A stretch of DNA of 64,000 bases from Candidatus Parcubacteria bacterium (GTDB taxonomy: Bacteria > Patescibacteriota > Minisyncoccia > Minisyncoccales > JAGLUP01). This document shows, piece after piece, positions 1 through 64,000 of the stretch. The translations under genes were made by a program, and so were the position numbers. Every line of letters begins with the position of its first letter. Positions within the stretch are counted from its first letter, which is position 1. Location of the stretch: assembly GCA_023134715.1 (NCBI GenBank), contig JAGLUP010000006.1:74653-138652 (forward strand). The letters run 5' to 3'. The notes beneath the pieces were generated by a model that was not told where the DNA came from, ran no database searches, and worked only from the letters and a program-made list of their open reading frames with translations.

Positions 1-326
1 TCTTTTAAAACTTTACCCGTAGAAGAAAATTCCTGCCAAATTTCTTTTTCTTCTTCAATAATTTCTCCGGAAATAACTCCTTCTTGGCCTATAATAATCT
101 TTTCTTCAAAACTTATGGCTTCTGTCTCAGGCCAAATCTCAAAATTAAACTCAATAAAAACAAAATTAGCGAAAATTACAAATAAAAAGACAAAAAGCCC
201 AATTAAAACAAAAACAGCTCTTCTTTTCCCAGATTTTTTTCTTGGTTTTTTTGTCTTTGTCTTTATGTTTTCCCTCAAAGAAACTTCTTCTTTCGGGGGA
301 ATTATATCAAAAATTTTCTTCGCCAT
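1..326 (-). CDS. hypothetical membrane-anchored protein, N-terminal part (gene runs off the window start)
   Basis: Hand translation from ATG at 324-326 gives MAKKIFDIIPPKEEVSLRENIKTKTKKPRKKSGKRRAVFVLIGLFVFLFVIFANFVF... It has a basic N-terminus then one hydrophobic helix, with no in-frame stop down to position 1. It is absent from the ORF track only because it has no stop in the window. Confidence 0.5.
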   Translation of the reverse strand, partial: MAKKIFDIIPPKEEVSLRENIKTKTKKPRKKSGKRRAVFVLIGLFVFLFVIFANFVFIEFNFEIWPETEAISFEEKIIIGQEGVISGEIIEEEKEIWQEFSSTGKVLK

Positions 327-362
327 CTTTGAAATATAGTTTATTAAATAATATTAGAAAAA

Positions 363-482
363 GAAAACGCAGGAAACAAATTTTGAAATCGTGGGGCCCC
401 CTCCTTTTCGCGCTTGCGCAAAAGGAGGGGGTAGGGCGCAGTTAGGGGGAAACGATTTCAAAATTTCGTTTTCGAAGTTTTC
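363..482 (-). repeat. nested-hairpin intergenic element, copy A (type 1)
   Basis: Outer inverted arms are GAAAACGCAGGAAACAAATTTTGAAATCGT and ACGATTTCAAAATTTCGTTTTCGAAGTTTTC. They enclose a GC-rich inner hairpin (CCCCCTCCTTTTCGCGC/GCGCAAAAGGAGGGGG) and GTAGGGCGCAGTTAGGGGG. Same family as 6100, 6977, 18202, 36305 and 40629. Confidence 0.85.
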
Positions 483-2242
483 TTACTAAGCACTGCTTTT
501 ATTCTTCTGATGCCTGCGCCGGATGATTGTTCTTTGATTATCTTAAAAACTCCAAGTTCGCCAGTTTTCTTAACATGAGGACCGGCGCAAATTTCTTTGG
601 AAAAATCTTGAATTGAATAAACCTTTACTATTTCTGGATATTTTTCTTTAAAAAAAGATAACGCTCCTGATTTAATCGCCTCATCTAACGGCATTTCCTT
701 TTCTATTATAATCAAATTTTGTTTAATTTTCTGATTAACAATTTCTTCAACTTTTTTCATTTGTTCAGAAGTCATTTTTTCTGAATGAGAAAAATCAAAA
801 CGAAGCCGCTCTGAATTTATATCTGAACCCATTTGTTTTACATTACTGCCTAAAACATCGCGCAAAGCTTGATGTAAAAGATGAGTGGCTGTATGAAGCT
901 GAGGACTAATTTCCCCGCCCCCTCCAAATTTCTTTTTTACTCCTGCCCGAGAAATCTCCTGGTGTTTCTTTAACTCTTTCTCAAATCCTTTCTCATCTAC
1001 TTTAAGTCCTTTCTCTTCTGCCAATTCTTTCGTCATCTCTAAAGGAAATCCATAACTCTGATAAAGATTAAAAACAATATTTCCTGGAATAATTTTGAAT
1101 TTTATAGCTTGAGTTTTAAATTCTTTCAACCCTTTTGCCAACGCTTTGCTGAATTTTTCGCTTTCATCCTGAATTACTGTTATTATGTCTGTTTCCTTTG
1201 TTTTAATTTCTGGATATACTATTCCGTAAATACTTATTATCTCTTTAATTAAATCAGCATACCAATTTTTTGACAAATTTAAAAGTTTTGCATGTCTAAT
1301 CGCTCTTCGTAAAATTCGCCTCAAAATATATCCCCTATCAACATTACTCGGCAAAACTCCATCAGCAATTAAAAAAACAGAGCCCCTAATATGGTCAGCA
1401 ATTATTCTGTAGTTTGTAGTTTGTAGTTTGTGGTTTGTAGAAGAACTTTTTTCTATACTCTCTATTAACGGCAGGAATAAATCGGTTTCATAGCTTGATG
1501 ATTTTTGTTGTAAAATAGCGACTAATCTCTCAAATCCAATCCCTGTATCCACGTTCTTCTGTGGTAATAGAATATATTTATATTTTGGATTTTGGATTTT
1601 TTTATGGTATTCCATAAAAACCAAGTTCCAGATCTCTACAAAACGACCGCAATCGCAATTAGGCCCGCATCCCTTAATACTGCACTTGCCTTTGCTGAAT
1701 TTTCTGCCTTTATCATAATGTATTTCCGAACAAGGGCCGCATGGACCAATCTCGCCTGCGGGTCCCCAAAAATTATCCTCCATTCCAAATTCAAAAATCC
1801 GCTTATTGGGAATACCATTATCCTGCCAAATTTTTATAGATTCTTTATCTTTTGGAATTTCGTTTTTGCCTTTAAATACTGTTATGTATAATTTTTCTTT
1901 GTCTAATTTGCACTCATTTAATAAAAACTCCAGCGCCCATTTCACTGCTTCCTCCTTAAAATAATCTCCAAATGACCAATTGCCAAGCATTTCAAAAAAA
2001 GTATGATGAGTATCATCCCCCACCTCCTCAATGTCTGGAGTGCGAAAACATTTTTGAACCGAGCAGACGCGACTATAATGAGATTTTATTTTGCCTGAAA
2101 GCTCGGGCGTAAATTGCTGCATTCCAGCAGTAGTTAAAAGAACCGATTCATCGTCGGGAACAAGAGAGCTTGAGCCAACAATTTTATGCCCTCTCTTTTT
2201 AAAAAAATCTAAAAACTTTTGCCTTAGTTCAAACGAAGTCAT
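458..2242 (-). CDS. alaS: alanine--tRNA ligase, short form lacking the C-Ala domain
   Basis: 594-aa ORF with N-terminus MTSFELRQKFLDFFKKRGHKIV and the GPCGPCSEIHYD core. Editing-domain motifs HTATHLLHQALRDVLG and CAGPHV are present. The last 8 codons and the stop lie inside hairpin element A. Confidence 0.9.
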   Translation of the reverse strand: MTSFELRQKFLDFFKKRGHKIVGSSSLVPDDESVLLTTAGMQQFTPELSGKIKSHYSRVCSVQKCFRTPDIEEVGDDTHHTFFEMLGNWSFGDYFKEEAVKWALEFLLNECKLDKEKLYITVFKGKNEIPKDKESIKIWQDNGIPNKRIFEFGMEDNFWGPAGEIGPCGPCSEIHYDKGRKFSKGKCSIKGCGPNCDCGRFVEIWNLVFMEYHKKIQNPKYKYILLPQKNVDTGIGFERLVAILQQKSSSYETDLFLPLIESIEKSSSTNHKLQTTNYRIIADHIRGSVFLIADGVLPSNVDRGYILRRILRRAIRHAKLLNLSKNWYADLIKEIISIYGIVYPEIKTKETDIITVIQDESEKFSKALAKGLKEFKTQAIKFKIIPGNIVFNLYQSYGFPLEMTKELAEEKGLKVDEKGFEKELKKHQEISRAGVKKKFGGGGEISPQLHTATHLLHQALRDVLGSNVKQMGSDINSERLRFDFSHSEKMTSEQMKKVEEIVNQKIKQNLIIIEKEMPLDEAIKSGALSFFKEKYPEIVKVYSIQDFSKEICAGPHVKKTGELGVFKIIKEQSSGAGIRRIKAVLSKKTSKTKF

Positions 2243-2433
2243 TTTTCCATTGCTTCTCTTTTTAACGCTTCTTCGTATTCTCGAGCGGTTCTTGTAATAT
2301 CTCTCGCAAGTGACTGCATTTTTTGGTCTATCTCGCGTATTTTTTTCTCAAATTCTTGTTTTTCTCTTTCTAATTTTTCTATGTCGTCTTGAATTTTTTC
2401 TTGTTTATTTTTTATTTCTTGACTTTTTGACAT
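2239..2433 (-). CDS. small coiled-coil protein (hypothetical)
   Basis: 64-aa K/E-rich heptad-like ORF. Its stop overlaps the alaS start (ATGA) and it fills the mnmA-alaS gap. Confidence 0.45.
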   Translation of the reverse strand: MSKSQEIKNKQEKIQDDIEKLEREKQEFEKKIREIDQKMQSLARDITRTAREYEEALKREAMEK

Positions 2434-2487
2434 AATTTTTGTTAATTAAATTAATCTTCCTCGACCAATTATATTATAACTTATTAA

Positions 2488-3522
2488 TTATAAACTGACA
2501 ATCACTCCCCCGCCTAAAAGCTCATCTTTTTGATAAAAAACTGCTGATTGGCCGGGAGTAATCGCCATCTGCGGTTTATTAAAAACAACTTTATATCTTT
2601 TATTCTTTTTTATTACTGCCAAAACGGCCTTATGCCTATATCTTATCTTAACTTTAATTTTTAAGGGCAGATTAGTATCTTTACCGGAAATCCAATTTAT
2701 ATTTTTAACTATCAATTCTTTATTATATAAATCTTTTTCATTCTTGGTAATAATTAAATGATTTCTCCTTATATCTTTGGCTAAAACATAATAGGGACCC
2801 CCGCTAAATCCCAAACCCCTTCTCTGTCCAATAGTATAAAATGCCAAACCATTGTGTTCGCCCATTATTTTCCCCTTGATATCAATAATTAAGCCTGGTT
2901 TTTGTTTAATATAATTTTTTAGAAAATCATTTGTTGTTTTTGGAATAAAACAAATTTCCTGCGAGCCAGAACTCTTATATGTTGGAAGATTAAATTTCTT
3001 TGCCAAACTTTTTACTTGCTTTCTTGTATAATTCCCCAAAGGAAATAAGACCTTTTTAAGCTGTCTCTGTTTTAAGCCCCACAAAAAATATGTCTGGTCT
3101 TTTTCCCTATCTTTCGCTTTCAAAATCTTATAATCGCTTATTCGCGCGTAATGGCCGGTAGCAAGAAAATCAAATTTGACTTTTGCTTGCCTCAATTTTT
3201 TAAACAAAATTCCAAACTTAATTTCCTTGTTGCAAACCACGCAGGGATTTGGCGTTGTTCCCGCCTTATATTCTTTTAAAAAATAATCAATTACTTTTTT
3301 CTGAAATTCTTTTCTTAAATCTAAGACCAAAAAAGGAATTCCTAAAACTTCAGCGATTTTTCTGGCTCTTTTTTCCGCTTGCTCAAACTGCGGCAAATCA
3401 CAAAGCTTCATAAAAACCCCTTCAACTTCAAAATCCTGTTTCTTCAACAGAGCCGCCGCCACAGACGAATCAATCCCGCCAGATAAAGCAATCACCACCT
3501 TTTGTTTTTTTAACAAATTCAT
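2488..3522 (-). CDS. mnmA: tRNA 2-thiouridine(34) synthase MnmA
   Basis: PP-loop VVIALSGGIDSSVAAALL, PNPCVVCN and a typical length. The ATG at 3520-3522 is preferred to the longer track start. Confidence 0.9.
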   Translation of the reverse strand: MNLLKKQKVVIALSGGIDSSVAAALLKKQDFEVEGVFMKLCDLPQFEQAEKRARKIAEVLGIPFLVLDLRKEFQKKVIDYFLKEYKAGTTPNPCVVCNKEIKFGILFKKLRQAKVKFDFLATGHYARISDYKILKAKDREKDQTYFLWGLKQRQLKKVLFPLGNYTRKQVKSLAKKFNLPTYKSSGSQEICFIPKTTNDFLKNYIKQKPGLIIDIKGKIMGEHNGLAFYTIGQRRGLGFSGGPYYVLAKDIRRNHLIITKNEKDLYNKELIVKNINWISGKDTNLPLKIKVKIRYRHKAVLAVIKKNKRYKVVFNKPQMAITPGQSAVFYQKDELLGGGVIVSL

Positions 3523-3581
3523 TAAATCAATATACCATAAAAAAAGACCCAAGAGAATTATCTCCCAGGCACATTGCTTTA

Positions 3582-4436
3582 TTATAGTCCTAACTCGGCT
3601 CTCAATATGTCTTTTCCCTCTTCTTTCCTACGGCTCAAAATCTCTGCAGCTATTTCAACAATCTTTGGATGCGCGCTGTTAAGCTTGACCTGAAGTTCTT
3701 CTACAGATAATTCATACATTCTATGTCTGACAACGTAAAAGGCCTTCTCGGCAATTACAGAACCACCATCTAATTGAAGCAAAAGCTCTTTGTCTGTCCA
3801 GTGTTTCATTCTTGCTTTTATTGCATTTAATGCGTACATACTAACAGGGTTTTTTCCTTTGGTTGCTTCCTTAATAAGCGCTTTATCAATTTCCCTATTA
3901 GACAAAGAATATTTTTCGAACAAACATGTTATCTCTTCTTGAACACTTTCATCTTTGTCTTTTAGCGCTTTAATAAGCGCTTTACGAACGTTCTTAGTAT
4001 CTTCTGTAGTTACCTTAACAAGCTTGTTTGCCGCTGTTCTTTTAACACCTGCGTCTTTATCCTTCTTTAATACATGAATAAATGCTTTGACAGCATCTTT
4101 TCTGTCTATCTTTAATGCTCTTGCCGCCGCTCTTCTAACCCTAAAACATTCGCTTTTTTTCAAAATATGGATAATCACTTCTTCTTGTTCAGGATTCAAA
4201 TCTCTTTGCTCTATTTCTGATAAAACTAATCTTTTTACGCCAGAATCACTGTTGGATAACGCCTCCGTTAAAGATATTGTAAACATAGACGATAAAATTT
4301 TATCAACATCTTTTACAGATATAGTATTTTTATATTCACCCAAAACTATATCTCTATCGCCTCCTGTCATTGTTGCCAACAACTCAATTTTTTTAATTTC
4401 CTTTTCAATCTTATCTTTTGATTCATTCATTTTCAT
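3582..4436 (-). CDS. HEAT-repeat protein
   Basis: Repeated ~30-aa helical units such as VRRAAARALKIDRKDAV and GVKRTAANKLVKV. An AGAGG RBS lies upstream. Confidence 0.5.
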   Translation of the reverse strand: MKMNESKDKIEKEIKKIELLATMTGGDRDIVLGEYKNTISVKDVDKILSSMFTISLTEALSNSDSGVKRLVLSEIEQRDLNPEQEEVIIHILKKSECFRVRRAAARALKIDRKDAVKAFIHVLKKDKDAGVKRTAANKLVKVTTEDTKNVRKALIKALKDKDESVQEEITCLFEKYSLSNREIDKALIKEATKGKNPVSMYALNAIKARMKHWTDKELLLQLDGGSVIAEKAFYVVRHRMYELSVEELQVKLNSAHPKIVEIAAEILSRRKEEGKDILRAELGL

Positions 4437-4478
4437 TACCTCTTTAGTATATTTATTTTTTAATTTTATTCTAACTAA

Positions 4479-4506
4479 ATTCTACACTAAAAACACAAAA
4501 TGTCAA
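4479..4506 (-). promoter_or_regulatory. sigma70-type promoter for the HEAT-repeat gene
   Basis: Minus strand reads TTGACA (4501-4506), a 16-nt spacer, then TAGAAT (4479-4484). Confidence 0.55.
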
Positions 4507-4522
4507 TAAAATTTTATAAATC

Positions 4523-4538
4523 ATCTGCGGCCGCAGAT
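4523..4538 (-). terminator. GC palindrome hairpin after the YkuK-like gene
   Basis: Perfect 16-bp palindrome ATCTGCGGCCGCAGAT, followed on the minus strand by a U-rich tract. Confidence 0.5.
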
Positions 4539-4576
4539 CGTTTATAATAATTTTGAAAAATGACAACCTGAAAAAT

Positions 4577-5098
4577 CTATGTAAATCTGTCTGCGACTAT
4601 TGAGGCGACGCAGGCCTCTGGTTTTATTTTTGGCTCAAAACCATTGCCTCTAATCAAGCCGACCACTTCCTTAATCATATCCTTGGTCCCCCCATTCTCC
4701 CCCACATCAGCATGAATATAGCGAAACTGATAATTTAATTTTTCTTTCTCCCTTTTTTTAATCTCTTGAGCTAAAAACTCTCTCAGACAAAGAGCCAGTT
4801 CGCAGGAAAGTAAAACTTCTTCTAAAATTCGCTGATGCCGATTATAAAATTTTTTCTCTGGATTATTTTTATAATTTATTCTCTTTAGAAAAAACCTGCC
4901 CCCTTCTCCTGTCCTTAAGGCAACTATTACTACTGGAAACTGAGGATTTTCTTCTGACGATGAATCACAGCCCACAATAATATCATAAAACTTATCTGGT
5001 TTTTCTTCCATATATCTAAATATCTCCTGAATAACCTGCTCCAATACTAAATTTCCTTTACTGGGATTAAAAAAATAACCGTTTAAAAACTTATTCAT
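4577..5098 (-). CDS. YkuK/DUF458-like (RNase H-like fold) protein
   Basis: FYDIIVGCDSS...FPVVIVALRTGEGGRFF resembles the YkuK family core. ATG at 5096-5098 was chosen because the track start is a TTG. Confidence 0.45.
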   Translation of the reverse strand: MNKFLNGYFFNPSKGNLVLEQVIQEIFRYMEEKPDKFYDIIVGCDSSSEENPQFPVVIVALRTGEGGRFFLKRINYKNNPEKKFYNRHQRILEEVLLSCELALCLREFLAQEIKKREKEKLNYQFRYIHADVGENGGTKDMIKEVVGLIRGNGFEPKIKPEACVASIVADRFT

Positions 5099-5153
5099 TA
5101 TCTTCACACTAACAAAAAACTCAAAAAAATCAAGATTAAAACCCGCAATCAAA

Positions 5154-5195
5154 GGAGCTTAGCTCCGGGAGCTAAGCTACAGGAGCTAAGCTCCC
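5154..5195. repeat. cluster of GGAGCT(A/T)AGCTCC palindromes
   Basis: Sequence GGAGCTTAGCTCC GGGAGCTAAGCTACAGGAGCTAAGCTCCC. The same word family recurs at 21838-21882 and, degenerate, at 21299-21335. Confidence 0.8.
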
Positions 5196-5204
5196 TCGGT
5201 TTAA

Positions 5205-5235
5205 TCTAAAATAAAATCCCGCAAAATTCTGCGAG
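5205..5235 (-). terminator. intrinsic terminator after the DUF92 gene
   Basis: Minus-strand RNA CUCGCA-GAAUUU-UGCGGG followed by AUUUUAUUUU. Confidence 0.6.
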
Positions 5236-5248
5236 ATTATTCCATTGC

Positions 5249-6013
5249 TTAAATTAGACAAATATACAACACTATTGCTGAACATCCGGCAATAAAAGTT
5301 GTTGTAAAATTTATCCAGTGGGTGGTATTCTTATTCCCCCACTCTCTTTCTATGGTGCAGCCAAGCAAACTGTCTATCGCAGCTCCTGCAAATCCAGCAA
5401 AAGAGCAAATTAAAAATACTGTAAATGAATATCCCCAAAACAATAAAGGTAAACTCATTATTTCAGAACCGATTAAAGAAGACAAAAATCCCCCTAAGCT
5501 TACAGCTCCAGCAGTTCCAATTTCAACTTCCTCAATTCTTAATTTTCTAAAATCAAACAAAACTGGTAGTTGCTTCAACTTAATCGCTACAGCCATCCCT
5601 ATCTCTGTAGCTGAAGTATCTGCTAAAGCGCAAGTCATTGCCGCCCATAATCCTATAAGCCAAATAGGATCGGGATACGCTATATGAAACAATCCAAATA
5701 TCATTGCCGCGCCGCCGTTAGCAAAAACATTTTTATAATCCCTCGTCTCCTGTCCTATGTTCTTTTTTTCTTTTTTCGCTTTTCCAATGCGAGTAACGAT
5801 ATTTCCGAAAACAAAAAACATTAACATTGGCCACACTCCTTTAGCTCCGAAAGCAATCAAGCAAACAGAACCCTGTGCTCCAGCTGAAAATACCGCTGTT
5901 TTATCTATCTTCTTTTTATTATATGCATACAGAAGAATTGCTCCTGTCGCTATTATCAGCCCAAATACTTGCCAATCAAAAATATTTCCTATAATTTCAT
6001 CTATTTTTATCAT
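5249..6013 (-). CDS. DUF92/TMEM19-family integral membrane protein
   Basis: Multi-pass hydrophobic 254-aa ORF with the VTRIGKAKKE...NVFANGG and IDSLLGCTIE motifs seen in DUF92 proteins. Confidence 0.55.
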   Translation of the reverse strand: MIKIDEIIGNIFDWQVFGLIIATGAILLYAYNKKKIDKTAVFSAGAQGSVCLIAFGAKGVWPMLMFFVFGNIVTRIGKAKKEKKNIGQETRDYKNVFANGGAAMIFGLFHIAYPDPIWLIGLWAAMTCALADTSATEIGMAVAIKLKQLPVLFDFRKLRIEEVEIGTAGAVSLGGFLSSLIGSEIMSLPLLFWGYSFTVFLICSFAGFAGAAIDSLLGCTIEREWGNKNTTHWINFTTTFIAGCSAIVLYICLI

Positions 6014-6061
6014 CTTTTACCACCTCAATTATATTTAAAATTTAATATACTATAATTCTTA

Positions 6062-6089
6062 ATCCTAACAAATCTTATAAATATGTCAA
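6062..6089 (-). promoter_or_regulatory. sigma70-type promoter for the DUF92 gene
   Basis: Minus strand reads TTGACA (6084-6089), 16 nt, then TAGGAT (6062-6067). A GAGGTGG RBS precedes the ATG. Confidence 0.5.
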
Positions 6090-6099
6090 CAAAATTATA

Positions 6100-6201
6100 G
6101 AAAACGCAGAAAACAAATTTTGAAATCGTAGGTGTGGGCGAGCGCCCGAGCGAAGCGAGGGTAGGGATAAACGATTTCAAAATTTAGTTTTCGGAGTTTT
6201 C
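6100..6201 (-). repeat. nested-hairpin intergenic element, copy B (type 1, divergent core)
   Basis: GAAAACGCAGAAAACAAATTTTGAAATCGT ... ACGATTTCAAAATTTAGTTTTCGGAGTTTTC with GC-rich core GGCGAGCGCCCGAGCGAAGCGAGGGTAGGG. Confidence 0.85.
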
Positions 6202-6206
6202 GAAAC

Positions 6207-6968
6207 TCAAAATACTATTTTTACTATCTTAATAAATTCTTGAGAATTTAAAGAGGCGCCGCCTATCAAAAGCCCATTCATTCCCGCCTCATCAATAAAA
6301 TCTCTGGCATTCTTGCTTGTCACGCTTCCGCCATAAAGGATAGGAATTTTTTTTGTTAAAGATTTGCCTAAAAAAGAAATTAAAATCTTCTGAATCAACA
6401 ACTTTGCGCTCATTGCCTCATCTATTCCACAGGCCTCTCCGCTTCCAATTGCCCAAATCGGCTCATAAGCAATACAAAATCCTGATTTGCTAATTTTTGA
6501 TTTTGCCACGCCTGAAAGCGCTATTTTTATTTGTTTTTTAAAAACAGAAACAATTTTCTCCTGCTCTTTTTCTTCTCCTGTTTCTCCTATGCATAAAATT
6601 GGTTTAAGTCCTGTTTTAATAACCGCCTTTAACTTTTGATTTATCATCTCATCTGTTTCCTTAAAAATCTCCCTTCTCTCAGAATGACCGATAATAACAT
6701 ATTGACAACCTATTTTTTTAAGCATTACAGCTGAAATTTCTCCTGTAAAAGCGCCTTTTTCTTCCCAAAAACAATTCTGCGAGCCAAGCTTAATGCCTGC
6801 CGCCTGGTTTTTAATATCTGACAGATAGACAGAAGGAGGACAAATTACAACCTCTGTTCTTTTAATATTTCTCAACCCTTTTTTCACCGAACCAAAAAGC
6901 CGCTTCGCTTCTACTAAACTTTGAGGATTCATTTTCCAATTAGCAATAATAAGTGGTTTGTACTGCAT
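6207..6968 (-). CDS. tpiA: triose-phosphate isomerase
   Basis: IIANWKMN, IIGHSERR, AYEPIWAIGSG and GGASL motifs. Confidence 0.9.
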   Translation of the reverse strand: MQYKPLIIANWKMNPQSLVEAKRLFGSVKKGLRNIKRTEVVICPPSVYLSDIKNQAAGIKLGSQNCFWEEKGAFTGEISAVMLKKIGCQYVIIGHSERREIFKETDEMINQKLKAVIKTGLKPILCIGETGEEKEQEKIVSVFKKQIKIALSGVAKSKISKSGFCIAYEPIWAIGSGEACGIDEAMSAKLLIQKILISFLGKSLTKKIPILYGGSVTSKNARDFIDEAGMNGLLIGGASLNSQEFIKIVKIVF

Positions 6969-6976
6969 ATATAAAA

Positions 6977-7086
6977 GAAAACGAAAGAAATAAATTTTGA
7001 AATCGTGGGGCCCCGATAGGTGAAAGCTATCGGGGTAGGGCGCGGTTAGGGGGAAACGATTTCAAAATTTCGTTTCTGAAGTTTTC
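6977..7086 (-). repeat. nested-hairpin intergenic element, copy C (type 1)
   Basis: Outer arms as in copy A, with inner hairpin CCCCGATAG-GTGAAAG-CTATCGGGG then TAGGGCGCGGTTAGGGGG. Only 8 nt separate it from the tpiA start. Confidence 0.9.
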
Positions 7087-7091
7087 GATAT

Positions 7092-8135
7092 TTACTGTTT
7101 CCGTAAAAATTCTGCTGCTTTTTCTGGTTCAATGGTAGAAATTTCCATCCTCGTGCCAATTTCAAACCCTGCCCATGTTGATGTCTTAGGCAAAATAGTC
7201 CAGTGCCAATGATAATGAGGATATTTTTTTCCATCGCAGGGCGCGGTATGTAAATAAAAATTATAAGCTGGATCATTTAAAGCTTTATAAAGCTTAGATA
7301 AAGCCGCCCTAAAAGCTTCGGCAAGCTGTAATTTCTCTTTTTCAGTTATTTTTTCAAAATAAGAAAGATGTTTTTTAGGGGAAACAATAACTTGAAAAGC
7401 TGATTTTGAAGCAAAAGGGCAAAGAACTAAAAATCCTTTATTTTCAAAAACAATTCTTTTTTTTGTCTTTTTTTCCCATTTATTCATCTCGCAATAAACG
7501 CATTTCCTATACTTTTTATAATATTTTTTAGAATTCAAAAGCGCTTTTCTCAAATCACTGTCAATAAGAGGAGTGGTAATAATTTGAGAATGAGGATGAG
7601 CCACTGTAGCTCCCGCCTCAACTCCGTGATTATGGAAAATAGAAATATAATTTACAAATTTTTCTTTACTTAACTCTATATATCTTTGCTGGTATGCGTC
7701 AAAAACTTCTTTAACTTTGTCCAATGAAAACTGAGCCATTTGTTTTTCGTGATCACGGGTCACAAGCACTTCATGAAAACCAACTGCGTTCATTGTTTGA
7801 TATAATTTATTTTCAGCTCGTTTATTTAATTCTGGATAAGGGCTAACAGCTGGATATTTATTGGGAACCACTATTGTGCTCCATTTTTTAGGGATTTTTT
7901 CTGACAAAACCTCTCTGCTGTTTAAAAGAATAAGTGTTGGTTTTTCTTGAGTCGAAATATTGCAAAAAGGACAAAGTTTTTTTGGAATTTTTTCTTTTTT
8001 CCGCCTCTCTTTCTTAAATGTCTCTGGTCTTCTTGCCCTGCCAGTAGCAATAACAACCCAGTCCTTAGAAATAAGGTCATAACGAAGTTCTGAGGGAGAT
8101 TTTACTCCGTGATTTTTTTTTGGTCTCTTAGTCAT
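7092..8135 (-). CDS. galT: galactose-1-phosphate uridylyltransferase family (HIT-like) enzyme
   Basis: CPFC zinc motif, HPHSQI active-site motif, and the PHYHWHW second half-domain. Confidence 0.7.
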   Translation of the reverse strand: MTKRPKKNHGVKSPSELRYDLISKDWVVIATGRARRPETFKKERRKKEKIPKKLCPFCNISTQEKPTLILLNSREVLSEKIPKKWSTIVVPNKYPAVSPYPELNKRAENKLYQTMNAVGFHEVLVTRDHEKQMAQFSLDKVKEVFDAYQQRYIELSKEKFVNYISIFHNHGVEAGATVAHPHSQIITTPLIDSDLRKALLNSKKYYKKYRKCVYCEMNKWEKKTKKRIVFENKGFLVLCPFASKSAFQVIVSPKKHLSYFEKITEKEKLQLAEAFRAALSKLYKALNDPAYNFYLHTAPCDGKKYPHYHWHWTILPKTSTWAGFEIGTRMEISTIEPEKAAEFLRKQ

Positions 8136-8847
8136 AAACTCTTTTTATTAAATTCCATCTTATTTCAAAAACTTCAATTAACATCTTAATCATGCTTTTA
8201 AATCCTACTTTACTCTCTGTGTCATTTATCCAGGTTACTGGAATTTCTTTTATTTTATATCCCATTTTTTTAGCAATTGCTAAAATTTCCACATCAAAAG
8301 CAAAACGATTTATTACTGCTTTTGAAAAAATATTTTTAACCGCTTTTGCTGTAAACCCTTTGAACCCGCATTGAGTGTCCCAAATCCCGAAAAGACCGGA
8401 AATTACTTGAACAATTAAATTAAAAACATTGCCAAGCATTATCCGCCACCAGGTCTGAGGCACAGCAATCACCGCGCCCTTTATATCCCGAGAGCCGATT
8501 ACTACTTCCTGTCCTTTTTTAAATTCAGAAAATATTTTTTCTATCTGGTCAATAGAAGTTGAATTATCAGCATCAGTAAATATTCTATAATCCCCTTTTG
8601 CCTCTAGCATTCCCTGTCTAACAACATATCCCTTGCCGTGATTTTCTTTATTATCAATTAATCGCAAACATTTAATCTCCGGCTCCAGACCTTTAACAAC
8701 TTCAGCTGTTTTATCTTTTGAACCGTCGCTTACAACCAAAATTTCATAATCATAAGATTGCTTTGATAGATATTTATCAATTTCTTTTAAAGTTTTTGTT
8801 ATTCGCTTTTCCTCGTTATACGCTGGAACAATAATAGACAAGTACAT
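8128..8847 (-). CDS. family 2 glycosyltransferase (dolichyl/polyprenyl-phosphate glycosyltransferase-like)
   Basis: SIIVPAYNEE, VVSDGSKDKT and TDADNS (DxD) motifs. Confidence 0.8.
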   Translation of the reverse strand: MYLSIIVPAYNEEKRITKTLKEIDKYLSKQSYDYEILVVSDGSKDKTAEVVKGLEPEIKCLRLIDNKENHGKGYVVRQGMLEAKGDYRIFTDADNSTSIDQIEKIFSEFKKGQEVVIGSRDIKGAVIAVPQTWWRIMLGNVFNLIVQVISGLFGIWDTQCGFKGFTAKAVKNIFSKAVINRFAFDVEILAIAKKMGYKIKEIPVTWINDTESKVGFKSMIKMLIEVFEIRWNLIKRVYD

Positions 8848-8987
8848 AAATAATAAGTGATTATTGATTATTGATAAATGATTATTAATTATTGATAAAT
8901 GATTATTAATTCATTATAACAAAACAAACAAAAAAACAATAGTGAATAAGTAGAAAGTAGAAAGTAGAAAGTAAAGAAATAAAAAAC

Positions 8988-9023
8988 ATAACACATATAG
9001 CACGATCGTTGTATATGTGTTAT
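8988..9023. repeat. 36-bp CGATCG-centred palindrome, copy P1
   Basis: ATAACACATATAGCACGATCGTTGTATATGTGTTAT, preceded by (GTAGAAA)x3. Confidence 0.9.
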
Positions 9024-9095
9024 ACAATAAAATAAACATAAAAAAAGAGACGCTCGGTTTTCCCAAACGCCCTATTTTAATTCTATCTAAAAAAA

Positions 9096-9575
9096 TCATT
9101 TGTCTATTCTCGGAGTATGCCGCATTTCCCATCCAATCAACTCTTCGCCAAATAATCTCATCACTTTTTTTAATTTTTCCCAATTTTGCTGGATTATCCT
9201 ATTAACGTCCTCTTGATTTTCCGCTAAAATATCCCAATGATACGTCTCTCCCGGACTCGCATATAAAGAAGAATTAACATATATACTCCTCACTTTACCA
9301 AGAATCTTACTTATTCGATGATTTAATAAGAAGTTATATTTACACGCCCAAGATTCTTCTATGGGAATATTCTGTTTACCTTGCGGAATAACCTCAAAAT
9401 TTATTTTTACTATTCCGCATTTGTCACACTGATAATATCTCCGATTAAGAAATATTAATTCTCCTCCACACTCACATTTTATTTTTGCTTTTTTGAAATA
9501 CCGGCAAATAATTACTATAATTGCTATTATTGCCAAAAATCCCAATCCCATCCATAATAATTCTATTTTTCCCAT
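9096..9575 (-). CDS. hypothetical membrane-anchored protein with CxC...CxxC zinc-ribbon-like segment
   Basis: N-terminal TM (LGFLAIIAIIVIIC) then KCECGG...CDKCG. No family recognised. Confidence 0.4.
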   Translation of the reverse strand: MGKIELLWMGLGFLAIIAIIVIICRYFKKAKIKCECGGELIFLNRRYYQCDKCGIVKINFEVIPQGKQNIPIEESWACKYNFLLNHRISKILGKVRSIYVNSSLYASPGETYHWDILAENQEDVNRIIQQNWEKLKKVMRLFGEELIGWEMRHTPRIDK

Positions 9576-9666
9576 TTTATCACCTCAATTTTCAAAGACC
9601 ATCAGATTAGTTAATTTGACCAATCTTCATTTGATATTAAAATCTTACCAAAAGTTCTTATCATTG

Positions 9667-10413
9667 TCAAATTTTTGTCAACACCTTGCTTCCGTCTTTT
9701 GTAACAGCTATCATATGTTCAAAATGGGCGGAGAGAGAACCGTCTCTTGTTTCCCAACCAAAACCGTCTTTTGATTTTTTTATTTGCCAGCTTCCGACTG
9801 TCACCATTGGCTCCAAGCAAAAAACCATACCTTCTTTAACTTTCTCGCCTTTATGCCTTTGCCCATAATTAGGAATTTGCGGGTCTTCGTGCAATTTTTT
9901 TCCAATTCCATGCCCGCAAAGATCTCTAACAATTCCAAAACCCTGGGACTCAATATGTCTTTGAATTGTATTGCCAATATCTCCAATTGTAACCCCTGGC
10001 CGCATTTTTTTTATTCCACGCTTTAGCGCTTTTCTTGTAACTTGAATTAAACGTAAAATTTCTGGTTCAACTCCGCCCACTGGAACCGTAACCGCCATAT
10101 CTGCGTAATATCCCTTGTATTTAATTCCTAAATCAAGAGAAAAAATATCTCCATTTTTTAATTCATAAGCGTTTGGCGCGCCATGAACAATCACTTGATT
10201 GACAGAAGCGCATAAAGCCGCTGGGAAGCCGTCATATCCTTTAAAAGCTGGTTTTACCCCACACTTAAAAATATGGCTTTCAGCAGCCATATTTATCTCT
10301 TTAGTAGTAATTCCCGGTTCAACCATTTTTTGCAATTCTTTCATGATTTCTGCCAGAATCCTGCCTCCTTGCGCCATTATTTTAATTTCTTCCTCTGATT
10401 TTATTGTTATCAT
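9667..10413 (-). CDS. map: type I methionine aminopeptidase
   Basis: VHGAPN, DLGIKYKGYYADMA, GHGIG and EPMV motifs. Confidence 0.9.
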   Translation of the reverse strand: MITIKSEEEIKIMAQGGRILAEIMKELQKMVEPGITTKEINMAAESHIFKCGVKPAFKGYDGFPAALCASVNQVIVHGAPNAYELKNGDIFSLDLGIKYKGYYADMAVTVPVGGVEPEILRLIQVTRKALKRGIKKMRPGVTIGDIGNTIQRHIESQGFGIVRDLCGHGIGKKLHEDPQIPNYGQRHKGEKVKEGMVFCLEPMVTVGSWQIKKSKDGFGWETRDGSLSAHFEHMIAVTKDGSKVLTKI

Positions 10414-11096
10414 TTTATGGCTTTTAAAATATCTGCAAATACTTCAGCAACTGTTTGCTCTCCCTTAATTTTTTCTACTGCTAAACCTTGCTCTTTAAAA
10501 TAGTTAATCAAAGGAAGAGTTCTTTCTTCATATTCTTTCAAACGAGTTTTAATAACTTCGGGGTCATCTAACCCCTTTCTTTTGAGTAATTTTGAACCAT
10601 CTAAAGGACAATTTTCAAGATTTTCTGTTTCTGAATTCCAAAGAATAGGATGGCGCATTAATTCGCAAATTCTCCTGTGAGAATTCCGCCAAATTGATTG
10701 TTCGGCTGAAAGCAAAATATTAATAACTTTAATGTTTTCTTTTCCATAAAGTTCAACTAAAACAGGAATTATTTTTTCGCCTTCGTGCATTGTTCTTGGA
10801 GAACCAGAAAAAAGAATGCTCTTTTTTTCTTTTGTCAATTCCTCAATTTTTTCTTTTACTAAATAAGTAGCAAACGGTGGTGAACATAAAACTCCTTTTA
10901 GCCATAAATCTTTTTCTTTATTCAGAAAATATTTTTCGCCATCAGCTTCTATAAACTCGTCTTTTTCAGCGTTCATAACCCTATTTTCAATCAACTTGCT
11001 TGTTTCAAAATAGTAAAGATCAAGCTTTTCAGAAAGCAAAATCCCCTGAGTTCCTTTTCCTGCGCCTGGCTGGCCAAGTAAAATTATAATTCTCAT
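10410..11096 (-). CDS. adk: adenylate kinase
   Basis: P-loop LLGQPGAGKGTQ. The gene sits in the canonical secY-adk-map position. Confidence 0.8.
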   Translation of the reverse strand: MRIIILLGQPGAGKGTQGILLSEKLDLYYFETSKLIENRVMNAEKDEFIEADGEKYFLNKEKDLWLKGVLCSPPFATYLVKEKIEELTKEKKSILFSGSPRTMHEGEKIIPVLVELYGKENIKVINILLSAEQSIWRNSHRRICELMRHPILWNSETENLENCPLDGSKLLKRKGLDDPEVIKTRLKEYEERTLPLINYFKEQGLAVEKIKGEQTVAEVFADILKAIK

Positions 11097-11100
11097 AAAT

Positions 11101-12387
11101 TTAAAATGTTTCGTAATCTCGCATTTGAAGCTGAGCGTTAATTTGCTTAATAGTATCTAAAACCACGCTTACTATAATAAGCAGAGAAGTGCCTCCTATC
11201 ATAAAAGAAAATGTCTGAATATCAGTTAAAGCGCTGATAATAAACGGCATCACGGCGATTGTGCTTAAAAATAAAGCTCCGAAAAATAAAACTCTATTTA
11301 AAATATAATGCAGAAAGTGCGAAGTGGATTCGCCGGGTCGAATTCCTGGCACAAAACCACCCATTTTTTTCAAATTATCAGCAATAGCTTTTGGATCAAA
11401 AGTAACTGCTGTATAAAAATAAGTAAAAAGAAACACTAAAGCAAAATAGAAAATCCCATAACCCAGAAGATTTGCCTGCGGGTCAAAAAAATTTCCAACG
11501 CTCTTTGCGATATCGCCTATCACGCCCGGCGTTCCTCCTAAAAAACCGGCTATCATCCCAGGAAAAAGCATAATAGATAAAGCAAAAATTATGGGAATTA
11601 CTCCGGCTGGATTAAGATTTAACGGCAGATAAGTAGAAACACCGCCATACATCTTTGAGCCCTTTACTCTTTTAGCGTAAGAAACAGGAATATTTCGCCG
11701 CGCCTCGTTAACCAAAACAACTCCGGCAATTATAACTAAAGCCAAACCAAGAAAAAGAATATAAGAAGGAGCCATGGAAACATCCCAGTTAATTAAACTC
11801 TGCCTGATTGACATTGGAAAACCAGAAATAATTCCAGCAAAAATCAAAAGGGAAACGCCATTGCCAATCCCCTTCTCTGAAATTAATTCTCCTAACCACA
11901 TTAGAAACAAAGCCCCTGCTGTAATAGTTAAAATTGATGTTATGAATAAAACTGGAGAAAGAGAACCTATTATATTCTGCCGCTGAAACAGGGTTAGCAT
12001 CGCAAAACCCTGAAGAATAGCTAACGGCACGGTCAAAATTCTTCCATATTGATTAAATTTCTGCCTACCTGCTTCTCCTTCTTCTTTATACATTTTTTCC
12101 AGCTGAGGAAAAATCATTGTTAATAACTGTAAAATAATAACTCCTGTGATATAAGGTCCCAATCCAAGCATTACAATAGAAAGTCGCTCTAATGCTCCGC
12201 CAGTAAAAAGATTCATAAGACCAAGCATTTGATTCCCTGCAAAAAAATTCCTTAAATTCTCTATGTCTATACCAGGAATCGGGATATTAGCCATTATTCT
12301 AAAAACAACAAAAATCCCCAAGACAAACAGAATCTTATTGCGTAAATCCTTTATTTTGAAAATTTGAGTAAACTTGTTTAATAACAT
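11101..12387 (-). CDS. secY: preprotein translocase subunit SecY
   Basis: 428-aa ten-TM ORF with the GIGNGVSLLIFAGI motif, following rplO. Confidence 0.92.
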   Translation of the reverse strand: MLLNKFTQIFKIKDLRNKILFVLGIFVVFRIMANIPIPGIDIENLRNFFAGNQMLGLMNLFTGGALERLSIVMLGLGPYITGVIILQLLTMIFPQLEKMYKEEGEAGRQKFNQYGRILTVPLAILQGFAMLTLFQRQNIIGSLSPVLFITSILTITAGALFLMWLGELISEKGIGNGVSLLIFAGIISGFPMSIRQSLINWDVSMAPSYILFLGLALVIIAGVVLVNEARRNIPVSYAKRVKGSKMYGGVSTYLPLNLNPAGVIPIIFALSIMLFPGMIAGFLGGTPGVIGDIAKSVGNFFDPQANLLGYGIFYFALVFLFTYFYTAVTFDPKAIADNLKKMGGFVPGIRPGESTSHFLHYILNRVLFFGALFLSTIAVMPFIISALTDIQTFSFMIGGTSLLIIVSVVLDTIKQINAQLQMRDYETF

Positions 12388-12397
12388 ATTCGCTTTG

Positions 12398-12850
12398 CTA
12401 TTTTACTTCGCCGCCTGCTTTCTCCACTTTTTCCTTTGCTGTTTTTGACACCTCGCACCTTTCTATTGTAAATTTTTTAGTAAGCTCTCCTTTTCCCAAA
12501 ATCTTTACTCTTGGCGTCTTTCCTTTTATTTTACTAATTATTTCCCTTTTAAGCAATACTGCTGGATTTATCTTTTCTCCAGTTTTAAATTTATTCTCCA
12601 AAATTTCTATATTTAAAATAGTAATTTTTCCCGCCTTGCGGGATCCGCCTTTGGTGGAGGATTTTCTTTTATATCCTCTTAATTTATGATATTTTTTAAT
12701 CAACTCTCTAATAATCGGCTGAAATTTTCTTCCAGCTCGAGATTTCTGACCTTTTACTCCACGGCCAGAATAAGTGCCCCGTTTGCCGCCTCTGGCAATC
12801 CGTTTCTTTGTCTTTGGTTTATGTTTTGGTTTTACTTCGTGTAGTTGCAT
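12398..12850 (-). CDS. rplO: 50S ribosomal protein L15
   Basis: RIARGGKRGTYSGRGVKGQKSR. ATG at 12848-12850 is preferred to the upstream TTG. It follows rpsE directly, with no rpmD between them. Confidence 0.9.
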   Translation of the reverse strand: MQLHEVKPKHKPKTKKRIARGGKRGTYSGRGVKGQKSRAGRKFQPIIRELIKKYHKLRGYKRKSSTKGGSRKAGKITILNIEILENKFKTGEKINPAVLLKREIISKIKGKTPRVKILGKGELTKKFTIERCEVSKTAKEKVEKAGGEVK

Positions 12851-12905
12851 ATTCGCTTTGCTCAAAATTTAAAATTTTTAATCTTTAATCTTTTTTAATT
12901 TTTAT

Positions 12906-13409
12906 TTATGGTTTTTCTTTTTTAGTTTTTAGTCTTTCATTCAATTTTAGCTTTTCCAATGCTAAAATTGTGGCTTTAGCATTATTCAGTTTATTCCGAG
13001 ATCTTGATAAAATTTTTGAAGAAATGTTTTTTATTCCGGCTAAAGTGCAAATTACCCTTACTGTGCCGCCGGCGACTAACCCTCTCCCTTTTTTTTGTGG
13101 CTTAAGAAGAACCTTAGCCGCGCCAAACTTTGCTTCTGTTTGATAAGATATAGTATCATTAGAAATTGGAACAACCTTTACATTCTTTTTGGCTTTCTTG
13201 GTGGCTTTTTCTACTGCCTTGGCAACATCTAATCCTTTGGCAACCCCTAACCCGACCTTGCCTTTTTTATCTCCAACAACCATTACTGCGCGAAATTTAA
13301 AACGCTTTCCTCCCCTAGTAACCCTTGTAACTCTTGTCAAATCTAAAAGCTTGGATTCAAATCCATCTTTTGGTTCTTCTCTTCTTTTTTGAAATTTTTG
13401 TTTAAACAT
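12906..13409 (-). CDS. rpsE: 30S ribosomal protein S5
   Basis: VTRVTRGGKRFKFRAVMVVGD and GLVAGGTVR motifs. Confidence 0.92.
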   Translation of the reverse strand: MFKQKFQKRREEPKDGFESKLLDLTRVTRVTRGGKRFKFRAVMVVGDKKGKVGLGVAKGLDVAKAVEKATKKAKKNVKVVPISNDTISYQTEAKFGAAKVLLKPQKKGRGLVAGGTVRVICTLAGIKNISSKILSRSRNKLNNAKATILALEKLKLNERLKTKKEKP

Positions 13410-13413
13410 GTTT

Positions 13414-13758
13414 TTAGAATTGTAGTCCTCCTTCTCTTGCCCCCTCAGCTAATGCCTTTACTCTTCCATGATATTTAAACCCTCCTCTGTCAAAAATAAT
13501 TTTTTTAATCTTTTTTTCCAACGCTTTTTCTGCAATCAATTTTCCTATCTCACGAGCTATTACTGTTTTTTCTGCCTTTTTTTTCACATCATTGTCCTTT
13601 GCTGTAATAAGAATTTTGCCTTTTTCATCATCAATTAATTGAGCATAAATATGTTTATTTGAACGAAAAACAGAAAGCCGAGGAACCGTTTTAGTGCCTT
13701 TTATTCTTGCTCTAATTTTTTTATGACGTTTAACTCTTTTTTGTTGTTTTTCTAACAT
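13414..13758 (-). CDS. rplR: 50S ribosomal protein L18
   Basis: PRLSVFRSNKHIYAQLIDD and FDRGGFKYHGRVKALAEGAREGGL. Confidence 0.92.
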   Translation of the reverse strand: MLEKQQKRVKRHKKIRARIKGTKTVPRLSVFRSNKHIYAQLIDDEKGKILITAKDNDVKKKAEKTVIAREIGKLIAEKALEKKIKKIIFDRGGFKYHGRVKALAEGAREGGLQF

Positions 13759-13770
13759 ATTATAAAAATT

Positions 13771-14313
13771 TTATTCTGCTGTTGCCGCTTTTTTCCCTAC
13801 TTTCCTCCTTACTATTTCTCCTACATATCTAATTCCTTTGCCCTTATAGGGCTCTGGAGGCCGAATTTTCCTAATATTAGCGGCGACTTGACCTACTAAT
13901 CCTTTGTCAATTCCTTTAATAGAAATAATATTCTTATTTACTAAAAATTCTATTCCCTCTGGACAATCTACTTTTACTGAATGAGAAAAGCCAACTTTCA
14001 ACACTAAATCACTCCCCTCTAAAGAAGCTTGATAACCTATGCCCTGAATTTCCAATTCTTTTTGAAAACCATCAGTTACTCCTATGAGCATATTAGCTAT
14101 CAGTGCTCTTATTAAGCCCCAAAGAGCTGGCGCTTTCTTAGTCGCTAACTGGGTGGCAACAAAAACTTTCCCATCTTTTACATCTACCTTAATCTCATTG
14201 GGAATAACTCGAAAAAGCTCGCCTTTTGGGCCCTTCACAATTACCTTTTGGCTTTCTATTTTAATTTCCACTTTATCTGGTATTTCAATTGGTTTTTTTC
14301 CTATTCTTGACAT
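13771..14313 (-). CDS. rplF: 50S ribosomal protein L6
   Basis: MSRIGKKPIEIP start at 14311-14313, immediately after the rpsH stop. EPYKGKGIRY motif present. Confidence 0.92.
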   Translation of the reverse strand: MSRIGKKPIEIPDKVEIKIESQKVIVKGPKGELFRVIPNEIKVDVKDGKVFVATQLATKKAPALWGLIRALIANMLIGVTDGFQKELEIQGIGYQASLEGSDLVLKVGFSHSVKVDCPEGIEFLVNKNIISIKGIDKGLVGQVAANIRKIRPPEPYKGKGIRYVGEIVRRKVGKKAATAE

Positions 14314-14314
14314 A

Positions 14315-14716
14315 TTACCAAATTTCACAGATAATTTCTCCTCCTAATTTTTTCTTTCTTGCCTCTCCTCCAATCATCAGACCTTTTGGCGTAGAAATTA
14401 TAATCAGTCCCTCTCCGCCCCTAACCAATCTTATTTCTTTATATCCGACATAAATCCTTTGGCCTGGCTTTGAAACTCTTTTTATCTCAGAAATTACCGG
14501 TATTTTATTTTTATAATTCAAAGTAATCTCTATTACTGCTTTTGTTCTTTTTTTAAATCTCTTTTTCTTTTTATCAATTTTTTTAATTAATCCCTGGTTC
14601 TCTAAAATTTTAGCGATTTCATATTTTACTTTAGAAAAAGGAACAGTCACTGTTGGGTGAGCAACTTTTTGAGCGTTTTTTATTCGATTTAACATATCGC
14701 TAATTGGATCTACCAT
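14315..14716 (-). CDS. rpsH: 30S ribosomal protein S8
   Basis: [14 protein letters not shown]-terminus and the [10 protein letters not shown]-terminus. Confidence 0.92.
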
Positions 14717-14895
14717 GATGATTTTTTTATTCCTGGAATTAATCCTTTATTTGCCATTTCTCGAAAGCATATTCGACATAAACCAAATTTGCGAATATAG
14801 CCATTTTTTCTACCGCACTTAAAACAGCGCCGAACAATCCGAGAACTGAATTTAGGTTTTTTCTTTGCCTTTACTATTAATGATTTCTTAGCCAT
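14710..14895 (-). CDS. rpsN: 30S ribosomal protein S14, zinc-binding Z type
   Basis: 61 aa with CFKCGR...CRICFRE. Confidence 0.9.
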
Positions 14896-15451
14896 TTTTT
14901 TTGATTGGGAATCCCATTAATTTTAATAATTCCAGCCCCTGCTCTTTTGTTTTGGCTGTTGTCGCGACTATTACTTCAAATCCAAAAATAAATTTGGATT
15001 TTTCCGGGGCAATTTCTGGAAAACAAATATGCTCTTTTATTCCAATAGTTAAATTTCCATTTTTATCAACCGAACTTGATTTAATTCCTTGAAAATCTCG
15101 AGACCGAGGAAGGGCAATATCAATAAGCCGCGACAAAAAATCATACATTTTTTTTCTTCTTAAGGTTATTTTTATTCCCACGAATACGCCCTGTCTGATT
15201 TTAAAACCAGCTATCGATTTCTTAGCTTGCGTTAATACTGATTTTTGTCCTGTAATTAAAGTTAAATCATCAGAAATGCTTTTCCAAACTTTCTCTTGCT
15301 CTTTAGATGTTTTCCCGCTAATCAAGCGACCAAAACTATTATTTACTACCACTTTCTCAATTTTAGGAACAGCCATTGGATTAGTATATCCGAGTTTTTC
15401 CATCATCGCTGGAATTACTTCTTTTTTGTATTTTTCTTGCAAACTTGTCAT
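14888..15451 (-). CDS. rplE: 50S ribosomal protein L5
   Basis: [34 protein letters not shown]. Its ATG at 15449-15451 overlaps the rplX TGA (ATGA). Confidence 0.92.
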
Positions 15452-15753
15452 ATTTTTGCTTTGCATTTTTTACAAATTCTATATTTCTTTTTTGCTTCAA
15501 TTATGTACCCTACGCGAACTGCTTTGCCGCACTTAGGACAAATTAATTTTATATTAGAAACAGAAATTGGAGCAGGCGCTTCTACTATTTGCCCTTTTTC
15601 TCCTTGTTTCTTTGGTCGAGTATGCTTTTTTCTAATATTTACCCCTTCTATCAAAACTTTTCTTTGTTTAGGAAAAACTCTAAGAATTTTATCTTTTTTT
15701 CCTTTATCCTTGCCAGATATTATTAATACTATATCATTTTTATGGATTTTCAT
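15448..15753 (-). CDS. rplX: 50S ribosomal protein L24
   Basis: [19 protein letters not shown] motif. The C-terminal CPKCG...CKKC zinc ribbon is noted. Confidence 0.9.
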
Positions 15754-16121
15754 AGGACTTCTGGAGCTAATGTTACGATTTTCTCAAATCCTTTTTCTCT
15801 TAATTCTCTGGGTACTGGTCCAAAAATTCTTCCTCCTTTCGGATTTTTTGTTTTCGCGTCTAAAATTACTGCCGCATTCTCATCAAAACGAATATAAGAA
15901 CCATCAACTCTTTTAAAAGCTCTTTTTTGTCTTACTATTACCGCTCTCACTTTATCATGTTTTTTCACCGGTCTTCTTGGCTCAGCTTTTTTAACAGAAA
16001 CAACAATAATATCGCCAATTTGCGCGTATCTTCTCTTAGAACCGCCTAAAACCTTAAAACACTGGATAATTTTAGCTCCAGTATTATCAGCAACTTTTAA
16101 CATTGTTTGCGCTTGAATCAT
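15750..16121 (-). CDS. rplN: 50S ribosomal protein L14
   Basis: [17 protein letters not shown]. Its ATG at 16119-16121 overlaps the rpsQ TGA. Confidence 0.92.
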
Positions 16122-16351
16122 ATTTTTGACACTACTCTCCACCTTTTATCTTTACTTATTGGTCGTGTTTCTTCAATAATAACTTTATCGCCTGTTTTAT
16201 ATTCCTGCTTCTCGTCATGAGCTTTGTATTTCTTATGAACTTTATATCTTTTCTTATACTTTGGGTGTTCTTTTATACGTTCTACTCTAACTACAGCTGT
16301 CTTTGACATTTTAGTTGATGTTACTATTCCTGTTAATTGACGTTTTGGCAT
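16118..16351 (-). CDS. rpsQ: 30S ribosomal protein S17
   Basis: [30 protein letters not shown]. Confidence 0.9.
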
Positions 16352-16355
16352 AAAT

Positions 16356-16532
16356 TTATTTTAAAATAGTTAAAATTCTGGCAATATCTTTTCTGACTTG
16401 CCTAATTTCTCTTACATTTTTTATTTTCCCTGAAGCTAAATCAAACCGCATTTGCCGCAATTCTTCTTGATTATCCATCAAAAGCTTTTGTAATTCTTTT
16501 TGAGATTTCTGTTTTAATTCTGTTATTTTCAT
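16356..16532 (-). CDS. rpmC: 50S ribosomal protein L29
   Basis: Not in the ORF track (58 aa). Hand translation: [58 protein letters not shown]. Its ATG overlaps the rplP TGA, and it occupies the expected L16-L29-S17 slot. Confidence 0.88.
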
Positions 16533-16936
16533 GCTCGCGTTATAAATTTAGTTTTTACTGGTAATTTTATCGCTGCATCTTTAAACGCTTCTTTCGCTTT
16601 TTCTTCTTCTACGCCGTCTAATTCAAAAATAATCCTACCTGGCTTTACTGGAAAAACATAATGGTCAACGGTTCCTTTCCCTCCGCCCATTGGAACCTCT
16701 GTTCCTTTTCTGGTTACTGGTTTGAATGGAAAAATTCTAATCCAAAGCTTTCCTCCTTTCCTGATATATCTGATTATGACCCTTCTCGCCGCTTCAATCT
16801 GGCGGGAATTAATCCATTTCGCCTCTAATATCTTAAGACCGTAATTCCCAAAAGCTAACTCGCTTCCTCGAGTTTCATTTCCTTTTGAACGACCCTTTCT
16901 CCATTTACGATGTTTGACCTTTTTTGGTAATAACAT
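16529..16936 (-). CDS. rplP: 50S ribosomal protein L16
   Basis: [16 protein letters not shown] and RMGGGKG-like [13 protein letters not shown]. Confidence 0.92.
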
Positions 16937-16946
16937 GTTCAGTTTT

Positions 16947-17588
16947 TCATTTAGTAAACTCTTCGCCTTTATATATCCATACTTTTACTCCTATCACTCC
17001 ATAGGTGCAATGAGCGTTTGCTGTTCCATAATCAATCCTTGCTCTTATGGTCTGAAGAGGAAGCCTGCCTTCTTTCAGCCACTCAGTTCTAGCAATCTCT
17101 GCGCCATTCAACCGTCCGGACAGTTCAATTTTTGCTCCTTTTGCCTCTTTATTGGCCATAATTTTTTGCAATGCCTGCTTTAATACTCTTCTATAGGCAA
17201 ACCTCTTCTCTATTTGTTGAGCAGCCCATTGGCTGGTTAAAACAGCATTTGTCCAAAAATCTTTGATTTCTCTAACATCTAATTTTAATTCACGCTTGCC
17301 TACTTTAATTTCTTTTTCTAATCTCTTTTTTATTTGTTCAATTCCTTTTCCTCCCCGCCCAATAATTAAACCAGGTCTGGCAGTATTTATGATAACGCTC
17401 AACTTGTTGGGAAAACGTTCAATTTCGATTCTTTCTATCCATGCGTCTTTTAATGTTTTTTCTAAAAATTCTCTAATCCTAAAATCCTCTTCCAGATATT
17501 TAGCAAGATTCGCCTTACTTACCCAGCGAGAATCCCAGTCAGTTATTTTTTTTATTCTAAAAATTCTTGGATGAACTTTGTGAGTCAT
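16947..17588 (-). CDS. rpsC: 30S ribosomal protein S3
   Basis: HKVHPRIFR, the KH domain [12 protein letters not shown], and [10 protein letters not shown]. Confidence 0.92.
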
Positions 17589-17626
17589 ATGAATTTAGTG
17601 TTTAGTTTAGCTTCGGTTTGGTGTAT
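17589..17626 (-). repeat. three ACAC-N-AAAC-type motif copies filling the rplV-rpsC spacer
   Basis: Minus strand reads ATACACCAAACCGAAGCTAAACTAAACACTAAATTCAT(ATG). The word and ~11-nt spacing match the surface-locus arrays. Confidence 0.5.
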
Positions 17627-18157
17627 CTAGAAGGCTTTTCTTCTAAATACTTTTTTTGAACTTTTTTCTACTTCGCCCGCCGTAGCTTTAGCGAAGGCGG
17701 GTCTCTTCTCAAATCCAACCTTTGGTTTTCTTTCCTTGCCCGCCTGAATGCCCGCAGGGCTTTCGGCGGGTTCTTTCTTAATTTCTTCAGTCTTCTTCTT
17801 GACTATTTTTTTCTTTTTTCCTTTTTCTATTTCATCTAATACTAAAGTGATATGGGATGTCTTTTTTTGTATAGGGGCTGTCTGCCCTCTTGAACGCGGT
17901 CTCCATCTCTTAAGCTTTGGTCCTTCGTCTACTGTAATTTTGGAAATATAAAGATTCAACTCATCTAATTGAAAATCATTTTTAGCGCTGACCACGGCTG
18001 AATTCAAAAGTTTTAATAAGGATATAACAGCTTTTTTTACGGTAAAATTTAAAATAGCTTGAGCTTCGTCAATTTTTTTTCCACGAATCAAATCCGCAAC
18101 TAATCGAACTTTCCTCGGCGCAATTCTTAAATGTTTAAGTTTAACTGTAATAGACAT
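17627..18157 (-). CDS. rplV: 50S ribosomal protein L22 with ~65-aa Lys-rich C-terminal extension
   Basis: LRIAPRKVRLVADLIRGKKIDEAQAIL, followed by a KKKIVKKKTEEIKKEP... tail. Confidence 0.9.
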   Translation of the reverse strand: MSITVKLKHLRIAPRKVRLVADLIRGKKIDEAQAILNFTVKKAVISLLKLLNSAVVSAKNDFQLDELNLYISKITVDEGPKLKRWRPRSRGQTAPIQKKTSHITLVLDEIEKGKKKKIVKKKTEEIKKEPAESPAGIQAGKERKPKVGFEKRPAFAKATAGEVEKSSKKVFRRKAF

Positions 18158-18201
18158 ATATAATAATAAAATTTCTAATTTCTAATTTCTAAATAAATTA
18201 A

Positions 18202-18311
18202 GAAAACGAAGAAAACAAATTTTGAAATCGTGGGGTCCCGATAGGTGAAAGCTATCGGGATAGGGCGCGGTTAGGGGGAAACGATTTCAAAATTTCGTTT
18301 TCAGAGTTTTC
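18202..18311 (-). repeat. nested-hairpin intergenic element, copy D (type 1) inside the S10 operon
   Basis: Near-identical to copy C but with a compensatory C:G to T:A change at the base of the inner hairpin (TCCCGATAG...CTATCGGGA). Confidence 0.9.
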
Positions 18312-18322
18312 TTAATTATAGC

Positions 18323-18613
18323 TTACGGTTTGGTTTTTTTCTCCTCCTCTTTCTGCATTTTTCCGCCATGCCTTACAAACTTTGTTGTTGGAGCAAATTC
18401 ACCAAGTTTATGTCCAACCATATCTTCGCTCACATAAACCGGCACATGCTCTTTTCCATTATGCACTCCAAATACAAATCCTACCATTTCCGGAGCAATG
18501 GTGCAAGCTCTGGACCATGTCTTGATAATAGTTTTATCTTCTTGTTTTAAATTCAATATTTTCTTAAGTAATTTCTCGTCCACATAGGGACCCTTTTTAA
18601 GTGATCTAGACAT
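18323..18613 (-). CDS. rpsS: 30S ribosomal protein S19
   Basis: [11 protein letters not shown] and [13 protein letters not shown]. Confidence 0.92.
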
Positions 18614-18614
18614 A

Positions 18615-19454
18615 TTATCTTTTTTTCTTTTTACGTGGTTTAATAATAAGCTTATTTGTCCACTTTTTTTTCTTTCTCGTTTTCACCCCATAAGCCGGCT
18701 TGCCCCATGGAGTTTTGGGATGTTTTAATCCAATGCCTGTTCTTCCCTCTCCGCCGCCATGAGGATGATCGCAGGGATTCATCGCGCTTCCACGCACTTT
18801 TGGCCTTCTTCCTTTATAACGGCTTCTTCCGGCTTTTCCCAAATTAATAAATCTATGCTCTGGATTGGAAACCATTCCAATTGAAGCAAAACATTCTTCA
18901 GAAACTTTTCTAATTTCTTTTGACGGCATTTCTATATTGGTATACTTGTCTTCGTGAGCTAAAACTCGAGCAGATGAACCGGCGCTTCTAACTATCTTCC
19001 CACCTCTTCCTCTCTCAAGTTCAACATTGTAAATCATTGTTCCTACTGGAATGTTCTTTAATTTCAACCGATTACCGGGAGACAAAGAACCTTTTTCAGA
19101 AGTCATTACCGTATCTCCTACTTTTAAATTCTGAGGCGCAAGAATATATGCTTTTTGCTTGCTCTCATCTTGATATTGGATAAGAACAATAAAAGCTGTT
19201 CTATAAGGATCGTATTCCAAAGCAATAACCTCTGCCGGAATATCTAATTTACTTTGCCCAAAATCAATAACGCGATAAAGCCGCTTTGCTCCTCCGCCCC
19301 GACGACGAACAGTTATTCTTCCAGACCTTGCCCTGCCTGCTTTTCTCTTAAGAGAAACCAACAGCCCTTTCTCCGGCTTTTTTTTGGTTAAAACAGAATA
19401 ATCTATTCCCTTTGTCCCTCTTTGTCCTGATGTTGTTGGTTTATATAGTTTCAT
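18615..19454 (-). CDS. rplB: 50S ribosomal protein L2
   Basis: GRNN-like core, SAGSSARVL and [14 protein letters not shown]. Confidence 0.93.
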
Positions 19455-19455
19455 T

Positions 19456-19890
19456 TTAACGCGGCATTACTTCTATTTTTTGACCTTGTTTTATTTTTAT
19501 AATCGCTTTCTTGTATCCCTTTTTCCAGCCAGTTGTCTTTCCTAACCTTCTTTTCTTAGAAGGAATATTTATTATTCTTACTGATAAAACATCAACTCCG
19601 TAAAGGCCTTCAATCGCTTTTTTTATCTCTATCTTATTACTTTTAGGCAAAACCTTAAAAACATACTGATTATTCTTAGTTAAGTCAGTCGCCTTTTCAG
19701 TAATATGAGGAATCTTTAAAACCCTATATGCCTGCCCGCCAGTCGCCTTCAAAGGTTTAACATCTTTTCTTGCCTTTGAAACTATTTTTTTAGGTTTCTC
19801 TATTTTAATCTCTTTCTTGGACTTTTCTGGCTTAGGTTTTTCTGGCTCTTCAGGTTTTTCTTTTTTTTTGAATATATTGAATATTTTCAT
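19456..19890 (-). CDS. rplW: 50S ribosomal protein L23 with ~55-aa K/E/P-rich N-terminal extension
   Basis: L23 core YRVLKIPHITEKA...YVFKV...KKAIIKI. ATG at 19888-19890; the track offers a TTG at 19905. Confidence 0.88.
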   Translation of the reverse strand: MKIFNIFKKKEKPEEPEKPKPEKSKKEIKIEKPKKIVSKARKDVKPLKATGGQAYRVLKIPHITEKATDLTKNNQYVFKVLPKSNKIEIKKAIEGLYGVDVLSVRIINIPSKKRRLGKTTGWKKGYKKAIIKIKQGQKIEVMPR

Positions 19891-19965
19891 AATTTCAAAA
19901 TCCAAATTATTCCAAATTATTCCAAATAAAACTCAAAATCCAAAATCCAAAATAATTTTTGACAT

Positions 19966-20637
19966 TTAGTCATTTGGATTTGATTTGACATTTGGGCTTT
20001 GGGTTTTGGGTTTAATAAAAGTTTCTTTTATTGCATCTATCGCCTCTTTCGGTATCATTAAATATTTATAATTCAGTAAATCCAAACAGTTTAAATCTTT
20101 TGCCTGAATTGTTGCTGTTTTGGGAATATTTCTCGCGCCCAAAATTGCGTTTTTATCTATTTTTGCTAAAGCAATTAAACAAGTTTTTGCCTTACAGGGA
20201 AAATTATTTAAAATATTAAACATAACTTTGGTTTTGGCTTTTTCCGGCTTCAACTCATTCAAAACAATCAACTCTTTATCTCTTGCTTTCTGGCTTAAAA
20301 CTATAAACAACGCCTTTGTTTTCATTTTTTTAGGAATTCTCTTCTTGAAATTTCTCTCATTGGTCGGACCAAATGTAATTCCGCCTCCTCGCCAAATTGG
20401 AGAACGAGTTGAACCTGCTCTTGCTCTTCCGGTTCCTTTCTGCCGCCATGGCTTTCTGCCGCCGCCTCGCACCGCTCCCCTGTCTTTGGTATGCGCGATA
20501 ACTTTCCTGCGATTTGACATTTGAGAAACAGCTACTTGGTGAACTAAATCTGGGTTCATTTTCACATCAAAAATATCTGCCGGTAATTCAGTTTTTCCTG
20601 CTTCTTCCCCTTTTTGATTATAAACTGCAACTTTCAT
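19966..20637 (-). CDS. rplD: 50S ribosomal protein L4
   Basis: RGGGRKPWRQKGTGRARAGSTRSPIWRGGGITFGP. Confidence 0.93.
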   Translation of the reverse strand: MKVAVYNQKGEEAGKTELPADIFDVKMNPDLVHQVAVSQMSNRRKVIAHTKDRGAVRGGGRKPWRQKGTGRARAGSTRSPIWRGGGITFGPTNERNFKKRIPKKMKTKALFIVLSQKARDKELIVLNELKPEKAKTKVMFNILNNFPCKAKTCLIALAKIDKNAILGARNIPKTATIQAKDLNCLDLLNYKYLMIPKEAIDAIKETFIKPKTQSPNVKSNPND

Positions 20638-20737
20638 ATAATTATAAATTATAAAAATTGACTCTTTTCAGAGCCAAAATTACCTTAACGGATTTCACTC
20701 TGCGCAATCAATTTAATATAACCATTGATATATTTTT

Positions 20738-20765
20738 ATATTACCCTTTTCCAAAAAAAAGTCAA
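20738..20765 (-). promoter_or_regulatory. sigma70-type promoter newly serving rplD
   Basis: Minus strand reads GGGGTTGACT (20760-20765), 16 nt, then TAATAT (20738-20743). The GGGGTTGACTTTTTTT context matches the tuf promoter. Confidence 0.6.
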
Positions 20766-20826
20766 CCCCGTAGTGAGATGTTTAATCCCATGATGTTTAA
20801 TCCCGTGGATTAAACACTAACAAACA

Positions 20827-20855
20827 TTGACTTTTAGACCATAATTTGGTATAAT
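20827..20855 (+). promoter_or_regulatory. cassette 1 promoter (extended -10)
   Basis: TTGACT (20827-20832), a 17-nt spacer ending in TGG, then TATAAT (20850-20855). Confidence 0.75.
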
Positions 20856-20921
20856 ATAATTGTTTCAAATAAATAAATGAAACAATATTAAAAAACAAAT
20901 ATACAAAAAGGGTGATAAAAA

Positions 20922-21086
20922 ATGAAGATAAAAGTAATGTATGTAATTGGTGGAGTACTTTTGGGCTTCGGACTTACTAGGTTTGGCATATATATAGCTA
21001 GAGTCACTAATTCTTCAAAGATGATTGGAGCTGTATTCGGACTATTAACCGCAATAGGAATTATAATTATCTTGGAGTTGCTCTAA
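20922..21086 (+). CDS. 54-aa hydrophobic two-helix peptide (cassette 1)
   Basis: Not in the track (<60 aa). GGGTGA RBS lies 6 nt before the ATG. Sequence MKIKVMYVIGGVLLGFGLTRFGIYIARVTNSSKMIGAVFGLLTAIGIIIILELL. It is flanked by a strong promoter and a conserved terminator module. Confidence 0.6.
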   Translation: MKIKVMYVIGGVLLGFGLTRFGIYIARVTNSSKMIGAVFGLLTAIGIIIILELL

Positions 21087-21092
21087 AATCTT

Positions 21093-21159
21093 TTCGGGCG
21101 GACTATAAAAAAATAAAAGGTATTCAACTTAAGAAAAAGTTGCTCTGCCGATTTTTTTT
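21093..21159 (+). terminator. conserved cassette 3' module, copy 1
   Basis: TTCGGGCGGAC...CAACTT-AAGAAAA-AGTTG-CTCTGCCGA followed by T8. The outer stem is UCGG(G)CGG/CUGCCGA. Confidence 0.6.
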
Positions 21160-21175
21160 ATGTTATAATCTCTAT

Positions 21176-21275
21176 TGTGGTGGGGATGGCGCAGTGCTAT
21201 ACTTATATCAGTTAATAATCCTGGTTCTTGCATTACGTTAAGACCAGCAAAAGCTCTGCGAAAGCAGGGTTTTTT
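21176..21275 (+). ncRNA. candidate ~100-nt small RNA downstream of cassette 1
   Basis: Putative promoter TTGCTC (21140-21145), 18 nt, TATAAT (21164-21169). Internal hairpin CTGGTT...GACCAG. Clean terminator CTCTGC-GAAA-GCAGGG + T6 (21254-21275). No ORF. Confidence 0.35.
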
Positions 21276-21346
21276 GTTCGCCTAAAATTTGTAAAAAATT
21301 GTAAGGAGCTTTGTAAGGAGCTAAACTCCTTACAATTCTACAAACA

Positions 21347-21375
21347 TTGACTTTTAGGCCATAATTTGATATAAT
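21347..21375 (+). promoter_or_regulatory. cassette 2 promoter (extended -10)
   Basis: TTGACT (21347-21352), a 17-nt spacer ending in TGA, then TATAAT (21370-21375). Confidence 0.75.
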
Positions 21376-21435
21376 ATAATTGTTTCAAGTCAAAAGAAAC
21401 AAATTTAAAAAAATAAATATACCGAGGTGATGAAA

Positions 21436-21741
21436 ATGACATGGAAACTAATTCGAAGAAAGGGCACACCTGTCTATATGGTATTGGATGAAAGGGAAGA
21501 AGAAGAATTAAAAAAAGAATGCGATCTAACCGACGCAGATATTGACATTTTAGGAGAATTCAGAACAAAAGAAGATGGTCTAGATGTAAAGGATAAAATT
21601 TTTACAGTGACTACTATAAATTCTTATACGGGCAAAAAAGAAGAAACATGGAGTCGCGAAGCTGGTGAAAACTTTGCTGATAGGTTAGATTTTGACGAAA
21701 ATTTAGCAAAGACTATGCAAGAAATGCATTCTTTGTCTTAA
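21436..21741 (+). CDS. 101-aa acidic soluble protein (cassette 2), hypothetical
   Basis: GAGGTGA RBS, then ATG at 21436 (the track starts at GTG 21427). Sequence MTWKLIRRKGTPVYMVLDEREEEELKKECDLTDADIDILGEF... No family recognised. Confidence 0.6.
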   Translation: MTWKLIRRKGTPVYMVLDEREEEELKKECDLTDADIDILGEFRTKEDGLDVKDKIFTVTTINSYTGKKEETWSREAGENFADRLDFDENLAKTMQEMHSLS

Positions 21742-21746
21742 AGTCT

Positions 21747-21812
21747 TTCGGGCGGACTATAAAAAAACAAACGGTATTCAACTTAAAAAAAGTTGCTCTG
21801 CCGATTTTTTTT
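21747..21812 (+). terminator. conserved cassette 3' module, copy 2
   Basis: Identical to copy 3 over about 75 nt. Confidence 0.6.
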
Positions 21813-21837
21813 ATCTAATTTTCCCTGCCTGTAACTT

Positions 21838-21882
21838 AAGGAGCTTAGCTACAGGAGCTTAGCTACAGGAGCTTAGCTCCTT
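21838..21882. repeat. GGAGCTTAGCT tandem/palindrome block upstream of cassette 3 promoter
   Basis: AAGGAGCTTAGCTACAGGAGCTTAGCTACAGGAGCTTAGCTCCTT, i.e. 14-bp unit x2.5 ending in a palindrome. Same word family as 5154-5195. Confidence 0.85.
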
Positions 21883-21898
21883 GAAATTCTACAAAACA

Positions 21899-21927
21899 TT
21901 GACTTTCACGCCATAATTTGGTATAAT
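21899..21927 (+). promoter_or_regulatory. cassette 3 promoter (extended -10)
   Basis: TTGACT (21899-21904), a 17-nt spacer ending in TGG, then TATAAT (21922-21927). Confidence 0.75.
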
Positions 21928-21993
21928 GTAATTGTTTCAAATAAATAAATGAAACAATATTAAAAAACAAATATACAAAAAGGGTGATAAAAA

Positions 21994-22146
21994 ATGAAGA
22001 TTTTAAAAGGAATAGGACATGTTTTGCTTGGTTTTGGAATAGTAACATTGACTACCGTGATAATAATACCAGGCACCCACATAGTGGAATCTTTCATAGG
22101 TGGGATGTTAATAGGCGTTGGTGGAATGTTTTGTGGAACTGAGTAA
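21994..22146 (+). CDS. 50-aa hydrophobic two-helix peptide (cassette 3)
   Basis: Not in the track. The leader differs from cassette 1 at one base. Sequence MKILKGIGHVLLGFGIVTLTTVIIIPGTHIVESFIGGMLIGVGGMFCGTE. Confidence 0.6.
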   Translation: MKILKGIGHVLLGFGIVTLTTVIIIPGTHIVESFIGGMLIGVGGMFCGTE

Positions 22147-22167
22147 ACTCTCTCAAAAATCAGTCCT

Positions 22168-22233
22168 TTCGGGCGGACTATAAAAAAACAAACGGTATTC
22201 AACTTAAAAAAAGTTGCTCTGCCGATTTTTTTT
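22168..22233 (+). terminator. conserved cassette 3' module, copy 3
   Basis: TTTCGGGCGGACTATAAAAAAACAAACGGTATTCAACTTAAAAAAAGTTGCTCTGCCGA + T8. Confidence 0.6.
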
Positions 22234-22285
22234 ATCTAATTTTTCAACTTTTTATTTTTTCCACTCAATTTTAACTTTTCAAAAC

Positions 22286-22321
22286 ATAACACATATACCA
22301 CGATCGTTGTATATGTGTTAT
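22286..22321. repeat. 36-bp CGATCG-centred palindrome, copy P2
   Basis: ATAACACATATACCACGATCGTTGTATATGTGTTAT. Confidence 0.9.
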
Positions 22322-22370
22322 ACTTTCCAACAAGCTATTTGAGAATAAAAGCCCATACAACATATAATAA

Positions 22371-22406
22371 AATAACAAATCAGGCCGATCGGCCTGATTT
22401 GTTATT
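22371..22406. terminator. 36-bp perfect palindrome, likely bidirectional terminator between rplC and the cassette array
   Basis: AATAACAAATCAGGCCGA|TCGGCCTGATTTGTTATT is exactly self-complementary. It has a CGATCG centre and U-rich flanks on both strands. Confidence 0.65.
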
Positions 22407-22468
22407 TATTCGCCACTTATTAATTATCAATTATCATTTATTAATTATTAATAATCAATAATTATTTA

Positions 22469-23065
22469 TCATTTGCTGATCGTTATTTCTAAAAATGTTC
22501 CGCGGCGGCCGGGAATTGCGCCACGAACAGCAAGTAAATTATTTTCTTTGTCAATTTTTACTATTTTTAAATTCTTTACTGTGATTCTTTCTACCCCCAT
22601 CCGTCCAGGCATCTTCTTTCCTTTAATTACTCTTTGGGGGAAAGCGCTTCCAACTGAACCAAGCGTTCTTTGTTCGTGCTTTACTCCATGAGTAGCGTTT
22701 CTTCCGGAAAATCCCCATCTTTTTACAGCGCCCTGGAATCCTTTTCCTTTAGAAATTCCAGAAATTTTAACCTTGCTACCCTCTTCAAAAACTGAAACAT
22801 CAATCTTGTCCCCTATTTTATGCTCACCACTGCTTTCAAATTCTCTTAAATATTGAAATTCTTTTCCTTTTTCTGTTTTTTTTATTCTTTTCTGTTTTTC
22901 TTTTTTAATAAACCCAACTTGAACTGCTTCATATCCATCTTTGTCTTTTGTTTTAAGCTGAACAACCTCGCAAGGACCTGCCTCAATTAAAGTAACAGGG
23001 ACTACTCGTCCCTGTTCGTTAAAAATCTGCGTCATTTCTATTTTCTTACCCAATATAAACTTCAT
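22469..23065 (-). CDS. rplC: 50S ribosomal protein L3
   Basis: GKKIEMTQIFNEQGRVVPVTLIE and GKGFQGAVKRWGF. Confidence 0.93.
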   Translation of the reverse strand: MKFILGKKIEMTQIFNEQGRVVPVTLIEAGPCEVVQLKTKDKDGYEAVQVGFIKKEKQKRIKKTEKGKEFQYLREFESSGEHKIGDKIDVSVFEEGSKVKISGISKGKGFQGAVKRWGFSGRNATHGVKHEQRTLGSVGSAFPQRVIKGKKMPGRMGVERITVKNLKIVKIDKENNLLAVRGAIPGRRGTFLEITISK

Positions 23066-23067
23066 AT

Positions 23068-23409
23068 TTACATCTTTATCTCAATATCAACTCCTGCCGG
23101 CAAATTTAAATTCGTTAAAGCGTCAATCACTCTTGGATTAGGAGTTAAAATATCAATCAATCGTTTATGGGTTCTCATTTCAAATTGCTCTCTTGAATCT
23201 TTATGAACAAAAGTAGACCTATTAACTGTGTATTTGTTAATTTCTGTAGGCAAAGGAATCGGACCCAAAACTTCTACTCCAAAACGAAGCGCTGTCTCAA
23301 CAATCTGTCGGGCGCTGTTGTCTATAACCCTATGGTCATAACCCCGAAGTTTTATTCGAAGCTTGGGTTTTACTTCTTCTTTGACTTCCTTTTCTTTAAC
23401 TTTCGGCAT
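23068..23409 (-). CDS. rpsJ: 30S ribosomal protein S10
   Basis: [14 protein letters not shown]...GPIPLPT...[12 protein letters not shown]. Confidence 0.93.
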
Positions 23410-23443
23410 TTTAGTTAAAAGAACAATTAATTATTCTATTTCT

Positions 23444-24637
23444 TTATTTGATTATCTTTGTTACTACTCCTGCTCCAACGGTCTTACCTCCTTCGCGAAT
23501 AGCAAACTTCTGTTTTTCTTCTAACGCAATCGGAGAAATAAGCTTAACTTTTAAATTGACAGTATCTCCGGGCATAACCATTTCAGTACCTTCTGGAAGA
23601 GTTACGTCTCCGGTAACATCAGTAGTTCTAATATAAAGTTGTGGTTTATAGCCGGTAAAAAATGGAGTGTGGCGACCACCTTCTTCCTTGCTTAAAATAT
23701 AAACCTCGCCTTCAAATTCAGTATGAGGAGTAATTGAACCGGGCTTAGCTAAAACCTGACCCCTTTCTATTTCTTCTTTTTTAATTCCTCTAAGCAAAAT
23801 TCCAACATTATCTCCAGCCCTTCCCTGGTCAAGAGATTTGTTAAACATTTCAACGCTTACAGCGGTTGTTTTTACTGTTGGTTTTAGCCCTACTATTTCT
23901 ATTTCTTCTCCTGAGTTGACTATTCCTCTTTCAATCCTTCCGGTAGGCACTGTTCCCCTTCCTTCAATTGAAAAAACATCTTCAATTGCCATTAAAAACG
24001 GCTTTTCAACATCTCTAACCGGTTCTGGAATATGTTCATCCACGGCATTCATTAAGTCCAAAATTGGTTTAGCGGCTTCGTCATCAGCAGAGCTTGCTTC
24101 TAACGCTTTAAGGGCTGAACCGCGAATAATTGGAATTTCATCTCCGGGATAATCATATTTTTTCAAAAGCTCTCTAAGTTCTGATTCAACTAAATCAATA
24201 ATTTCCGGATCATCTACAGTGTCGCATTTATTTAAAAATACAACGAGCGCAGGCAATCCTACCTGACGGGCAAGTAAAATATGCTCTCTTGTTTGAGGCA
24301 TCGCTCCGTCTGCGGCAGAAACAACTAAAATTCCGCCATCCATCTGGGCCGCGCCAGTAATCATATTTTTAATATAATCAGCATGACCAGGACAATCAAT
24401 GTGAGCATAGTGCCTTTTTTCTGTTTCATACTCAACATGACAGACATTAATAGTCATACCACGCGCTTTTTCCTCTGGAGCTGAATCTATCTGGTCAACA
24501 GCTTTTTTAGAAGCGCTATAACCTTTTAAATCCAGAACCTTAAGAATAGCCGCTGTAAGAGTGGTCTTGCCATGGTCAACATGACCAATGGTGCCGATAT
24601 TAACATGCGGTTTTGTTCTCTCAAATTTCTCTGCCAT
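23444..24637 (-). CDS. tuf: elongation factor Tu
   Basis: [18 protein letters not shown] and NKCD motifs; 397 aa. Confidence 0.97.
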
Positions 24638-24742
24638 AAATTTTGTATCTTGTATCTTGTATCAAGTATCTTGTATAATTTTTACTATGGCTATATACAA
24701 AATACTAAATACTAAATACTAAATTATATTATATTACTTATT

Positions 24743-24771
24743 ATAATACTAAAAACTTTAAAAAAAGTCAA
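24743..24771 (-). promoter_or_regulatory. sigma70-type promoter for tuf-rpsJ-rplC
   Basis: Minus strand reads GGGGTTGACT (24766-24771), 17 nt, then TATTAT (24743-24748). The ~100-nt leader is made of heptamer repeats. Confidence 0.6.
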
Positions 24772-24783
24772 CCCCAAACAATC

Positions 24784-25068
24784 CTAAAACGGTAAATCTT
24801 CAATTGTTACCCCTTGCTGAAGCTCTTTTGGCACATCGTCTTGCTTAGAATTTTTTTCTTCTACTTCTGTTTCTGTTCCCTTATTTAACTCCTCTATTAT
24901 TTTTTTCTTTTCTAAAACATCCTGCTTAATAGGATTTAAGCCCCTCTTTTCTAAAATTCTCTTGTACTCATTAAAATTCATTAAAACCAAAACTGGCTTT
25001 TCGTCTTCAATGATTATAAACTTGCCTCCATCTGCCTCTATTAAATTTTTTATTTCATTTAGATTCAT
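24784..25068 (-). CDS. Phd/YefM-like antitoxin-domain protein (orphan)
   Basis: The N-terminal GKFIIIEDEKPVLVLMNFNEYKRILE resembles the Phd/YefM fold signature. The tail is acidic. Confidence 0.4.
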   Translation of the reverse strand: MNLNEIKNLIEADGGKFIIIEDEKPVLVLMNFNEYKRILEKRGLNPIKQDVLEKKKIIEELNKGTETEVEEKNSKQDDVPKELQQGVTIEDLPF

Positions 25069-25071
25069 ATT

Positions 25072-25284
25072 TTAAGCGTTAACAAGCTTTCTCAAAGGAA
25101 AAAACCTCTGAATTTTTGCAAATTCATTTATATTTATTTTCATTATTTCAATATTAACAATCTCTCTATTTTTATCATAGTCAACTACTATGTTTTCTTT
25201 TATTTCAGAATCAACACTTTTCTTTTTACTTATTCTAATAGAAAGGATATTTGAATTTTTATCGTATTTTATTTGTGGTTTCAT
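25072..25284 (-). CDS. DUF2283-family small protein
   Basis: IKYDKNSNILSIRISKKK...VVDYDKNREIVNIEIM pattern. Confidence 0.6.
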   Translation of the reverse strand: MKPQIKYDKNSNILSIRISKKKSVDSEIKENIVVDYDKNREIVNIEIMKININEFAKIQRFFPLRKLVNA

Positions 25285-25286
25285 AA

Positions 25287-25553
25287 TTAAAAATATTTAC
25301 TAATTTTAGATGTATCAATAATGGTAATAACATTTATTGAATCTTGCTTTACTTCAAAAATTATTAAAAGTAAATGGTCTTTTTTTAATTTTTCATTAAA
25401 GTAAAGTTTTTTAGCAAGAACTCGCGAAAAATCAACTGATGACTTTTCAATTTTGTCTGCAAACCTGATAGCTTTTTTAACTAATTCTGCAGATATTTCT
25501 CTTTCCGCCATTCTTTCTAAAGCATGTGAAGAAAATTTTATCTCTAAATCCAT
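25287..25553 (-). CDS. DUF4258-family toxin-like protein
   Basis: MDLEIKFSSHALERMAEREIS N-terminus. Adjacent to a DUF2283 gene, which is a common pairing. ATG at 25551-25553. Confidence 0.55.
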   Translation of the reverse strand: MDLEIKFSSHALERMAEREISAELVKKAIRFADKIEKSSVDFSRVLAKKLYFNEKLKKDHLLLIIFEVKQDSINVITIIDTSKISKYF

Positions 25554-25640
25554 TATTTTCAATATAACAAACTTCTTCCCAAAAATCAAATTCTCTATTC
25601 CTCCAAAAACCGAAAAGTAAAAAATATTTGGTTGACAATT

Positions 25641-26336
25641 TTATCCTTTCGGTTGACCTACACGACCCTTCAAGATAATTATTTCTTCAAGAATTTTATC
25701 TATTAAACCAGAGTCCACTTTAGTAAAATAAACATTCACTGTATGTCTTGATGAGTACACTCCTTGCTCCACTCCTTGAAAAAAAACAGCTTCATGGCTA
25801 ATAAACTCTTCTCCTGTTCCTCCAAGAACAACCGGACGGTCTAAAATAGTTCTTGTTATAAAATAACCTTGTTTTTGATTTTTGCTTAAAATCGGTTCTA
25901 TCGAAGAATCCAAAATATTTATCTCAAATCCAGGATTAGAGGCATGTATTTCCATGTCTTCTTTAAATGATTGCTGAGTTCCTCTACCTGCTCTACTTTC
26001 TATTTTTATATTTGGTCCTTTATAATACCATTCTACATCAGGATTGAGGGCAAAGGCATCAGAAAAATATGCATCTGCAGTGTCCAGTTGAACTTTTTCC
26101 CAATTCTCTGGATATTTTATTTCATATCCAAATTCTTCATTTGTATAAACTTTCCAATCTGCGGTTTCGTCTTTGGTGATTAGTGGCGATGTTTCAACTT
26201 CTTTCTCTGTTATTTGAAAATGCTGATACGCTAAAATTGCGCCCCCTGCGATAACTGAAACTAAAAAAACAATCAGAAGCGCTACTGGAGTAGCAATTCC
26301 TTTATTTAAAATTGATTGAAATTGATTTTTGTTCAT
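25641..26336 (-). CDS. hypothetical membrane-anchored exported protein
   Basis: N-terminal TM (VALLIVFLVSVIAGGAILAY) then a soluble domain. No family recognised. Confidence 0.5.
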   Translation of the reverse strand: MNKNQFQSILNKGIATPVALLIVFLVSVIAGGAILAYQHFQITEKEVETSPLITKDETADWKVYTNEEFGYEIKYPENWEKVQLDTADAYFSDAFALNPDVEWYYKGPNIKIESRAGRGTQQSFKEDMEIHASNPGFEINILDSSIEPILSKNQKQGYFITRTILDRPVVLGGTGEEFISHEAVFFQGVEQGVYSSRHTVNVYFTKVDSGLIDKILEEIIILKGRVGQPKG

Positions 26337-26354
26337 ATTTTTTGATTTTAGTTT

Positions 26355-26627
26355 TTATTTATAAATCTCATGGGTGCCGATATTTAAAAATAAAACTTCA
26401 TCGCTACTGATGAAAATAAATTTTACACGATAAGAATCATTTATCCAAAACGCCCAAGAATGTTGCTGCCCTCCTTTAAGTTTATGAGTTTTAAGTTGAA
26501 AATTAAAACAATTTTCTTTAAAAATCTTTTCTTTTTGTTCGGTTTGTTCAACTACCCTTTTGGGCAACTTCTTTAAGGATTTAATAAACTTTTTTGAATA
26601 TTCAATGTTTTTTATTCTTCCTGTCAT
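26355..26627 (-). CDS. RelE/ParE-superfamily toxin
   Basis: KKFIKSLKKLPKRV...KLKGGQQHSWAFWINDSYRVKFIFISSDEVLFLNIGTHEIY pattern. Confidence 0.65.
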   Translation of the reverse strand: MTGRIKNIEYSKKFIKSLKKLPKRVVEQTEQKEKIFKENCFNFQLKTHKLKGGQQHSWAFWINDSYRVKFIFISSDEVLFLNIGTHEIYK

Positions 26628-26868
26628 AAATCTTTAATGCTTCCTTTAAAGATGGAGCGCTAATTGTTTCTCCTCTCTTATGTTCCTGCAGCCCTTCCTC
26701 AACTAATTTATCTAATTCCTTTGCTTCTTTTCCATGCAAATAGTAGGTGGGAACCGCTTGTTCTCTTAATTTTTCATATTCTTTCAAAGGCAAAACCACA
26801 AAACCGCCTTCTCTCTTTATGCTTTTTTTTGAAATACTTATTAAATTTTTATCTAAAACTGTCGCCAT
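26602..26868 (-). CDS. cognate antitoxin-like protein
   Basis: Overlaps the toxin start. Contains GGFVVLPLKEYEKLRE. ATG at 26866-26868. Confidence 0.5.
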   Translation of the reverse strand: MATVLDKNLISISKKSIKREGGFVVLPLKEYEKLREQAVPTYYLHGKEAKELDKLVEEGLQEHKRGETISAPSLKEALKIYDRKNKKH

Positions 26869-26914
26869 ATTTTTTAATTTTAACAAACTATTCTGCAAAA
26901 ATCAAATTTCTCAC

Positions 26915-29023
26915 TTACTTTCGCTTACCTTCGATTATTTCTTGGGTAATATTTTGAGGAACTTCTTGATAGCTGTCAAATTCCATTGTAAAATTTCCTC
27001 TTCCCTCTGTTAAAGATCTTATAGCTGTGGCATAACCAAACATTTCTGACAAAGGTATTTTGGCGTCAATCACTTTCATCTTCAATCTATCTTCAGTTTT
27101 CTCAATCTTGCCTCTACGAGAAGATAAATCGCCGATAATATCTCCAAAAAAATCTGACGGAATGACAACTTCTAATTTCATAATCGGCTCTAAAATAATT
27201 GGATTTGCGTTTCTTGAGGCCTCTTGAAATGCCTGAGAAGCAGCGATTTTAAAGGCTATTTCAGATGAGTCAACATCATGAAAAGAACCGTCATATAAAG
27301 TTACTTCCATATCTATCATATGATATCCGGCCACAACCCCTTTATCCAGCGCCTCTTTTACTCCTTTTTCTACCGCGGGAATAAATTCCTTAGGAATATC
27401 CCCTCCTTTTATTTTATCAACAAATTCAAAACCCTCGCCTCTTTCTTTTGGTTTAATTCTTAACCAAACATGGCCATATTGTCCACGGCCGCCTGACTGG
27501 CGAATGTATTTCCCTTCTGCTTCAGCCTCTGCTTTAATCGTTTCTTTATACGCCACTTGAGGCCTTCCGACATTTGCCTCTACATTAAATTCCCGCTTCA
27601 TTCTGTCAACAATTATTTCTAAATGCAGTTCTCCCATTCCCGAAATAATTGTTTCCCCTGTCTCGATATCACTCTTTATTCTAAAAGTAGGATCTTCTTC
27701 TGAAAGCCGTTTCAAAGACATGCCCATTTTCTCCTGGTCAGCTTTTGTTTTTGGCTCAACCCGAATAGAAATAACTGGCTCTGGAAAAGTAATTTCTTCT
27801 AAAATAATCGGCTTGGACTCATCGCAAAGAGTATGTCCGGTGCCCGTGTCTTTTAATCCTACAGTAGCTCCAATTTCTCCAGCGTAAATTTCTTCTACTT
27901 CCTCGCGAGAATCAGCATGCATTCTTAAAATTCTTCCGATTCTTTCTTTTTTGCCAGTAGTTGAGTTTAAAACATAAGAGCCCTTTATCAAATGACCTGA
28001 ATAAACACGGAAATAAGTTAAACTGCCGACATAAGGGTCTGTCGCAATTTTAAAAGCCAAAGCGGAAAATGGTTCATTATCACCTGCTTTTCGCTCTACC
28101 TCTTCCCTGGTATTAGGATTAATCCCTTTTATAGGCGGCAAATCCAATGGACTTGGCAGATAGTAAATTACACCGTCCAGCACTGGCTGAGTTCCTTTGT
28201 TTTTTAAAGCTGAACCGCAAAATACAGGAATAAGCCTATAATCCAAGGTCGCTTTTCTTAAAACTGCTTTTAATTCTTCAACTGAAATTTCCTCTTCAGC
28301 TAAACATTTTTCTAAAAGCTGTTCATCTTCAGCTGAAATTTTTTCTACTAATTTTTTGCGCCATTCTTTTGCTTTGTCGTTTAAATTCTCTGGTATTTCT
28401 TTTTCAACAACTTTTTCGCCAAGATCTCCTTCAAAATAAATAGCTTTCATTTTAAGCAAATCAATTACTCCCTCAAGATTTGATTCAGAACCAATTGGAA
28501 TATTTAAAGCAACTGCGTTTGGGGAAAGCTTTTCCCCAATTGAGGCAAAGCTCTTTTCAAAATCAGCTCCCATTCTATCCAGCTTATTAATAAAACATAT
28601 TCTTGGAACGTTAAATTTATCTGCCTGACGCCAAACTGTTTCTGACTGCGGCTCTACTCCAGCCACGCCGTCAAAAACTACTACTGCCCCATCCAAAACA
28701 CGCAAAGAGCGCTGAACTTCAGCGGTAAAATCAATATGGCCGGGAGTGTCAATAATATTAAACCTATGCTCGTTGCTTTTTTCTTTTGTTAAATATTCTT
28801 CTGCAGACCAAAAACAGGTTGTCGCCGCGGAAGTAATGGTAATCCCCCGTTCTCTTTCCTGTTCCATCCAGTCCATTACTGCTTCGCCTTCGTGAACTTC
28901 TCCGATTTTATGAGAAATTCCAGTGTAAAATAAAACCCGCTCGGTTACTGTTGTTTTACCGGCGTCAATGTGCGCGATAATTCCTATATTTCTTGTTTTT
29001 TCTAATAAATACTTTCTTGCCAT
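26915..29023 (-). CDS. fusA: elongation factor G
   Basis: True start is [25 protein letters not shown] (ATG 29021-29023). DTPGHIDF and NKLD motifs. The 41 upstream in-frame codons in the track are not EF-G. Confidence 0.95.
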
Positions 29024-29030
29024 AAATTTT

Positions 29031-29156
29031 TTATTTATAATGGTTGTTGACATCAATAATTTCAATTGTGTCTTTTTCTCTAAAAACAAAAATCGCCCTG
29101 TATTGGTGGATGTTAAGATATTTTCTAATTTCAGAGTGAAGGGCAATTATTTTCAT
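29031..29156 (-). pseudogene. 41-codon RelE/ParE-like C-terminal remnant
   Basis: Hand translation: [41 protein letters not shown]. The YRAIF...IEIIDV..H tail is typical of RelE/ParE but only half length. It starts 2 nt after the upstream ORF stop. Confidence 0.35.
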
Positions 29157-29158
29157 AC

Positions 29159-29380
29159 TTATTTAAAATATAAAGAACGTTTTAATCCTTTTTCTAAACT
29201 CTGGATAAATTTTTGATTATACTTTCCAGTTTTTTTAAAACTCTTAACAACTTCTCTCGCGTTTCGAGTCGGCGGAGAAGCAAAAATATTTTCGTTCATT
29301 ATCTGACGAAGATACTCATACCGAAGCGTGCTTTCAATAAGTTTATTATATTCTTTTTTGGGTATAGTAATAGTAGCCAT
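29159..29380 (-). CDS. antitoxin-like 73-aa protein inserted between rpsG and fusA
   Basis: The MATITIPKKEYNKLIES N-terminus is antitoxin-like. The C-terminal NQKFIQSLEKGLKRS resembles the N-terminus of the RelE-like toxin at 26355. Confidence 0.4.
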   Translation of the reverse strand: MATITIPKKEYNKLIESTLRYEYLRQIMNENIFASPPTRNAREVVKSFKKTGKYNQKFIQSLEKGLKRSLYFK

Positions 29381-29388
29381 ATATTTTC

Positions 29389-29416
29389 ATATTACCCTAA
29401 ATTTGAATTTAGTCAA
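29389..29416 (-). promoter_or_regulatory. sigma70-type promoter in the rpsG-fusA insert
   Basis: Minus strand reads TTGACT (29411-29416), 16 nt, then TAATAT (29389-29394). Only 8 nt separate it from the ATG at 29380. Confidence 0.55.
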
Positions 29417-29427
29417 TAAATCAAATT

Positions 29428-29898
29428 TTACCAAGAAAAATGAGCAAAGGCGCGGTTTGCTTCTGCCATTCTATGGGTATCGTTTTTCTTTTTTATCGCC
29501 GCTCCTTCATCCTTAGAAGCAGCTAATAATTCTTCGGCTAAGCTATCTCTCATTGGTCTTCCTTTCTTTGTTTTAGCGGCCTGTATGAGCCAACGTATTG
29601 CCAAACCTAATTTTCTTTTTCCCTTAACTTCTTTTGGCACTTGATAAGTCGCGCCCCCTACTCTTCTTGACTTTACCTCTAAAAGTGGTGAAGTATTTTT
29701 AATCGCCAATTCAAAAATCTCCAAGGGTTCTTTCTTGGTTTTTTTCTTAATAATATCAAAACTTTGATAAACAACTTTTCGGGCAATTGTTTTATTGCCC
29801 TTTTCCATAATCTTGTTTATAAACTTAGAAACTAAAACACTGTCATAAACAGGATCTGGTAAAATTTCTCTTGTTTTTATTTTTTTTCTTCGAGCCAT
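29428..29898 (-). CDS. rpsG: 30S ribosomal protein S7
   Basis: ILPDPVYDS..., [15 protein letters not shown] and [10 protein letters not shown]. Confidence 0.93.
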
Positions 29899-29904
29899 AA
29901 TAAT

Positions 29905-30399
29905 TTATTCTTTGGGAGCGGCTGTTTCTACCGGCTTAGTTTCTTCTACTGGCTTACTCTCTTGCTCTTTTGCTTTTGGCGCTCCACCTCCTTTTTCTCG
30001 CTTTGTTCCATATTTGCTTCTCTCCTGTTTTCTTCCCTGCACTCCTTCGGTATCTAATACTCCTCTTACAATATGATATCTTACTCCGGGTAAATCCCTT
30101 ACTCTTCCTCCTCGAATCAAGACAACCGAATGTTCCTGTAAATTATGCCCTTCTCCCGGAATATAAGCGGTAACCTCTGCTCCATTGGTCAAGCGAATCC
30201 TGGCCACTTTTCTTAAAGCGGAATTCGGCTTCTTAGGGGTAACGGTAAAAACCTTAACACAAACCCCCCTCTTAAACGGAGACCCATAAAACTTAGGCCT
30301 GTTCTTTAAAGTATTAAAGCTAAAAGCAAGACCTCTTGTCTTTTTTTGCTTTTTTACCTTTTTTCTTGATTTTCTAACTAATTGATTAATCGTAGGCAC
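29905..30399 (-). CDS. rpsL: 30S ribosomal protein S12 with ~35-aa C-terminal extension
   Basis: GTG start, PTINQLVRK and [16 protein letters not shown]. The extra tail is ...[29 protein letters not shown]. Confidence 0.92.
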
Positions 30400-30499
30400 G
30401 TTCCTTCGCTTTGCTCAGTCAAATTAAAAGTTAAAATTTAAAAATTAAAAATGACAAAACAAAAATATAAAAATAATCAAGCGTTTTATGCTTGATATG

Positions 30500-30527
30500 A
30501 TAATAACAAAACTAAAAAATTTGTCAA
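30500..30527 (-). promoter_or_regulatory. sigma70-type promoter for rpsL-rpsG
   Basis: Minus strand reads TTGACA (30522-30527), 16 nt, then TATTAT (30500-30505). Confidence 0.55.
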
Positions 30528-30596
30528 ATTTCGCTACCGAATCAAATAAAAATTATCTTAAATCGTCCACCACGAATGGACGAGATAAGATAAAAA

Positions 30597-31244
30597 TTAA
30601 AATGGCAGCGCCCCTCCTATTATCAAACTGAAAAGAGGTATGCAGACAAAAGGAATTACAATATAAATCATAAACAAAAGCATTCCCACAAGAACGAAGA
30701 TAGAATATTTTAAAAAAAGTGATTCAATTTTTCTTGCAAGCTGAGGAAAAAATGTTGAAAGAATATGAGAGCCGTCAAGAGGAAAAATAGGCATTAAATT
30801 AAATACTCCAAGAAGAACATTAATCCAGATAAAAACGCTGAAAAAATCGATAAAGGCAGTATTTGATGTTCCTAAAAGCTGCAAACCCAATCCAGCTGTG
30901 ATAGCCATTAAAAAATTAGAGGTCGGTCCGGCTAAAGCAATTAATCCTGGTCCCCATTTTTGATTTCTTAAATTATAAGGATTAAAAGGAACCGGCTTGC
31001 CCCACCCAAATCCTGCAATAAAAAGAAATAATGTCCCCATTGGATCTAAATGAGCAAGAGGATTTATAGTTAACCGACCCTGAAGCTTAGCAGTATGATC
31101 TCCTAAAAAATCAGCGACTAAAGCATGAGAATATTCATGAATACTAAGCGCAAAAATAATTGCTGTGGCAATCATAAAAAAAGCTAACGGATTTTCAAAA
31201 AGAATTAAAAATAACATTAAGTAAATTATAACAGAAATTTGCAA
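30597..31244 (-). CDS. site-2 protease (peptidase M50) family membrane protein
   Basis: HEYSHALVA (HExxH) lies in a TM helix. The LMPIFPLDGSHIL second motif is present. Confidence 0.75.
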   Translation of the reverse strand: MQISVIIYLMLFLILFENPLAFFMIATAIIFALSIHEYSHALVADFLGDHTAKLQGRLTINPLAHLDPMGTLFLFIAGFGWGKPVPFNPYNLRNQKWGPGLIALAGPTSNFLMAITAGLGLQLLGTSNTAFIDFFSVFIWINVLLGVFNLMPIFPLDGSHILSTFFPQLARKIESLFLKYSIFVLVGMLLFMIYIVIPFVCIPLFSLIIGGALPF

Positions 31245-31267
31245 AAAAATACAATGTTTGCTAATAT
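31239..31267 (+). promoter_or_regulatory. promoter for rpmB giving a near-leaderless mRNA
   Basis: TTGCAA (31239-31244), 17 nt, TAATAT (31262-31267). The ATG at 31276 lies only 8 nt after the -10. Confidence 0.4.
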
Positions 31268-31275
31268 ATGGGCAT

Positions 31276-31494
31276 ATGAAAGAATGTTTAGTTTGCGGAA
31301 AAAAATCAATGATGATTCAGAAGCTGAAAAAGCTTCGTGGAAAATATAATCCCACCATCAAAAAAAGAAAGTATCCCAATCTTCAATGGGTGCGTATTCC
31401 GCTTGATATAAAAAAAGAAAAATATAAAAAATTCGCAGGCAAAAGAATAAAGGCCTGCGCAAAATGCATCAAAGCGTTATATAAAACTAAATAA
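31276..31494 (+). CDS. rpmB: 50S ribosomal protein L28 (divergent)
   Basis: CLVCGKK...KKRKYPNLQWV...GKRIKACAKCIKAL matches the L28 C-x-x-C-G-K...PNLQ...C-x-x-C-(L/I)-K layout. Confidence 0.6.
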   Translation: MKECLVCGKKSMMIQKLKKLRGKYNPTIKKRKYPNLQWVRIPLDIKKEKYKKFAGKRIKACAKCIKALYKTK

Positions 31495-31504
31495 TTACAT
31501 ATAC

Positions 31505-31537
31505 AAAAAACTCCCCACCAATATGGGGAATTTTTTA
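31505..31537. terminator. bidirectional terminator between convergent rpmB and the nuclease gene
   Basis: AAAAAAC-TCCCCA-CCAATA-TGGGGA-ATTTTTT. Confidence 0.65.
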
Positions 31538-31555
31538 ATTGAAAAATAATAAAAC

Positions 31556-32320
31556 TTAAGCTCCTAAATCAAATCTTTGTTTTATTGCTTCTCTATAGCG
31601 GCAATAATCGCAATCACCTGTTCTCTTTGGTATAATATTGCTCATAAGACATTTATGAATATCAGATATTGTCTTTTCCACCCAATCATAATTTCCTTTG
31701 TAAGGCAAAATTTTAATGTCAAACTCCAGCTTAGCGTCAAAGGCCTCTTTATCAGTGTCGCCATTGCAGTAGACAAAATAACCTGTGTCTGAAACCTTAA
31801 ATCCATTTTTCGCGAACAGCCATTGATAAACTTCCATCTGCCTCTTATAGCTAATTTGCCATTCAGCGTCTAAATTCACTTCTCCTGTTTTAGAAGTCGC
31901 CTTATAATCAACAATTATTAATTCTTCTTGAGGATCAACCCAAACATCATCTATGCCGCCTGTAATAAGTAAATTAGTCGGCTCGTGCAAATATGTAATC
32001 CCCGCTCGTAAAGCGTCTCTCCATTCATTCATTTTTTCATGCTGAAAAGGAACCGCGTCAATTCCATATTCTTTCATTAGGGGATGCGCGGTGTTTTCCG
32101 CCCGATGAATATCAAACTCTTTTTTTAAAAGCAAATCAACCGCGTTATTCAAAGAAAAAGGATAACCAGGAGGCCGGGCAATTCCAAGACGGCGGTCAAG
32201 ATAAAAACAACGAGAGCATTCTAAAAATAAATCAATTTTAGAACGGCTTATTCTAAAAGGCAATTTTGACCCTGGCTCAAAAATATTTGTTGTCCTGTTT
32301 GGATTATAATATTTAGACAT
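31556..32320 (-). CDS. PD-(D/E)XK nuclease with Cas4/AddB-like cysteine cluster
   Basis: N-terminal C-x2-C (LECSRCFY), the IIVDYKATSK (D...D/E-x-K) core, and a C-terminal GDCDYCRY. Confidence 0.55.
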   Translation of the reverse strand: MSKYYNPNRTTNIFEPGSKLPFRISRSKIDLFLECSRCFYLDRRLGIARPPGYPFSLNNAVDLLLKKEFDIHRAENTAHPLMKEYGIDAVPFQHEKMNEWRDALRAGITYLHEPTNLLITGGIDDVWVDPQEELIIVDYKATSKTGEVNLDAEWQISYKRQMEVYQWLFAKNGFKVSDTGYFVYCNGDTDKEAFDAKLEFDIKILPYKGNYDWVEKTISDIHKCLMSNIIPKRTGDCDYCRYREAIKQRFDLGA

Positions 32321-32333
32321 TTTACAATTTAAA

Positions 32334-32468
32334 AGTCCTGAGTTCTTTTTATAGAATCTGTGAAAAAAACTCTAAGTGGGTGTCCGCAAATATAACCCAA
32401 GGGTCATATCGATATAGAACTCCCTGCGAAAAAATTTGTTCCAGAATCTATAATAGAAGCTCAGAACT
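32334..32468 (-). ncRNA. candidate structured RNA or long 5' leader (27-bp imperfect closing stem around ~80 nt)
   Basis: Arms 32334-32360 and 32442-32468 are complementary at 21 of 27 positions. A near-consensus promoter lies immediately upstream. There is no ORF. It ends 13 nt before the nuclease ATG. Confidence 0.4.
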
Positions 32469-32474
32469 ACCTAT

Positions 32475-32503
32475 AGTATAGCGCTTCCAACACCCCCTGT
32501 CAA
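32475..32503 (-). promoter_or_regulatory. near-consensus sigma70 promoter
   Basis: Minus strand reads TTGACA (32498-32503), 17 nt, then TATACT (32475-32480). Confidence 0.7.
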
Positions 32504-32509
32504 TATGTG

Positions 32510-33118
32510 TTATTCCTTGATTCCGTCCAGATTCACATCGTATAAAATTTTATCCTGAACAAGATTATATCTTAAAATCTCATCTTCAGAAAACCAAATT
32601 TTAATTTCTCGCTCAGCTTCTTCCGGCAATCCAGAAGCGTGAATCAAATTCCTAACGCTTCTTTGGTCCATGTCAGCCATAGTGTACGAATCAAGCGTAA
32701 AATCTCCGCGAATTGTTCCAATGTCTGATGTTAATGGCTCAGTGCCACCGGTAATTTTTCTTACCAGCTCTACCGCCTGATTCCCCTGCCAAATCATAGC
32801 TATAACAGGTCCGGAGCTTAAATATTTCGCATTTGCTTTTAGCACTGCTTGACCGTTATCCATATTGGTTTTATACGGAGACTGCAGTCCTTTTTTTTCA
32901 TAAGCCGCTCTAGCTTTTCTGCCGACCTCTTCAAGCCATGCATCTCCGCCAATTTCATAATAATGCCTAGTTGCCAACTCTATAGAAGGAACTATCATCT
33001 TTAAGCTCATAAGCTTTAGTCCTGTACGCTCATACCTTTTAATAATCTCGCCAATTAAAGAACGTTGGACTCCGTCCGGCTTTATTAAAACTAATGTTTT
33101 TTCTTCTTTAGGATGCAT
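32510..33118 (-). CDS. ndk: nucleoside-diphosphate kinase (long form)
   Basis: TLVLIKPDGVQRSLIGEIIKRYERTGLKL and NLIHASG. Confidence 0.85.
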   Translation of the reverse strand: MHPKEEKTLVLIKPDGVQRSLIGEIIKRYERTGLKLMSLKMIVPSIELATRHYYEIGGDAWLEEVGRKARAAYEKKGLQSPYKTNMDNGQAVLKANAKYLSSGPVIAMIWQGNQAVELVRKITGGTEPLTSDIGTIRGDFTLDSYTMADMDQRSVRNLIHASGLPEEAEREIKIWFSEDEILRYNLVQDKILYDVNLDGIKE

Positions 33119-33963
33119 AAATTATTTCCATCGGAGATAATTTTTATATCTCCATTTAAATCTGTTCTTAATATCTTTATACCAAATTTTTCCAGAGTTG
33201 CCAAGACCTCTGGGTGTGGATGACCATATCTGTTATCTCTGCCGCATTGAATAATAGCAATTTCTGGATTAACTTTTTTTAGGAAATTTTCAGCAGACGA
33301 GGTCTTTGAACCATGATGCCCAACCTTTAAAATATCTGAAACCAAATTAATTTGTTTTTTAACAAGCTTGCGCTCTACTGATTTAGAAATATCGCCAATA
33401 AGTAAAAAAGAGTTTTGCCCAAAAACCAATCGCGCGACAACCGAGGTATTATTAGCGTTTTTAACTTTTTCGCCCTGCAAACTCTCAAACGGATGTAAAA
33501 CTTCTATGCCTCCGCCAGTAAAAATTATTTTCTGGCCAGCTTGAGCAATTGTTATTTTAGCTCCCTCCTGCTCAAGCAAGCCCTGCCATTCTTTATATTC
33601 CCCTGTCTCACGAACAACCCCAGTCCACAAAACCTGCTCAACCTTGTATCTTTTCAAAACCTCAATTAAACCGGCAATATGGTCATGGTCTGGATGAGTT
33701 AAAATTATTAAATCAATAGCTCTATCCCAAAAAGGCATTTCTTTTCCCAGCTTTTCCAAAACAGCGGAGGATGGGCCTCCGTCAATCAAAATCTGATGTT
33801 TTTGCCCTGTCTCAATAAAAATAGCGTCGCCCTGACCAACATCAAAAAAAACAACTTCTAAAGATTGCGAATTTAAATCAAAAACAACTGCCCACGCTAA
33901 AACATTCAAACAAAATAAAAATCCAAAACCGAAAAAAACAATTTTCTTATTCCTGAATGACAT
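33091..33963 (-). CDS. ComEC/Rec2-related metallo-beta-lactamase-fold protein
   Basis: Signal anchor, FFDVGQGDAIFIE, LTHPDHDHIAG and VGHHGS. Confidence 0.75.
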   Translation of the reverse strand: MSFRNKKIVFFGFGFLFCLNVLAWAVVFDLNSQSLEVVFFDVGQGDAIFIETGQKHQILIDGGPSSAVLEKLGKEMPFWDRAIDLIILTHPDHDHIAGLIEVLKRYKVEQVLWTGVVRETGEYKEWQGLLEQEGAKITIAQAGQKIIFTGGGIEVLHPFESLQGEKVKNANNTSVVARLVFGQNSFLLIGDISKSVERKLVKKQINLVSDILKVGHHGSKTSSAENFLKKVNPEIAIIQCGRDNRYGHPHPEVLATLEKFGIKILRTDLNGDIKIISDGNNLCILKKKKH

Positions 33964-34028
33964 TTTAATTAATAGACCCACAGATTATTCTATGGGTCTA
34001 TTATCATCTTTAAGGTAATTCGTTCGGT

Positions 34029-34232
34029 TTATTTCAACTTTGCCGCCTGATCTCCAGACAAAACTCTCCAGCATTCATGAGGACCAACCTTTGATTTAGC
34101 TACCGCAAAATATCTAGTAGTTGTTTTTCCTGTTTTTTTACTTTTTGACTTTTTTTCTACTACCTTATAATCGTCTGTTTCAAATTTTTCTTTTGACTTT
34201 ACGTCGTAAAAACTTAATTTTTCTTTTGCCAT
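34029..34232 (-). CDS. small Lys-rich basic protein (possible nucleic-acid binding), hypothetical
   Basis: 67 aa, about 25% Lys. No family recognised. Confidence 0.4.
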   Translation of the reverse strand: MAKEKLSFYDVKSKEKFETDDYKVVEKKSKSKKTGKTTTRYFAVAKSKVGPHECWRVLSGDQAAKLK

Positions 34233-34278
34233 AATAATATAAATTTAATTGATACTTAGAATCTTAAATCGACCTTTT

Positions 34279-34596
34279 TTATTTATTCTTATTATTATAG
34301 TATAACGAAGATTTTTTTACAATGATTTTATAAACATTCTCAATAAAATCGCCTCCGGCATAACCAATAATAAAAGCCAGGCCCGGACTGATACAACTCA
34401 AACCCAAAAAATTGACACCGGTCTCTTCAATAGAAATAGCGCAAAGAAGACCAACTATCCCGGAAATAAACATCATGCCGAAAAAGTAAGGCAAATTAAA
34501 TCCAACATTTTTATAGGAATATTGATGCTTAACAAAGCCAACCAATCCCCTAATCACTCCTCCGCCAAATCCAGCAATTAAAATCAATAAATACAT
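34279..34596 (-). CDS. small three-TM membrane protein, hypothetical
   Basis: ATG at 34594-34596 avoids overlap with the upstream gene. Contains a G-rich TM (LILIAGFGGGVIRGLVGF). Confidence 0.45.
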   Translation of the reverse strand: MYLLILIAGFGGGVIRGLVGFVKHQYSYKNVGFNLPYFFGMMFISGIVGLLCAISIEETGVNFLGLSCISPGLAFIIGYAGGDFIENVYKIIVKKSSLYYNNKNK

Positions 34597-34615
34597 TAAT
34601 ATATTATAAAGGATT

Positions 34616-35638
34616 TTAAAGTAATTTGCTATACCCCTGCGTGATTTCTTCAATAATTCTTTCCCAATCAATCTCTCTTGAATCAATGTAATTCCAAAGC
34701 GTATAACGTTCAGGCCTGATTGAACTTACTTCTTTTAAAAAACTATGTTGGAATTTTTTATCTTTTAATGGTATAAGCGCAAACTCATAAACTCCAAGAT
34801 TCTCCATTCTATTTTTTATATCCTCAAACAAATTTCTTGAATTAAATATTAAGCCGGATAAACTATCCGCGTATTTTGAATAAACTTTTGCTGAAATCAA
34901 TGTTCCAGCGCCAGCAAGCTGACCGTGCAAATATTTTCCATTTATCTTATCTTCAAATAACCTCTCAAGCTCATGTTCACTGCCGGAACAATAACAAGAA
35001 TTTTCTTCCATAGCAATCCCTGACAGAATCAATGCCTCTGCGAGCTTCCTATCATCTTCTGTATTTATTCTATTTATCGCCTCAAAGCTTAATTTTTTAT
35101 AAAAATCTGAAAACTTCTCGCCCGCCTTCTCTGCTAAGCTTAAATCTTGAAGCGCAACCATATTAGAAAGCAAATCGCAAATCCCTGACTTTTTTAATTC
35201 TTCGGAGTTTTTCCAAAAATTTAAGGGAATAATTAATTTTCTTGGATATTTTCCAGGAACGGTCTCCCGCTTTCCCTTATTATTATAAAGTGAAAAATTC
35301 TTAGAAACAAGTCCATCGTGCGAAGGAGCGGTAGGAATGGAAATAAATTTTAAAGAAAGGTCTGAACTTATTTTCTTGGCAACATCTATGGCTTTTCCCC
35401 CGCCAAACCCCACAACTGGTTGTTTTTTAATTTGCTTTTTAATTTCCTCTGCTGTCTTTATAGACGCTTCTTTAACTAAATGAAATTTTTTAATTCCGGC
35501 CTGTAAAAGTAAATTCTTTGTAAAATCATTATCATTAGTAATAATTTCTTTTCCTTTTAATTCATTAAAAATCAAATCAGAATCACTGATAAACTTTAAT
35601 TCTATTCCTCTTTGTTTTAATAACTGTTTAATATCCAT
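34616..35638 (-). CDS. glycerol-1-phosphate dehydrogenase-like (EgsA/AraM family) iron-type alcohol dehydrogenase
   Basis: VVGFGGGKAIDVAKK...FISIPTAPSHDGLVS plus the downstream GSEHE...YLHGQLAGAG metal ligands. Confidence 0.6.
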   Translation of the reverse strand: MDIKQLLKQRGIELKFISDSDLIFNELKGKEIITNDNDFTKNLLLQAGIKKFHLVKEASIKTAEEIKKQIKKQPVVGFGGGKAIDVAKKISSDLSLKFISIPTAPSHDGLVSKNFSLYNNKGKRETVPGKYPRKLIIPLNFWKNSEELKKSGICDLLSNMVALQDLSLAEKAGEKFSDFYKKLSFEAINRINTEDDRKLAEALILSGIAMEENSCYCSGSEHELERLFEDKINGKYLHGQLAGAGTLISAKVYSKYADSLSGLIFNSRNLFEDIKNRMENLGVYEFALIPLKDKKFQHSFLKEVSSIRPERYTLWNYIDSREIDWERIIEEITQGYSKLL

Positions 35639-35640
35639 AT

Positions 35641-36033
35641 TCAGACCTTTAGATATTTTTCAATTACTTTTCTTAATGTTCTTTTAGCTAACTCTGAACA
35701 ATGAACTTTAACTCCGGGCATATCGCCCAAATGTTTAACTATATCTTCTGTTTTTATTTTCCCTGCCTTGCTTATCGTTATACCGCTTATCATATCGCAA
35801 AGAGCAGAGCCGGAAACAAGAGCGCCGGCGCATCCAGTGGTTTGAAACTTTGCCTGTTTTATAATATTATCCTTAATTTTAAGATAAATTTCCATCGTGT
35901 CTCCGCACGGTCCGGTATAAGAAGAAAAAACTGAAGCATTTTCAATTTTCCCTAAATTTTTCTTTTCTACAAAATACTCTTGAGCTTTTTCAGAATATCC
36001 TAATTTTTTTAATAATTCAACCGTATTACTCAT
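35641..36033 (-). CDS. IscU/NifU-like Fe-S scaffold protein
   Basis: GPCGDTMEIYL, the TTGCAGALVSGS cysteines, and HCSELA. Confidence 0.65.
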   Translation of the reverse strand: MSNTVELLKKLGYSEKAQEYFVEKKNLGKIENASVFSSYTGPCGDTMEIYLKIKDNIIKQAKFQTTGCAGALVSGSALCDMISGITISKAGKIKTEDIVKHLGDMPGVKVHCSELAKRTLRKVIEKYLKV

Positions 36034-36036
36034 TTA

Positions 36037-36303
36037 TTACTTGTCTTTGTTTTCTAAGATGGCGTCAACGAGAACTTGTTTTTCTGGTTCGCCGGAAAAT
36101 CTGGTGATTTCCTTGCCTTGTTTATCCAAATAAATAAAAGCGGGTAAACCAAAAAGTTGATATTGCTGTTTTACTTCGGGGTTTTCGTCAACCCCAATAT
36201 ATTCGGTCTCTAACCAGGGATATTCTTTTTCAATTTCCTCCCAGCGCGGTTTCATTATTTTACAGCCCGGACAATTCTTGGCTCCAAATTTTAATACTTT
36301 CAT
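36037..36303 (-). CDS. thioredoxin-fold protein
   Basis: FGAKNCPGCK CxxC motif. ATG at 36301-36303 is preferred because the track start is a TTG inside repeat E. Confidence 0.65.
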   Translation of the reverse strand: MKVLKFGAKNCPGCKIMKPRWEEIEKEYPWLETEYIGVDENPEVKQQYQLFGLPAFIYLDKQGKEITRFSGEPEKQVLVDAILENKDK

Positions 36304-36304
36304 A

Positions 36305-36465
36305 GGAAACAAATTTTTCAATGCAAGAATTCTGGATTTTCTGAGACGCGTAGGGCTCCCTCCCGTCCCGATAGTTTCCGCCTATCGGGACGGGAAGGGA
36401 TAAAGCGCGAGGAAAAGACAGAATTCGAGCAAAAAAAATTTTAAAATTTAGTTTTTAGAGTTTTC
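36305..36465 (-). repeat. nested-hairpin intergenic element, copy E (type 2 core)
   Basis: Outer arms GGAAACAAATTTTT / AAAATTTAGTTTTTAGAGTTTTC. Middle arms GAATTCTGGATTTTCTGAGACGCG / CGCGAGGAAAAGACAGAATTC. Inner hairpin TCCCGTCCCGATAG-TTTCCGC-CTATCGGGACGGGA. Confidence 0.85.
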
Positions 36466-36496
36466 TGAATTCAAAAAATAATTATTATTCAACTTT

Positions 36497-37714
36497 TTAT
36501 ACAAAACCAAAAACCATAGCCAATCCTAATCCAAAAATAATAAGACCGGCTATTAAATGTAAATATCTTATATTCTTTTCCTTCCACGCGGAAACATCTT
36601 CCACTTTTCTTAAACCTAAATAAATCAAACCAATTATTACCAACATCGGAAAAATAAATATCAAATTATACATTAATAGCCAGGGAAAAATTTCCATTAA
36701 TTCACAGGCAGATAAAATCCCGCCGCAAATAATATAAGGGCCGATAGTGCAAGGAAGTAAAAATACAGTAACAAAAGCGCCTACCCCAAACGCTCCTTTA
36801 GGCGAAGTAATTCCAGAGATTATTTTTTTAACTTTTGGCCTTAAAAACATCGGCATTTCAGTTAAAAATCCTCCCGGCTTATACTTTAAAAAATCTCTGA
36901 TATTTAAAATTCCTAATATAGTTGCCGCTCCTCCTAAAAATTTATAAATCCAAATTTTAACCGAGGTCAGAACCTGAATGGTCTGAAAAAATTTAATAAT
37001 TATCAATCCATAGAAAAAATACATCACAAATACAGAGGCAACAAAAGCTAAGCCAGTTAATAGAACCCTTTTTTTATCTTTAGGATTATAAGTTAAAATA
37101 GCGGTAAGCATTAAAATTAGAACTGCCAAGGCGCAGGGATTTACAGCGTCCACTGCGGCTAAAGATAAAATTTTAGCCAAAGTAAGCTGTGTTTTAATTT
37201 TTCCCGAAGATTGTCCTGGGTTGTCTGGTAATGTTTGAAATCCCTGTTTTAATATTTTCGGCTTGCCGGGTAAAGAATCTATGTCTAAATCTTTAAAATG
37301 AACAGAAGAGCCATCTATCAAAGGACATTTATTACTGTCTTTATTTTCAATCATTTCTCTAACATTATCCAAAATCGGTTTATCTCCTAAAATATGTTCT
37401 TGTTTATTAAAAATTATCAAAGGAATGCCTAATCCTGAATCATAAACAGAATTATATTCGTAAAGCAAGGGGGCGTTCTCTTTCTGCTGATAAATCTCGT
37501 ATTCTACAATAACTAAATTCGGATATTCTTTTGTCAATTGTTCAAGAACCAATGGATCCGCCTGAGCGCAATGAGTACAGCCAATGCCGGTAAAATAAAC
37601 TATGCAAACATTATCATCCTCCTGCGCTAAAATCCCCTGACCAATCCCAAAACCAAAAACCGCAATTATTCCCAAAAAAACAAATTTTAATAAAACATTT
37701 TTTTGTTTTAACAT
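36497..37714 (-). CDS. thioredoxin-like domain fused to CcdA/DsbD-type transmembrane thiol-disulfide transporter
   Basis: N-terminal GIGCTHCAQ, then AAVDAVNPCALAVL and LLPCTIGPY TM cysteines. Confidence 0.55.
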   Translation of the reverse strand: MLKQKNVLLKFVFLGIIAVFGFGIGQGILAQEDDNVCIVYFTGIGCTHCAQADPLVLEQLTKEYPNLVIVEYEIYQQKENAPLLYEYNSVYDSGLGIPLIIFNKQEHILGDKPILDNVREMIENKDSNKCPLIDGSSVHFKDLDIDSLPGKPKILKQGFQTLPDNPGQSSGKIKTQLTLAKILSLAAVDAVNPCALAVLILMLTAILTYNPKDKKRVLLTGLAFVASVFVMYFFYGLIIIKFFQTIQVLTSVKIWIYKFLGGAATILGILNIRDFLKYKPGGFLTEMPMFLRPKVKKIISGITSPKGAFGVGAFVTVFLLPCTIGPYIICGGILSACELMEIFPWLLMYNLIFIFPMLVIIGLIYLGLRKVEDVSAWKEKNIRYLHLIAGLIIFGLGLAMVFGFV

Positions 37715-37724
37715 TTTAATTTTT

Positions 37725-38063
37725 CTAAATTTTCACCAATGAAGTGAATTTGTTAAAATTTAACAATGTTTTAGATATCTTAAAAAATTCGTCTATATTT
37801 TTATTCTTTTTCAGATAAAACTCGGCTAAAACATCCCTAAATCTTAATAATTCCTTTAAGCCCTTTTGCCAGCGCTGGTCATTGATTGTCAAATCTATAA
37901 GCTCAAACGCCCTATTTAAACAATTTAAAATTTCTTGCTCATTATTTTTTACCAGCCAGCTCTTTGTACGAGAAAATTCAGCCGCAATATTTAGAATCTG
38001 CTCTTCTTTAGAAAAATTCTGCCACTTCTGTGATCCTAAATTTTTATGAAATTTATTCTCCAT
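37725..38063 (-). CDS. hypothetical helical protein
   Basis: 112-aa ORF overlapping the upstream gene by 11 nt. No family recognised. Confidence 0.4.
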   Translation of the reverse strand: MENKFHKNLGSQKWQNFSKEEQILNIAAEFSRTKSWLVKNNEQEILNCLNRAFELIDLTINDQRWQKGLKELLRFRDVLAEFYLKKNKNIDEFFKISKTLLNFNKFTSLVKI

Positions 38064-38412
38064 AAATCAACTTTTTAATTATTTGATTAATTTTATTTCT
38101 TATCTCCTGATTTTCAACATTCATTGAGTAATTATCTTGAGAAGGCCTAATATTAATTAAGGAAGAATATTCAATCTGTTCTTCTTTTTTTTGCTTTAGA
38201 GAATATAAATTAGCGCCCCATAAATTTTTATTATCAGACCCGTCTTTTATAAGCAATTCAGCGGCATCAGAATGAAGCTCTCCGCCCAAAGCAATTATTT
38301 CGCGCTCAATATCAACTACAAACTTAATCATTTCTTTAAAAGGATTATCTAAGAACTTTTTCAGATATTCTTTATTTATTTTTTCTTTAATAATTTCTAT
38401 TGGATATTCCAT
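38053..38412 (-). CDS. hypothetical protein (possibly DUF5674-like)
   Basis: KFVVDIEREIIALGGELHSDAAELLIKDGS...LWGANLY. The assignment is from memory only. Confidence 0.35.
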   Translation of the reverse strand: MEYPIEIIKEKINKEYLKKFLDNPFKEMIKFVVDIEREIIALGGELHSDAAELLIKDGSDNKNLWGANLYSLKQKKEEQIEYSSLINIRPSQDNYSMNVENQEIRNKINQIIKKLIYGE

Positions 38413-38417
38413 TAATT

Positions 38418-39080
38418 CTAAAGCAGTTTAAAATTATTAATTACCAAGCCGAAATCATAATTTAAATATTTTGCCGCTTTTCTGCAGTAAACCATTCTGT
38501 TTGTAAAAATTTCAAAATACTCCATAATCGGCACAAAATTAGTGTCAATTTTAAAAGTTAAAGTAATTCTTTTCTTTGTTTTATCAATTTTTAAACGGCT
38601 CATTTTTGTCGCAAAATTAACCCTATCATGAATGTCAGATTTTATCTCATCTATAACTTTGCGAATTACTCTTGAGCGATGCACATCTGACTTGTCAGCC
38701 AAAACAACAACAGCGGAAATCGGATTGGTAAAATTCATTTCTCCTTTATCGTGATTAGAAATCGCTTCCATAATTAAAACCAACTCTTCGGGACTAAAAT
38801 CATTGCTAAAAACCTGCTGAAAAAGCAAAGCTCCGAAATAATTATGATTAGTGCGGCTTAAAAAATTTGCCATATCATGGCAGAACCCGGCAATCGCAGA
38901 CAATTCCTGCTCTTTTTCACTTAATCCTATTTCTTTAGCAACGCTCCTCGCGCGATCAGCCACTAGATTAGAATGCCTTAAGCCATGCTCTGTAAAAGAA
39001 AGAGCGGCAAGAGAAATTTCTGTTTGTTTAATAAATTCTAAAATATAAAGATTTTTTTTAACTTGTTTTAAAGTAATCAT
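38418..39080 (-). CDS. HD-domain phosphohydrolase
   Basis: HGLRHS...GFCHDMAN H..HD motifs. Confidence 0.65.
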   Translation of the reverse strand: MITLKQVKKNLYILEFIKQTEISLAALSFTEHGLRHSNLVADRARSVAKEIGLSEKEQELSAIAGFCHDMANFLSRTNHNYFGALLFQQVFSNDFSPEELVLIMEAISNHDKGEMNFTNPISAVVVLADKSDVHRSRVIRKVIDEIKSDIHDRVNFATKMSRLKIDKTKKRITLTFKIDTNFVPIMEYFEIFTNRMVYCRKAAKYLNYDFGLVINNFKLL

Positions 39081-39094
39081 AAATTAAATTAAAA

Positions 39095-39352
39095 TTAAAA
39101 ATTAAAATCAGGCATCTGCGACATTTTTTGAGCCACAGCCATTTGAACTTTTTTTATTGCTTCATTAAAGCAATCCTTTAAAATTTTTTCCTGTTCTTGC
39201 TTGCTAAATTCTGAATTAAGCTGAATCTCTTCAATTTCCATCTTTCCGTTGAAAATAACTTTTATTCCTTGTTTTTCAACCTCCACTCTTTCATCTTTAA
39301 GAGAATCCTGCAGCTCCTTAAGTCTTTTTAATTGTGATAATTTATCAAACAT
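39095..39352 (-). CDS. YbaB/EbfC-family nucleoid-associated protein
   Basis: Size and the LKELQDSL...GIKVIFNGKMEIEEIQLN...ILKDCFNEAIKKVQ pattern. Confidence 0.6.
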   Translation of the reverse strand: MFDKLSQLKRLKELQDSLKDERVEVEKQGIKVIFNGKMEIEEIQLNSEFSKQEQEKILKDCFNEAIKKVQMAVAQKMSQMPDFNF

Positions 39353-39371
39353 ATTTCGTATTTATTATTTA

Positions 39372-39557
39372 TTATTTATTTTCCTCAATCGCCTCAACTG
39401 GACAGGACTGAATTGCCTGCTTTATACATTCTTTATCCTTGTCTAAATCTGCCCCTTGCTTTATCTGGGCTTTACCTTCAATAATCTCAAAAACATCAGA
39501 ACATAAATTTTGGCAAATGCCGCAGCCAACGCATTTTTCTTTGTTTATTTTAATCAT
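39372..39557 (-). CDS. small 4Fe-4S/3Fe-4S ferredoxin
   Basis: CVGCGICQNLC ... CP. ATG at 39555-39557. Confidence 0.7.
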   Translation of the reverse strand: MIKINKEKCVGCGICQNLCSDVFEIIEGKAQIKQGADLDKDKECIKQAIQSCPVEAIEENK

Positions 39558-39561
39558 ATTT

Positions 39562-40602
39562 TTATTGTGTTTTATTAAGAAAAATTGTTTGGGTAGGATA
39601 AGCCATTTCAATACCCTCCTGTTCAAAACGTTCTTTAATCGCAAAATTCATCTCCTGTTGAGTGTTCATATAATCAACATAATTACTGGAATTTAAATAA
39701 TAGACAATTTCAAAATTTAAACTGGAATCCCCGAATTCTTTAAAATGAACCCTGTCTATTTCTGCTAACTCAGCTTTTGCTATAATCTCTTTAATAATAT
39801 TAGGAATTCTCTTTAATTTCTCTGTAGAAATTTCATAAGTCACGCCAAAACCAAAAATAATCCTTCTCTTCTCCATTTTCTTATAGTTATGTATTCTTGC
39901 TTCTGTTAATTCTTTATTTGAAACCACTAATTCTTCTCCCTGAAGGGTTTGAAGCCGCGTAGATTTTATGCCAATTTTTTTAACTACCCCCATATCGGTT
40001 CCCACAATAATAAAATCCCCCACTTGAAAGGGTTTATCAAAATAAATAGAAACCGAAGAAAAAATATCAACCAAAATATTTTGTAAAGCAAAAGCAATAG
40101 CTATGCCTCCGATTCCCAAACCAGCGATTAAAGCGGAAACATCATAACCAAAATTTGATAAAATAATCACTACAGCCACACCCCATAAAGCGCCTTTTAA
40201 AACCTTGGTTAAAATATCAATAACGCCAGTATCAACCCCTGCTTCTTCTTTTCGCTTTTCTAAGATAATCTTTTTGGCGCCATAATCAATCAAATCCTGG
40301 CATCCTTTTATTACATAGTAAGCAACACTGATAAAAACCGCGTAATAAAGAACAGCAGCTATAAATTCTGGAACTTGAATAAACTGGGAAGCAATATACA
40401 AAGGCAGGAAAAAATAAAAAGACCAGCCAATGTTCTCAATAATCTTTATTAATAAATCATCAAGCTCTGTGCTGGTTTTTTCAGCAAGCTTTTTAAGCTT
40501 AGCAATTATAAAATGCTTAAAAATCTTCAAAGCAATAACTGTTGCCACAAAAACTCCTAAAGCTAAAATATGCTCTTGTGTAAATAAAAATTTAATCTCC
40601 AT
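39562..40602 (-). CDS. MscS-family mechanosensitive channel
   Basis: Three N-terminal TMs, then FDKPFQVGDFI and GVVKKIGIKSTRL. Confidence 0.8.
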   Translation of the reverse strand: MEIKFLFTQEHILALGVFVATVIALKIFKHFIIAKLKKLAEKTSTELDDLLIKIIENIGWSFYFFLPLYIASQFIQVPEFIAAVLYYAVFISVAYYVIKGCQDLIDYGAKKIILEKRKEEAGVDTGVIDILTKVLKGALWGVAVVIILSNFGYDVSALIAGLGIGGIAIAFALQNILVDIFSSVSIYFDKPFQVGDFIIVGTDMGVVKKIGIKSTRLQTLQGEELVVSNKELTEARIHNYKKMEKRRIIFGFGVTYEISTEKLKRIPNIIKEIIAKAELAEIDRVHFKEFGDSSLNFEIVYYLNSSNYVDYMNTQQEMNFAIKERFEQEGIEMAYPTQTIFLNKTQ

Positions 40603-40628
40603 ATTTTTTATGTTATATTTTCTAAATA

Positions 40629-40776
40629 GAAAACGCAGAAAACAAATTTTTCAAGGCGAGAATTCTGGATTTTCTGAGACGCGTAGGGCTCCCATCGCGA
40701 AAGCGACGGGATAAAGCGCGAAGAAAATTCAGAGTTTGAGCCAGAAAAATTTCAAAATTTAGTTTCCGGAATTTCC
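40629..40776 (-). repeat. nested-hairpin intergenic element, copy F (type 1 outer arms, type 2 core)
   Basis: GAAAACGCAGAAAACAAATTTTT...GAATTCTGGATTTTCTGAGACGCGTAGGGCTCCC-ATCGCGAAAGCGAC-GGGATAAAGCGCG...AAAATTTAGTTTCCGGAATTTCC. Its right arm encodes the last codons and stop of the GDSL gene. Confidence 0.85.
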
Positions 40777-41433
40777 AAAATTTAAAATTATTATCTTGTT
40801 TTTAATTAAAAAATCTTTTACGATTTCAAATATTTTTTCATGACCTTTTGAATTCGGATGCAAACCATCCTCTAATAAATTTTTGTAATCCAATTCTATC
40901 CACTTCTCAAAAATCTCAATAAAATAAATCTTATTTTCCGTGCAAACCGATTTTATAATTTCATTATATTTCCGGATATATTCGTTCTTGTATGATTTGC
41001 CTGTCTTGCTCCATGGAAGAGGTGTAACTTTTATTTCTTCAACCGGCGTTAATCCAATAAAGACAATCTTTAAGGAATAACTCCTCGCAAGATGAGATAA
41101 TTCTTGTAAATTTTCTTCAAATTTCTCCAATTCTGTCATAAACTCTTTTTGACTTTCCACAAAACAAGCATCATTAACGCCAATCTCAAATATTATTATC
41201 GTTTCTTCATTCTCCGACATTCGCAACATTCGCAACGGCGCTTCAAATTCAAATCGTTTCAGCAAATCTTTAGTCGCATCTCCGTCTATACCGAGATTAT
41301 AAACTACAAAATAATCTTCTGAATCAATAAATTTTCTATCTAAAAACCTTCTTAATCTCTGAACCCAACCGCCTTGCTCATAATCCCATGCGCCATAGCT
41401 AATTGAATCTCCAAAAACACAAATCCTTGCCAT
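40759..41433 (-). CDS. SGNH/GDSL hydrolase
   Basis: ICVFGDSISYG block I, GVNDA block III, and DGLHPN block V. Confidence 0.8.
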   Translation of the reverse strand: MARICVFGDSISYGAWDYEQGGWVQRLRRFLDRKFIDSEDYFVVYNLGIDGDATKDLLKRFEFEAPLRMLRMSENEETIIIFEIGVNDACFVESQKEFMTELEKFEENLQELSHLARSYSLKIVFIGLTPVEEIKVTPLPWSKTGKSYKNEYIRKYNEIIKSVCTENKIYFIEIFEKWIELDYKNLLEDGLHPNSKGHEKIFEIVKDFLIKNKIIILNFGNSGN

Positions 41434-41448
41434 AATTTTCTAAGCGAC

Positions 41449-41490
41449 GGAGACTCGTCCTCCCCTACAAACGCAGGAGGTCGGGTCTCC
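41449..41490 (+). other. GC-rich hairpin followed by CCTTTGTTTT
   Basis: GGAGACTCGTCCTCC / GGAGGTCGGGTCTCC pairs at 14 of 15 positions as plus-strand RNA (one U:G), followed by a U-rich tail. Confidence 0.5.
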
Positions 41491-41613
41491 TTTGTTTTAC
41501 TGATATATTATTTTTATTATAGCAAATATATTTAAAATCGCAACTATCGCGCGCTCATAAAAACCAAAAGAAAAAAGGGACGATTCCCTTTTTATTTATT
41601 ATTTTATCTATAT

Positions 41614-41784
41614 CTATGAATACAACTCTTTCCTTGCTAACTGAAATCGGTTTTCACTAACAACTACCCCGCACTTATTACAGCAACAATCATTTGTTCC
41701 ATAAGGATCTTTAATAATCTTTCCCTTACATCCTAACTCATAGCAATCTCCTATTATTTTCCAATTTTTTGACGTTCCTGACAT
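41614..41784 (-). CDS. 56-aa Cys-rich small protein (zinc-ribbon-like), hypothetical
   Basis: Not in the track. Sequence MSGTSKNWKIIGDCYELGCKGKIIKDPYGTNDCCCNKCGVVVSENRFQLARKELYS. It has its own promoter and an AGAGG RBS. Confidence 0.45.
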   Translation of the reverse strand: MSGTSKNWKIIGDCYELGCKGKIIKDPYGTNDCCCNKCGVVVSENRFQLARKELYS

Positions 41785-41834
41785 TTTTAATGTGCCTCTT
41801 TTATTTATATATAATTTTATTTATATAATAAACT

Positions 41835-41863
41835 ATAATGCCACATTAAAATAAAAAAGTCAA
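41835..41863 (-). promoter_or_regulatory. promoter for the Cys-rich small ORF
   Basis: Minus strand reads TTGACT (41858-41863), 17 nt, then CATTAT (41835-41840). Confidence 0.45.
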
Positions 41864-41876
41864 AATAAAAAACAAA

Positions 41877-41936
41877 GGAGGACGCCGCCCTCAGCGAGGG
41901 CGAACCTCGCCAAGAATTTTCTGGACGGGGGCTTCC
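41877..41936 (+). other. second GC-rich compound hairpin followed by CCTTTGTTTTT
   Basis: Outer stem CAAAGGAGG/CTTCCTTTG and inner stem CGCCCTC-AGC-GAGGGCG. Same orientation and tail as 41449-41490. Confidence 0.5.
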
Positions 41937-42034
41937 TTTGTTTTTGATAAATAAAAGCAAAATCAAACTATACCTCTATTCGCTTATAAATCGCAATATA
42001 ACTTTCCCGCAATATAACTTTTCCAAACTTCTCC

Positions 42035-42098
42035 CATCAAAATCCTTTCCCATTGAAATCCTTTCCCATTGAAATCCTTTCCCATTGAAATCCTTTGT
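42035..42098. repeat. 16-bp tandem repeat x4
   Basis: (CATTGAAATCCTTTCC) x4 with degenerate first and last units, abutting palindrome P3. Confidence 0.9.
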
Positions 42099-42134
42099 AT
42101 AACGCATATAGCACGATCGTTGTATATGTGTTAT
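42099..42134. repeat. 36-bp CGATCG-centred palindrome, copy P3
   Basis: ATAACGCATATAGCACGATCGTTGTATATGTGTTAT. Confidence 0.9.
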
Positions 42135-42205
42135 ACTCTGTAGCCCGCAATAAAAAGCAAAAAATAAAAAATAAGATAAAAAATCAAATTTTTATTTATT
42201 TAAAA

Positions 42206-42760
42206 TTAAATTTCTATCTCTTTAATCAGGAAAATTTTTACAAATTTATCCAATAAAAAAGCTCTTATTATTTTTTCTAAATCTTTACTTACCTCATAAG
42301 GCGAAATCCAAATGCTTCGTTGAAGTTTCTGAAACCCTAAATTATATAAAAATTTTCTGAAGTTATCTCTATATTTTCTTTTCTTTTCTGGAATATCAAA
42401 AATTACCATAATCCATTTTTTATCTTTTCGCTTTTTTAATTTTGATTTAAATTTTGGATTTAATTTATATTCTACTGTAAGCGCTTTTTGTTTTCCTTTT
42501 ACGGTCAATAAAATTCCCCTCCCCTCTTCTAAATTCTTGATTTTAATATATCCTTTCTTTTTTAAATAATTAATAAATTGCCCGAACTGCCTCTTGCTTC
42601 TTTTCCGTTCATACTCCCGCCAAAATTTAAAACTATCTGGATTGCAAACATCTCTCCAGCTTCTTACTGTGAATATCTCGTGTGGTTCGGCAATTTTCCC
42701 TAATTCTTCAAAAACAGAATATAAATCCCATAAAAATTTGTCTGTTAAGGGAATTTTCAT
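42206..42760 (-). CDS. PaaX-like / Cas2-fold domain protein with N-terminal winged-helix-like region
   Basis: C-terminal WIMVIFDIPEKKRKYRDNFRKFLYNLGFQKLQRSIWISPY matches the beta-alpha-beta signature shared by PaaX C-domains and Cas2. ATG at 42758-42760. Confidence 0.55.
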   Translation of the reverse strand: MKIPLTDKFLWDLYSVFEELGKIAEPHEIFTVRSWRDVCNPDSFKFWREYERKRSKRQFGQFINYLKKKGYIKIKNLEEGRGILLTVKGKQKALTVEYKLNPKFKSKLKKRKDKKWIMVIFDIPEKKRKYRDNFRKFLYNLGFQKLQRSIWISPYEVSKDLEKIIRAFLLDKFVKIFLIKEIEI

Positions 42761-42772
42761 CTTAAAATTATT

Positions 42773-42808
42773 ATAACACATATACCACGATCGTTGTATA
42801 TGTGTTAT
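42773..42808. repeat. 36-bp CGATCG-centred palindrome, copy P4
   Basis: ATAACACATATACCACGATCGTTGTATATGTGTTAT, identical to P2. Confidence 0.9.
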
Positions 42809-42816
42809 ACAACCTT

Positions 42817-43455
42817 TTAGCTTTTTAATTCTTTTTGATATTCGAAATAAGAATAAGCGATTAAATAAACGCTGATAAAAATTACCGGAACTATAATAAA
42901 AATAAAAGCATAGTCCTCTAAAATAATTCCCAATAAAGCAATTATTCCCGCTATTTTGAATAACCTGCCGCCTAATTTATGTGTCTTATTCCAAACTATT
43001 TCACTGCTTAAAGTCCACGGAGTTTTAATTCCAATAAACCAATTTCTTTTAGCGTTTTCCATTAAAACGCCGCAATAATAAAACAAAGCGCCCAAAGCAG
43101 GCATCATCAGCTGAACCATATTAAATCTAAAACCAAGATTCCAAAAAATAGTTAAAATATAGACATACAAAAGAAAACCAATAATTAAAACAATAAATCC
43201 ATCATAATATTTTCTAAACTTTTCAATATTTTGCTTTAAAGGATCTATCTTAGGAACTAAAAGGAAAAGCAAGAATAAACCAATAGAAAACATTGGCATT
43301 AAAAATAAAGCCCAAAATCTTGGCATATAATCATCTACCTCCCCCCTACTGTTCCAATGCGACGCCATTTTTTCCGGCATCTGAGGATACAAATAAACAC
43401 CAATCAAAAATGATATTAAAATTAGTCCTAATGTAATTACTACGCTTTTCTTCAT
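42817..43455 (-). CDS. SdpI/DUF1648-family membrane protein
   Basis: YLYPQMPEKMASHWNSRGEVDDYMPRFWALFLMP N-terminal signature, plus 5-6 TMs. Confidence 0.65.
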   Translation of the reverse strand: MKKSVVITLGLILISFLIGVYLYPQMPEKMASHWNSRGEVDDYMPRFWALFLMPMFSIGLFLLFLLVPKIDPLKQNIEKFRKYYDGFIVLIIGFLLYVYILTIFWNLGFRFNMVQLMMPALGALFYYCGVLMENAKRNWFIGIKTPWTLSSEIVWNKTHKLGGRLFKIAGIIALLGIILEDYAFIFIIVPVIFISVYLIAYSYFEYQKELKS

Positions 43456-44906
43456 ATTTCTTCAATGTCTTTTAGTTCTTTTTTTATAACTCGTTCAATG
43501 TCAGCTAAATTTTTCAAAAGCTCTTTCTCCGCTTGTTTTTCTTCTTCAGTTAATGCTCGCTGTTGCTTGGCTTTCCTGAAGAGCTTGAGCTGAAGCTCTA
43601 TATCTTTGCAAAGTTCATTATATTCTTTATAAAATTTATTTTTCAAATCTTTGCTTTCTCTTTTAATGGCTCGCTGAGTATTTATAATCCTAAAGAAAAG
43701 ATAAATAAGAATAATCAGCAAAATAAGCAAAAGAATAAGAAGGAGTAAGTTGAACAAGGAATAATCTATGAACCAGGGACCAAGAACAAAACCAGAAAGA
43801 ATAACCTTGACAATATATTCTTTGGAAGGATAACTTATTGCTCCCAGAGCGTCTTTTGCTTTTGCTGAAATTATATATTTGCCTGATTTAAACAAGCCAT
43901 CTTCATTGATTAACCAATCTCCTTTTTCATTGCTTTTTGTTTCCCATTTTTTTATCAACTCTTGAGCTTTCTCAAAGAAAACAATTACTGTGTAACCAGG
44001 CGCAGCTGTTCCCTCTATGTGAAACACTTCTTCTCCTGATATAAAGGTCTCAGGACAGACAGCAACTTCAGGCGCAGGAATTGACTCTACGTTAATCTCT
44101 GAAAAAGCAGTAAAGGCATTTCCGGCATTATCTATTGCCTTAACTTCTAATGTATAAACTCCGGGCTCTTGAAGAGGTATTTTGTAAGGATTTGCTTGCG
44201 GCTCCATTAATGTTAAAATATCTTGCTCCCCGATTTTAATTTCGTAATGGTTTATTCCTGAATCGTCATCTTTTGCTTCAAAATATAAAAGAGGATGAGG
44301 ATTAGCAGGATAACCTTCATTATCCACGATTATCTCAAAAGGCTCAGGCGGTTCGGTATCAATTTTAATTTTTTCAGAAATGTTTATAAAATAACTGCCT
44401 CCTTTGCTTAATTTAAAAATATTAGTTCCTCTCCCGTCGTCGGCTAAAATTATCTCTTTTCCAAAATATAATTTTGCCTGGCCTGAAAATTTTCCCTGAA
44501 AAATTACATTCAACACTTTTCCAGAACTGCCAGTATATCCAGGAGAAGGCAGTCCTCCTCCAAAAATAATTGTGCCTGCTCCATTAGAATAAACCGGCTC
44601 TTTAACCCACATACCAAAAATAGAATTGGTCTTTGAGACCTTTATTACTTTTAATTGAGCAGAAGGATAATAAAGCACAGCTTGAGCCGCGTTAACAGCC
44701 GCTCCATCTGTATTAAGCATTATATTTACAGAAAAACTCTGCCCAATATTATAACTCCCCTGAGATGGAGAAAGACAAAGAGAAGCCCCCTCAGCCCTTA
44801 CGGGCTGCGCTAAACCAACGCCAAACAACAAGAACACTAAACCGACACAAAACCAAAAATTTCGCGTCTGTTTCGTGTATAAGTTTCGTGTTGGTTTAGT
44901 GTTCAT
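43452..44906 (-). CDS. cohesin-like domain surface protein 1 (signal peptide, Ig-like domains, C-terminal TM and cytoplasmic coiled coil)
   Basis: ASLCLSPSQGSYNIGQSFSVNIMLNTDGAAVNAAQAVLYYPSAQLKVIKV... has a cohesin-type beta-sandwich pattern. Also VKAIDNAGN Ig-like, the TM LLLLILLLILLIILIYLFF, and a K/E-rich tail. Confidence 0.55.
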   Translation of the reverse strand: MNTKPTRNLYTKQTRNFWFCVGLVFLLFGVGLAQPVRAEGASLCLSPSQGSYNIGQSFSVNIMLNTDGAAVNAAQAVLYYPSAQLKVIKVSKTNSIFGMWVKEPVYSNGAGTIIFGGGLPSPGYTGSSGKVLNVIFQGKFSGQAKLYFGKEIILADDGRGTNIFKLSKGGSYFINISEKIKIDTEPPEPFEIIVDNEGYPANPHPLLYFEAKDDDSGINHYEIKIGEQDILTLMEPQANPYKIPLQEPGVYTLEVKAIDNAGNAFTAFSEINVESIPAPEVAVCPETFISGEEVFHIEGTAAPGYTVIVFFEKAQELIKKWETKSNEKGDWLINEDGLFKSGKYIISAKAKDALGAISYPSKEYIVKVILSGFVLGPWFIDYSLFNLLLLILLLILLIILIYLFFRIINTQRAIKRESKDLKNKFYKEYNELCKDIELQLKLFRKAKQQRALTEEEKQAEKELLKNLADIERVIKKELKDIEEI

Positions 44907-44930
44907 AGGTTTCGTGTTCGGTCTCGTGTT
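44807..44930 (-). repeat. ACAC(G/T)AAAC motif dyad array at gene junction J1
   Basis: On the coding strand there are six forward copies (AACACGAGACC GAACACGAAACC ..GAACACTAAACC AACACGAAACT..TACACGAAACA GACGCGAAAT), then reverse copies (GTCGGTTTAGTGTTC, GTTGGTTTAGCGC). Confidence 0.85.
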
Positions 44931-46215
44931 TAAATTTTTCTTCCATCTTCTTGAATTGTTCTTTCCTTCTTCTCATTATTTTCTGATGCCTTGTCCATAA
45001 ATAATATCCAATTAAAATAATTATAATTATTAAAATTAAAATTAAAATCCACCAAGGGAAAGAAACTCCTTTAAACTGAATTCCCTTTTTGTTTAAAGAT
45101 ATTCCGTCTGGAAAAATTTGAAGTTTTACTGTCCCCTCTTTCCAATTTCCAGCTTTATCATAAGCCCTTACTACAATTAAATATTTTCCTATTTCTAAAG
45201 AAGGCAATCTATAAGGAGTGGTTATTTCCACAAAAAAACCAGTTGGTTTTTCTTTCTTCTCTTTTGTGATGTCAATATATTTAATCTCATAGTGGTCTAA
45301 TCCAGAAAGCGCGTCAGTGGTTATAAACGAAACTAAGGGTTGTTTTTCGCTTGTTTTTAAAGACGGTTCCACTGTCGGAGTAAAACCAGCCGGAGAGCCA
45401 GCGTCAATTTGAACTAAATAGTGGCTTGTTCCTCCCCAAACATTTTCTTTTTCCACTTTTACATGAAAATACCAAATTCCGTCTTCCACCTCGCCATAAG
45501 AGACCGAAGCGTAATCTCCTTCTGCTCTGTTATCAGGCGTCCCGGTTGGATCTTGGTCAAAACTGTAACTAAAATTAGCTGCTCCCTCCTCTCTTTCCCA
45601 GCCAAAAGTAGGATTATTGTTTTTATACCACCTATTCTTATCAGAATGAGTTAAAGAAAAGACATTAGGCCCTTCAGGCGGAGGAACTACAAGATTATAA
45701 ACTCCCCTTCCCATTGAGGTTAAAATATCTGTTCCATCAGGGTCATTTCTAAGAACCTTGGAAGAATCCAAAAAAACAATTGATGTTTCTCCGGGAGAAA
45801 GAACTCTAAAAGTAACAGTAGAAACTAAACCCGAAGAGGTATTAATCCCTGGAGAAGGAATGCCGCCCATAAAACTCAAAGTTCCTTCAGTGTTGGAATA
45901 AGCAGGTTGAGATATCCAGACAGAAATAAAGGACTTGCCTGCTGTTGGGCTTGCTACTTGAAGTTTTGTTGGATCAAATTTTAAATTTACTTCAACAGCG
46001 TTAATATCCTCTCCATTAGTATTAACAAAAATAGAAACATCAAAAGTACTGCCGATAAAAAAACTCCCTGAAGAAGGAGAAAGATATAAAGAAGCCCCCT
46101 CAGCCCTTACGGGCTGCGCTAAACCGACACTAAACAACAAGAACACTAAACCGACGCCAAACCAAAAGTTTCGCGTCTGTTTCGTGTATAAATTTTGTGT
46201 CTGTTTAGTGTCCAT
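44896..46215 (-). CDS. cohesin-like domain surface protein 2
   Basis: Paralog of 43452..44906 with the same signal peptide and ASLYLSPSSGSFFIGSTFDVSIFVNTNGEDINAVEVNLKFDP. Contains DGIWYFHVKV and VRAYDKAGN modules, a TM and a basic tail. Confidence 0.55.
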   Translation of the reverse strand: MDTKQTQNLYTKQTRNFWFGVGLVFLLFSVGLAQPVRAEGASLYLSPSSGSFFIGSTFDVSIFVNTNGEDINAVEVNLKFDPTKLQVASPTAGKSFISVWISQPAYSNTEGTLSFMGGIPSPGINTSSGLVSTVTFRVLSPGETSIVFLDSSKVLRNDPDGTDILTSMGRGVYNLVVPPPEGPNVFSLTHSDKNRWYKNNNPTFGWEREEGAANFSYSFDQDPTGTPDNRAEGDYASVSYGEVEDGIWYFHVKVEKENVWGGTSHYLVQIDAGSPAGFTPTVEPSLKTSEKQPLVSFITTDALSGLDHYEIKYIDITKEKKEKPTGFFVEITTPYRLPSLEIGKYLIVVRAYDKAGNWKEGTVKLQIFPDGISLNKKGIQFKGVSFPWWILILILIIIIILIGYYLWTRHQKIMRRRKEQFKKMEEKFKHETEHETYEH

Positions 46216-46239
46216 AGGTTTCGTGTTCTGTTTCGTGTT
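46116..46239 (-). repeat. ACAC(G/T)AAAC motif dyad array at junction J2
   Basis: Same layout as J1. It covers the stop of the upstream paralog and the start and signal peptide of the downstream one. Confidence 0.85.
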
Positions 46240-47629
46240 TAAGTTTTTCTTCTAATTCTTGTTTTTCTTTTTTAAATTCCTGCTTTAATTGTTCGGATTG
46301 CATTTCTCTCTGTTCAATTTTTTTAATCTCATCTAACGCTTCCCTTATTTCTTTTATTCCTTTCTTAAATCCAAACCTGCCTCTGGTTGAAAAATAAAAA
46401 ATCAAAGACCCTGTTCCTAAAATTAAAACGGTTATGATAAAATAAATTATCCACCATGGGAAAAGAACGCCTTTTACCTGAATTCCTCTTCCCTCTATAT
46501 AAGAAACAAAAGGAGCAATCAGCTGAAATCGAACTTCTCCTTCCTGCCAGTTCCCTGCTCTGTCATAAGCTCTAATAATAACACTGTATTTCCCTTGTTT
46601 TTTATCCGACATTCTAAGAGGAGAAACAGCTTCTGTAAAAAAGGGCTGCTGAATCGGTATTTGATTAAGGTCTCTTACGCTTACCTCATAATAATCTATC
46701 CCTGAATGCGAATCTTGGGTCTCAAAATAAATAAAACGAGAATAAGTTTCTGCTTGTGGAACAAATTTTTGAGGAGGAGTTTTATCAATTTTTACTGAAA
46801 AATGACTGGTCTTTCCCCAAATTCCCTGCTTTTTAGCTCTCAGATGAAAATACCAAATTCCATCAGCAACATCGGTATAAGATTTAAAACTAATTTCTCC
46901 TTCGGAAACAGTATCTGGAACTTCTTTTGGATTTTGAGAAAAACTAAAACTAAAATTAGAAAGCCACTCGGCTTTTTCCCAAAAAAAACTGGGATTAGAA
47001 TCACTATACCAAAGGTCAGAGTCAGGATGAGTTAACGACATTATTTTTGGTCCCTCGGGATGAGGAATTAAAATTTCGTAAACACCGTTGATATTTGTGG
47101 TAAAAATCGGCGTGCCTTTTCCGTCAGACAAAAGCAACTTTGAAGAATCTAAAATTTCAATCTTAGCTTTTCCAGACGACTTTGCCCTAAAAGTAATCGT
47201 AGAGACCAAACCTGAAGAAGTCATAATTCCTTCAGGCATTCCCCCTTTAAAAGAAATAGTTCCTCCGCTATTGGAATAACTCGGAGGAACTATCCACTCT
47301 GAAATAAAAGATTTTGTTGCTGTGGGAGATGTTACCTGTAAAATCTCCGGAGGAAATTTTAAATCAAGCTCTACTGCGTTGATTTTCTGATTCTTGGTAT
47401 CAACATAAACAGAAACAGAAAACGTGCTCCCTACAAAAAAAGTTCCCTGCGATGGAGCGAGATAAAGCGAAGCCCCTGCCGCCTTTACGGACTGCGCTAA
47501 ACCGACGCTAAACAAAAACACTAAACCGACACTAAACCAAAAGTTTCGCGTCTGTTTCGTGTATAAGTTTTGTGTCTGTTTCGTGTCCATAGGTTTCGTG
47601 TATAAGTTTCGTGTCTGTTTCGTGTTCAT
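46205..47629 (-). CDS. cohesin-like domain surface protein 3
   Basis: Paralog with a duplicated N-terminal TKQTRN unit, ASLYLAPSQGTFFVGSTFSVSVYVDTKNQKINAVELDLKFPP, IRAYDRAGN, a TM and a coiled-coil tail. Confidence 0.55.
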   Translation of the reverse strand: MNTKQTRNLYTKPMDTKQTQNLYTKQTRNFWFSVGLVFLFSVGLAQSVKAAGASLYLAPSQGTFFVGSTFSVSVYVDTKNQKINAVELDLKFPPEILQVTSPTATKSFISEWIVPPSYSNSGGTISFKGGMPEGIMTSSGLVSTITFRAKSSGKAKIEILDSSKLLLSDGKGTPIFTTNINGVYEILIPHPEGPKIMSLTHPDSDLWYSDSNPSFFWEKAEWLSNFSFSFSQNPKEVPDTVSEGEISFKSYTDVADGIWYFHLRAKKQGIWGKTSHFSVKIDKTPPQKFVPQAETYSRFIYFETQDSHSGIDYYEVSVRDLNQIPIQQPFFTEAVSPLRMSDKKQGKYSVIIRAYDRAGNWQEGEVRFQLIAPFVSYIEGRGIQVKGVLFPWWIIYFIITVLILGTGSLIFYFSTRGRFGFKKGIKEIREALDEIKKIEQREMQSEQLKQEFKKEKQELEEKLKHETEHETYGH

Positions 47630-47670
47630 AAGTTTTATGCCAGTTTAACGTTCTGCTGTCGGTTTCGTGA
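47495..47670 (-). repeat. ACAC(G/T)AAAC motif dyad array at junction J3 (largest, about 10 forward copies)
   Basis: Plus strand reads ...AGTTTCGCGTCTGTTTCGTGTATAAGTTTTGTGTCTGTTTCGTGTCCATAGGTTTCGTGTATAAGTTTCGTGTCTGTTTCGTGTTCAT... Confidence 0.85.
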
Positions 47671-48810
47671 TTTAATCACCTGCCAAATTATTGCAAGTCC
47701 GATTAAAATCAACAAAAGGATAGCCATATCTTTCCATGTCGCTTTATATGGTGGTGTAATTTCCGCTATTCTTTTATTTCCCGCTTTATCAATCGTTTTA
47801 ACTAATATCTTGCTTCTCAAGCTCTGGTCTTCCAGTAAATAAGGACTCTCCCCTACTTTCCAACCTTTTTTGGCGATTTTTAGCGTCCATATTCGCGGTA
47901 TTTCGCGTATCTCATAATGCTCAATTCCCGAGGTCTTGTCATCGGCCGCGAAAACCAAATAATTCTTTCCTTCAATTTCAGTAATTTTTGGCTCAAATTC
48001 CTCTGGAGCCGCAGTATCAATCATTGCCCGAAAACTCACTTTCGGTCCCCACTCTCTTTCGCGACTTTCACGTAAAAGAAAGTAATAAATTCCATCGCCT
48101 TGTTCTTTAAAATCATACTCCATCGCTCCCATCCAAAATGCCACTCCCTCTTTGGGCTCTGGCTCATCTGAAATTTCATCTGGTTCAGCTTGAGGATCTC
48201 GGCTTAAAATCCAACTATATTCTGCTCCTTCAACTAAATCCCAATAAAGAGAAAGTATATTATTGTTATACCATTTATTTTGGTCTGGATGCGATTCAGA
48301 GGAAATCCCGGGCAAGCCCTCTGGCTGTTTTAAAATTTCATATTCTCCTTGTAAAAAATTTGATTGGGCTAACGAACCCTCTCCGTCATTTAATAAAATC
48401 TTAGAATTATTTTCAAAAGCAATTTTTGCTTTGCCAAGAGCTTCTGCTGAAAAAATAATCTTAGCCAATAAGCCGTCTCCCTTGAATCCATTCGGCGTCC
48501 CGCCGGCAAAAGAAATTTTTCCATTTTTAAATTCCGGCTTTTTTACAAAAAATTTTAAAATTGAATCTCCTTTGCTGAAATCAATCGCTTCTAATAAATT
48601 TGAAGGAAATGTTAAATACGCCTCAACCGCGTTTATTTCTTCTCCCTCAGTGTCTATTCTAAGCTCGGTTAAAAAACTATCTCCTTGATAAATTGTCTGC
48701 GATTGCGGCGCCAAATATAAACTCGCCGCCTGGCCTCCAAAAGGCCACACTAAACAGACACTAAACAAAACACTAAACAGAATCGAAACCTTTTTATTTT
48801 TTTGAACCAT
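47635..48810 (-). CDS. cohesin-like domain surface protein 4
   Basis: ASLYLAPQSQTIYQGDSFLTELRIDTEGEEINAVEAYLTFPS, DGIYYFLLRE, TIDKAGN and a TM. Its N-terminus (MVQKNKK) is encoded inside the 3' end of the GxxExxY gene. Confidence 0.55.
   Translation of the reverse strand: MVQKNKKVSILFSVLFSVCLVWPFGGQAASLYLAPQSQTIYQGDSFLTELRIDTEGEEINAVEAYLTFPSNLLEAIDFSKGDSILKFFVKKPEFKNGKISFAGGTPNGFKGDGLLAKIIFSAEALGKAKIAFENNSKILLNDGEGSLAQSNFLQGEYEILKQPEGLPGISSESHPDQNKWYNNNILSLYWDLVEGAEYSWILSRDPQAEPDEISDEPEPKEGVAFWMGAMEYDFKEQGDGIYYFLLRESREREWGPKVSFRAMIDTAAPEEFEPKITEIEGKNYLVFAADDKTSGIEHYEIREIPRIWTLKIAKKGWKVGESPYLLEDQSLRSKILVKTIDKAGNKRIAEITPPYKATWKDMAILLLILIGLAIIWQVIKSRNRQQNVKLA
48747..48790 (-). repeat. reverse-orientation motif half-array (signal-peptide core of protein 4)
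   Basis: Coding strand CTGTTTAGTGTTTTGTTTAGTGTCTGTTTAGTGTGG encodes LFSVLFSVCLVW. Confidence 0.8.
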
Positions 48811-49180
48811 AGATTCTTCTAATTATTTGCACACCATCTGGCATGCCGAAATTTATAAGATAACCTAATTTATAACCAGAAACTTTCAAATAATACCAAA
48901 ATTGTTTAATATCTTCCTGTATTAAATTAGGTTTAACTTTTAATTCAATAAAAATAATATTATTTACTACTAAATCTGGAATATAAGTACCTACCTTTTT
49001 ATTATTATATAAAATATCAATTCTTTTTTCTTTCTCTACAGCCAAGCTCTTGTTTTTCAAACCTAAATAAAATGAGTTTTGATAAACCTTTTCTTTGTGC
49101 CTATTTCTAAATTGTTTATAAATATCAAAAGCCACTCCTTGAATAATATATGATTCTTGTTTATATAATAATTCTGCCAT
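48794..49180 (-). CDS. GxxExxY-family (PD-(D/E)XK fold) protein
   Basis: GTYIPDLVVNNIIFIELKV (D...ExK), GYLINFG, and a size of ~128 aa. Confidence 0.65.
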   Translation of the reverse strand: MAELLYKQESYIIQGVAFDIYKQFRNRHKEKVYQNSFYLGLKNKSLAVEKEKRIDILYNNKKVGTYIPDLVVNNIIFIELKVKPNLIQEDIKQFWYYLKVSGYKLGYLINFGMPDGVQIIRRIYGSKK

Positions 49181-49225
49181 AAGTTTAGAGTCAGTTTCGT
49201 GTAGAGTTTAGTGTCGGTTTAGTGC
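49181..49225 (-). repeat. forward-orientation motif half-array immediately upstream of the GxxExxY ORF
   Basis: Minus strand reads GCACTAAACCGACACTAAACTCTACACGAAACTGACTCTAAACTT, followed by ATG. Confidence 0.8.
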
Positions 49226-49252
49226 AGGATAATTTTTAACTTATGTTAAAAA

Positions 49253-50203
49253 TTATCCTGTCCATTGATACATCATTATTGAAAAATCAATAATGCTTAC
49301 ATTTCCGTCAAAATTAATATCAGCGCATTTATTTGACGGCCTGGCTTGCTCCCAAAAGTAAAGCAGAATGCTGAAATCTATTATATTCACGCTTCCATCA
49401 AAATTTAAATCCGCTCCCTGACAGACTAAGGCGCCTGGCGACACGACCAAAAAAGAAAGGGTTTGAGAAAATGGGCTCTGCTCGCCCTCGCCGAAAAGAG
49501 CTTTGGCCCGGGCTTTATGCTCTGCTTCTTCTAAAAAACCAGTATTTAATTTATATGACCATTTTCCATTTTCGCTGGCGCCAGTTGTCTTTACAGTTTC
49601 CTTTGAGGAAATAAAAATATTAACCTGGCTCTCTGGAAATGCCTGACCAAGAATATCAACAATGTTTCCTTTTTCCACATGGGTCGGAGTAAGGGCTATC
49701 GTAGGTGAAATGAAAATCCCTGAGATAGTAGTGGTCATCTTAGCTAAAACGCTCACTGTAAAACTTAAAGTAACCGATTTTCTTGCATCAGAATCTTCAG
49801 CGAAAATTCCAAAAGTGCAAACCCCGCCCGACAGCCCTGTTAATTCTTTTTCAAACAGACCTGATTTTTCAGCAAAAAAAGTGGCTGCAACTTTCCCGTT
49901 TTTTAAAATAGTTAAAAAAGCATTAGGATAAGCTCTGCCTTTTAAAATAACCTTTCCCGGCGATACTATTATTGTTCCTCCGCTGCCGCCGCCAGAAGGC
50001 GGAGGCTCGGGTTCTTCGCCAAATTCACGCACAGTAGCTGTTGTAGAAATATCTACCGTTGAATCACCCTGACAATAATTTAAATTTACAGCTAAAAAAA
50101 ATGTTAAAGCAAAAATTATTCCGAAAAATAAAACTACGAATCTTGCATTTCTTTTCGTGTTCTGTTTCGTGTCTGTTTCGTGTCTGTTTCGTGTCTTCTC
50201 CAT
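49253..50203 (-). CDS. dockerin-domain secreted protein
   Basis: The C-terminus carries two canonical dockerin Ca-loop repeats, ADLNFDGSVNIIDFSILLYFW and ADINFDGNVSIIDFSIMMYQW. It has an N-terminal signal anchor. ATG at 50201-50203. Confidence 0.75.
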   Translation of the reverse strand: MEKTRNRHETDTKQNTKRNARFVVLFFGIIFALTFFLAVNLNYCQGDSTVDISTTATVREFGEEPEPPPSGGGSGGTIIVSPGKVILKGRAYPNAFLTILKNGKVAATFFAEKSGLFEKELTGLSGGVCTFGIFAEDSDARKSVTLSFTVSVLAKMTTTISGIFISPTIALTPTHVEKGNIVDILGQAFPESQVNIFISSKETVKTTGASENGKWSYKLNTGFLEEAEHKARAKALFGEGEQSPFSQTLSFLVVSPGALVCQGADLNFDGSVNIIDFSILLYFWEQARPSNKCADINFDGNVSIIDFSIMMYQWTG

Positions 50204-50301
50204 TGTTATATTATAACAAAAAATCACCCAATTTAAAACATTGAATGATTTTATATTTTTCGTGTCGGTTTAGTGTTTTTGTTTTGTGTCGGTTTAGCGC
50301 G
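50151..50301 (-). repeat. forward motif arrays in and upstream of the dockerin gene
   Basis: Three perfect 11-mers (CTGTTTCGTGT x3, 50162-50194), plus TTTTTCGTGTCGGTTTAGTGTTTTTGTTTTGTGTCGGTTTAGCGCG (50256-50301). Confidence 0.85.
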
Positions 50302-51217
50302 ACTCTCCTCTAATTAAAATCCTGACTGCTGCTGCCCATCTTCTTCGAGTTAAGATAAGCAATATTATAAATATTAATAATCCTAAAACGACTTTCCATG
50401 GAAACGCCCAAAAAGTAATAACTTTTGACTCTAAGGGAATATTGCCTGCCCCATAAGTTCCACTCAAGGTAGCAATATATTTTCCTCCCCAAAGCCATTT
50501 TTGATTCCAAGAGGCCTCAAACTTTCTTACAGAACTCGGCAGAACACTTTTTTGAACCAAAGGAATTTCCGCTACCTTTTTGCCTTGCAAGTCAGTAATA
50601 CTTATAGAAGCGCTTGCCCTTGAATGAATTGTTCCTAAATTTTCAAATTTGATTTCAAAAGGAATCGGTCCGTATTCAAAATAATTTCGCGGAGCGCTAA
50701 ACTCTTTTACTATTAAATTCTCTTTCATTTCTCCGGGAACTGTTAATAAAACCAAAGCGCCAACTCTTGGAATTATTGAAGCTCCGGTTATTCCGGGTCC
50801 AGTAACTCCTGTAGAACCAGCTATAACTGTGCCGTAATGCCCGCCCGGCTCTGCGTTCTCTGGAATTCTTATAGTAAATTTTATTTTTTTCTCTTCTTTT
50901 GGCGTTAAAATAAATTTTTCGTGCTCGCATTTTGTCCATCTGGCAAGAGAATAACTTTCGGTTTCCGCGGGTTCAACAATCACATGTCCTGACTCTCCGG
51001 TAGGAACAATATCTTCTATTGTCATTTTCACTGAAATTGTATGTTCTGAACTTGGATTACCTACTTTAATATAATTTTCAATCACATCTCCCGGATTTCC
51101 TGTTATTTCAAAAGTTAAAGGCGAAAGCCCAATACCAGGCGCGTCTGCAAAAACTGCCTGACTCAAAATCATTCCTCCAATAGCCAAAATTAGAAAAAGA
51201 AAGTTTTTTCTTTTCAT
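50294..51217 (-). CDS. DUF916-like cell-surface protein with C-terminal TM anchor (CscA-like)
   Basis: Signal peptide, SPLTFEITGNPGDVIENYIKVGN, FILTPKEEKKIKFTIRIPENAEPGGHYGTVIA, and C-terminal VVLGLLIFIILLILTRRR. Confidence 0.5.
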   Translation of the reverse strand: MKRKNFLFLILAIGGMILSQAVFADAPGIGLSPLTFEITGNPGDVIENYIKVGNPSSEHTISVKMTIEDIVPTGESGHVIVEPAETESYSLARWTKCEHEKFILTPKEEKKIKFTIRIPENAEPGGHYGTVIAGSTGVTGPGITGASIIPRVGALVLLTVPGEMKENLIVKEFSAPRNYFEYGPIPFEIKFENLGTIHSRASASISITDLQGKKVAEIPLVQKSVLPSSVRKFEASWNQKWLWGGKYIATLSGTYGAGNIPLESKVITFWAFPWKVVLGLLIFIILLILTRRRWAAAVRILIRGESR

Positions 51218-51258
51218 TAGAAATTTTTCCTTTACCCTTTAATTAATAAACGCGGGAT

Positions 51259-51894
51259 TTAAGGAGCTGCGGCAACCATGGTTAAAGTAATAGTATCAGT
51301 ATAGCTTCCATTCTCCTTATTCGCGACACAAGACGCTTTAATTACCATAGTAATTTCATGACCAGCTACTTCGGTTCGAGTAGTTTTGCTCGCAAAGGTC
51401 TGACCTCCGGTTTTTATTTCCCCTACTGTAGTATCTCCCCAGTGATCATAATTAGAGCCAATAGTTGACGATGCAGAAGTGGCTTCAGCGCCATAAATAT
51501 CAGTGCCTGCCGCAACAGTGCCAGTGGCGCTAACCGAACCAATTGTGCTCGTTGAACCCCAATCCAACCCATCATTAGCGCCCGTTAGGGTAATTTTATA
51601 TCCGTCAGCAGAGTTGGTTTTAGCAGTTAGGATAATACTGCTGCTAGTGGCAACAGATGTAACACCCGCTGTGCTAACCAAATCAGGACTAAGAGTAGTT
51701 GAAGTCGTATTTGACGTAAGCGTCATCCACTCCTGAACCGTAGCTGTAATCTCCACAGAGGTAGCGACCGCTTCCACGGTATCAATATTAGAAGGCGCAA
51801 AACTATACATTCCCATTACCCCGGTTATTGTTAAAACCAATCCAATCGCAATAGCTAAAACTATATCCTTATTTTGATTTATTATTTTTGCCAT
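51259..51894 (-). CDS. WxL-like small surface protein (CscB-like)
   Basis: Signal anchor, T/S/A-rich beta-rich body, GYKITLTG, and C-terminal GSYTDTITLTMVAAAP (compare the WxL C-terminal motif). This is a weak, pattern-level call. Confidence 0.35.
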   Translation of the reverse strand: MAKIINQNKDIVLAIAIGLVLTITGVMGMYSFAPSNIDTVEAVATSVEITATVQEWMTLTSNTTSTTLSPDLVSTAGVTSVATSSSIILTAKTNSADGYKITLTGANDGLDWGSTSTIGSVSATGTVAAGTDIYGAEATSASSTIGSNYDHWGDTTVGEIKTGGQTFASKTTRTEVAGHEITMVIKASCVANKENGSYTDTITLTMVAAAP

Positions 51895-52030
51895 TTTTTA
51901 TTTTAGAAATTTTTAAATACTTAATTGTCCGACCTTTATTATAATAATATAGTTATTAACAAATAATTTATATTCTTTTATAATAACACATCCCCCCCCA
52001 CAAAAAAACCAACCTGTGGAAAACTCAAAC

Positions 52031-53089
52031 CTATGTTCCATGTTTCATACCTGCCAGCGCTCTTAAAGAAGCGATAATTCTTTTTCTGGCCAAGAACAAA
52101 CCTATCCCTATGAATAATAAAATAAAACTGATTTTCCAAGGTAATGCCCAAAAAATTATTGCTTGATTTATGTTTAAAGCGCTTTTCTCTTCTCCAAGGT
52201 CTAAAACCACTTTATATTTCCCGATTGGAGTATTTTGAGTTAGAAAATCAAAAGGCGAAAATCCAACTGGGAATCTTCTTGTCTTCCCCGGCAAAATTGT
52301 TGTTCTTCTTACCTCGGTCTCCCCTACTTTTCTCCCTAAAAAATCATAAACTAAAATTTTTCCTGAAATTTTATGATGAAAAATGTCATTGTTTTTAATC
52401 CTTAAAATAAAATCAGACGGAGTTTTTTCAACAATGCTTATATCCGCGGCCACTGCTTCTGAAATTATATTCCCTGCAAACGCCAGGAGCTTCTCCAAAT
52501 TTTGCAGCCGCTGCTCTTTTGGAATGCTAAATTCAACAATTTCAACCTGTTTCTCTGTTTCTACCGGCTCCAAGGAAAGCGTCTTCACTGAAAACAAAAA
52601 CAAAACTCCAACAACCGGAATAGACCTGGGCTGTCCCTCTTTAAAATAAAAAGAAGGCAATTGCGGTTCAAAAAGCATCACGGCATAATGGCCGCCCGGT
52701 TCCGCGTTCCCCGGAATCTTAATTGAAAAATCAATATATCTCTTTTCCTTTGGTTCTAAAATAAAATCTGAATTTTCTATCTCAAACCATTTGCGGGAAG
52801 CAAAAGAAATGTCTTGCGAAGATTCGTCAAACAGCATCTCTCCCGTCTCATCAGCCGCTGTAAAATCAGTTAATCTTACGGCCACAGGCATTGCGGCATC
52901 GCTTAAATTTCCAAGTTTTATCTTTTTCAGAAATGTCTCGCCCGGAAAAACATCCAATTCAAAAACTTGAGGCGAGACCGACATGCCCAAACTATCCACC
53001 TGAGCATCCGCCGCATAAAAAGGCAGCGCTAAACAGACACAAGACAAAGTGCTAAACAGACACAAAACTTTTTTTAATAATTTCTTCAT
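52031..53089 (-). CDS. DUF916-like cell-surface protein with C-terminal TM anchor (paralog)
   Basis: SPQVFELDVFPGETFLKKIKLGN, FILEPKEKRYIDFSIKIPGNAEPGGHYAVMLFE, and TM ISFILLFIGIGLFLARKR. Its ATG at 53087-53089 overlaps the ATPase TGA. Confidence 0.5.
   Translation of the reverse strand: MKKLLKKVLCLFSTLSCVCLALPFYAADAQVDSLGMSVSPQVFELDVFPGETFLKKIKLGNLSDAAMPVAVRLTDFTAADETGEMLFDESSQDISFASRKWFEIENSDFILEPKEKRYIDFSIKIPGNAEPGGHYAVMLFEPQLPSFYFKEGQPRSIPVVGVLFLFSVKTLSLEPVETEKQVEIVEFSIPKEQRLQNLEKLLAFAGNIISEAVAADISIVEKTPSDFILRIKNNDIFHHKISGKILVYDFLGRKVGETEVRRTTILPGKTRRFPVGFSPFDFLTQNTPIGKYKVVLDLGEEKSALNINQAIIFWALPWKISFILLFIGIGLFLARKRIIASLRALAGMKHGT
53036..53077 (-). repeat. reverse-orientation motif half-array (signal peptide of the 52031 gene)
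   Basis: Coding strand GTTTTGTGTCTGTTTAGCACTTTGTCTTGTGTCTGTTTAGCGC encodes VLCLFSTLSCVCLAL. Confidence 0.8.
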
Positions 53090-54276
53090 AATCGCCAACA
53101 ATAAAATTTCTCCAAAAGTCCATCATAAGTTAAAAACTTTAATTTTATATCAGGATAAAAACTTTTAAATTGTTTATACTTGCCCTCCTTTGCTTCGGCC
53201 AAGTTAAACTTAATTTCAAAGGCCTGATTGCCAATAACAAAATCAACCTCTTTTTTGTCTTGCGTGCGCCAAAACTTAATTTTATTGATATCTTTTGTTG
53301 TTCTTAAAAACTCTCTGAAAACAATATTTTCTAAATACGCCCCTTTATCTGTTCGTTTATTTATTGGATTAAAATTGTCTAATAATAAATTTCTCAGACC
53401 TAAATCGTAAAAGTATGCTTTGGGCATTTTAGTCAACTCTTTTCTTAAATTCTTATAATAGGGCTTTATCAGCGCAATCTGATATGACTTCTTCATTATA
53501 TACAAATATTCTTCTACTGTCTTATGGGCTATATTGAGAGTATTGGCTAATTCTTGCGAATTTAACAATTCGCCTGTTTGGCCGGCTATGATTTTCAAAA
53601 GAGAAAAATATTTGTCAACATTTTTTATACCGGCATCGCTAATATCTTTTTTAATGTAAGAAGAAGCGATATCTTCTAATACTATTCTTTGAGAATCATC
53701 GCTGCCCGCCAAAACAACCTTGGGATAACCGCCGCAGATTAGATACTTGTTCCATAGCTTTATTAATTTCTCTTTATAATAAACCGACAGTTTTTTGTTT
53801 TTTCGCTCAAGCAACTCATTCTCTTGGTTAAAGACCAAAAATTCGTCAAAATTCAAAGGATAAACTTCAAATAAAAACTTTCTACCTACTAAGCTGTCTT
53901 TAAATTTCTTGTCAATATAAAAAGCAGATGAACCAGAAGCGATAATTTTAATTTGCTTTCTCTTTTCGTCATAAAGCAGTTTTAAAAAATTAGTAGGATC
54001 GTTAAGATATTGGATTTCGTCAATAAAAACATACTGTTTTGATTTGCTGTCCGGAATCAGCTCAAAAATATTATAAGGATGCTTGTTTAATAATTCTAAA
54101 TAAGTGGGATTTTCTAAATTAAAGTAATAACAAGCGCGACCCTTTTTTTCTAAAAAGTTCTTTAACATTATTAAAAGACAAGTTTTACCGGTTTGCCTGG
54201 CGCCGGTTAGAATAATAAACTCATCTTTTAACAACGTTTTTTTTATTGCTGAAAAAATTTCTCTTGGATATAACAT
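53086..54276 (-). CDS. AAA-type ATPase with C-terminal DUF4143-like D...ExK domain
   Basis: Walker A GARQTGKTCLL, Walker B VFIDEIQ, and C-terminal KKEVDFVIGNQAFEIKF. Confidence 0.7.
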   Translation of the reverse strand: MLYPREIFSAIKKTLLKDEFIILTGARQTGKTCLLIMLKNFLEKKGRACYYFNLENPTYLELLNKHPYNIFELIPDSKSKQYVFIDEIQYLNDPTNFLKLLYDEKRKQIKIIASGSSAFYIDKKFKDSLVGRKFLFEVYPLNFDEFLVFNQENELLERKNKKLSVYYKEKLIKLWNKYLICGGYPKVVLAGSDDSQRIVLEDIASSYIKKDISDAGIKNVDKYFSLLKIIAGQTGELLNSQELANTLNIAHKTVEEYLYIMKKSYQIALIKPYYKNLRKELTKMPKAYFYDLGLRNLLLDNFNPINKRTDKGAYLENIVFREFLRTTKDINKIKFWRTQDKKEVDFVIGNQAFEIKFNLAEAKEGKYKQFKSFYPDIKLKFLTYDGLLEKFYCWRL

Positions 54277-54310
54277 AATAATTTAGATAATTTATAAGCT
54301 ATCAATACTA

Positions 54311-54339
54311 ATAATATCAGATATTATAATACTTGTCAA
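54311..54339 (-). promoter_or_regulatory. promoter of ATPase gene 1
   Basis: Minus strand reads TTGACA (54334-54339), 17 nt, then TATTAT (54311-54316). Confidence 0.55.
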
Positions 54340-54609
54340 GTAGTATTGAATCTTAAAATTAAGAGAATGGACTACCCTAATTATATGTCATTTAGGGGAA
54401 TGATATATTAATTCCCACGGATAAACAAATTTAATCGCCCTTTTCGCTTATATAATGGTCTGATATACCAGTCAAGTTTTAACAAAATGTTGTCTGGTAT
54501 ACTGGTCAAGTTATAATCGCCAACAATAAAATTTCTCTATTTGTCAAGTAGTATTAAACCTAAATAAATATTATAATTATCTATTCAAGCAGAGCTATTT
54601 TGAAAGGCG

Positions 54610-55854
54610 CTATGTAAAATATAACGGAAGTTGATTTATTTCCAAATTTTTGATTTTTACATTTGCGCTCTCTAATTTTTTATTAAATAAAATCGCTTTT
54701 TTGTTTTTAAACTTATTAGAAAACAAGATTAAATTCTTAAAATCTTTTTCGGAAAACTGATTTCTATATTTTACTTCAATCGGAATAATATTATTATTTC
54801 TAACATTAACAAAATCAACTTCGTGTTTATACGCGTCCCTCCAGAAAAATTTATAATCTTTAATGGAAATGACAAAATTTTCAGCCAGCCTGCCAATTTC
54901 CATAAAATCTGAAACCGCCCAGCTGAATGAAGGAGAAGCTAAATAAAATCTTTTAAGTTTTTTTTCGGAGGTTAGCAGATTGCGGGAAAAATTATAAATC
55001 TTTTTAACTAAAAAAGATTCTTCCAAATAAAAAAGGTAATTGCTTAAAGTCTTGTTGGAAATGCCAATTTCGCGCGACAAATCCCGGTAATTGATGAAAA
55101 TGCCCGGATTCTGTCCGATAATTTTTACTAATCTCCATAAAATTTCCGGATTGTCTATCGGGAAAATTTGCGGAATATCTTCAAAAACTATTTTTTTAAT
55201 AATTGAAATAAAGTATTCTTTTCTTTCTTTCGTCCCCATGTCAACACTTTCCACAAATTGGCTTTGTAAAAATATTTCAAATTCTTTTTCAATTTCCGCC
55301 CTGAAAACCAATGGTTTTTTTAATAAATCGCTCTTGTTTTTAAAGTATAGATACTCTTTAAAATTTAAAGGAGGGAGAAAAAAGCTCTTTATTCTCCCGG
55401 CAAGACTTTCTTGGGTTTTCTTCTTGACAAAAAGGGATGTTGACCCTGAAATAAAAATTTTAAGGTTTGGATAGAGGTCATAATAAATTTTTATTTTTGA
55501 TTGAAAGTTTTTCAGCTTTTGGATTTCGTCCAAAAACAGAAAAACTTTTTTCTTGCGAAAATCAACCTGCGTTTGCTTCTCAAAATTTTGCAGCAATTCC
55601 TCTAAATCTACTTTTTCTTCATCAAAAGTAAAATACCAGATAGAAAAAGCGTCTGTTCTGTTTTTCAATAAATAATTTATAATTTGGAAAAAAAGCGTGG
55701 TTTTACCCGTTCTCCTTAATCCCACCAATTCTATAATCTGTTTTTTATCAATATATTCCAAAAGGTCGTTAAAAAAATCTCTTTTTTTTAAAAAAGCATA
55801 TTTAAATCCTTTTTCCCAGTGCCTATTATATTTTAATAAATTTAAGTTTTTCAC
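54610..55854 (-). CDS. AAA-type ATPase with C-terminal DUF4143-like D...ExK domain (second copy)
   Basis: Walker A GLRRTGKTTLF, Walker B LFLDEIQ, and C-terminal HEVDFVNVRNNNIIPIEVKY. Confidence 0.7.
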   Translation of the reverse strand: MKNLNLLKYNRHWEKGFKYAFLKKRDFFNDLLEYIDKKQIIELVGLRRTGKTTLFFQIINYLLKNRTDAFSIWYFTFDEEKVDLEELLQNFEKQTQVDFRKKKVFLFLDEIQKLKNFQSKIKIYYDLYPNLKIFISGSTSLFVKKKTQESLAGRIKSFFLPPLNFKEYLYFKNKSDLLKKPLVFRAEIEKEFEIFLQSQFVESVDMGTKERKEYFISIIKKIVFEDIPQIFPIDNPEILWRLVKIIGQNPGIFINYRDLSREIGISNKTLSNYLFYLEESFLVKKIYNFSRNLLTSEKKLKRFYLASPSFSWAVSDFMEIGRLAENFVISIKDYKFFWRDAYKHEVDFVNVRNNNIIPIEVKYRNQFSEKDFKNLILFSNKFKNKKAILFNKKLESANVKIKNLEINQLPLYFT

Positions 55855-55894
55855 TTCTAATGAAATTATATTTTATTGGAAAGTATTTACTTGT

Positions 55895-55922
55895 ATTATA
55901 TAATATCTAAACATCTTGTCAA
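55895..55922 (-). promoter_or_regulatory. promoter of ATPase gene 2
   Basis: Minus strand reads TTGACA (55917-55922), 16 nt, then TATAAT (55895-55900). Confidence 0.6.
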
Positions 55923-55948
55923 TAGGTAAAAAGCCTTTCCTTGAATAA

Positions 55949-55992
55949 TATTAGTGTCTGTTTCGTATCCAAGTTTTGTGTCAGTTTCGCGT
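55949..55992 (-). repeat. forward-orientation motif half-array just after the giant ORF stop
   Basis: Minus strand reads ACGCGAAACTGACACAAAACTTGGATACGAAACAGACACTAATA. Confidence 0.8.
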
Positions 55993-55995
55993 ATA

Positions 55996-58900
55996 TTAGT
56001 AATTCGCTGTGCATATATAATGAATGGTTACGCTATAATCTCCGTTGGACTGGATGCTGGAAACAGATGTCCTATACATAATAGTAGTCGTGGCGCCGGA
56101 AGCGGGAGCGGCGCTGTCCGCTACCCTATCGCCGGGAGTAGTAGTTGCAAAACCAGCGTATTTAGTGGAAGCGGCAAACCTGTCCACGCTTCCGCCGCCG
56201 CCAAGATTATTATCGCTGGTAGTGTAGCCAAAACCGCATGTGCTGGAAGCGTTGCAGGTATCAGGCCAAACAGCTGGAGTGGAATTAGCGTAATTCCATC
56301 TGGTAATGTAAGTGCCAGTCGCTCCTAACTGCAATCTTCCATTATCGCTAGCCCAAGCTGTTATGTTATAGCCGCCGGAATAAGAAGTTGTGGCGTATAA
56401 TATAGTAGTGCCGGTGGCAGTGTAATCGTTTATACTGTTTAAAGTGCCTAAATCAGTTGTGGCAGAACTGACTGAAAATTCCAAATCAGAAGACATTCCA
56501 ATATACCAAGAACCATTAGTTGGCGGGTCATTAACCGCTGAATAAGGAGTATTTAAAGCTGAAATATCATCTCTCTGCCAATTTTCAGAAATGCACTTAT
56601 CTACTCCAGAACCTGCAGTGCTTGAAGCAGAAATAATATAGTTGCTTCCGTAATCTGAATAATAATCATAGTTATCAAAACCGCCAAAAGCGATTGCCAA
56701 ATTATATTTATAAGTGGTAGTGGCAGAACTTGTTTTTGAATATTCCCTAATTCTAACAGCCCCGTCAGTATTGGGCTGAGGAGTTTTACCGTCAGCCCCG
56801 CTGCCGGTTGTCTGGGTAGTTGACGCGCTCCCCCAGCCGCTGTTATATTTCCATATCGTAGCCGGAACGCTTGTTTCCTCACTCCCTACGCTGTAAAAAG
56901 TGGAAGGAGAGTTTTGGTTGTCGTAGGATGTCTTAATCCAATCCCCGCTCCTTGCTGTATCTGAAACCCTGACTTCATCAATCGTGCCGTCAAATTTTGA
57001 AAATCCGGGTAAAGCCCCAATCCACAAAGCATCGTCATCCTGCAAAATCGTTCCTGTGCTCTGGTCGTATGACTGACTGGATTCATCACCATTAAGATAC
57101 GCCACAACTCTTGAACCATTATACTTTACAGCAAAATGATACCAATCATCTACGGTTAGAACAGCTGTAACATCGTCATAACCTCCTTCATCAATCTCGA
57201 CATACACTTTGCTATTAAAAAGCCATATCCAATATTGCCTATGAGTATTGTCTCCTTTAGCAATCAGACCTGAATTCTGAATAAAACTGTCGGGCTTAAA
57301 CCAGAAAGTTACTGTTACATAATCTGGATTCAATGAAGAATCATCCTCACAGCTAATATAATCATCGCTGCCGTCAAAAACATCCGCGCCGTCAATCTGG
57401 CCTGTGCCGTCTTGAGTGCTGGTAGAAGTTCCGTCAAAATTATTTGGAGTGCCATCGTTAGAGTTAATAGTAGAATCGGTATGAGTAGCATTTTCTCCAG
57501 CATTATATTCCTGTAAATGCTGAACGAGCTTGAAATTAGAATTCCATGTGCCTGTAATGTCCCATTGGTCAGAAGAGCTTGCGTTTCCATAATACATATA
57601 GAGGACTGTATCCGCAGAATGAGAAAGAGAATCAACCTCTATCCAGGCAATCACTTCTCCGGTAGAGGAAGCGTATTTTTCTATTTCATGGTCTAATTTT
57701 GTTGAACCATCAGCTTTGGTAAAGAGAATGTCTCCTCCGTCAGATTGTCCAACGTGCCCGCCATTGGTAGTATCTTTCCAGTCAGTGCTGGTTGAATTAA
57801 TAAGAACCGGAAAATTAGTTTGAGTGGATGTGGCCACTTTTGTATGGTCAATAGTAATTTTCTCGCGATAAGACCAACTGCTGTTATACCAAGGAGCAGC
57901 GGCAGAAATAGTAATATCATTGTCGCCTGTATCAACATCAGTAGAAGTCGCCGCAGCGTCAACAACATGAGCCCCCAAATACCAATCAACATTTAAAGTC
58001 GCGCCTGCGTCAGGCGGGTCTTCGTTATTCAAAGTAGTATTTAAAACCGTTAGAGTCCCTCCGGATAAATTTAGATAATTCCATGTTGACTCTTGAACAC
58101 TGCAAGTCCCATTGCAAGCAAAATCCCATAAACTGCTTGCTCCTTGTCCAACAATAGTAATATCTCCGGAACTTGAACCACCGCCCTTAACATTTAATGT
58201 GGCGCCGGAATCAACAGTAGTGGTGGCATTTTGCTGGACATAAACCTTGCATTGTCTGTCGGCTCCGGCTGTTCCATCAAAATCAGTGGCATAACTCCAA
58301 TAATCAGTGGTAGTAGAAATTGTATGATAGTCGCCCCAGATAAATAATTTCCCGTCATCGCCTGTTCCGTCTCCCGACTCATCGTGATCCATTGAATAAA
58401 GAGAGCCTGTAGAATCAACAGTACTGGTCGCAGAATAAGAATTCCACATCCTGACATCAGTGCTGGCGCCAACCTCTAAGGTGCTGTAAATATCAGCTCC
58501 GGTTGAAGTGGAATTGATAGTATATAAAGGAGCGTCAGTTACCCAAGTTGGTTCAGATGCTGTGGGCTTTAAGGTTCCATTATTTCCTTGTCCTGAACTG
58601 TCAGCAGTGGTTGTGCCTGTTCCTTCAGCAAAATGCCATAAACCGACTAATCCTGTTTCATTTTTAAACAATCCTTGATAGTGTTCATTAATCTCGGTAG
58701 AGCTCAACGCCCGATTGTAAATCCTCACCTCGTCAATTGCGCCGTTAAAATACTGAGCCATAGCGGATGTATCTTCATTATATATAGCTCCAATGCTACA
58801 AATCCTGTTATTATCAAGACTACTATACCCAGAAATGTCAGTAGGACTGTTGGCATCCTCAGAGCCATCAATATATAATCTTAAATTATCCCCATCTCTC

Positions 58901-61900
58901 ATTGCGGCAACGAAATGCCACTCCCCATCAGCATATTGTGAAGTGCTGAATACATTTTTTCTCGTACTATTATCGTCTATTGCGACTTTTATTGTTCCAT
59001 CAGAACGACCTCCGTCAGTAGTGAATGCAATACCATAACGTTTACCTCCTGACCATCCAGAACCCTTCACAACAATCCAACCATCTCCGCCACTGGTTGC
59101 TTTAATCCACGCTGACACGGTAAAATTACCGCTTCCCATAAGAAGACTCGAACCATCCCCGCAGTCAACATAATCATTGTCTCCGTCAAAATCCAAAGAA
59201 GAATTACCCTTTAAAGAATTAAGGTCTAATGTTGAACCTGTCCAGGTAGTGGTTGAGCCGCCGACTCCATTGAAAAATCTTCCCTGCGCTTCAATGGTTT
59301 TTCCTGAAGCAACAGTAAATGAAGTTCCGTTGGCGAGTTGCCAGTTGTGAGTAGAGGTCGCGTTTTCAGAAATTGTCCATCCGCCCGCAGTATTGTTAAA
59401 ATTAACATCAAAGAAGGAGGAACTGCCAGGGTCTATTGTTTCCCCGGCATCTCCGGAATCAAAAGTTACTGCGCCGCTTTGGGCTGTAAATGTCCCGGAA
59501 TTTGACCAAGAACCGCCAACAGTAATTGCATAATTTGAACTTGAAGCGTCTAAGGAATTACTTCCTGAAATTGTTAAATCATTATTAACATCAATGCCTC
59601 CTGCTAAAGTAGTGGTTCCTGAAAAACTAATATCATAAACAGTAGTAGTGCCTGAACCGCCTAAATTGCCTTCGCCAGATAAACTCACAGCTCCAGAATC
59701 AACATCAGCCGCTAAAATTCCGCTGACAGAAATATCTCCTCCTTGGACAACAAGATTTTGTCCGTTTAAATCTAATGTGCCATCTGTAATAGTTAAATCA
59801 TTGGTAGTTGTAGCCGCGTCCTGAAAATCCCACACGCCGCCAGAACCATCAAAGGTTAAATCATAAAAATCCGAGCCGCCAGTAGTAATAGTTTTACCGG
59901 AAGCGGTAGCGTTAAATAAAACCGTTCCGCTGTTGTGGGTAAAGGTTCCTGCGTTAGACCAACTGCCGCCTATTGCTAATGTTCCAGAAGTAGAAGTAAC
60001 AGCGCCAGTTGTAATAGTCAAATCATTAGTAGTTGTAGCCGCGTCTTGAAATGTCCAGCCGCCGCCAGAACCATCAAAGGTTAAATCATAGAAATCAGAA
60101 CCACCAGTTGTGATAGTTTTTCCAGTGGTAGTAGCCGTGAATTGAACAGTTGAAGAAGCGGCTGTAAAAACAGCGGTGGAAGAAGCTGTCCAGGAACCGC
60201 CGATAGAATAGGTAGATGTAGTAGAACCGGTAAAAGTGGCGCTGCCATCAATGTGCAAATCACCTTTTGCGCCGCCATGGGTTAAAGTAACATTGCCGCC
60301 CGGAGCAAATTCTTTACCTATCCAAATATGAAGTTCAGAATCATTATCAACAATTAAAGAAGCGCTTGGAGAAGTTGTCGCTGTAAAATGAATATCTGAA
60401 TCATCATCTTTATCATAATCAACCATATCAGCGATAGTTAAGGCAGTGCTGGTTTTATCTGAACGGGCGATGACTGCCCCTCCGTAAATATCAAAACCAG
60501 TAATATTTGAACTGCCATTATTGGCAATAGTAACAGCTGTTCCTTTATAGGTCGCGTCTCCGCTAATCCAAGCGGTAATAGTTGAACCAGCGGAAATACC
60601 TGTAATACTGGTAATCTCATAAACACCGCCGGCAGTAGTGCTGGCAGACCAACTGCCCGCGCCATCTACTTTCAATAGAATGCTTTTATCCGCCCCAATA
60701 TTAGAACCGCCTTCAGTTTGATAAACAGTTCCTGAAACAGTGATATTAGAGGTCATCCCAATGTACCAAGAACCATTAGTCGGCGGGTCATCAACCGCTG
60801 AATAAGGAGTATTCATGGTGCCGGCGCTATTTCTATGCCATGAATCAGAAATACACTTATCCACTCCAGAGCTTTCAGTGCTTGAAGCAGAAGTGATATA
60901 ATTACTCCCTTGGTCTGAATAATAGTTATAAGCGCCAAACCCTGATTGAGAAGAAACCGCTAAATTATATTTATAGGTAGTGGTGGCGGAACTTGTTTTT
61001 GAATATTCCCTGATTCTAATTGCTCCGTCTGTAGTCGGCTGGGGGGTTTTACCGTCAGCCCCACTGCCGGTTGTCTGGGTAGTTGAAGCCGTGCCCCATC
61101 CACTGTTATATTTCCATATCGTAGCTGGAACGCTTGTCTCCTCACTCCCAGTTGTCCCTATACTCGGCTCAGGCGAGGCATATTTACGGACAAAAACTTC
61201 GTCTACATACCACGTAGCATCATGATGGCCAGTGAAGTGTATATATGTGAAACTTGAAAAAGTGGTATCAGTCTCGGTTCGTCTTGAATTCCCATCAATT
61301 TTAAAATCAAGAGTTCCAGCATTGTACCAATCAAGCTCAAATATATAATAGGTACTTGAAATGGTATTGGGAGTTATGTATGGCCATTGTTCTTCAAGTC
61401 TAACACCATCATTATATTCCATAAGGCGCTCTCTATTGACATTTATCCTATGGTATATTGCATACCCATTGTAAGGGTCATACGAGGTGGATAAACCATC
61501 AGAATAAGCTATCTGAAATGATTCATCACAGTCAGATGAATATACTTTAGCCATAATAGCATATCCTTGATTATCTGTATCGACAGGAGCATGAACTCCA
61601 TCTGTTACACCTGCTCCCATTCTTAGATGATTCCGTCCATTTTGAACGCTAACTGATGAGCTGCCTGTTGTAATAGACCAATCTCCTTGTCCATCTATAC
61701 TCCCTATACTATAACTCTCAAAATCATCAAAGAACGCAAAGGTGCTTGTTCCGTTGCTCGTAGTGGTTGCACTTGCGTTTCCATAATACATGTAGATAGT
61801 GGTGGTGGCAGAGCCGGTTAAAGTGGGGATCTCTGCCCAGAAAGTAGAAGTTGAAGAAGTTGTATAATCTTCTCGCCAATAATCAATTAAGGTAGTTCCA

Positions 61901-64000
61901 TTGCTGGTGGTAAATCTGACATCATCAAAGTCATCTTGGCAATGACCATCGCAGGTAACATCTCCGCCAGTGGAAGTCGCAACCTCTATTTTAACCTGAT
62001 AATCGGTTTGAGTAGAAGTGGTATTAGAAATAGGAATTGATTTTCTGTAGGACCAACTGCTGTTATACCAAGGAGCAGCAGCAGAAATAGTAATGTCATT
62101 ATCGCCTGTGTCAATATCAGTAGAAGTGGCGTCTTTGTTAACAACATGAGCCCCCAAATACCAGTCAGTATTTAATGTGCCGCCTGTAACCGAAGTGTTT
62201 CCGGTTTTAGCGTTAAGAAAAGTAGGGGTCCCGGCTTGAATAGTGGTTGTAGCCGGAGCAGTGGAACAACCGTCTTTGTAAAGCCATTCTCCTCCTGCTC
62301 CGTTAAAATTAAGCAAATGAAACGCTGACCCGCCGTCAGTAATGGTTTTGCCGGAAGCGGTAGCGTCAAAAGTAACCGTTCCGCTGTTGTGGGTAAAGGT
62401 TCCAGAGTTAGAATAACTGCCGCCAACAGTTAAAGTTGCAGAAGTAGAAGTTACTGAACCATTAGTAATGGTGAAATCATTGGTAGTGGTAGCAGCGGCG
62501 CTAAAAGTCCAACCGCCGGAACCGTTGTTAAAAGTTAAATTGTAAAAATCAGAAGAGCCAGAGTTAACTGTTTCCCCTGCGTCGGCTGAATCAAAAACAA
62601 CTGTTGAAGTAGCGCAAGTAAAGGTTCCTGACGAACTATCCCAGGAACCGCCTAAATTAATTTGGCAGCCATCCAGTTCTCCATCGTCAGTGGCGTCTAA
62701 GGTGCCATTGATTGTAATGTTGTTGGTAATGTCTAATTCATAACCATTGGTATTTAAAGTATCTCCGCTCTGAACAGTTAAAGAATCCGCGACTAAATCA
62801 GATGATAAATCAGTGGTGTCTGGCGAAGTTCCGATTTCCAAATTTCCCAAGTTCTGGTCTTCATCCGCGTCCTGATAAGTAAGGTCTCCGTCAAAAATAA
62901 CTTTTCCAGTGCCGCCTGCTTTGGTAAAGACACCGCCTGCGGCAATAGCAACATTGCCCGCGATATTAATGTTGTTGTCAGCCGCTTGGGCTAAAGTTCC
63001 ATTAGTTAAATTAAAAGCGTTATTAACATCTAAAGCGTCCTGCAATGTCCACTCTCCTCCTGAACCATTAAATGTAATACTGGAAAAGGAAGAACCTCCT
63101 GCGGTAATTGTTTTCCCGGAGGCGGTAGCGTCAAAGGTTACTGTGCTGGTTGAATGGGTGAAGGTTCCGGTGTTGGACCAGCTGCCTCCTACTGTGAAAG
63201 CAGAAGAAGTGGCAGCAATCAAGGTACTGCTCGCTGTAATAGTGACATTGCCGCCAACATCTATAATAGGGTTATGGGTAGCTCCAGTAACACTCATTAC
63301 ATCTAAAGCATTGCCTATTGTTAGATTATTATTAATGGTAAATGTCTGGCCGGTAGTTGTGGCTAAGGTATAGGTCGGACCTGTGGCTGTATATGTGCAG
63401 TAGATGGATACTTTCCAATCCGCCTGATAAGGCTTGCCACCATCCCAACCACAAGTAGCTGGCGGTGGATTTGTAGAGTGATATGTTTCATATTCATCCG
63501 CAATATGATATCCCGCAATACTATCGTAACTAAACTGGAAATGTTGCGCACCAAACCAAATACTAAGCATATAATCAGTAGAAGCTACAACTGAACCGCT
63601 GAGAGACATATTATTCCATTGAGCCGATGTAGGAGCATCGATTTCATTACCATAGCAAATTCTGGAATCATCACTAGTTTTATAAATAATAGGTCTTAAT
63701 TTGCCTCCAGCTGTAGTTTCTTTGCCATAAAACGATATTTTTGATACAGTTCCATCGCTTACTGGTGAAAAAGAATAAAAACCATCAATATAATTATTGT
63801 AATAGGTCATCAAACCGTCTCCTATATCTGTATACCCAAAAGTCAATCCAGCGGCGTGCCTCACGGGATAAACAGCATTGTCTAAAAACTCCTGCGGGAT
63901 TTCAACTGTTAAAACGCCCGTCTGTTCATTTATGTTTAATCTGCCCCAAACTTCTGCGCCAGCGCTGTCAATTATCTTTGGTCTGTAAACATGAAACGCT
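55996..64000 (-). CDS. giant LamG/DUF2341-domain repeat surface protein, N-terminally incomplete (>2,660 aa)
   Basis: I read the frame through 63865-64000 and found no stop, so the ORF continues past the window end. There are two LamG-type segments (LDFDGDNDYVDCG...IDEVRIYNRALS and DVFDGSDDYISCE...IDEVRVSDTARS). There are two DUF2341-like segments (APWYNSSWSYR...MYYGNAS). Many G/T/S-rich ~60-aa repeats are present (GGSWSNxGTFTHNSGTVxFxATASGKTIT). The C-terminal ~170 aa resemble the 51259 WxL-like protein. Confidence 0.7.
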   Translation of the reverse strand, partial: AFHVYRPKIIDSAGAEVWGRLNINEQTGVLTVEIPQEFLDNAVYPVRHAAGLTFGYTDIGDGLMTYYNNYIDGFYSFSPVSDGTVSKISFYGKETTAGGKLRPIIYKTSDDSRICYGNEIDAPTSAQWNNMSLSGSVVASTDYMLSIWFGAQHFQFSYDSIAGYHIADEYETYHSTNPPPATCGWDGGKPYQADWKVSIYCTYTATGPTYTLATTTGQTFTINNNLTIGNALDVMSVTGATHNPIIDVGGNVTITASSTLIAATSSAFTVGGSWSNTGTFTHSTSTVTFDATASGKTITAGGSSFSSITFNGSGGEWTLQDALDVNNAFNLTNGTLAQAADNNINIAGNVAIAAGGVFTKAGGTGKVIFDGDLTYQDADEDQNLGNLEIGTSPDTTDLSSDLVADSLTVQSGDTLNTNGYELDITNNITINGTLDATDDGELDGCQINLGGSWDSSSGTFTCATSTVVFDSADAGETVNSGSSDFYNLTFNNGSGGWTFSAAATTTNDFTITNGSVTSTSATLTVGGSYSNSGTFTHNSGTVTFDATASGKTITDGGSAFHLLNFNGAGGEWLYKDGCSTAPATTTIQAGTPTFLNAKTGNTSVTGGTLNTDWYLGAHVVNKDATSTDIDTGDNDITISAAAPWYNSSWSYRKSIPISNTTSTQTDYQVKIEVATSTGGDVTCDGHCQDDFDDVRFTTSNGTTLIDYWREDYTTSSTSTFWAEIPTLTGSATTTIYMYYGNASATTTSNGTSTFAFFDDFESYSIGSIDGQGDWSITTGSSSVSVQNGRNHLRMGAGVTDGVHAPVDTDNQGYAIMAKVYSSDCDESFQIAYSDGLSTSYDPYNGYAIYHRINVNRERLMEYNDGVRLEEQWPYITPNTISSTYYIFELDWYNAGTLDFKIDGNSRRTETDTTFSSFTYIHFTGHHDATWYVDEVFVRKYASPEPSIGTTGSEETSVPATIWKYNSGWGTASTTQTTGSGADGKTPQPTTDGAIRIREYSKTSSATTTYKYNLAVSSQSGFGAYNYYSDQGSNYITSASSTESSGVDKCISDSWHRNSAGTMNTPYSAVDDPPTNGSWYIGMTSNITVSGTVYQTEGGSNIGADKSILLKVDGAGSWSASTTAGGVYEITSITGISAGSTITAWISGDATYKGTAVTIANNGSSNITGFDIYGGAVIARSDKTSTALTIADMVDYDKDDDSDIHFTATTSPSASLIVDNDSELHIWIGKEFAPGGNVTLTHGGAKGDLHIDGSATFTGSTTSTYSIGGSWTASSTAVFTAASSTVQFTATTTGKTITTGGSDFYDLTFDGSGGGWTFQDAATTTNDLTITTGAVTSTSGTLAIGGSWSNAGTFTHNSGTVLFNATASGKTITTGGSDFYDLTFDGSGGVWDFQDAATTTNDLTITDGTLDLNGQNLVVQGGDISVSGILAADVDSGAVSLSGEGNLGGSGTTTVYDISFSGTTTLAGGIDVNNDLTISGSNSLDASSSNYAITVGGSWSNSGTFTAQSGAVTFDSGDAGETIDPGSSSFFDVNFNNTAGGWTISENATSTHNWQLANGTSFTVASGKTIEAQGRFFNGVGGSTTTWTGSTLDLNSLKGNSSLDFDGDNDYVDCGDGSSLLMGSGNFTVSAWIKATSGGDGWIVVKGSGWSGGKRYGIAFTTDGGRSDGTIKVAIDDNSTRKNVFSTSQYADGEWHFVAAMRDGDNLRLYIDGSEDANSPTDISGYSSLDNNRICSIGAIYNEDTSAMAQYFNGAIDEVRIYNRALSSTEINEHYQGLFKNETGLVGLWHFAEGTGTTTADSSGQGNNGTLKPTASEPTWVTDAPLYTINSTSTGADIYSTLEVGASTDVRMWNSYSATSTVDSTGSLYSMDHDESGDGTGDDGKLFIWGDYHTISTTTDYWSYATDFDGTAGADRQCKVYVQQNATTTVDSGATLNVKGGGSSSGDITIVGQGASSLWDFACNGTCSVQESTWNYLNLSGGTLTVLNTTLNNEDPPDAGATLNVDWYLGAHVVDAAATSTDVDTGDNDITISAAAPWYNSSWSYREKITIDHTKVATSTQTNFPVLINSTSTDWKDTTNGGHVGQSDGGDILFTKADGSTKLDHEIEKYASSTGEVIAWIEVDSLSHSADTVLYMYYGNASSSDQWDITGTWNSNFKLVQHLQEYNAGENATHTDSTINSNDGTPNNFDGTSTSTQDGTGQIDGADVFDGSDDYISCEDDSSLNPDYVTVTFWFKPDSFIQNSGLIAKGDNTHRQYWIWLFNSKVYVEIDEGGYDDVTAVLTVDDWYHFAVKYNGSRVVAYLNGDESSQSYDQSTGTILQDDDALWIGALPGFSKFDGTIDEVRVSDTARSGDWIKTSYDNQNSPSTFYSVGSEETSVPATIWKYNSGWGSASTTQTTGSGADGKTPQPNTDGAVRIREYSKTSSATTTYKYNLAIAFGGFDNYDYYSDYGSNYIISASSTAGSGVDKCISENWQRDDISALNTPYSAVNDPPTNGSWYIGMSSDLEFSVSSATTDLGTLNSINDYTATGTTILYATTSYSGGYNITAWASDNGRLQLGATGTYITRWNYANSTPAVWPDTCNASSTCGFGYTTSDNNLGGGGSVDRFAASTKYAGFATTTPGDRVADSAAPASGATTTIMYRTSVSSIQSNGDYSVTIHYICTANY

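Follow-up and report, generated by a model that had tools for sequence, protein, structure and literature searches.

Here we describe a family of short nested-hairpin repeats, probably non-autonomous insertional elements of the MITE/REP kind that have been active recently, in one Parcubacteria genome and in some, though not all, of its relatives. On the best reading, the foldback family itself is new and the kind of small mobile repeat to which it belongs is already familiar. The window, meaning the whole stretch of DNA analysed, comprises 64,000 nt of Candidatus Parcubacteria bacterium (GCA_023134715.1, contig JAGLUP010000006.1, positions 74,653-138,652 of the forward strand); its parent contig is 244 kb long and its proteins include MCK4781963.1 and MCK4781983.1. 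The host is placed in the GTDB lineage Bacteria; Patescibacteriota; Minisyncoccia; Minisyncoccales; JAGLUP01. Copies were counted in the 64-kb window and in fetched metagenome or MAG loci (L-numbered contigs), and were scored in bits with a model of the family, R1.

The first-pass annotation of the window had listed six co-oriented copies with ~30-nt AT-rich inverted arms, and all six were found at the positions given in Table 1. The arms were borne out by two kinds of search. A 19-nt arm motif, allowed up to 3 mismatches and compared with shuffled sequence, matched the window 9 times versus 0.28 expected, a number equalled in 0 of 100 shuffles, and eight of the nine matches are both arms of copies A-D. 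In the repeat search, the right arms of all six copies align in register (repeat group D6), as do the left arms of five (repeat group D14). These termini are imperfect inverted repeats common to all subtypes, with the consensus GAAAAC-N3-GAAAACAAATTTTGAAATCGT ... ACGATTTCAAAATTTCGTTTTC-N3-GTTTTC; the element bounds can also be written GAAAAC-N3-GAAAACAAATTTT ... AAAATTT-N-GTTTTC-N3-GTTTTC. The unit is 102-207 bp long and contains only chance ORFs, with no coding capacity for a transposase.

Table 1 Repeat copies and neighbouring features in the window. For the copies, the strand is that of the G-rich sequence.
Feature	Position	Strand	R1 score	Remarks
Copy A, type 1	363..482	+	115.4 bits	Right arm supplies the last 8 codons and TGA stop (458-460) of AlaRS
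Copy B, type 1	6100..6201	+	90.9 bits	Short core, GTAGGTGTGGGCGAGCGCCC...GGGTAGGG
Copy C, type 1a	6977..7086	+	130.8 bits	5 nt after the GalT stop
Copy D, type 1a	18202..18311	+	134.2 bits	Family consensus
Copy D, left arm	18202-18231
Copy D, core	18232-18280
Copy D, right arm	18281-18311
Copy E, type 2	36305..36465	+	20.9 bits	Partial match, right arm
Copy F, type 2	40629..40776	+	22.3 bits	Full length; the GDSL-lipase ORF has its final codons and its stop (40759-40761) in the right terminus
Promoter-like TTGACA-16-TAGGAT of the DUF92 gene	6062..6089	-		Conserved in relatives
Canonical hairpin-plus-U terminator	9072-9048	-		Terminator scan
Canonical hairpin-plus-U terminator	5238-5215	-		Terminator scan
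Canonical hairpin-plus-U terminator	3570-3547	-		Terminator scan

The interior consists of exchangeable GC-rich modules, which contrast with the AT-rich genome: optional stem extensions, a tagged variable hairpin and an unpaired G-rich tract. The GTAGGG tag of the core, in places ATAGGG, is present as originally described, and so is the variable inner hairpin; across the family the tag reads (G/A/T)T(A/G)GGG, with ATAGGG in L002-2 and TTAGGG in L017-2 outside the window. GTAG is located 5' of the stem-loop in copies B, E and F; type 1a has a partly paired GTGG on that side and a clean (G/A)TAGGG on the 3' side. The inner hairpin is CCCCCTCCTTTTCGCGC/GCGCAAAAGGAGGGGG in copy A, a long CCCGTCCCGATAG/CTATCGGGACGGG in copy E and ATCGC-GAAA-GCGAC in copy F. 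Copy F had been interpreted as a chimera of type 1 arms and a type 2 core, a view we abandon here: E and F form one subtype with common termini, an GAATTCTGGATTTTCTGAGACGCG extension and an GTAGGGCTCCC core, and copy E is without the outermost ~10 nt of the left terminus. A nested hairpin is predicted on both strands of all six window copies, with z-scores of -5.5 to -8.4. KOPS-like GGGNAGGG (GGGTAGGG in copies A, B and C) and Chi-like GCGCG motifs were considered against the KOPS and Chi consensus sequences and their expected strand, and were dropped because the commonest subtype lacks them (D: GGGATAGGG) and because they occur on the other strand from the one expected. Promoters within the arms, or pointing outward from them, likewise found no support, as TTGAAA is present with no matching -10.

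All 15 copies and remnants lie between co-directional genes, at -25 to +37 nt relative to the stop codon upstream (-25 to +31 nt for the start of the window copies), and in 15 of 15 the G-rich strand runs antisense to the genes on either side. Within the window every flanking gene is encoded by the minus strand, and the polarity of the repeats is uniform across 40 kb. The earlier description of the copies as lying directly behind a gene's 3' end holds; the further claim that they are intergenic does not hold strictly, since the upstream ORF has its stop codon inside the element at copies A, F and L017-2. Coding change is limited to the last 6-8 codons in these three of the 15 copies. Several copies occupy tight operon junctions that lack a terminator in relatives: S19|L22, GalT|TPI and AlaRS|next gene. 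As had been noted, copy C is 8 nt from the TPI start codon and copy D sits inside an operon, between rpsS and rplV of the S10 operon. Copy B begins 5 nt past the TPI stop, upstream of the DUF92 promoter, and copy E adjoins the thioredoxin start codon. The junction flanks are A/T-rich on one side only, with no conserved target motif and no fixed tetranucleotide. Target-site duplications, which had been proposed as a check, are absent: the best direct repeat in the flanks has a mean length of 2.92 nt, compared with 2.87 nt in mismatched-flank controls.

The family extends beyond the window, where the first-pass annotation had left open a restriction to this stretch. Nine further copies or remnants are found in seven other metagenome or MAG contigs (two each in L002 and L017, one each in L010, L011, L018 and L021, and a truncated copy in L032), for a total of 15 in 8 contigs. 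A search of genome contigs returned one true relative along with four chance palindromes within genes, and searches of viral contigs, one for each of two subtypes, returned no copies. Relatives with conserved synteny show what the loci look like without the repeat. Sites A, B and C are empty in L028/L029 and L024-27: AlaRS overlaps the next gene at site A in L028/L029, and the TPI-DUF92 spacer at site B is 193 nt in the window versus 61-74 nt in L028/L024. Site C is also empty in L031, the closest relative (TPI 87% identical), and in L033/34; the spacer there is only 5-8 nt in L031, L028 and L033. At site D, the S19-L22 spacer is 165 nt in the window versus 1-33 nt in L035, L037, L038 and L039. 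Because the closest relatives available have no element at sites A-D, the copies at these sites are insertions. The genomes compared are ~20-25% diverged in DNA, so the exact insertion boundaries are unreadable, and sites A and D include an extra 36-44 nt of AT-rich spacer without counterpart in the relatives.

Recent activity is indicated by copy D, which is 96-97% identical to the copies in L011, L017-1 and L018; the D-like copies elsewhere adjoin unrelated genes (nusG|rplK, after frr, and Lcl_C|HTH). The distribution among relatives is patchy. R1 has no matches in ~84 kb of loci from closer relatives, counted once duplicates and overlaps were removed, versus 6 copies per 64 kb in the window, and the more distant L002 has 2 copies per 7.7 kb. 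The GalT|TPI spacer is occupied in L002 and holds a remnant in L032, making three occupied lineages overall. We considered copy C and L002-1 as ancient orthologues, but independent gain is more parsimonious because L002-1 shares with L002-2 the termini specific to L002 (TTGC/GCAA) and because four intermediate relatives have 5-8-nt GalT|TPI spacers. Together with the conserved termini and modular interiors, the empty orthologous sites and near-identical copies at unrelated loci bear out the MITE/REP-like character suggested earlier.

The hairpin is maintained by compensatory change with statistical support, as the proposed covariation test required. Stems are 97.8% paired, with 16 pairs changed on both sides (0 of 500 shuffles), and slid controls reach 30-60%. 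Covariation of this kind cannot tell RNA structure from a constraint on a DNA hairpin or inverted repeat. Since the interiors swap freely while pairing stays, the constraint appears to act on a single-strand hairpin rather than on duplex sequence. The two strands also differ. Stem mismatches read on the G-rich, non-mRNA strand comprise 17 G·T versus 1 A·C, and the mRNA strand has the less stable fold in all six window copies.

The elements have entered short spacers or last codons just downstream of co-directional genes, in a single orientation and without target duplication. Movement would likely occur in trans, through an enzyme encoded elsewhere; neither a transposase nor a full-length autonomous element with these termini, the partner that had been suggested as worth seeking, was found in the window or in any fetched locus, including L017 and L021, and no RAYT gene or integrase was found in the 64-kb window. 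A single-stranded DNA route (HUH/tyrosine-transposase-like, of the REP or IS200/IS605 type) would fit better than a cut-and-paste DDE route, given that targets are not duplicated, that strand polarity is strict and that G·T wobbles are confined to one strand. This part of the proposal is weak, as the G-rich strand, which appears to be the folding one, is on the presumed leading-strand template and IS200/IS605-type elements use the opposite strand. Once inserted, copies would be co-transcribed with the upstream gene, and the transcribed C-rich strand could form a ~27-30-bp AU-rich duplex with an inner GC hairpin. The cell probably tolerates this duplex, which may modestly affect mRNA processing or stability and would not act as an efficient terminator.

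A different account would make the elements primarily selected cis-acting RNA modules on the sense, C-rich mRNA strand, with mobility as their means of spread. They might then act as an AU-rich duplex bound or cleaved by RNase III, as a 3' stabiliser of the upstream cistron, or as a partial terminator or attenuator. The constant proximity to upstream stops between co-directional genes, the single polarity, the compensatory changes and a T-rich 3' flank on the sense strand are all consistent with such a role, as are the occupation of the GalT|TPI spacer in three lineages and the exact placement of copy B in the gap from a stop codon to a conserved promoter. Correia elements offer a precedent for RNase III binding and cleavage (PMC2649163). 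However, the wobbles on the antisense strand would read A·C in mRNA, the mRNA strand folds less stably, and the closest relatives lack the element at the same junctions. Efficient termination between rpsS and rplV would be harmful. The genome's canonical terminators (Table 1) differ from the elements, and intrinsic termination was rejected because the terminator scan finds none at the elements and the element stem bases are AU-rich. Rfam 15 gave no matches at the gathering score, and none up to E=5 overlaps an element. A promoter-like sequence does follow copy B as had been said, downstream of and outside the element; the terminator role drawn from it is not supported. More broadly, the structured RNA module or terminator first proposed is not upheld in that form, as the wobble asymmetry favours the non-mRNA strand and the junctions in relatives have no terminator. 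A selected RNA role in termination, processing or stabilisation is hypothetical, and we regard primary selection for one as unlikely.

The asymmetry could instead mean that the functional product is the G-rich strand, either as a small antisense RNA or as a single-stranded DNA hairpin or G-quadruplex acting on replication or transcription. Its wobbles and lower folding energies agree with this, as do the GAAA-type loops that it carries in F, L002-1 and the D type and the four or more G3-5 tracts around the inner hairpin (GGGG..GGGGTAGGGCGCGGTTAGGGGG) read from copies A, C and D. Against it, the tracts are fewer or shorter in B, E and F, no conserved promoter-like sequence precedes copies A-F on the plus strand, and a G-rich product alone leaves youth and insertion polymorphism unexplained; we find it improbable. 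Double-stranded binding sites for a chromosomal protein (nucleoid, gyrase or IHF-like, as for REP/BIME) with a role in chromosome organisation would account for the conserved termini, the conserved asymmetric G-rich motif and the shared polarity over 40 kb. Yet such sites should not exchange their interiors freely while keeping their pairing, nor be missing from close relatives, and this is very improbable. A comparison with integron attC sites, which follow gene cassettes, is prompted by the elements being imperfect palindromes of 100-160 bp, co-oriented and each directly behind a gene. The attC core-site consensus is RYYYAAC ... GTTRRRY, which the GAAAAC/GTTTTC termini do not match; the neighbours here are housekeeping genes of the core set whose synteny is conserved (AlaRS, TPI, S19/L22, nusG/L11) rather than cassettes, and the window has no integrase. 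The termini and the housekeeping synteny rule this reading out, with next to no credence left to it.

Among known systems, Correia elements (CREE) of Neisseria and other prokaryotic MITEs are similar in several respects (PMC10969869; PMC2649163). They are 100-200 bp long with no ORF, have terminal inverted repeats of ~26-30 bp around a variable core, are dispersed mostly in intergenic AT-rich spacers with presence/absence among related genomes, form long hairpins in transcripts and are divided into subtypes by internal modules. In contrast, the Parcubacteria family lacks target-site duplications, has one orientation (15/15) and a GC-rich core within an AT-rich genome, shares no sequence similarity with CREE, has no known parent IS and resides in a CPR host. 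Like MITEs, its units are under 500 bp without a transposase ORF, with terminal inverted repeats and dispersed copies that vary in presence; flanking direct repeats are missing even between copies 96-97% identical. This is atypical and speaks against the MITE reading, as target-site duplication is a usual hallmark of young MITEs (PMC10969869). The constant antisense placement of the G-rich strand and the G·T wobbles on it are likewise unusual for classic MITEs.

By definition, a REP has a GC-rich stem-loop with an unpaired tag, GTAG or GTRG, on one side; REPs lie near the 3' end of the preceding ORF, and the ORFs around them are unidirectional or convergent (PMC3733652). REP/BIME sequences of the GTAG superfamily, associated with RAYTs, resemble the present repeats in their GC-rich stem-loop of 6-13 bp beside a GT(A/G)G-type tag (which here differs between subtypes, as described above), in stem variants that retain pairing through complementary changes and often contain G·T pairs, in their location between unidirectional ORFs, sometimes supplying the stop, and in that no target-site duplication is expected (PMC3733652). 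Unlike REPs, which are 20-40 bp, the tagged hairpin here is nested in 30-nt AT-rich arms; the inner module alone is REP-sized, and the clean tag of type 1a is 3' of the hairpin, not 5'. PATEs derived from IS200/IS605 likewise lack target-site duplications, insert with strand-specific polarity and need single-strand hairpins. PATEs differ in architecture, since each end has its own subterminal hairpin in place of the single foldback with inverted termini described here. They also insert 3' to a set target of 4-5 nt, which the flanks here do not show, and have their active strand on the lagging-strand template, whereas the apparent folding strand here is the other one. Like the present family, Rickettsia palindromic elements (RPEs) are palindromic, 100-150 bp long and carried by a host-dependent bacterium with a small AT-rich genome, and some have inserted into coding sequence and are translated. 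RPEs typically lie in frame within genes, in contrast to the few terminal codons affected here, and have no sequence similarity to this family.

A selected function is another possible reason for the strict orientation and for the conservation of the unpaired G-rich tract. We give a slim chance to an undescribed strand-specific foldback CPR transposon, with a single-stranded G-rich DNA hairpin, no target duplication, an unknown or HUH-like enzyme and homing to gene 3' ends in one polarity, or to a domesticated, orientation-dependent operon-punctuation module whose active strand is the non-mRNA one. CPR genomes are tiny and streamlined and are thought to be poor in mobile DNA. We found no description of MITE/REP-like repeats in CPR genomes in the searchable literature. 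On the preferred reading, a young proliferating repeat splits translationally coupled housekeeping genes and sits in the S10 ribosomal-protein operon, showing that such genomes tolerate intergenic invaders. The combination of polarity, lack of target duplication and wobbles on the non-mRNA strand makes this a tractable case for how hairpin repeats move and why they settle behind genes. The repeat also provides a marker for strain-level variation and a cause of MAG assembly breaks: contigs L010 and L018 end at an element, which is the behaviour expected when a repeat has many copies.

Elements A to F of the window belong to a foldback-repeat family that we confirmed to be real, multi-genome and recently active. 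Re-reading the sequence recovered the same six stretches, which match their description in the first-pass annotation. Type 1 copies A to D share a left terminus, GAAAACG(C/A)A(G/A)(G/A)AA(C/T)AAATTTTGAAATCGT, and a right terminus, ACGATTTCAAAATTT(C/A)GTTT(TC/CT)(N3)GTTTTC. With ≤3 mismatches allowed, the 19-nt arm motif occurs nine times where chance predicts 0.28, and eight of the nine are the two arms of A to D. On the + strand their interior consists of GGGG, a variable GC-rich hairpin and a conserved unpaired tract, (G/A)TAGGGCGCGGTTAGGGGGAA, which is shorter in copy B. Inside the termini, type 2 copies E and F have an additional stem (GAATTCTGGATTTTCTGAGACGCG ... CGCGA(G/A)GAAAA...), a GTAGGGCTCCC motif and an inner hairpin unlike that of A to D. 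Copy F had been taken for a chimera; it is instead a full-length representative of type 2, the subtype to which E also belongs. All six copies form the nested hairpin far above shuffled sequence, on either strand and with both RNA and DNA folding parameters.

Positions of the repeat elements (window coordinates unless a contig is named) and spacing at their gene junctions
Element	Position	Class	Feature	Junction	In window	In relatives
Copy A	363-482	type 1	common termini; G-rich strand on +	AlaRS/next gene	stop inside element, next start 36 nt on	20-nt overlap of the two genes (L028)
Copy B	6100-6201	type 1	common termini; G-rich strand on +	TPI/DUF92	193 nt	61-74 nt (L028, L024), the promoter lying nearly next to the stop codon
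Copy C	6977-7086	type 1	common termini; G-rich strand on +	GalT/TPI	123 nt	5 nt in L031 (TPI 87%) and L028/29; 8 nt in L033/34
Copy D	18202-18311	type 1	common termini; G-rich strand on +	rpsS/rplV	165 nt	11, 1, 33 and 12 nt in L035, L037, L038 and L039, respectively
Copy E	36305-36465	type 2	outer termini as in A-D; outermost left ~10 nt missing			
Copy F	40629-40776	type 2, full length	outer termini as in A-D			
Diverged copy	L002:944-1064	found by R1	G/C swaps on both sides of arms; two inner hairpins			
Diverged copy	L017:2276-2482	found by R1	207 nt, extended stem			
Truncated copy	L032	L017-2 type	33/35 nt identical	GalT/TPI		

Copies are not restricted to the window but also occur in L002, L010, L011, L017, L018, L021 and L032 (L-numbers denote contigs of metagenomes, MAGs and relatives). 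A two-arm pattern scanned against one genome per species returned one true relative, L002, and a core-plus-arm pattern scanned against JGI metagenomes returned L008 (a duplicate of L002), L010, L011, L017, L018 and L021; all other matches were chance. The covariance model R1, built from ten type-1 copies (alignment A1), recovers every pattern-scan copy plus two diverged ones. Outside the window the contexts are again short spacers among co-directional housekeeping genes (GalT/TPI, RNaseH-like/AlaRS, nusG/rplK, after frr, after lemA, sigma factor/DUF5667, DUF11 protein/class II aaRS). L010 begins within an element and L018 stops 8 nt past one, breaks that reflect the effect of repeats on assembly.

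We compared the occupied junctions with syntenic contigs of relatives, reached through TPI and L22 homologues, whose coding DNA is 74–85% identical to the window. Across these loci (~84 kb, duplicates and overlaps removed), neither R1 nor short-word BLAST found a full copy. Copy D is 96–97% identical to copies in L011, L017 (L017-1) and L018, contigs that have nothing else in common with the window, and L002 holds two copies in 7.7 kb although it is more distant (coding DNA 65–71% identical). Both L002 copies have genome-specific outer stems, …TTGC/GCAA… instead of GAAAAC/GTTTTC, so its GalT/TPI copy is like the other L002 copy and not like C, which occupies the corresponding junction. From these sequence comparisons, the most economical reading is independent, recent gains with patchy spread. 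If the gains are independent, insertion into the GalT/TPI spacer would be recurrent or well tolerated.

The window has a G+C content of 30–43%, and essentially all of its genes (genetic code 11) lie on the minus strand: the str/S10/spc ribosomal-protein cluster, then adk, map, a glycosyltransferase, GalT, TPI, DUF92, MnmA and AlaRS. Read in gene direction, B, C, D and E start 5–31 nt past the upstream stop codon, while A and F contain it: A supplies the final eight AlaRS codons and TGA stop (…KTSKTKF*), and F the end and stop of a GDSL-lipase ORF (…GNSGN*). Copy C ends 8 nt from the TPI start codon, E adjoins that of thioredoxin, and D lies between rpsS and rplV. The promoter reported after copy B was upheld as a promoter-like TTGACA-16-TAGGAT site, followed by the GAGGTGG ribosome-binding site of DUF92, both kept in relatives. 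Genes of this genome seem to differ in their signals for translation initiation: several downstream of elements have a ...TTATAT ATG start with no Shine-Dalgarno (6969-6976, 18158-18170; L017:1145-1156), while others, such as DUF92, have GAGGTGG.

The stems are kept by compensatory changes, as the first-pass annotation had proposed to check. In a model-guided alignment of 11 copies, standard pairs fill 97.8% of the cells and 16 of 36 pairs have changed on both sides, though the copies were aligned to fit the structure and most of the variation is concentrated in four or five divergent ones. None of 500 shuffles equals it on any of five covariation measures, and pairing falls to 30–60% with slid partners. 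Inner hairpins are swapped wholesale with pairing retained (CCCGATAG/CTATCGGG, CCCCGC/GCGGGG, CCCCCTCCTTTT/AAAAGGAGGGGG, GGGCG/CGCCC). Because a DNA hairpin or inverted termini also predict complementarity, covariation alone does not demonstrate an RNA function.

The elements are unlikely to persist mainly because of a selected RNA role. By analogy with Correia elements, shown to be RNase III substrates (PMC2649163), RNase III might plausibly act on the 27–30-bp duplex of the transcript, which could also serve as a putative 3' stabiliser. In all six window copies, however, the G-rich strand has the more stable fold. Read on that strand, the non-Watson-Crick cells of the stems comprise 17 G·T (8 if one constant pair is set aside) and one A·C, with two further G·T in the middle stem of copy F; it is thus not on the mRNA strand that the hairpin is preserved. 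We found no conserved promoter able to transcribe the G-rich strand. Of the terminator role first suggested, the placement of B before a conserved promoter stands as described. The AU-rich base of the stem does not fit canonical terminator architecture, and efficient termination is unlikely, since elements landed where relatives couple genes within 1–12 nt, S10 operon included. Ordinary terminators occur elsewhere in the genome, e.g., at 9072-9048 (GGGCGTTTGG-GAAAA-CCGAGCGTCT, then CTTTTTTT).

The elements are a new family of the known MITE/REP-like sort, a likeness noted at first reading and now backed by empty sites in relatives, near-identical copies at unrelated loci and inverted termini. 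That they are insertional repeats is very probable, and the insertional-repeat explanation as a whole is likely. In size, inverted termini and dispersed copies they agree with the definition of MITEs in PMC10969869, as they do in their AT-rich intergenic targets and in the stable hairpins of their transcripts. Direct repeats are the exception: no target-site duplication was seen above chance, the best flanking direct repeat averaging 2.92 nt versus 2.87 nt for left flanks matched with right flanks of other copies. All 15 copies and remnants place the G-rich strand antisense to their neighbouring genes (two-sided binomial ~6e-5), a polarity relative to transcription that is inseparable from polarity relative to replication, as nearly all genes in these genomes are co-directional. 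The absent duplication, uniform polarity and one-sided mismatches do not fit a plain MITE, and the strand asymmetry is of interest. All three fit transposition in single-stranded form, as in REP/RAYT or IS200/IS605-type systems, a route we regard as possible but somewhat doubtful because the elements are without a fixed target tetranucleotide and the leading-strand template seems to carry the folding strand, opposite to IS608-like behaviour. Like GTAG-tagged REPs (PMC3733652), the insertional repeats have a GC hairpin with a GTAG-like tag, stems that vary but stay complementary and often include G·T pairs, a place beside the 3' end of the upstream ORF and a sometimes donated stop codon. Unlike them, they are three to five times longer and enclosed in AT-rich arms, and in the main subtype the tag has no clear polarity. 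No Rfam family matches them, nor are they attC sites. We found no published repeats of this sort in Parcubacteria, Patescibacteria or the Candidate Phyla Radiation in a partial coverage of the literature, which does not prove novelty.

Other repeats occur in the window and in relatives. A second small palindromic family is represented at the TPI/DUF92 junction, equivalent to site B, in two relatives, L031:2070-2275 and L032:3470-3560, by a different inverted-repeat insertion with termini CCCCGTAGG.../...CCTACGGGG; flanking TTGA(C) duplicates the DUF92 promoter -35 box. The related CTACGGGGTTGAC precedes the rplD promoter-like site near 20766. Tandem 14-nt units, GGAGCTTAGCT(C/A)C(N), are short palindromes in two separate intergenic places (5138-5208 and 21824-21894), and a similar hairpin, CCCAGCTAAGCTGGG, lies in the L032 GalT/TPI spacer. 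A 43-nt near-perfect palindrome, ATAACACATATA(G/C)CACGATCGTTGTATATGTGTTAT, occurs at 8983-9025, 22281-22323, 42094-42136 and 42768-42810, the last two bracketing an ORF with a PaaX / Cas2-like domain (42206-42781); these look like putative transcription-factor operator sites.

Three to four tandem paralogous ORFs of ~390–480 aa (43452-48810) have weak Ig-like matches and very similar 3' ends. Their junctions carry GTTTCGTGT-type repeats, a motif also upstream of other surface-protein genes (50244-50310, 55960-56002). A 2622-aa ORF (55996-63864) with laminin-G / DUF2341 domains and internal repeats of 150–260 nt is 43% G+C, much higher than elsewhere in the window (~34%).

In the S10 operon, a 1.8-kb block (20638-22468) separates rplC from rplD, which are ~90–125 nt apart in relatives. 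It holds three cassettes of ~520–550 bp on the opposite (+) strand. In each, a small ORF is accompanied by the promoter-like TTGACTTTTAGACCATAATTTGGTATAAT, the hairpin TTGTTTCAAATAAATAAATGAAACAA and a common terminator-like CGGGCGGACTAT...GCTCTGCCGATTTTTTTT. Two ORFs encode short hydrophobic peptides and one, at 21427-21741, is 104 aa. The block resembles an insertion made up of small genes arrayed in antisense orientation, which may be toxin-like. In the spc operon of a relative, a GIY-YIG endonuclease ORF is inserted between rplN and rplX (L038:12628-12885), a further case of mobile DNA within the ribosomal-protein operons of this lineage.

Follow-up and report, generated by a model that had tools for sequence, protein, structure and literature searches.

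A 36-bp palindrome centred on CGATCG occurs four times in the window (the whole stretch of 64,000 nucleotides from a Candidatus Parcubacteria contig that was analysed), and two of the copies lie on either side of a single gene. The locus raises the question of what these palindromes are: operators of the protein encoded between them, sites of some other factor, stem-loops, or parts of a small unit that propagates itself.

A family of four palindromes

The palindrome pattern was found on the plus strand with no mismatches at 8988-9023 (P1), 22286-22321 (P2), 42099-42134 (P3) and 42773-42808 (P4). None of 100 dinucleotide-preserving shuffles contained a match, and none is expected by chance. The copies share 34-36 of their 36 bases: P2 and P4 are identical, P1 has a different base at position 13, and P3 differs at this position and at position 6. 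The four-copy family and the identity of P2 and P4, both reported by the first-pass annotation, are thus confirmed. The 710 bp given there as the distance between P3 and P4 is correct as the outer span of the pair (42099-42808), but from start to start they are 674 bp apart. The two do enclose one gene only, at 42206-42760 on the minus strand, with P4 as the upstream and P3 as the downstream copy of the bracket. P1 and P2 are solo copies.

Each site is made of two 12-bp arms (ATAACACATATA / TATATGTGTTAT) and a CGRYCG core, with 3-bp spacers of free sequence between them. The asymmetric spacer (CA...TT) is oriented alike in all four copies, and homology among the copies ends at the palindrome edge.

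The enclosed gene encodes a winged helix fused to a Cas2-like domain

The product of the enclosed gene, here called mini-PaaX, has 184 amino acids. Its true start is 42760 and not 42781, the start in the list of open reading frames, because all homologues begin with MK(I/L)P.TDKFLW. Pfam PaaX_M (PF20803) matched residues 110-178 with E = 2.7e-21 (75.9 bits vs a cut-off of 24) and CRISPR_Cas2 matched with E = 3.8e-6. These were the only Pfam domains in the protein; the scan returned no match to the PaaX N-terminal model and none to PaaX_C. Among NCBIfam models, cas2 (TIGR01573) scored 32.8 bits, above its cut-off of 24.5, and PaaX (TIGR02277) scored 25.3 bits, below its cut-off of 264.55. The AlphaFold2 model (pLDDT 78.7) has a helical N-terminal half with a beta-hairpin wing (helices in residues 7-69, beta-hairpin in 72-85, helix in 87-100), followed by a beta-alpha-beta-beta-alpha-beta domain. 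The top Foldseek matches were Cas2 chains (5xvn_F, 5zyf), and PaaX (8a39) and Rv0674 (3kfw) were also matched, over 126-129 columns. The PF20803 match, the model and Foldseek bear out the earlier description of a winged-helix-like N-terminus joined to a Cas2/PaaX-type C-terminal domain. The protein terminates at residue 184, directly past the Cas2-like domain, and the C-terminal ligand domain is absent. By analogy with PaaX, whose middle region has been described as a dimerisation motif (PMC9493321), the winged-helix half would bind DNA and the Cas2-like half would be the counterpart of the dimerisation region.

Homologues of mini-PaaX number 347 and are nearly all from Patescibacteria; at E <= 1e-10 the family has 3143 cluster representatives. 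The gene has SdpI, a GDSL lipase and MscS as neighbours, and no paa genes were found near it among the window genes scanned. The homologous loci have housekeeping neighbours. In databases the protein carries the name 'CRISPR-associated endonuclease Cas2'. No cas genes, including cas1, are present among the scanned window genes, and the window has no CRISPR-like interspaced repeats. Because of the winged-helix fusion and the lack of cas1 and of a CRISPR array, this public label is a misannotation by domain.

The bracket recurs in most relatives

The palindrome-gene-palindrome layout recurs in most relatives within CPR/Patescibacteria. Sites that are CGRYCG- or AAGCTT-centred, with at least 14 of 20 positions symmetric, were present on both sides of the gene in 56 of the 78 homologous loci having sufficient flank on each side. 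Counted singly, the upstream site was found in 58 of 80 loci and the downstream site in 65 of 80. A divergent paralogue (L060, 19092-19661) is also bracketed. The remaining 950 kb of flank contained 24 sites of the same class (about 1 per 40 kb), so that the enrichment beside mini-PaaX genes is more than 100-fold.

The arms differ between paralogues of one genome (L040, L042 and L058 of JAGLOZ01) and match on both sides of each gene. The CGRYCG core is common to paralogues with unlike arms, and the type of core tracks protein phylogeny: the nearest protein neighbour has the same core in 42 of 70 cases vs 18.7 in shuffles. The common core could also mean that some other, shared protein binds the palindromes, such as a general promoter factor or a component of restriction-modification or methylation, and that they adjoin mini-PaaX genes only because those genes use such promoters. 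TATA motifs resembling a -10 abound in the arms, which would suit a promoter factor, and GATC is strongly avoided genome-wide yet retained at palindrome centres. This avoidance is general and about three-fold (42 GATC observed vs 135 expected). It accounts for the lack of CGATCG away from palindrome centres (the window has five, every one at such a centre), and the idea of a CGATCG-specific restriction reduces to it. The PvuI-type system for which the first-pass annotation proposed to look has no counterpart among the window genes scanned, which include no methyltransferase or restriction gene. Recognition by another shared factor is very unlikely, since the arms are specific to each paralogue and alike on both sides of its gene, the palindromes are strongly enriched beside genes of the mini-PaaX family and the core follows the protein clade.

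In the three syntenic orthologues (the window, L001 and L099) the CGRYCG core is kept; the arms are identical in the window and L001, with one base changed in L099. The spacers are CCA..TTG in the window, ACG..CGT in L001 and GTG..TCC in L099. Solo sites in other metagenomes also retain arms and core and have asymmetric spacers (CAA..CAT, ATG..TCC). Arms and core that are conserved while spacers drift and lose symmetry fit a two-part protein site better than a hairpin.

Protein distance and arm distance are only weakly correlated (r = 0.18), and pairs with less than 60% identity show no correlation. Paralogues with unlike arms have a rather conserved helix ahead of the wing (RQFGQFINYLKKKGYI), which counts against the operator reading. 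Placing the determinant of arm specificity in the variable N-terminal 45 residues is only a guess.

The upstream copy overlaps the promoter

On the minus strand the proximal arm of P4 reads TGTGTTAT|AAT and gives an extended -10, TGTTATAAT (42770-42778), which ends 9 nt before the ATG. Since no Shine-Dalgarno sequence precedes this ATG, the mini-PaaX mRNA would be leaderless or nearly so. The centre of P4 is 30 nt from the ATG, within the family mode of 27-33 nt (18 of 58 loci), and a -10 in the proximal arm was also seen in L006, L015, L073, L078 and L082. A -10-like hexamer is present in the proximal arm at 39 of 58 loci vs 30 of 290 control windows, and a perfect TATAAT at 17 of 58 vs 2 of 290.

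The position of the site relative to the promoter varies. Some loci have the centre at about -51 to -58, with a separate promoter downstream of it, and there activation fits as well as repression. The same is true of a palindrome at 4508-4553 which the first-pass annotation overlooked: it belongs to the same architectural class, is imperfect (18/22 symmetric) and CGGCCG-centred with TATAA-type arms, and a HEAT-repeat gene (3582-4436) has its TTGACA-16-TAGAAT promoter about 25 nt downstream of the palindrome centre. Another paralogue, encoded beyond the window, may bind there.

The bracket, the paralogue-specific arms with a shared core, the overlap with the -10 and the PaaX-like geometry make the operator reading the best supported of those proposed earlier. 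Judged from these sequence features, P1-P4 are probably operators of the enclosed protein, and mini-PaaX would be an autoregulated protein with paralogue-specific operators, although this is some way from certain. EcoPaaX binds TGATTC(N27)GAATCA (39 bp) and represses its own Px promoter via steric hindrance of RNA polymerase (PMC9493321). For mini-PaaX we infer a comparable arrangement, in which the protein would bind P1-P4 as double-stranded DNA sites. P4 would sit over the mini-PaaX promoter, its proximal arm providing the extended -10, and a dimer bound there would exclude RNA polymerase, so that the gene would repress itself. P3 may be a second site acting through a repression loop or a roadblock, or may control an outward or antisense promoter as its operator. 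P1 and P2 would be additional sites for the same protein.

Folding of the palindromes and a probable neighbouring terminator

A role as RNA or DNA stem-loops (terminators, mRNA 3'-end stabilisers or cruciforms) would dispense with a binding protein. P4 and P2 do fold as a 13+2-bp hairpin (-9.9 kcal/mol, z = -4.7), between paralogues the interior varies while overall symmetry is kept, and on the minus strand P1 is followed by GTTTTTTATTT. P3, however, has 34 of the 36 bases and yet the fold is lost: its single strand reaches -3.5 kcal/mol (z = -0.68), no better than shuffles. The spacers of orthologous and solo sites are asymmetric, the mismatches show no G:U strand bias (15 vs 10), and Rfam matches none of the palindromes. 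As intrinsic terminators (a G+C-rich stem and a T run) P1-P4 can be set aside, because the terminator scan left all four unflagged, and the Zn-ribbon gene upstream of P1 has a terminator of its own. In most family members a T-tract stands before the core and an A-tract after it, which is the reverse of a terminator. If the -10 lies in the arm, the upstream copy would also be mostly untranscribed. That the palindromes work as stem-loops instead of operators therefore seems highly improbable.

The palindrome next to P2 does resemble a terminator. The first-pass annotation had singled it out as an unrelated partner of equal length, 50 bp from P2; it is perfect and CGATCG-centred as described, but it measures 38 bp (22370-22407, minus strand) and begins 48 bp past P2. 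The terminator scan flagged it (17-pair stem, 6 G-C pairs, T-rich tail), with an A-rich arm 5' of the GC core and a T-rich arm 3', and it folds at -16.8 kcal/mol (z = -9.6). No relatives of it were found in the homologous loci examined. It is most simply read as the (bidirectional) intrinsic terminator of rplC and not as a copy of P1-P4.

Downstream and solo copies, and the possibility of a propagating cassette

P3 lies 71 nt past the mini-PaaX stop codon, and its role within the conserved bracket is uncertain. Downstream copies in the family are tied to the stop codon (centre commonly at +17 to +25), and in only 10 of 63 does the following gene start 24-40 nt past the centre, a pattern that a plain operator role for the following gene leaves unexplained. 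The GDSL gene beyond P3 has a separate promoter, which is conserved in both L001 and L094. P1 directly follows the intrinsic terminator of the Zn-ribbon gene (9072-9048) and lies 141-176 nt upstream of the start of a GT2 glycosyltransferase gene (8847). P2 has the rplC terminator on one side and the 3' end of a plus-strand mini-cassette array on the other. The nearest 150 bp or so on both strands are free of ORF starts, leaving P2 without an obvious target gene, and nothing specific emerged for the suggested small regulon touching the cassette array.

Tandem repeats abut P1 (a 7-mer, 3.7 copies, 8948-8973) and P3 (a 16-mer, 4.1 copies, 42032-42096), as noticed in the first pass and detected by TRF. 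The window has 27 such arrays, and 24 of 77 palindromes of the class have a tandem repeat within 100 bp vs 7% of random positions. Tandem repeats are common in intergenic DNA here, and the adjacency is therefore a general feature with no specific link to the palindromes.

Spacer and core bases that vary freely between orthologues are the same in all of P1-P4, suggesting copying or gene conversion and not independent origin; to judge by their sequence the four appear copied, as sites so long are not easily made by point mutation. The palindrome-gene-palindrome unit could then be a small selfish or domesticated element, similar to a REP/RAYT 'REPtron' or to an excisable cassette. Its Cas2-like domain would work on the CGRYCG core as a nuclease or recombination factor, and P1 and P2 would be dispersed copies or scars from recombination between flanking copies. 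Most family members have their own palindrome close by on both sides whatever the neighbours, several paralogues occur per small genome with a palindrome each, and the downstream neighbours are diverse housekeeping genes. The sharp edge of homology, the downstream copy abutting the stop codon, a syntenic relative without the unit (L094) and the Cas2 hallmark residues (the FDIPE Asp and QxSxW), invariant in the family, would also suit such an element.

Copies are few, however: the 64 kb contain 2 solo ones, and in the flanks a site of the class occurs about once per 40 kb. There is no HUH/Y1 transposase, integrase or other transposase among the approximately 40 window genes scanned, no target-site duplication, and no relative in viral contigs. 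Positions are stable in synteny, both in the window, L001 and L099 and in nine FemAB-linked loci. L094, the one syntenic relative without the unit, shows a replacement (the GDSL gene is absent too), with neither a clean empty site nor a solo palindrome. The upstream geometry is accounted for by promoter overlap, and a purely structural role could also keep the Cas2-type residues conserved. The mobile-unit reading found no positive support and is unlikely. We regard as slightly more doubtful still the specific proposal that the winged-helix-Cas2-like protein cuts or recombines at its cognate CGRYCG core and so copies the palindrome, and at times the cassette, to intergenic sites. If true, a Cas2 fold would here underlie a REP/RAYT-like system, and the near identity of the solo copies P1 and P2 would be accounted for.

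Significance

With its many members, often several paralogues per small genome and a probable binding site on both gene flanks, the mini-PaaX family offers a testable regulator in CPR/Patescibacteria. At 36-56 bp the sites are long enough to be located in a genome with no experiment beforehand, and regulons should be readable from sequence. Neither the palindrome-gene-palindrome layout nor a regulator-operator pair of this kind in CPR/Patescibacteria is described in the searchable literature. The analysis also corrects the annotation of genes widely labelled 'CRISPR-associated endonuclease Cas2' without CRISPR context. The apparent copying of P1-P4 is the sole aspect that could prove new biology.

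Comparison with known systems

Integron cassettes are recognised by a nearby IntI integrase and an imperfect attC with RYYYAAC/GTTRRRY core sites. This candidate was rejected: no integrase is present among the scanned genes, and the arms of other family members have no common AAC/GTT ends.

The C-terminal 70 residues of mini-PaaX have the ferredoxin-like fold and hallmark motifs of Cas2 and of VapD-type Cas2-like toxins. In mini-PaaX this domain is fused to a winged-helix half of 105 aa, whereas Cas2 is a stand-alone protein of ~90-110 aa.

Rep proteins of iteron plasmids (RepE/RepA type) are winged-helix dimers that autorepress via an inverted repeat over their own promoter. The mini-PaaX locus would be similar in having an inverted repeat over its own promoter, with short tandem repeats nearby. 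Here, however, the tandem repeats are unlike the palindrome arms in sequence and are a general intergenic feature, and the locus is in the core chromosome with no replication genes.

The comparison with REP/RAYT REPtrons follows Nunvar 2010, Bertels and Rainey 2011 and Ton-Hoang 2012. In both systems a gene lies between copies of its cognate palindrome (for mini-PaaX at the majority of loci), different paralogues go with different palindrome families, and extra copies occur in intergenic DNA. Unlike RAYT, mini-PaaX is not an HUH/Y1 transposase by its Pfam content. REP sequences number tens to hundreds per genome, whereas these palindromes are few per genome region, and they lie over promoters, spaced at a constant distance from the start codon.

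The closest likeness in domain order is to PaaX, the GntR-type repressor of phenylacetate catabolism in E. coli and Pseudomonas (PDB 8a39, 3l09), which also has a winged-helix N-terminal domain followed by a Cas2-like PaaX_M and was matched by Foldseek. EcoPaaX acts on a long, widely spaced inverted repeat at its own promoter, and the predicted geometry of P4 is similar. PaaX has ~300 aa vs 184 in mini-PaaX, the difference including the phenylacetyl-CoA-binding C-terminal domain, and mini-PaaX scores below the TIGR02277 cut-off and is not accompanied by paa genes. Mini-PaaX also differs in having several paralogues per genome, each with its own arms, in the conserved CGRYCG core added to its sites, and in keeping a second copy of the putative operator right after the gene.

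A long palindrome present in four copies

The degenerate 36-mer described in the first-pass annotation matches the window with zero mismatches at four places, P1 (8988-9023), P2 (22286-22321), P3 (42099-42134) and P4 (42773-42808), all in the same orientation, and has no match in 100 dinucleotide-preserving shuffles. P2 and P4 are indeed identical in sequence, while P1 deviates at position 13 and P3 at positions 6 and 13. All copies are near-palindromes; in P2 and P4 the sole unpaired pair is position 14 versus position 23. P3 and P4 span 710 bp and enclose, as had been claimed, a single gene (42206-42760, minus strand), here called mini-PaaX. The other elements of the original observation, a perfect palindrome with the same CGATCG centre near P2 (38 bp, 22370-22407) and tandem repeats beside P1 and P3, are real, and the observation as a whole was confirmed.

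P1 and P2 are solo copies whose flanking homology ends within about 5 nt. P1 is preceded by the terminator of a Zn-ribbon gene, and a GT2 glycosyltransferase gene lies downstream of it at a distance of about 140-175 nt. P2 has the rplC terminator on one side and a plus-strand cassette array on the other, and no ORF starts near it.

The enclosed protein and its family

The 184-residue protein matches the Pfam family PaaX_M ('PaaX central Cas2-like domain', E = 2.7e-21) and, more weakly, CRISPR_Cas2 (E = 3.8e-6). Its public label, 'CRISPR-associated endonuclease Cas2', results from narrowly passing the cut-off of the NCBIfam cas2 model (32.8 bits vs 24.5); the PaaX equivalog model scores 25 bits against a cut-off of 264. 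An AlphaFold2 model based on 92 homologues (pLDDT 78.7) has a helical N-terminal half with a beta-hairpin wing, followed by a beta-alpha-beta-beta-alpha-beta domain. Foldseek matched this model to Cas2 chains, E. coli PaaX (8a39) and Rv0674 (3kfw); a PDB sequence search found nothing significant. Unlike PaaX, the protein lacks the C-terminal ligand domain.

Close homologues number 347, and every organism named for them in the sources belongs to the Parcubacteria or Patescibacteria group. At E <= 1e-10 the family comprises 3143 cluster representatives; GTDB species genomes contain 436 matches, and several of these genomes carry three paralogues. No relatives were found in viral contigs. The mini-PaaX family is widespread in Patescibacteria and is mis-annotated as Cas2. 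In one subfamily (loci L010, L013, L017, L018, L019, L023, L032, L038 and L068) the gene that directly follows the regulator is always a FemAB-family gene of about 343 aa.

The palindrome bracket across the family

The orthologue in Parcubacteria DG_74_2 (locus L001) is 82% identical and lies in the same synteny, SdpI - gene - GDSL - MscS. Its upstream palindrome is ATAACACATATAACGCGGTCGCGTTATATGTGTTAT; the downstream one differs from it only in having GACC at the centre. At L003, a locus with other gene neighbours, a homologue of 70% identity has ATAACACGTTTGGCACGGCCGTGCCAAACGTGTTAT on both sides. Across 82 homologous loci, 66 long even palindromes lie within 350 bp upstream or 120 bp downstream of the gene, and the remaining 1.02 Mb contain 37. 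Among the 66 gene-adjacent palindromes the centre is CGRYCG in 53 and AAGCTT in 7. With a more sensitive criterion (either core plus at least 14/20 symmetric flanking positions), an upstream site was detected at 58/80 loci, a downstream site at 65/80 and both at 56/78; elsewhere, 950 kb of flanks contain 24 such sites. The FemAB-preceding subfamily appeared palindrome-free at first look; its genes turned out to be flanked on both sides by imperfect versions. A chance find, the divergent paralogue at L060 19092-19661, also has the bracket. The palindrome bracket is a hallmark of the mini-PaaX family.

Anatomy of the site

The outer arms differ from paralogue to paralogue and are identical or nearly so on both sides of a gene; the core is common to paralogues with different arms. 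Core type tracks protein phylogeny: in 42/70 cases, vs 18.7 in shuffles, a protein and its nearest neighbour have the same core type, and the AAGCTT-core group forms a clade. A Mantel-type test of co-evolution between protein and arms gave r = 0.18 only, a value driven by close pairs and unusable as evidence. Inside the palindromes, mismatches concentrate on the R-Y step in the middle and on positions 5-7 counted from the centre, and almost never fall in the arms.

In three syntenic orthologous loci (the window, L001 and L099) the arms and the CGRYCG core are kept; the arms of the window equal those of L001, and L099 has one base changed. The 3-bp spacers between arms and core are CCA..TTG in the window, ACG..CGT in L001 and GTG..TCC in L099. 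A metagenome scan with arms and core fixed found solo sites with spacers CAA..CAT, ATG..TCC, CCG..CTG, GTG..CAC and GTA..TGC, so the spacers are free and often asymmetric. This is what a two-part protein-binding site would predict and a hairpin would not. P3 keeps 34/36 bases, yet folds no better than shuffles. There is no G:U strand bias among the palindrome mismatches, and a terminator scan left P1-P4 unflagged; in most family members a T-tract lies 5' of the core and an A-tract 3', the reverse of terminator order.

The spacer and core bases that P1-P4 have in common drift between orthologues, and so the four sites would have been copied or homogenised within this genome after its split from L099.

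Promoters and the downstream copy

On the minus strand P4 reads ...GTGGTATATGTGTTAT and then AATAATTTTAAGATG. Its proximal arm supplies an extended -10 (TGTTATAAT), and the element ends 9 nt before the ATG, which is not preceded by a Shine-Dalgarno sequence. Across the family, the spacing between palindrome centre and start codon peaks sharply at 27-33 nt (18/58 loci; 30 in the window). The proximal arm contains a -10-like hexamer at 39/58 loci vs 30/290 control windows, and a perfect TATAAT at 17/58 vs 2/290. Other loci form a second group, in which a separate TGTGTATAAT promoter follows the palindrome after 10-20 bp and the palindrome centre falls near -51.

The downstream copy keeps its position relative to the stop codon and not to the next gene: the centre is usually found at +17 to +25, which places an arm over the stop codon. 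At 10/63 loci an ORF of at least 80 aa begins 24-40 nt past the centre (the control for this count was uninformative), and a role as the next gene's promoter therefore fits only this subset, in which mainly a FemAB-family gene follows. In the window as well as in L001, the downstream GDSL gene has a conserved promoter of its own. The plus-strand end of P3 is TGTTATACT, directed into the gene. Possible roles for the downstream copy are looping with the upstream site, a 3'-end roadblock, or an operator-controlled antisense or outward promoter. In the FemAB-linked subfamily, an arm of the downstream palindrome is the -10 of the FemAB-family gene, whose start codon lies about 28-33 nt from the centre, which suggests control of a peptidoglycan cross-bridge enzyme.

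Neighbouring palindromes, GATC avoidance and repeats

The perfect palindrome at 22370-22407 scores as the intrinsic terminator of rplC, with a T-rich tail, a stem of 17 pairs of which 6 are G-C, and a folding energy of -16.8 kcal/mol. Roughly 100 fetched loci contain no relatives of it, and a terminator explains it better than a site of another paralogue. A further class palindrome, CGGCCG-centred and imperfect (46 bp, 4508-4553), is closely followed by the TTGACA-16-TAGAAT promoter of a gene for a HEAT-repeat protein and may be the site of a paralogous regulator encoded outside the window.

CGATCG is found in the window only in palindromes because GATC is generally avoided about three-fold (42 observed vs 135 expected from trinucleotides); under an order-3 Markov model, the expected number of CGATCG outside the palindromes is only 0.6. 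When the GATC contexts of the window are ranked by symmetry, the top five are precisely the five palindromes. The first-pass annotation had raised a CGATCG-directed (PvuI-type) restriction or methyltransferase system. No such gene is among the scanned window genes, and restriction pressure specific to CGATCG was rejected given the low Markov expectation and the depletion of all GATC-containing hexamers. GGATCC, AGATCT and TGATCA are each depleted, which suggests GATC-directed restriction pressure on the window; no GATC-directed restriction enzyme was found among the genes scanned.

The idea that the tandem repeats belong to the element was rejected: their enrichment near palindromes (31% vs 7%) is expected for repeat-rich intergenic DNA, and the repeated sequences bear no relation to the arms. 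Intergenic regions commonly contain short, mostly 7-nt, tandem repeats (27 arrays in 64 kb, for example 12892-12937, 22417-22471, 24643-24724 and 30421-30474). Related loci also have tandem repeats beside palindromes, such as four copies of GATGAAATAA in L001 that include the start codon. Arrays of a 14-mer that is itself palindromic (AGGAGCTTAGCTCC) are found at two distant intergenic sites, 5138-5208 and 21824-21894. A separate intergenic family of about 150 nt with inverted arms (AAAACAAATTTTGAAATCGT / ACGATTTCAAAATTT) has six copies (346-504, 6083-6223, 6960-7108, 18185-18333, 36394-36487 and 40612-40798) and no Rfam match.

Genomic setting

The window is core chromosome of a Candidatus Parcubacteria bacterium (CPR/Patescibacteria) with a low G+C content of about 34%, and nearly all genes are on the minus strand. 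They include AlaRS, MnmA, TIM, GalT, a GT2 glycosyltransferase, MAP, Adk, SecY, ribosomal proteins L3, L4 and S7, EF-Tu, EF-G and a block of cohesin/dockerin proteins. The scanned genes include no transposase, integrase, methyltransferase or cas gene, the window has no CRISPR-like array, and neither Rfam at gathering scores nor ARAGORN gave a match.

The S10 ribosomal operon is interrupted by 1.8 kb between rplC (22469-23065) and rplD (19966-20637). The insert (20812-22243) contains three plus-strand mini-cassettes, each with a common 118-nt promoter module (TTGACT-17-TATAAT), a variable small ORF and a common 78-nt 3' module with a terminator; the ORFs encode membrane peptides of 54 and 50 aa and a 104-aa acidic protein.

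The mini-PaaX gene adjoins an SdpI/DUF1648 membrane protein gene (42817-43455), whose homologues in archaea-labelled records (Korarchaeota, Woesearchaeota, Thermoplasmata, Aenigmarchaeota) are 66-75% identical. This conservation is unusually high and suggests horizontal transfer or mis-binning. Next to P3, in 41434-42098, about 500 bp have no counterpart in the L001 locus. This segment contains a Cys-rich (zinc-ribbon-like) ORF of 56 aa at 41614-41784, equipped with a promoter and terminator of its own, and an ORF-less promoter-to-terminator unit (about 41996-41878), possibly a small RNA. Paralogous cohesin/dockerin-type surface protein genes form a run at 43452-50310, with repeated GTTTCGTGT-type tandem units of 11-24 nt and direct repeats of 91-263 nt at the junctions. 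A single 2622-aa ORF (55996-63864) has internal repeats of 130-260 nt and is located in a segment with 43% G+C vs about 34% elsewhere; two AAA_14/DUF4143 ATPase genes precede it.

Probable operators or a possible self-propagating cassette

The palindromes could also be the ends of a palindrome-gene-palindrome cassette that propagates itself. A downstream copy tied to the stop codon and unconnected with the following gene would fit this, as would solo copies without extended flanking homology and the identity of P1-P4 at bases that drift between orthologues. In L094, a syntenic relative whose SdpI is 84% identical, a 142-aa ORF takes the place of the palindrome-gene unit; the GDSL gene is missing too and no solo palindrome is left, so that this locus is a replacement rather than a clean empty site. 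However, copy number is low, synteny is stable, viral relatives are absent and the scanned window genes include no recombinase. A self-propagating cassette appears unlikely.

Of the readings in the first-pass annotation, the operator reading is the best supported, by comparative data and PaaX homology. The system would consist of a shortened PaaX-type autoregulator and long palindromic operators, CGRYCG-centred and specific to each paralogue, that bracket its gene. Mini-PaaX would bind the bracketing palindromes, and binding at P4 would repress its own gene. No paper in the searchable literature links PaaX-like or Cas2-like proteins with palindromes in CPR bacteria, and the locus gives a candidate regulator-operator pair that can be tested directly, in a group of bacteria about which little is understood.

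PaaX consists of an N-terminal winged helix, a dimerisation motif and a C-terminal domain (PMC9493321). The E. coli protein targets TGATTC(N27)GAATCA and blocks its own Px promoter through steric hindrance of RNA polymerase (PMC9493321). From this design and the comparative data, the palindromes are taken as the probable operators of mini-PaaX and P4 as its probable site of autorepression: the PaaX site, a 39-bp inverted repeat with widely spaced halves that lies over the promoter of the repressor itself, has the same design as the mini-PaaX palindromes.

Follow-up and report, generated by a model that had tools for sequence, protein, structure and literature searches.

The 64-kb window analysed here, the whole 64,000-nucleotide stretch of Candidatus Parcubacteria DNA, carries a surface-protein locus in which tandem cohesin genes (43452-44906, 44896-46215, 46205-47629 and the cohesin-like 47635-48810) are accompanied by genes for a GxxExxY/PDDEXK_3 protein (48794-49180), a dockerin protein, a WxLIP-like protein (52031-53101) and an ATPase (54610-55854). 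The window holds 27 exact copies of the 9-nt word ACAC[GT]AAAC on its two strands, every copy within 44834-50276, where dinucleotide shuffles averaged 0.54 copies and never exceeded 3. With one mismatch allowed, and an array defined as at least two units 9-17 nt apart, 51 units fall into 13 arrays (0.24 in shuffles), so the motif arrays of the original prediction are real. Nearly all units lie in 44.8-56.0 kb, strongly clustered in this one surface-protein locus, and the predicted confinement holds for the exact word, but a degenerate three-unit forward array (17593-17624, minus strand) fills the 37-nt L22-S3 gene spacer outside it. Other short tandem repeats are plentiful in the window. A DNA uptake sequence, which needs a high and roughly even density, was considered and rejected, with no exact copy in the 53 kb outside 44.8-56 kb.

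The expected period of about 11 bp was recovered: 21 of the 38 gaps between units measure 11 nt, which is the mode, twelve measure 12-13 nt and five 15-16 nt. The order is fixed, forward units lying 5' of reverse-complement units without exception. As the forward arm uses mostly the G variant (ACACGAAAC) and the reverse arm the A variant (GTTTAGTGT), the arms are imperfect complements with a regular central mismatch. The peptides originally listed for C-termini, N-termini, the dockerin gene and signal-peptide cores (HETEHET, TKQTRN, TRNRHETDTKQNTKRN, GLVFLLFSVGL and LFSVLFSVCLV) are all present in ORF translations, but their reading in three frames is no separate signal; it is the arithmetic of a unit whose 11 nt are not divisible by 3, and whatever the entry frame, a strict tandem of the 11-mer translates into the 11 residues TRNRHETDTKQ. 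A forward array has a mean hydropathy of -2.9 and zero stops, a reverse array +2.6 and one stop per 33 nt, which fits the confinement of 13- and 16-nt spacings to coding reverse arrays. Eight of ten arrays lie wholly or mostly within ORFs.

Three full-length elements lie at the cohesin-gene junctions, each with, on the coding (minus) strand, five to nine forward units and then four reverse-complement ones, the dyad arrangement that had been predicted. J1 (44807-44929), at the junction of 44896-46215 and 43452-44906, contains six units in forward and four in reverse orientation. Its sequence supplies the upstream gene with the C-terminal tail KHETEHETYEH, includes the overlapping start/stop ATGAACACTAA (44896-44906), and encodes the n-region NTKPTRNLYTKQTRN and h-region FWFCVGLVFLLFGVGLA of the downstream protein. 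J2 (46116-46239) joins 46205-47629 to 44896-46215. J3 (47494-47670), between 47635-48810 and 46205-47629, carries extra forward units, its degenerate units reach into the tail of the upstream gene, and it spans a break in an independent assembly of this population. Directly 3' of the last reverse unit of J1 stands a GC hairpin, CAGCCC-GTAA-GGGCTG (44792-44807, minus strand; second copy at 46101-46116), which encodes the signal-peptidase region AQPVRA. No known signal-peptide family matched.

The remaining arrays, all on the minus strand, are half-elements. A reverse-arm half element at 48745-48790 (three exact units and one degenerate) gives the cohesin-like gene 47635-48810 its signal-peptide h-region, VSILFSVLFSVCLVW, and direct sequence comparison shows it to be complementary at 18 of 19 positions, across the GxxExxY ORF, to a forward (T-variant) half element at 49183-49225. 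The latter is non-coding, as had been claimed, has four units spaced 11, 12 and 11 nt, and lies directly 5' of the ATG of the GxxExxY gene. The orthologous GxxExxY gene is flanked by an equivalent array arrangement in four relatives (L042, L046, L079 and L085), and the idea that this nuclease-fold gene between half-elements is a mobile cassette was rejected; it is a fixed syntenic gene. In the dockerin gene, which likely starts at the ATG at 50203, a forward array (50152-50194) of three perfect 11-mers and one further unit encodes the n-region EKTRNRHETDTKQNTKRN (Tandem Repeats Finder: 50153-50196, period 11, 3.9 copies, 96% matches). A four-unit forward half element (50257-50300) separates the 3' end of ORF 50294-51217 from a promoter-like site of the dockerin gene (50237-50210; TTTAAA-16-TATAAT, TG upstream); this tract, 50256-50301, had also been called non-coding, but it overlaps the final codons of that ORF. 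At 53026-53068, degenerate reverse-arm units supply the WxLIP-like protein with its signal-peptide h-region, VLCLFSTLSCVCLALPF. The last forward half element (55949-55992, three to four units), correctly called non-coding, falls just past the stop of a 2622-aa gene and directly upstream of a sigma-70-type promoter-like site (55922-55895, match 12/12) of the ATPase gene.

A palindromic element shared with 23S rRNA genes and spacers

We built a covariance model from eight copies only, taken from other Parcubacteria-like contigs, where they lie in ribosomal-protein spacers or as inserts in 23S rRNA (helix 45 and a site in domain I). The insert is a Y-shaped palindrome of ~103 nt (103 model positions) in which two forward units (xCRCGAAAC), a small GC hairpin and two more forward units are followed by four reverse units (GTTTAGYGT), two on either side of a TTT spacer. 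Single-stranded, it adopts a Y fold whose arms, segments of 4-5 bp split by regular 1x1 mismatches, pair the two unit arrays end to end, with 96% of arm cells paired; in each of the four unit pairs, AU/GC covariation at the R/Y position was stronger than in any of 500 shuffles. This rRNA- and spacer-only model found J3 (47494-47626, minus strand; 70.3 bits, E 1.4e-16; seven forward and four reverse units), J2 (61 bits, E 4.7e-14) and J1 (44807-44903, minus strand; 51.5 bits, E 2e-11, model positions 1-103) at full length, the next-best match elsewhere in the window having an E of about 0.1. The J2 start codon occupies the site of the small central hairpin (B) of the canonical element, and GC hairpins similar to those at the junctions also occur 3' of the element in rRNA and spacer copies.

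At E <=0.001 the model gave 48 matches, with both strands listed per copy, which reduce to 25 places on the better-scoring strand in 19 sources. Matches to LSU rRNA enclose copies in four contigs (L016, L026, L051 and L068); mapping of the insertion sites in L026 places them at model positions 225-232 and within the helix-45 loop of 23S rRNA, the latter a classical intervening-sequence site. The rRNA copies have fold z-scores of -5 to -6 and in all cases the opposite orientation to the mRNA copies, and the RNA mismatches therefore differ between the two (U-C/U-U in rRNA, G-A/A-A in mRNA). No rRNA gene occurs in the window. In related genomes, copies are read in-frame in ADK, in a TP_methylase that we take to be RsmI-like, in a Radical_SAM/UPF0004 (MiaB-family) enzyme and in cohesin loops. 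In S17 the units form a 30-aa tail that ends at the TAG of the first reverse unit. The corresponding sites in the window, in adk and at the S17/L14 junction, are empty. The WxLIP-like orthologue in L046 also has a reverse-unit signal peptide (L046:6144-6250, E 4e-8). The 9-nt word is conserved among genomes whose proteins are only 60-70% identical, and identical units in identical order recur in 23S rRNA genes, spacers and unrelated ORFs, which upholds the view that the recurring thing is a nucleic-acid word and not a peptide.

No Rfam family matches the element and we found no literature on such elements in Patescibacteria. In copies in rRNA, spacers and ORFs no consistent target-site duplication was seen (empty and filled S17/L14 sites show AAAC/AAC at most), neither a mobilising enzyme nor recent identical dispersed copies were found, and no parent insertion sequence or transposase sharing the element ends was seen in the window.

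Turnover among orthologues and homogenisation of junctions

Relatives differ in which junctions carry the element. Among 120 cohesin-2 orthologues the mature part, from GASLYLSP onwards, is 59-85% conserved between non-identical relatives and the N-termini are unrelated; by eye about 14 of the 120 N-termini look element-derived, most orthologous cohesin genes having ordinary signal peptides. In L076, which is syntenic with 83% amino-acid identity, J2 is without the element, the units at J3 are all reverse ones and the element at J1 is rearranged; unit number and order differ from those in the window.

Within the genome the junctions resemble each other far more than their surroundings do. J1 and J2 are 90% identical, and each is less similar to its own L076 orthologue (78% for J1, 55% for J2); in 60-nt windows of J1 against J2 the junctions are 77-92% identical and the gene bodies about 50%, across the paralogues the corresponding values are 70-90% and ~50%, and cohesin-1 and cohesin-2 share 27% amino-acid identity. 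The original prediction had argued against one recent segmental duplication from the copies outside the paralogues; that explanation does fail, for the different reason that similarity is much higher in the junctions than in the flanking genes. A Logan assembly of the same population is 100% identical over 7644 nt including four arrays, the junctions of L022, L023 and L032 are identical to one another, and neither set shows length variants or out-of-frame alleles, all ORFs being intact.

RNA-level, recombination and regulatory readings

The element could be a functional RNA module whose Y hairpin is recognised by RNase III or some other factor. In 23S rRNA it would be cut out as an intervening sequence, and in the polycistronic cohesin mRNA it would set processing, stability or strict translational coupling at each junction. 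The related copies in the helix-45 loop and at the domain-I site, with their extended stems, resemble 23S intervening sequences, although the copies in the window lie in protein-coding genes and spacers and not in rRNA. Short non-intron inserts at known 23S sites have been described in CPR bacteria, with RNase III cleavage proposed (PMC11270868); that paper reports neither an 11-nt unit structure nor relatives outside rRNA. The arm of ~20-22 bp corresponds, by our reckoning, to two turns of A-form RNA. The coding copies retain 25-27 of 28 arm pairs, and their non-Watson-Crick pairs lean to the transcribed strand (G-U to A-C 24:8 in sense copies and 1:4 in rRNA copies), a bias that hints at selection on the RNA. 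Together with the conserved 9-mer, the kept pairing could mean that the word or the pairing itself is selected, for example through a binding protein or an RNase, rather than tolerated.

The 16-of-17 pairing foreseen at J1 is present in its minimum-free-energy fold, which has a z-score of -4.0 and buries the AUG. However, the proposal that the mRNA dyad gates translation finds no general support and is inconsistent across junctions: z-scores weaken to -2.9 at J2 and, at J3, to -0.2, which is no better than shuffles; all three are weaker than in the rRNA copies, the three structures are unlike each other, and start-codon accessibility relative to 58 genes of the window is low only at J1 (0.28), being ordinary at J2 (0.47, mid-range) and J3 (0.60, towards the accessible end). 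The opposite orientations and differing mismatches of rRNA and mRNA copies, the impossibility of a hairpin in half-copies, and the ruin that cutting within a signal-peptide coding region would bring to the message further weaken an RNA module, which we regard as unlikely. Some Correia/ERIC/BIME-type elements do bring promoters or RNase III sites, and RNase III cuts Correia elements in mRNAs (PMC10969869). The Parcubacteria element shares with these the short inverted repeats at gene boundaries, co-transcription and the ability to fold in mRNA, and with MITEs the terminal inverted repeats, in that its forward and reverse unit arrays pair, but we found no target-site duplication or partner transposase, most copies are translated, and its arms are 9-mer arrays instead of a single terminal inverted repeat. 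BIMEs have a modular make-up, which the unit arrays and small GC hairpins here recall.

Less probable still is that the arrays serve as recombination substrates or simple-sequence contingency tracts, with unequal crossing-over or gene conversion among J1-J3 adding, deleting and swapping cohesin cassettes, and gain or loss of an 11-nt unit switching a gene off. Three direct repeats of ~120 nt stand 1.3-1.4 kb apart exactly at gene boundaries, the paralogous junctions evolve in concert, L076 differs from the window in the number and order of units, and the 5' coding region of the dockerin gene contains three perfect 11-mers. Opa-type CTCTT repeats of Neisseria likewise lie in the signal-peptide coding regions of surface-protein genes and have a unit that is not a multiple of 3. 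Yet all six genes here are in frame, the independent assembly is 100% identical over 7.6 kb and the junctions of three relatives do not differ, so that the length polymorphism and out-of-frame alleles of an opa-like system were not seen; the units are mostly imperfect and unevenly spaced, a poor substrate for slippage, and the copies in rRNA and housekeeping genes are left unexplained.

A further reading makes the units binding sites, on which a winged-helix response regulator, as originally predicted, or else a nucleoid or transposase-type protein, would sit on one helix face at 11-bp steps and regulate the locus. The modal period and direct repeats are those of PhoB/OmpR operators, the word is conserved between diverged genomes, and two four-unit arrays (50257-50300 and 55949-55992) stand immediately 5' of promoter-like sites, about 50-105 nt away as reckoned from coordinates. 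Only these two have the position expected of an activator site; the rest are in ORFs or at ORF starts, most copies belong to coding sequence or rRNA genes and have inverted arrays joined to them, full-length homologues reside in 23S rRNA genes and, in-frame, in housekeeping genes, and J1-J3 match the model made from rRNA and spacer copies only. The orthologous J2 lacks the element though its gene is conserved, and the scanned ORFs of the locus include no response regulator, the sole regulator-type neighbour being a PaaX/Cas2-like ORF (42206-42781). As a general explanation a response-regulator operator is not supported, the element is not a locus-specific operator, and any role of the units as binding sites seems very doubtful. 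Ordinary paralogy with replication slippage, giving low-complexity 5' ends shared by duplicated genes in an AT-rich genome, draws on the tandem paralogy of the cohesin genes and a window rich in short tandem repeats but is hardly credible, being already contradicted by junctions much more alike than the gene bodies, units in non-paralogous genes and spacers, and matching architecture in rRNA genes of other genomes.

A dispersed repeat and export-signal coding

Our preferred explanation, to which we give a probability of roughly 60%, is that the arrays represent whole and half copies of a palindromic repeat dispersed in Parcubacteria (CPR), here mainly co-opted as coding material for export signals. 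The data document a repeat family, its architecture and contexts, its presence and absence among close relatives and the homogenisation of its junction copies within a genome. The three full-length copies would be translated across the overlapping stop/start junctions of the tandem cohesin genes: the forward arm, hydrophilic and free of stops in all frames, would form the C-terminal tail of one protein and, past the junction, the basic n-region of the next, whose start codon would take the central-hairpin position; the reverse arm, its hydrophobic complement, would supply the h-region of a putative signal peptide, and the GC hairpin 3' of the element a putative signal-peptidase site. Half-copies would provide an n-region only (dockerin gene) or an h-region only (cohesin-4 and the WxLIP-like gene), or would lie in spacers. 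Copies presumably spread by a recombination or transposition route, as their presence or absence among relatives suggests, and gene conversion probably keeps the junction copies alike. The copies of this locus, as predicted export signals, would act mainly as coding material rather than as a regulatory site. Several observations weigh against this reading: no mobilising enzyme, target-site duplication or recent identical dispersed copy was found, the copies in the window crowd into one surface-protein locus, the 9-nt word and the arm pairing are kept, wobble pairs lean towards the transcribed strand, and two half-copies stand just 5' of strong promoter-like sites.

The nearest known kinds appear to be rRNA intervening sequences and Rickettsia palindromic elements (RPEs), both of which the repeat resembles. 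RPEs are palindromic repeats of ~100-150 bp, dispersed in a reduced genome, that lie in-frame in unrelated ORFs and in non-coding DNA and are translated in tolerant loops (PMC10969869). The Parcubacteria element is likewise a palindrome (103 model positions) dispersed in a reduced genome and translated in-frame, as additional peptide stretches in tolerant loops, in unrelated ORFs (ADK, TP_methylase, Radical_SAM/UPF0004, the S17 tail and cohesin loops). It differs in its host, a Parcubacteria MAG, in its 11-nt subunits, central mismatches and Y fold, and in its additional 23S intervening-sequence sites, so that by analogy it may be said to work like RPEs without being a member. We know of no description of RPE arms as signal-peptide n- and h-regions. 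PARCELs are coding repeats with dyad symmetry in membrane-targeted proteins that are thought to move between genes (PMC2996958), all features that find a likeness here. They are, however, 25-residue (75-nt) amphipathic domain repeats within ORFs and are not reported in rRNA, whereas the present element is ~100 nt long and its arms give a hydrophilic and then a hydrophobic peptide, which PARCELs do not.

More tentatively, the Y-shaped element that also occupies 23S intervening-sequence sites may be a mobile, portable signal-peptide cassette in Parcubacteria. As its arms are reverse complements, one hydrophilic and basic and the other hydrophobic, one insertion could give both an n- and an h-region. 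If so, a single insertion or conversion event at a 5' end would create or swap the Sec n- and h-regions of a protein while adding a tail to the gene upstream, the conserved 9-mer and fixed mismatches would be recognition features for a mobilising or processing protein, and the cassette would drive fast N-terminal turnover among orthologous surface proteins.

Repeat arrays of the surface-protein locus

The window has a GC content of 35% and nearly all of its genes are on the minus strand, including a surface-protein locus with four cohesin-type genes in tandem (43452-44906, 44896-46215, 46205-47629 and 47635-48810), a GxxExxY/PDDEXK_3 gene (48794-49180), a dockerin gene (49253-50227, start probably the ATG at 50203), two WxL-interacting-protein-like genes, two AAA_14/DUF4143 ATPase genes and the end of a gene for a 2622-aa protein. 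The original prediction, that this locus carries many ACAC(G/T)AAAC-like units in arrays of ~11-nt period, was borne out: the exact word occurs 27 times against 0.54 expected, always inside 44834-50276, and with up to one mismatch there are 51 units in 13 arrays (0.24 in shuffles) with a modal spacing of 11 nt. The proposed dyad arrangement was likewise found, as the coding strand at every cohesin junction carries several forward units and then four reverse-complement units, although the complement is inexact, with a central G in forward units and a central A in reverse units. All peptides quoted in the prediction occur in the translations; that the word is read in all three frames is true but adds nothing beyond the repeat itself, because an 11-nt tandem shifts frame with each unit and yields the same 11-residue TRNRHETDTKQ from any frame. 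Strict confinement to the surface locus did not hold: a degenerate three-unit array (17593-17624, minus strand; units ACACCAAAC, AAGCTAAAC and ACACTAAAT) fills the 37-nt L22-S3 spacer and looks like a decayed half-element within the ribosomal-protein operon. Within the surface locus, the arrays outside the three cohesin-gene junctions (J1, 44807-44929; J2, 46116-46239; J3, 47494-47670) are also half-elements, with only the forward arm or only the reverse arm.

On its upstream side the GxxExxY gene has a forward array and on its downstream side a reverse array, a layout which resembles ORF-bearing intervening sequences; these bracketing arrays are nearly complementary and could pair across the ORF. 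We rejected it as an autonomous or mobilising form, as it sits in the same position in every genome examined, with the dockerin gene (in contig L079 a 369-aa gene without annotation) on one side and the cohesin-like gene on the other, and this constant gene order marks it as a fixed operon member, not a mobile cassette. It lies upstream of the cohesin-like gene, overlapping its start, is 70-90% identical over many contigs (L042, L046, L079 and L085 were compared) and is more conserved than its surface-protein neighbours. Adjoining the cohesin cluster, a 191-aa ORF (42206-42781, minus strand) scores 32.6 bits with the Cas2 model (cut-off 24.5) and matches PaaX weakly over residues 117-174; the orthologue in contig L076 is in syntenic position under the annotation PaaX_M, and the ORF possibly encodes a locus regulator or nuclease-fold protein. 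A near-perfect 16-nt tandem repeat (TCCCATTGAAATCCTT x4.1, 42032-42096) lies downstream of this ORF.

Other repeats are also present in the window. Three copies of a few-hundred-bp module are interleaved with small ORFs at 20640-22480, with the common pieces AAAAAAATCGGCAGAGCAACTTTTT..TAAGTTGAATACC...TATAGTCCGCCCGAAAG and TTGAAACAATTATATTATA(C/T)CAAATTATGG, and palindromic tandem repeats of GGAGCTAAGCTCC (x3) occur at 21839-21878 and again at 5153-5194. Many intergenic spacers contain short tandem repeats of 7-nt period (8846-8973, 12873-12938, 22417-22471, 24643-24724 and 30421-30474; for example TGATTAT x7.7, TTATCAA x7.9, and TTGTATC x4.9 followed by CTAAATA x4.9), which recall cyanobacterial heptamer repeats. 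A G8 homopolymer on the minus strand (51992-51999), between a WxLIP-like gene (52031-53101) and a 211-aa gene (51259-51894), is possibly prone to slippage.

Copies in other genomes and their common architecture

Scanning public genome and metagenome contigs with the two-unit word ACACGAAACAGACRCGAAA gave, besides chance matches in GC-rich DNA, multi-unit arrays at about 25 loci of low GC; about half of the single-19-mer, high-GC genome and metagenome matches are chance. At these loci forward units precede reverse units wherever both orientations co-occur, and the contexts are mutually unrelated: 23S rRNA genes (L016, L026, L051, L068), the S17-L14 spacer (L018, L033, L066), the spacer after the S4 gene (L062), in-frame positions in adenylate kinase (L008), in a TP_methylase-family gene which we take to be RsmI-like (L029, L031, L039) and in a Radical_SAM/UPF0004 (MiaB-family) gene (L057), and both the interior loops (L028, L030, L042) and the N-termini (L015, L022, L023, L032, L046, L052) of cohesin-type proteins. 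In L026 the rRNA inserts occupy LSU model positions 225-232 and the helix-45 loop. The 23S rRNA gene of L016 has two clear sites and matches the element model more weakly at a third (11857-11958; 31 bits, E 3.5e-5, 53% GC). Three matches came from a scan of viral contigs and none was accepted as a member, one being probably the same DNA as the Bacillus contig L009 of the genome scan, the other two a short 3-unit coding stretch found too in L048, L049 and L065. By eye, the unit has a weak likeness to the parS half-site and to type I restriction sites.

Set in one orientation, the rRNA and spacer copies show a common architecture of ~103 nt: after two forward units come a short GC hairpin and two further forward units, then a pair of reverse units, TTT and a second pair of reverse units. 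The single strands fold neatly into a Y of 4-5-bp segments split by 1x1 mismatches (z-scores -5 to -6), with 96% of arm cells paired, and the R/Y position covaries in 4/4 unit pairs (ACAC:GTGT at one rRNA site, ACGC:GCGT at helix 45), a score above all 500 shuffles. A covariance model whose only sources were eight rRNA and spacer copies, and to which neither the window nor any cohesin gene contributed, aligned in full with the coding strand at J3 (E 1.4e-16), J2 (E 4.7e-14) and J1 (E 2e-11); no other place in the 64 kb scored better than an E-value of about 0.1. Because a model of rRNA and spacer copies alone matches them in this way, J1-J3 are, on covariance evidence, genuine copies from the family to which the rRNA inserts belong. 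In these alignments the cohesin start codon occupies the position of the canonical central hairpin, and the upstream gene has its last codons in the first two forward units. Every rRNA copy is antisense relative to every coding copy; we do not take orientation to transcription as a clean discriminator, as independent insertion sites are few and the copy in the spacer after S4 has the rRNA-type orientation. The whole window had no Rfam match at gathering thresholds, and 44.7-50.4 kb had none at E-values up to 1.

Among known systems, Rickettsia palindromic elements were the closest in working, being palindromic repeats which insert in-frame in unrelated genes and are translated (PMC10969869), but they differ from the present element in host and in the 11-nt subunit architecture. 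Intervening sequences have rRNA sites and stem formation in common with it, whereas the copies in the window are outside rRNA; for CPR 23S rRNA, short inserts which are not introns have been reported at known intervening-sequence sites and proposed as RNase III substrates (PMC11270868), in a paper which makes no mention of the 11-nt unit structure or of relatives outside rRNA. Correia/ERIC-type elements also lie at gene boundaries and perhaps have promoter or RNase effects in common with it. Of the hallmarks of MITEs, neither a target-site duplication nor a transposase was found. Given these differences, the element is not a demonstrable member of any of these classes, and our searches of the accessible literature gave nothing on such elements in Patescibacteria.

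Turnover of the junction copies and regulatory readings

A syntenic contig of Parcubacteria bacterium DG_74_2 (L076), in which the orthologue of the second cohesin gene (cohesin-2) is 83% identical, has no element at J2, only three reverse units at J3, and an element with a different unit order at J1. In the window J1 and J2 are 90% identical, yet identity to the own orthologue in L076 is 78% for J1 and 55% for J2, and identity between the flanking genes is only 27% for protein and about 50% for DNA. Junctions more alike than their flanking genes or own orthologues are what gene conversion or recent re-insertion leaves behind, not what a single old duplication does. Empty sites are also seen, as the window adk is without the ~20-residue segment of L008, and its S17 and L14 genes overlap by ATGA, with no spacer, where ~125 nt are inserted in L033.

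The prediction also offered, as an alternative, that the dyad can fold in the mRNA and would gate translation initiation. Modelled folds suggest that this may apply at J1, where bases around the start codon are unpaired with a mean probability of 0.28 (only three of 58 genes are lower), but not across the element, as the values at J2 and J3 (0.47 and 0.60) argue against a common occlusion of the start codon; fold z-scores are -4.0, -2.9 and -0.2 for J1, J2 and J3, and the three predicted structures are not alike. That a DNA- or RNA-binding protein recognises the units is a minority possibility, which we retain because quite diverged genomes have kept the word and the arms of coding copies keep 25-27 of 28 pairs. 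Non-Watson-Crick pairs lean to G-U on the transcribed strand in sense copies (24 vs. 8; 1 vs. 4 in rRNA copies), a weak hint of RNA-level selection, which a transcription-linked mutation bias could also produce. The more specific proposal of response-regulator binding fits the 11-nt period and the two half-elements which lie just upstream of promoter-like sites (one a 12/12 match), but leaves the full-length copies in rRNA genes and in the middle of housekeeping ORFs unexplained. A perfect TTGACA-16-TATAAT is present at 55895-55922 (minus strand) upstream of an ATPase gene, and the -10 box of the dockerin gene ends 7 nt before its likely ATG (50203-50237, minus strand), a position at which the mRNA would be leaderless or nearly so. 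Phase variation through unit slippage finds no support, as no ORF is interrupted and an independent assembly of the same population, a Logan contig of run SRR13892601 found by the GxxExxY protein, matches 7.6 kb of the window without any variant and simply ends inside J3.

Proposed coding use of the arms as export signals

When translated, the forward arm is strongly hydrophilic (mean hydropathy -2.9) and stop-free in all frames, and the reverse arm is strongly hydrophobic (+2.6), so that a forward-then-reverse dyad at the 5' end of a gene would encode a basic n-region and then an h-region. The GC hairpin after the last reverse unit (44792-44807 and 46101-46116) encodes AQPVRA, a predicted AxA-type cleavage region. 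The A-variant of the reverse unit contains TAG in one frame, a frame which coding copies avoid through reverse-unit spacings of 11, then 13 or 16, then 11 nt; in L033 and L066 this TAG ends a tail of 30 residues which S17 owes to the element.

The best database match to cohesin-2 is an identical protein annotated as Candidatus Parcubacteria bacterium. Among its 120 best orthologues, the non-identical relatives have 59-85% identity in the mature part, from GASLYLSP onward; the N-termini are unrelated, mostly ordinary MKK...-type signals, and by eye only ~14 of the 120 look element-derived. It is not the peptide itself that is conserved. Searches of Pfam and NCBIfam gave no match between the element-derived N-termini and a known (extended) signal-peptide family. 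A second recurrent N-terminus, M.NPLN.TNIKLINTK.LLVVLSF.LV..., is found in about a tenth of the orthologues (P0007, P0010, P0017, P0021, P0025, P0027, P0044, P0061, P0090, P0109, P0112 and P0119) and may come from decayed element units (cf. NTKLNTKPINTKQTRN in L076) or from another repeat word.

The aspect we find most interesting, put forward from sequence logic and the comparative data, is that complementary arms would serve as the two halves of an export signal. In practical terms, the element breaks assemblies (J3), misleads gene callers on start sites (L076) and lengthens CPR housekeeping proteins and rRNA. If correct, our reading would tie together three subjects mostly treated apart, namely short non-intron inserts of CPR rRNA, 'selfish' palindromes that sit in-frame in ORFs and how export signals originate; it would offer a route from a non-coding repeat to a signal peptide through sense/antisense hydropathy complementarity, and it would explain the fast turnover of the N-termini of surface proteins beside conserved mature domains.
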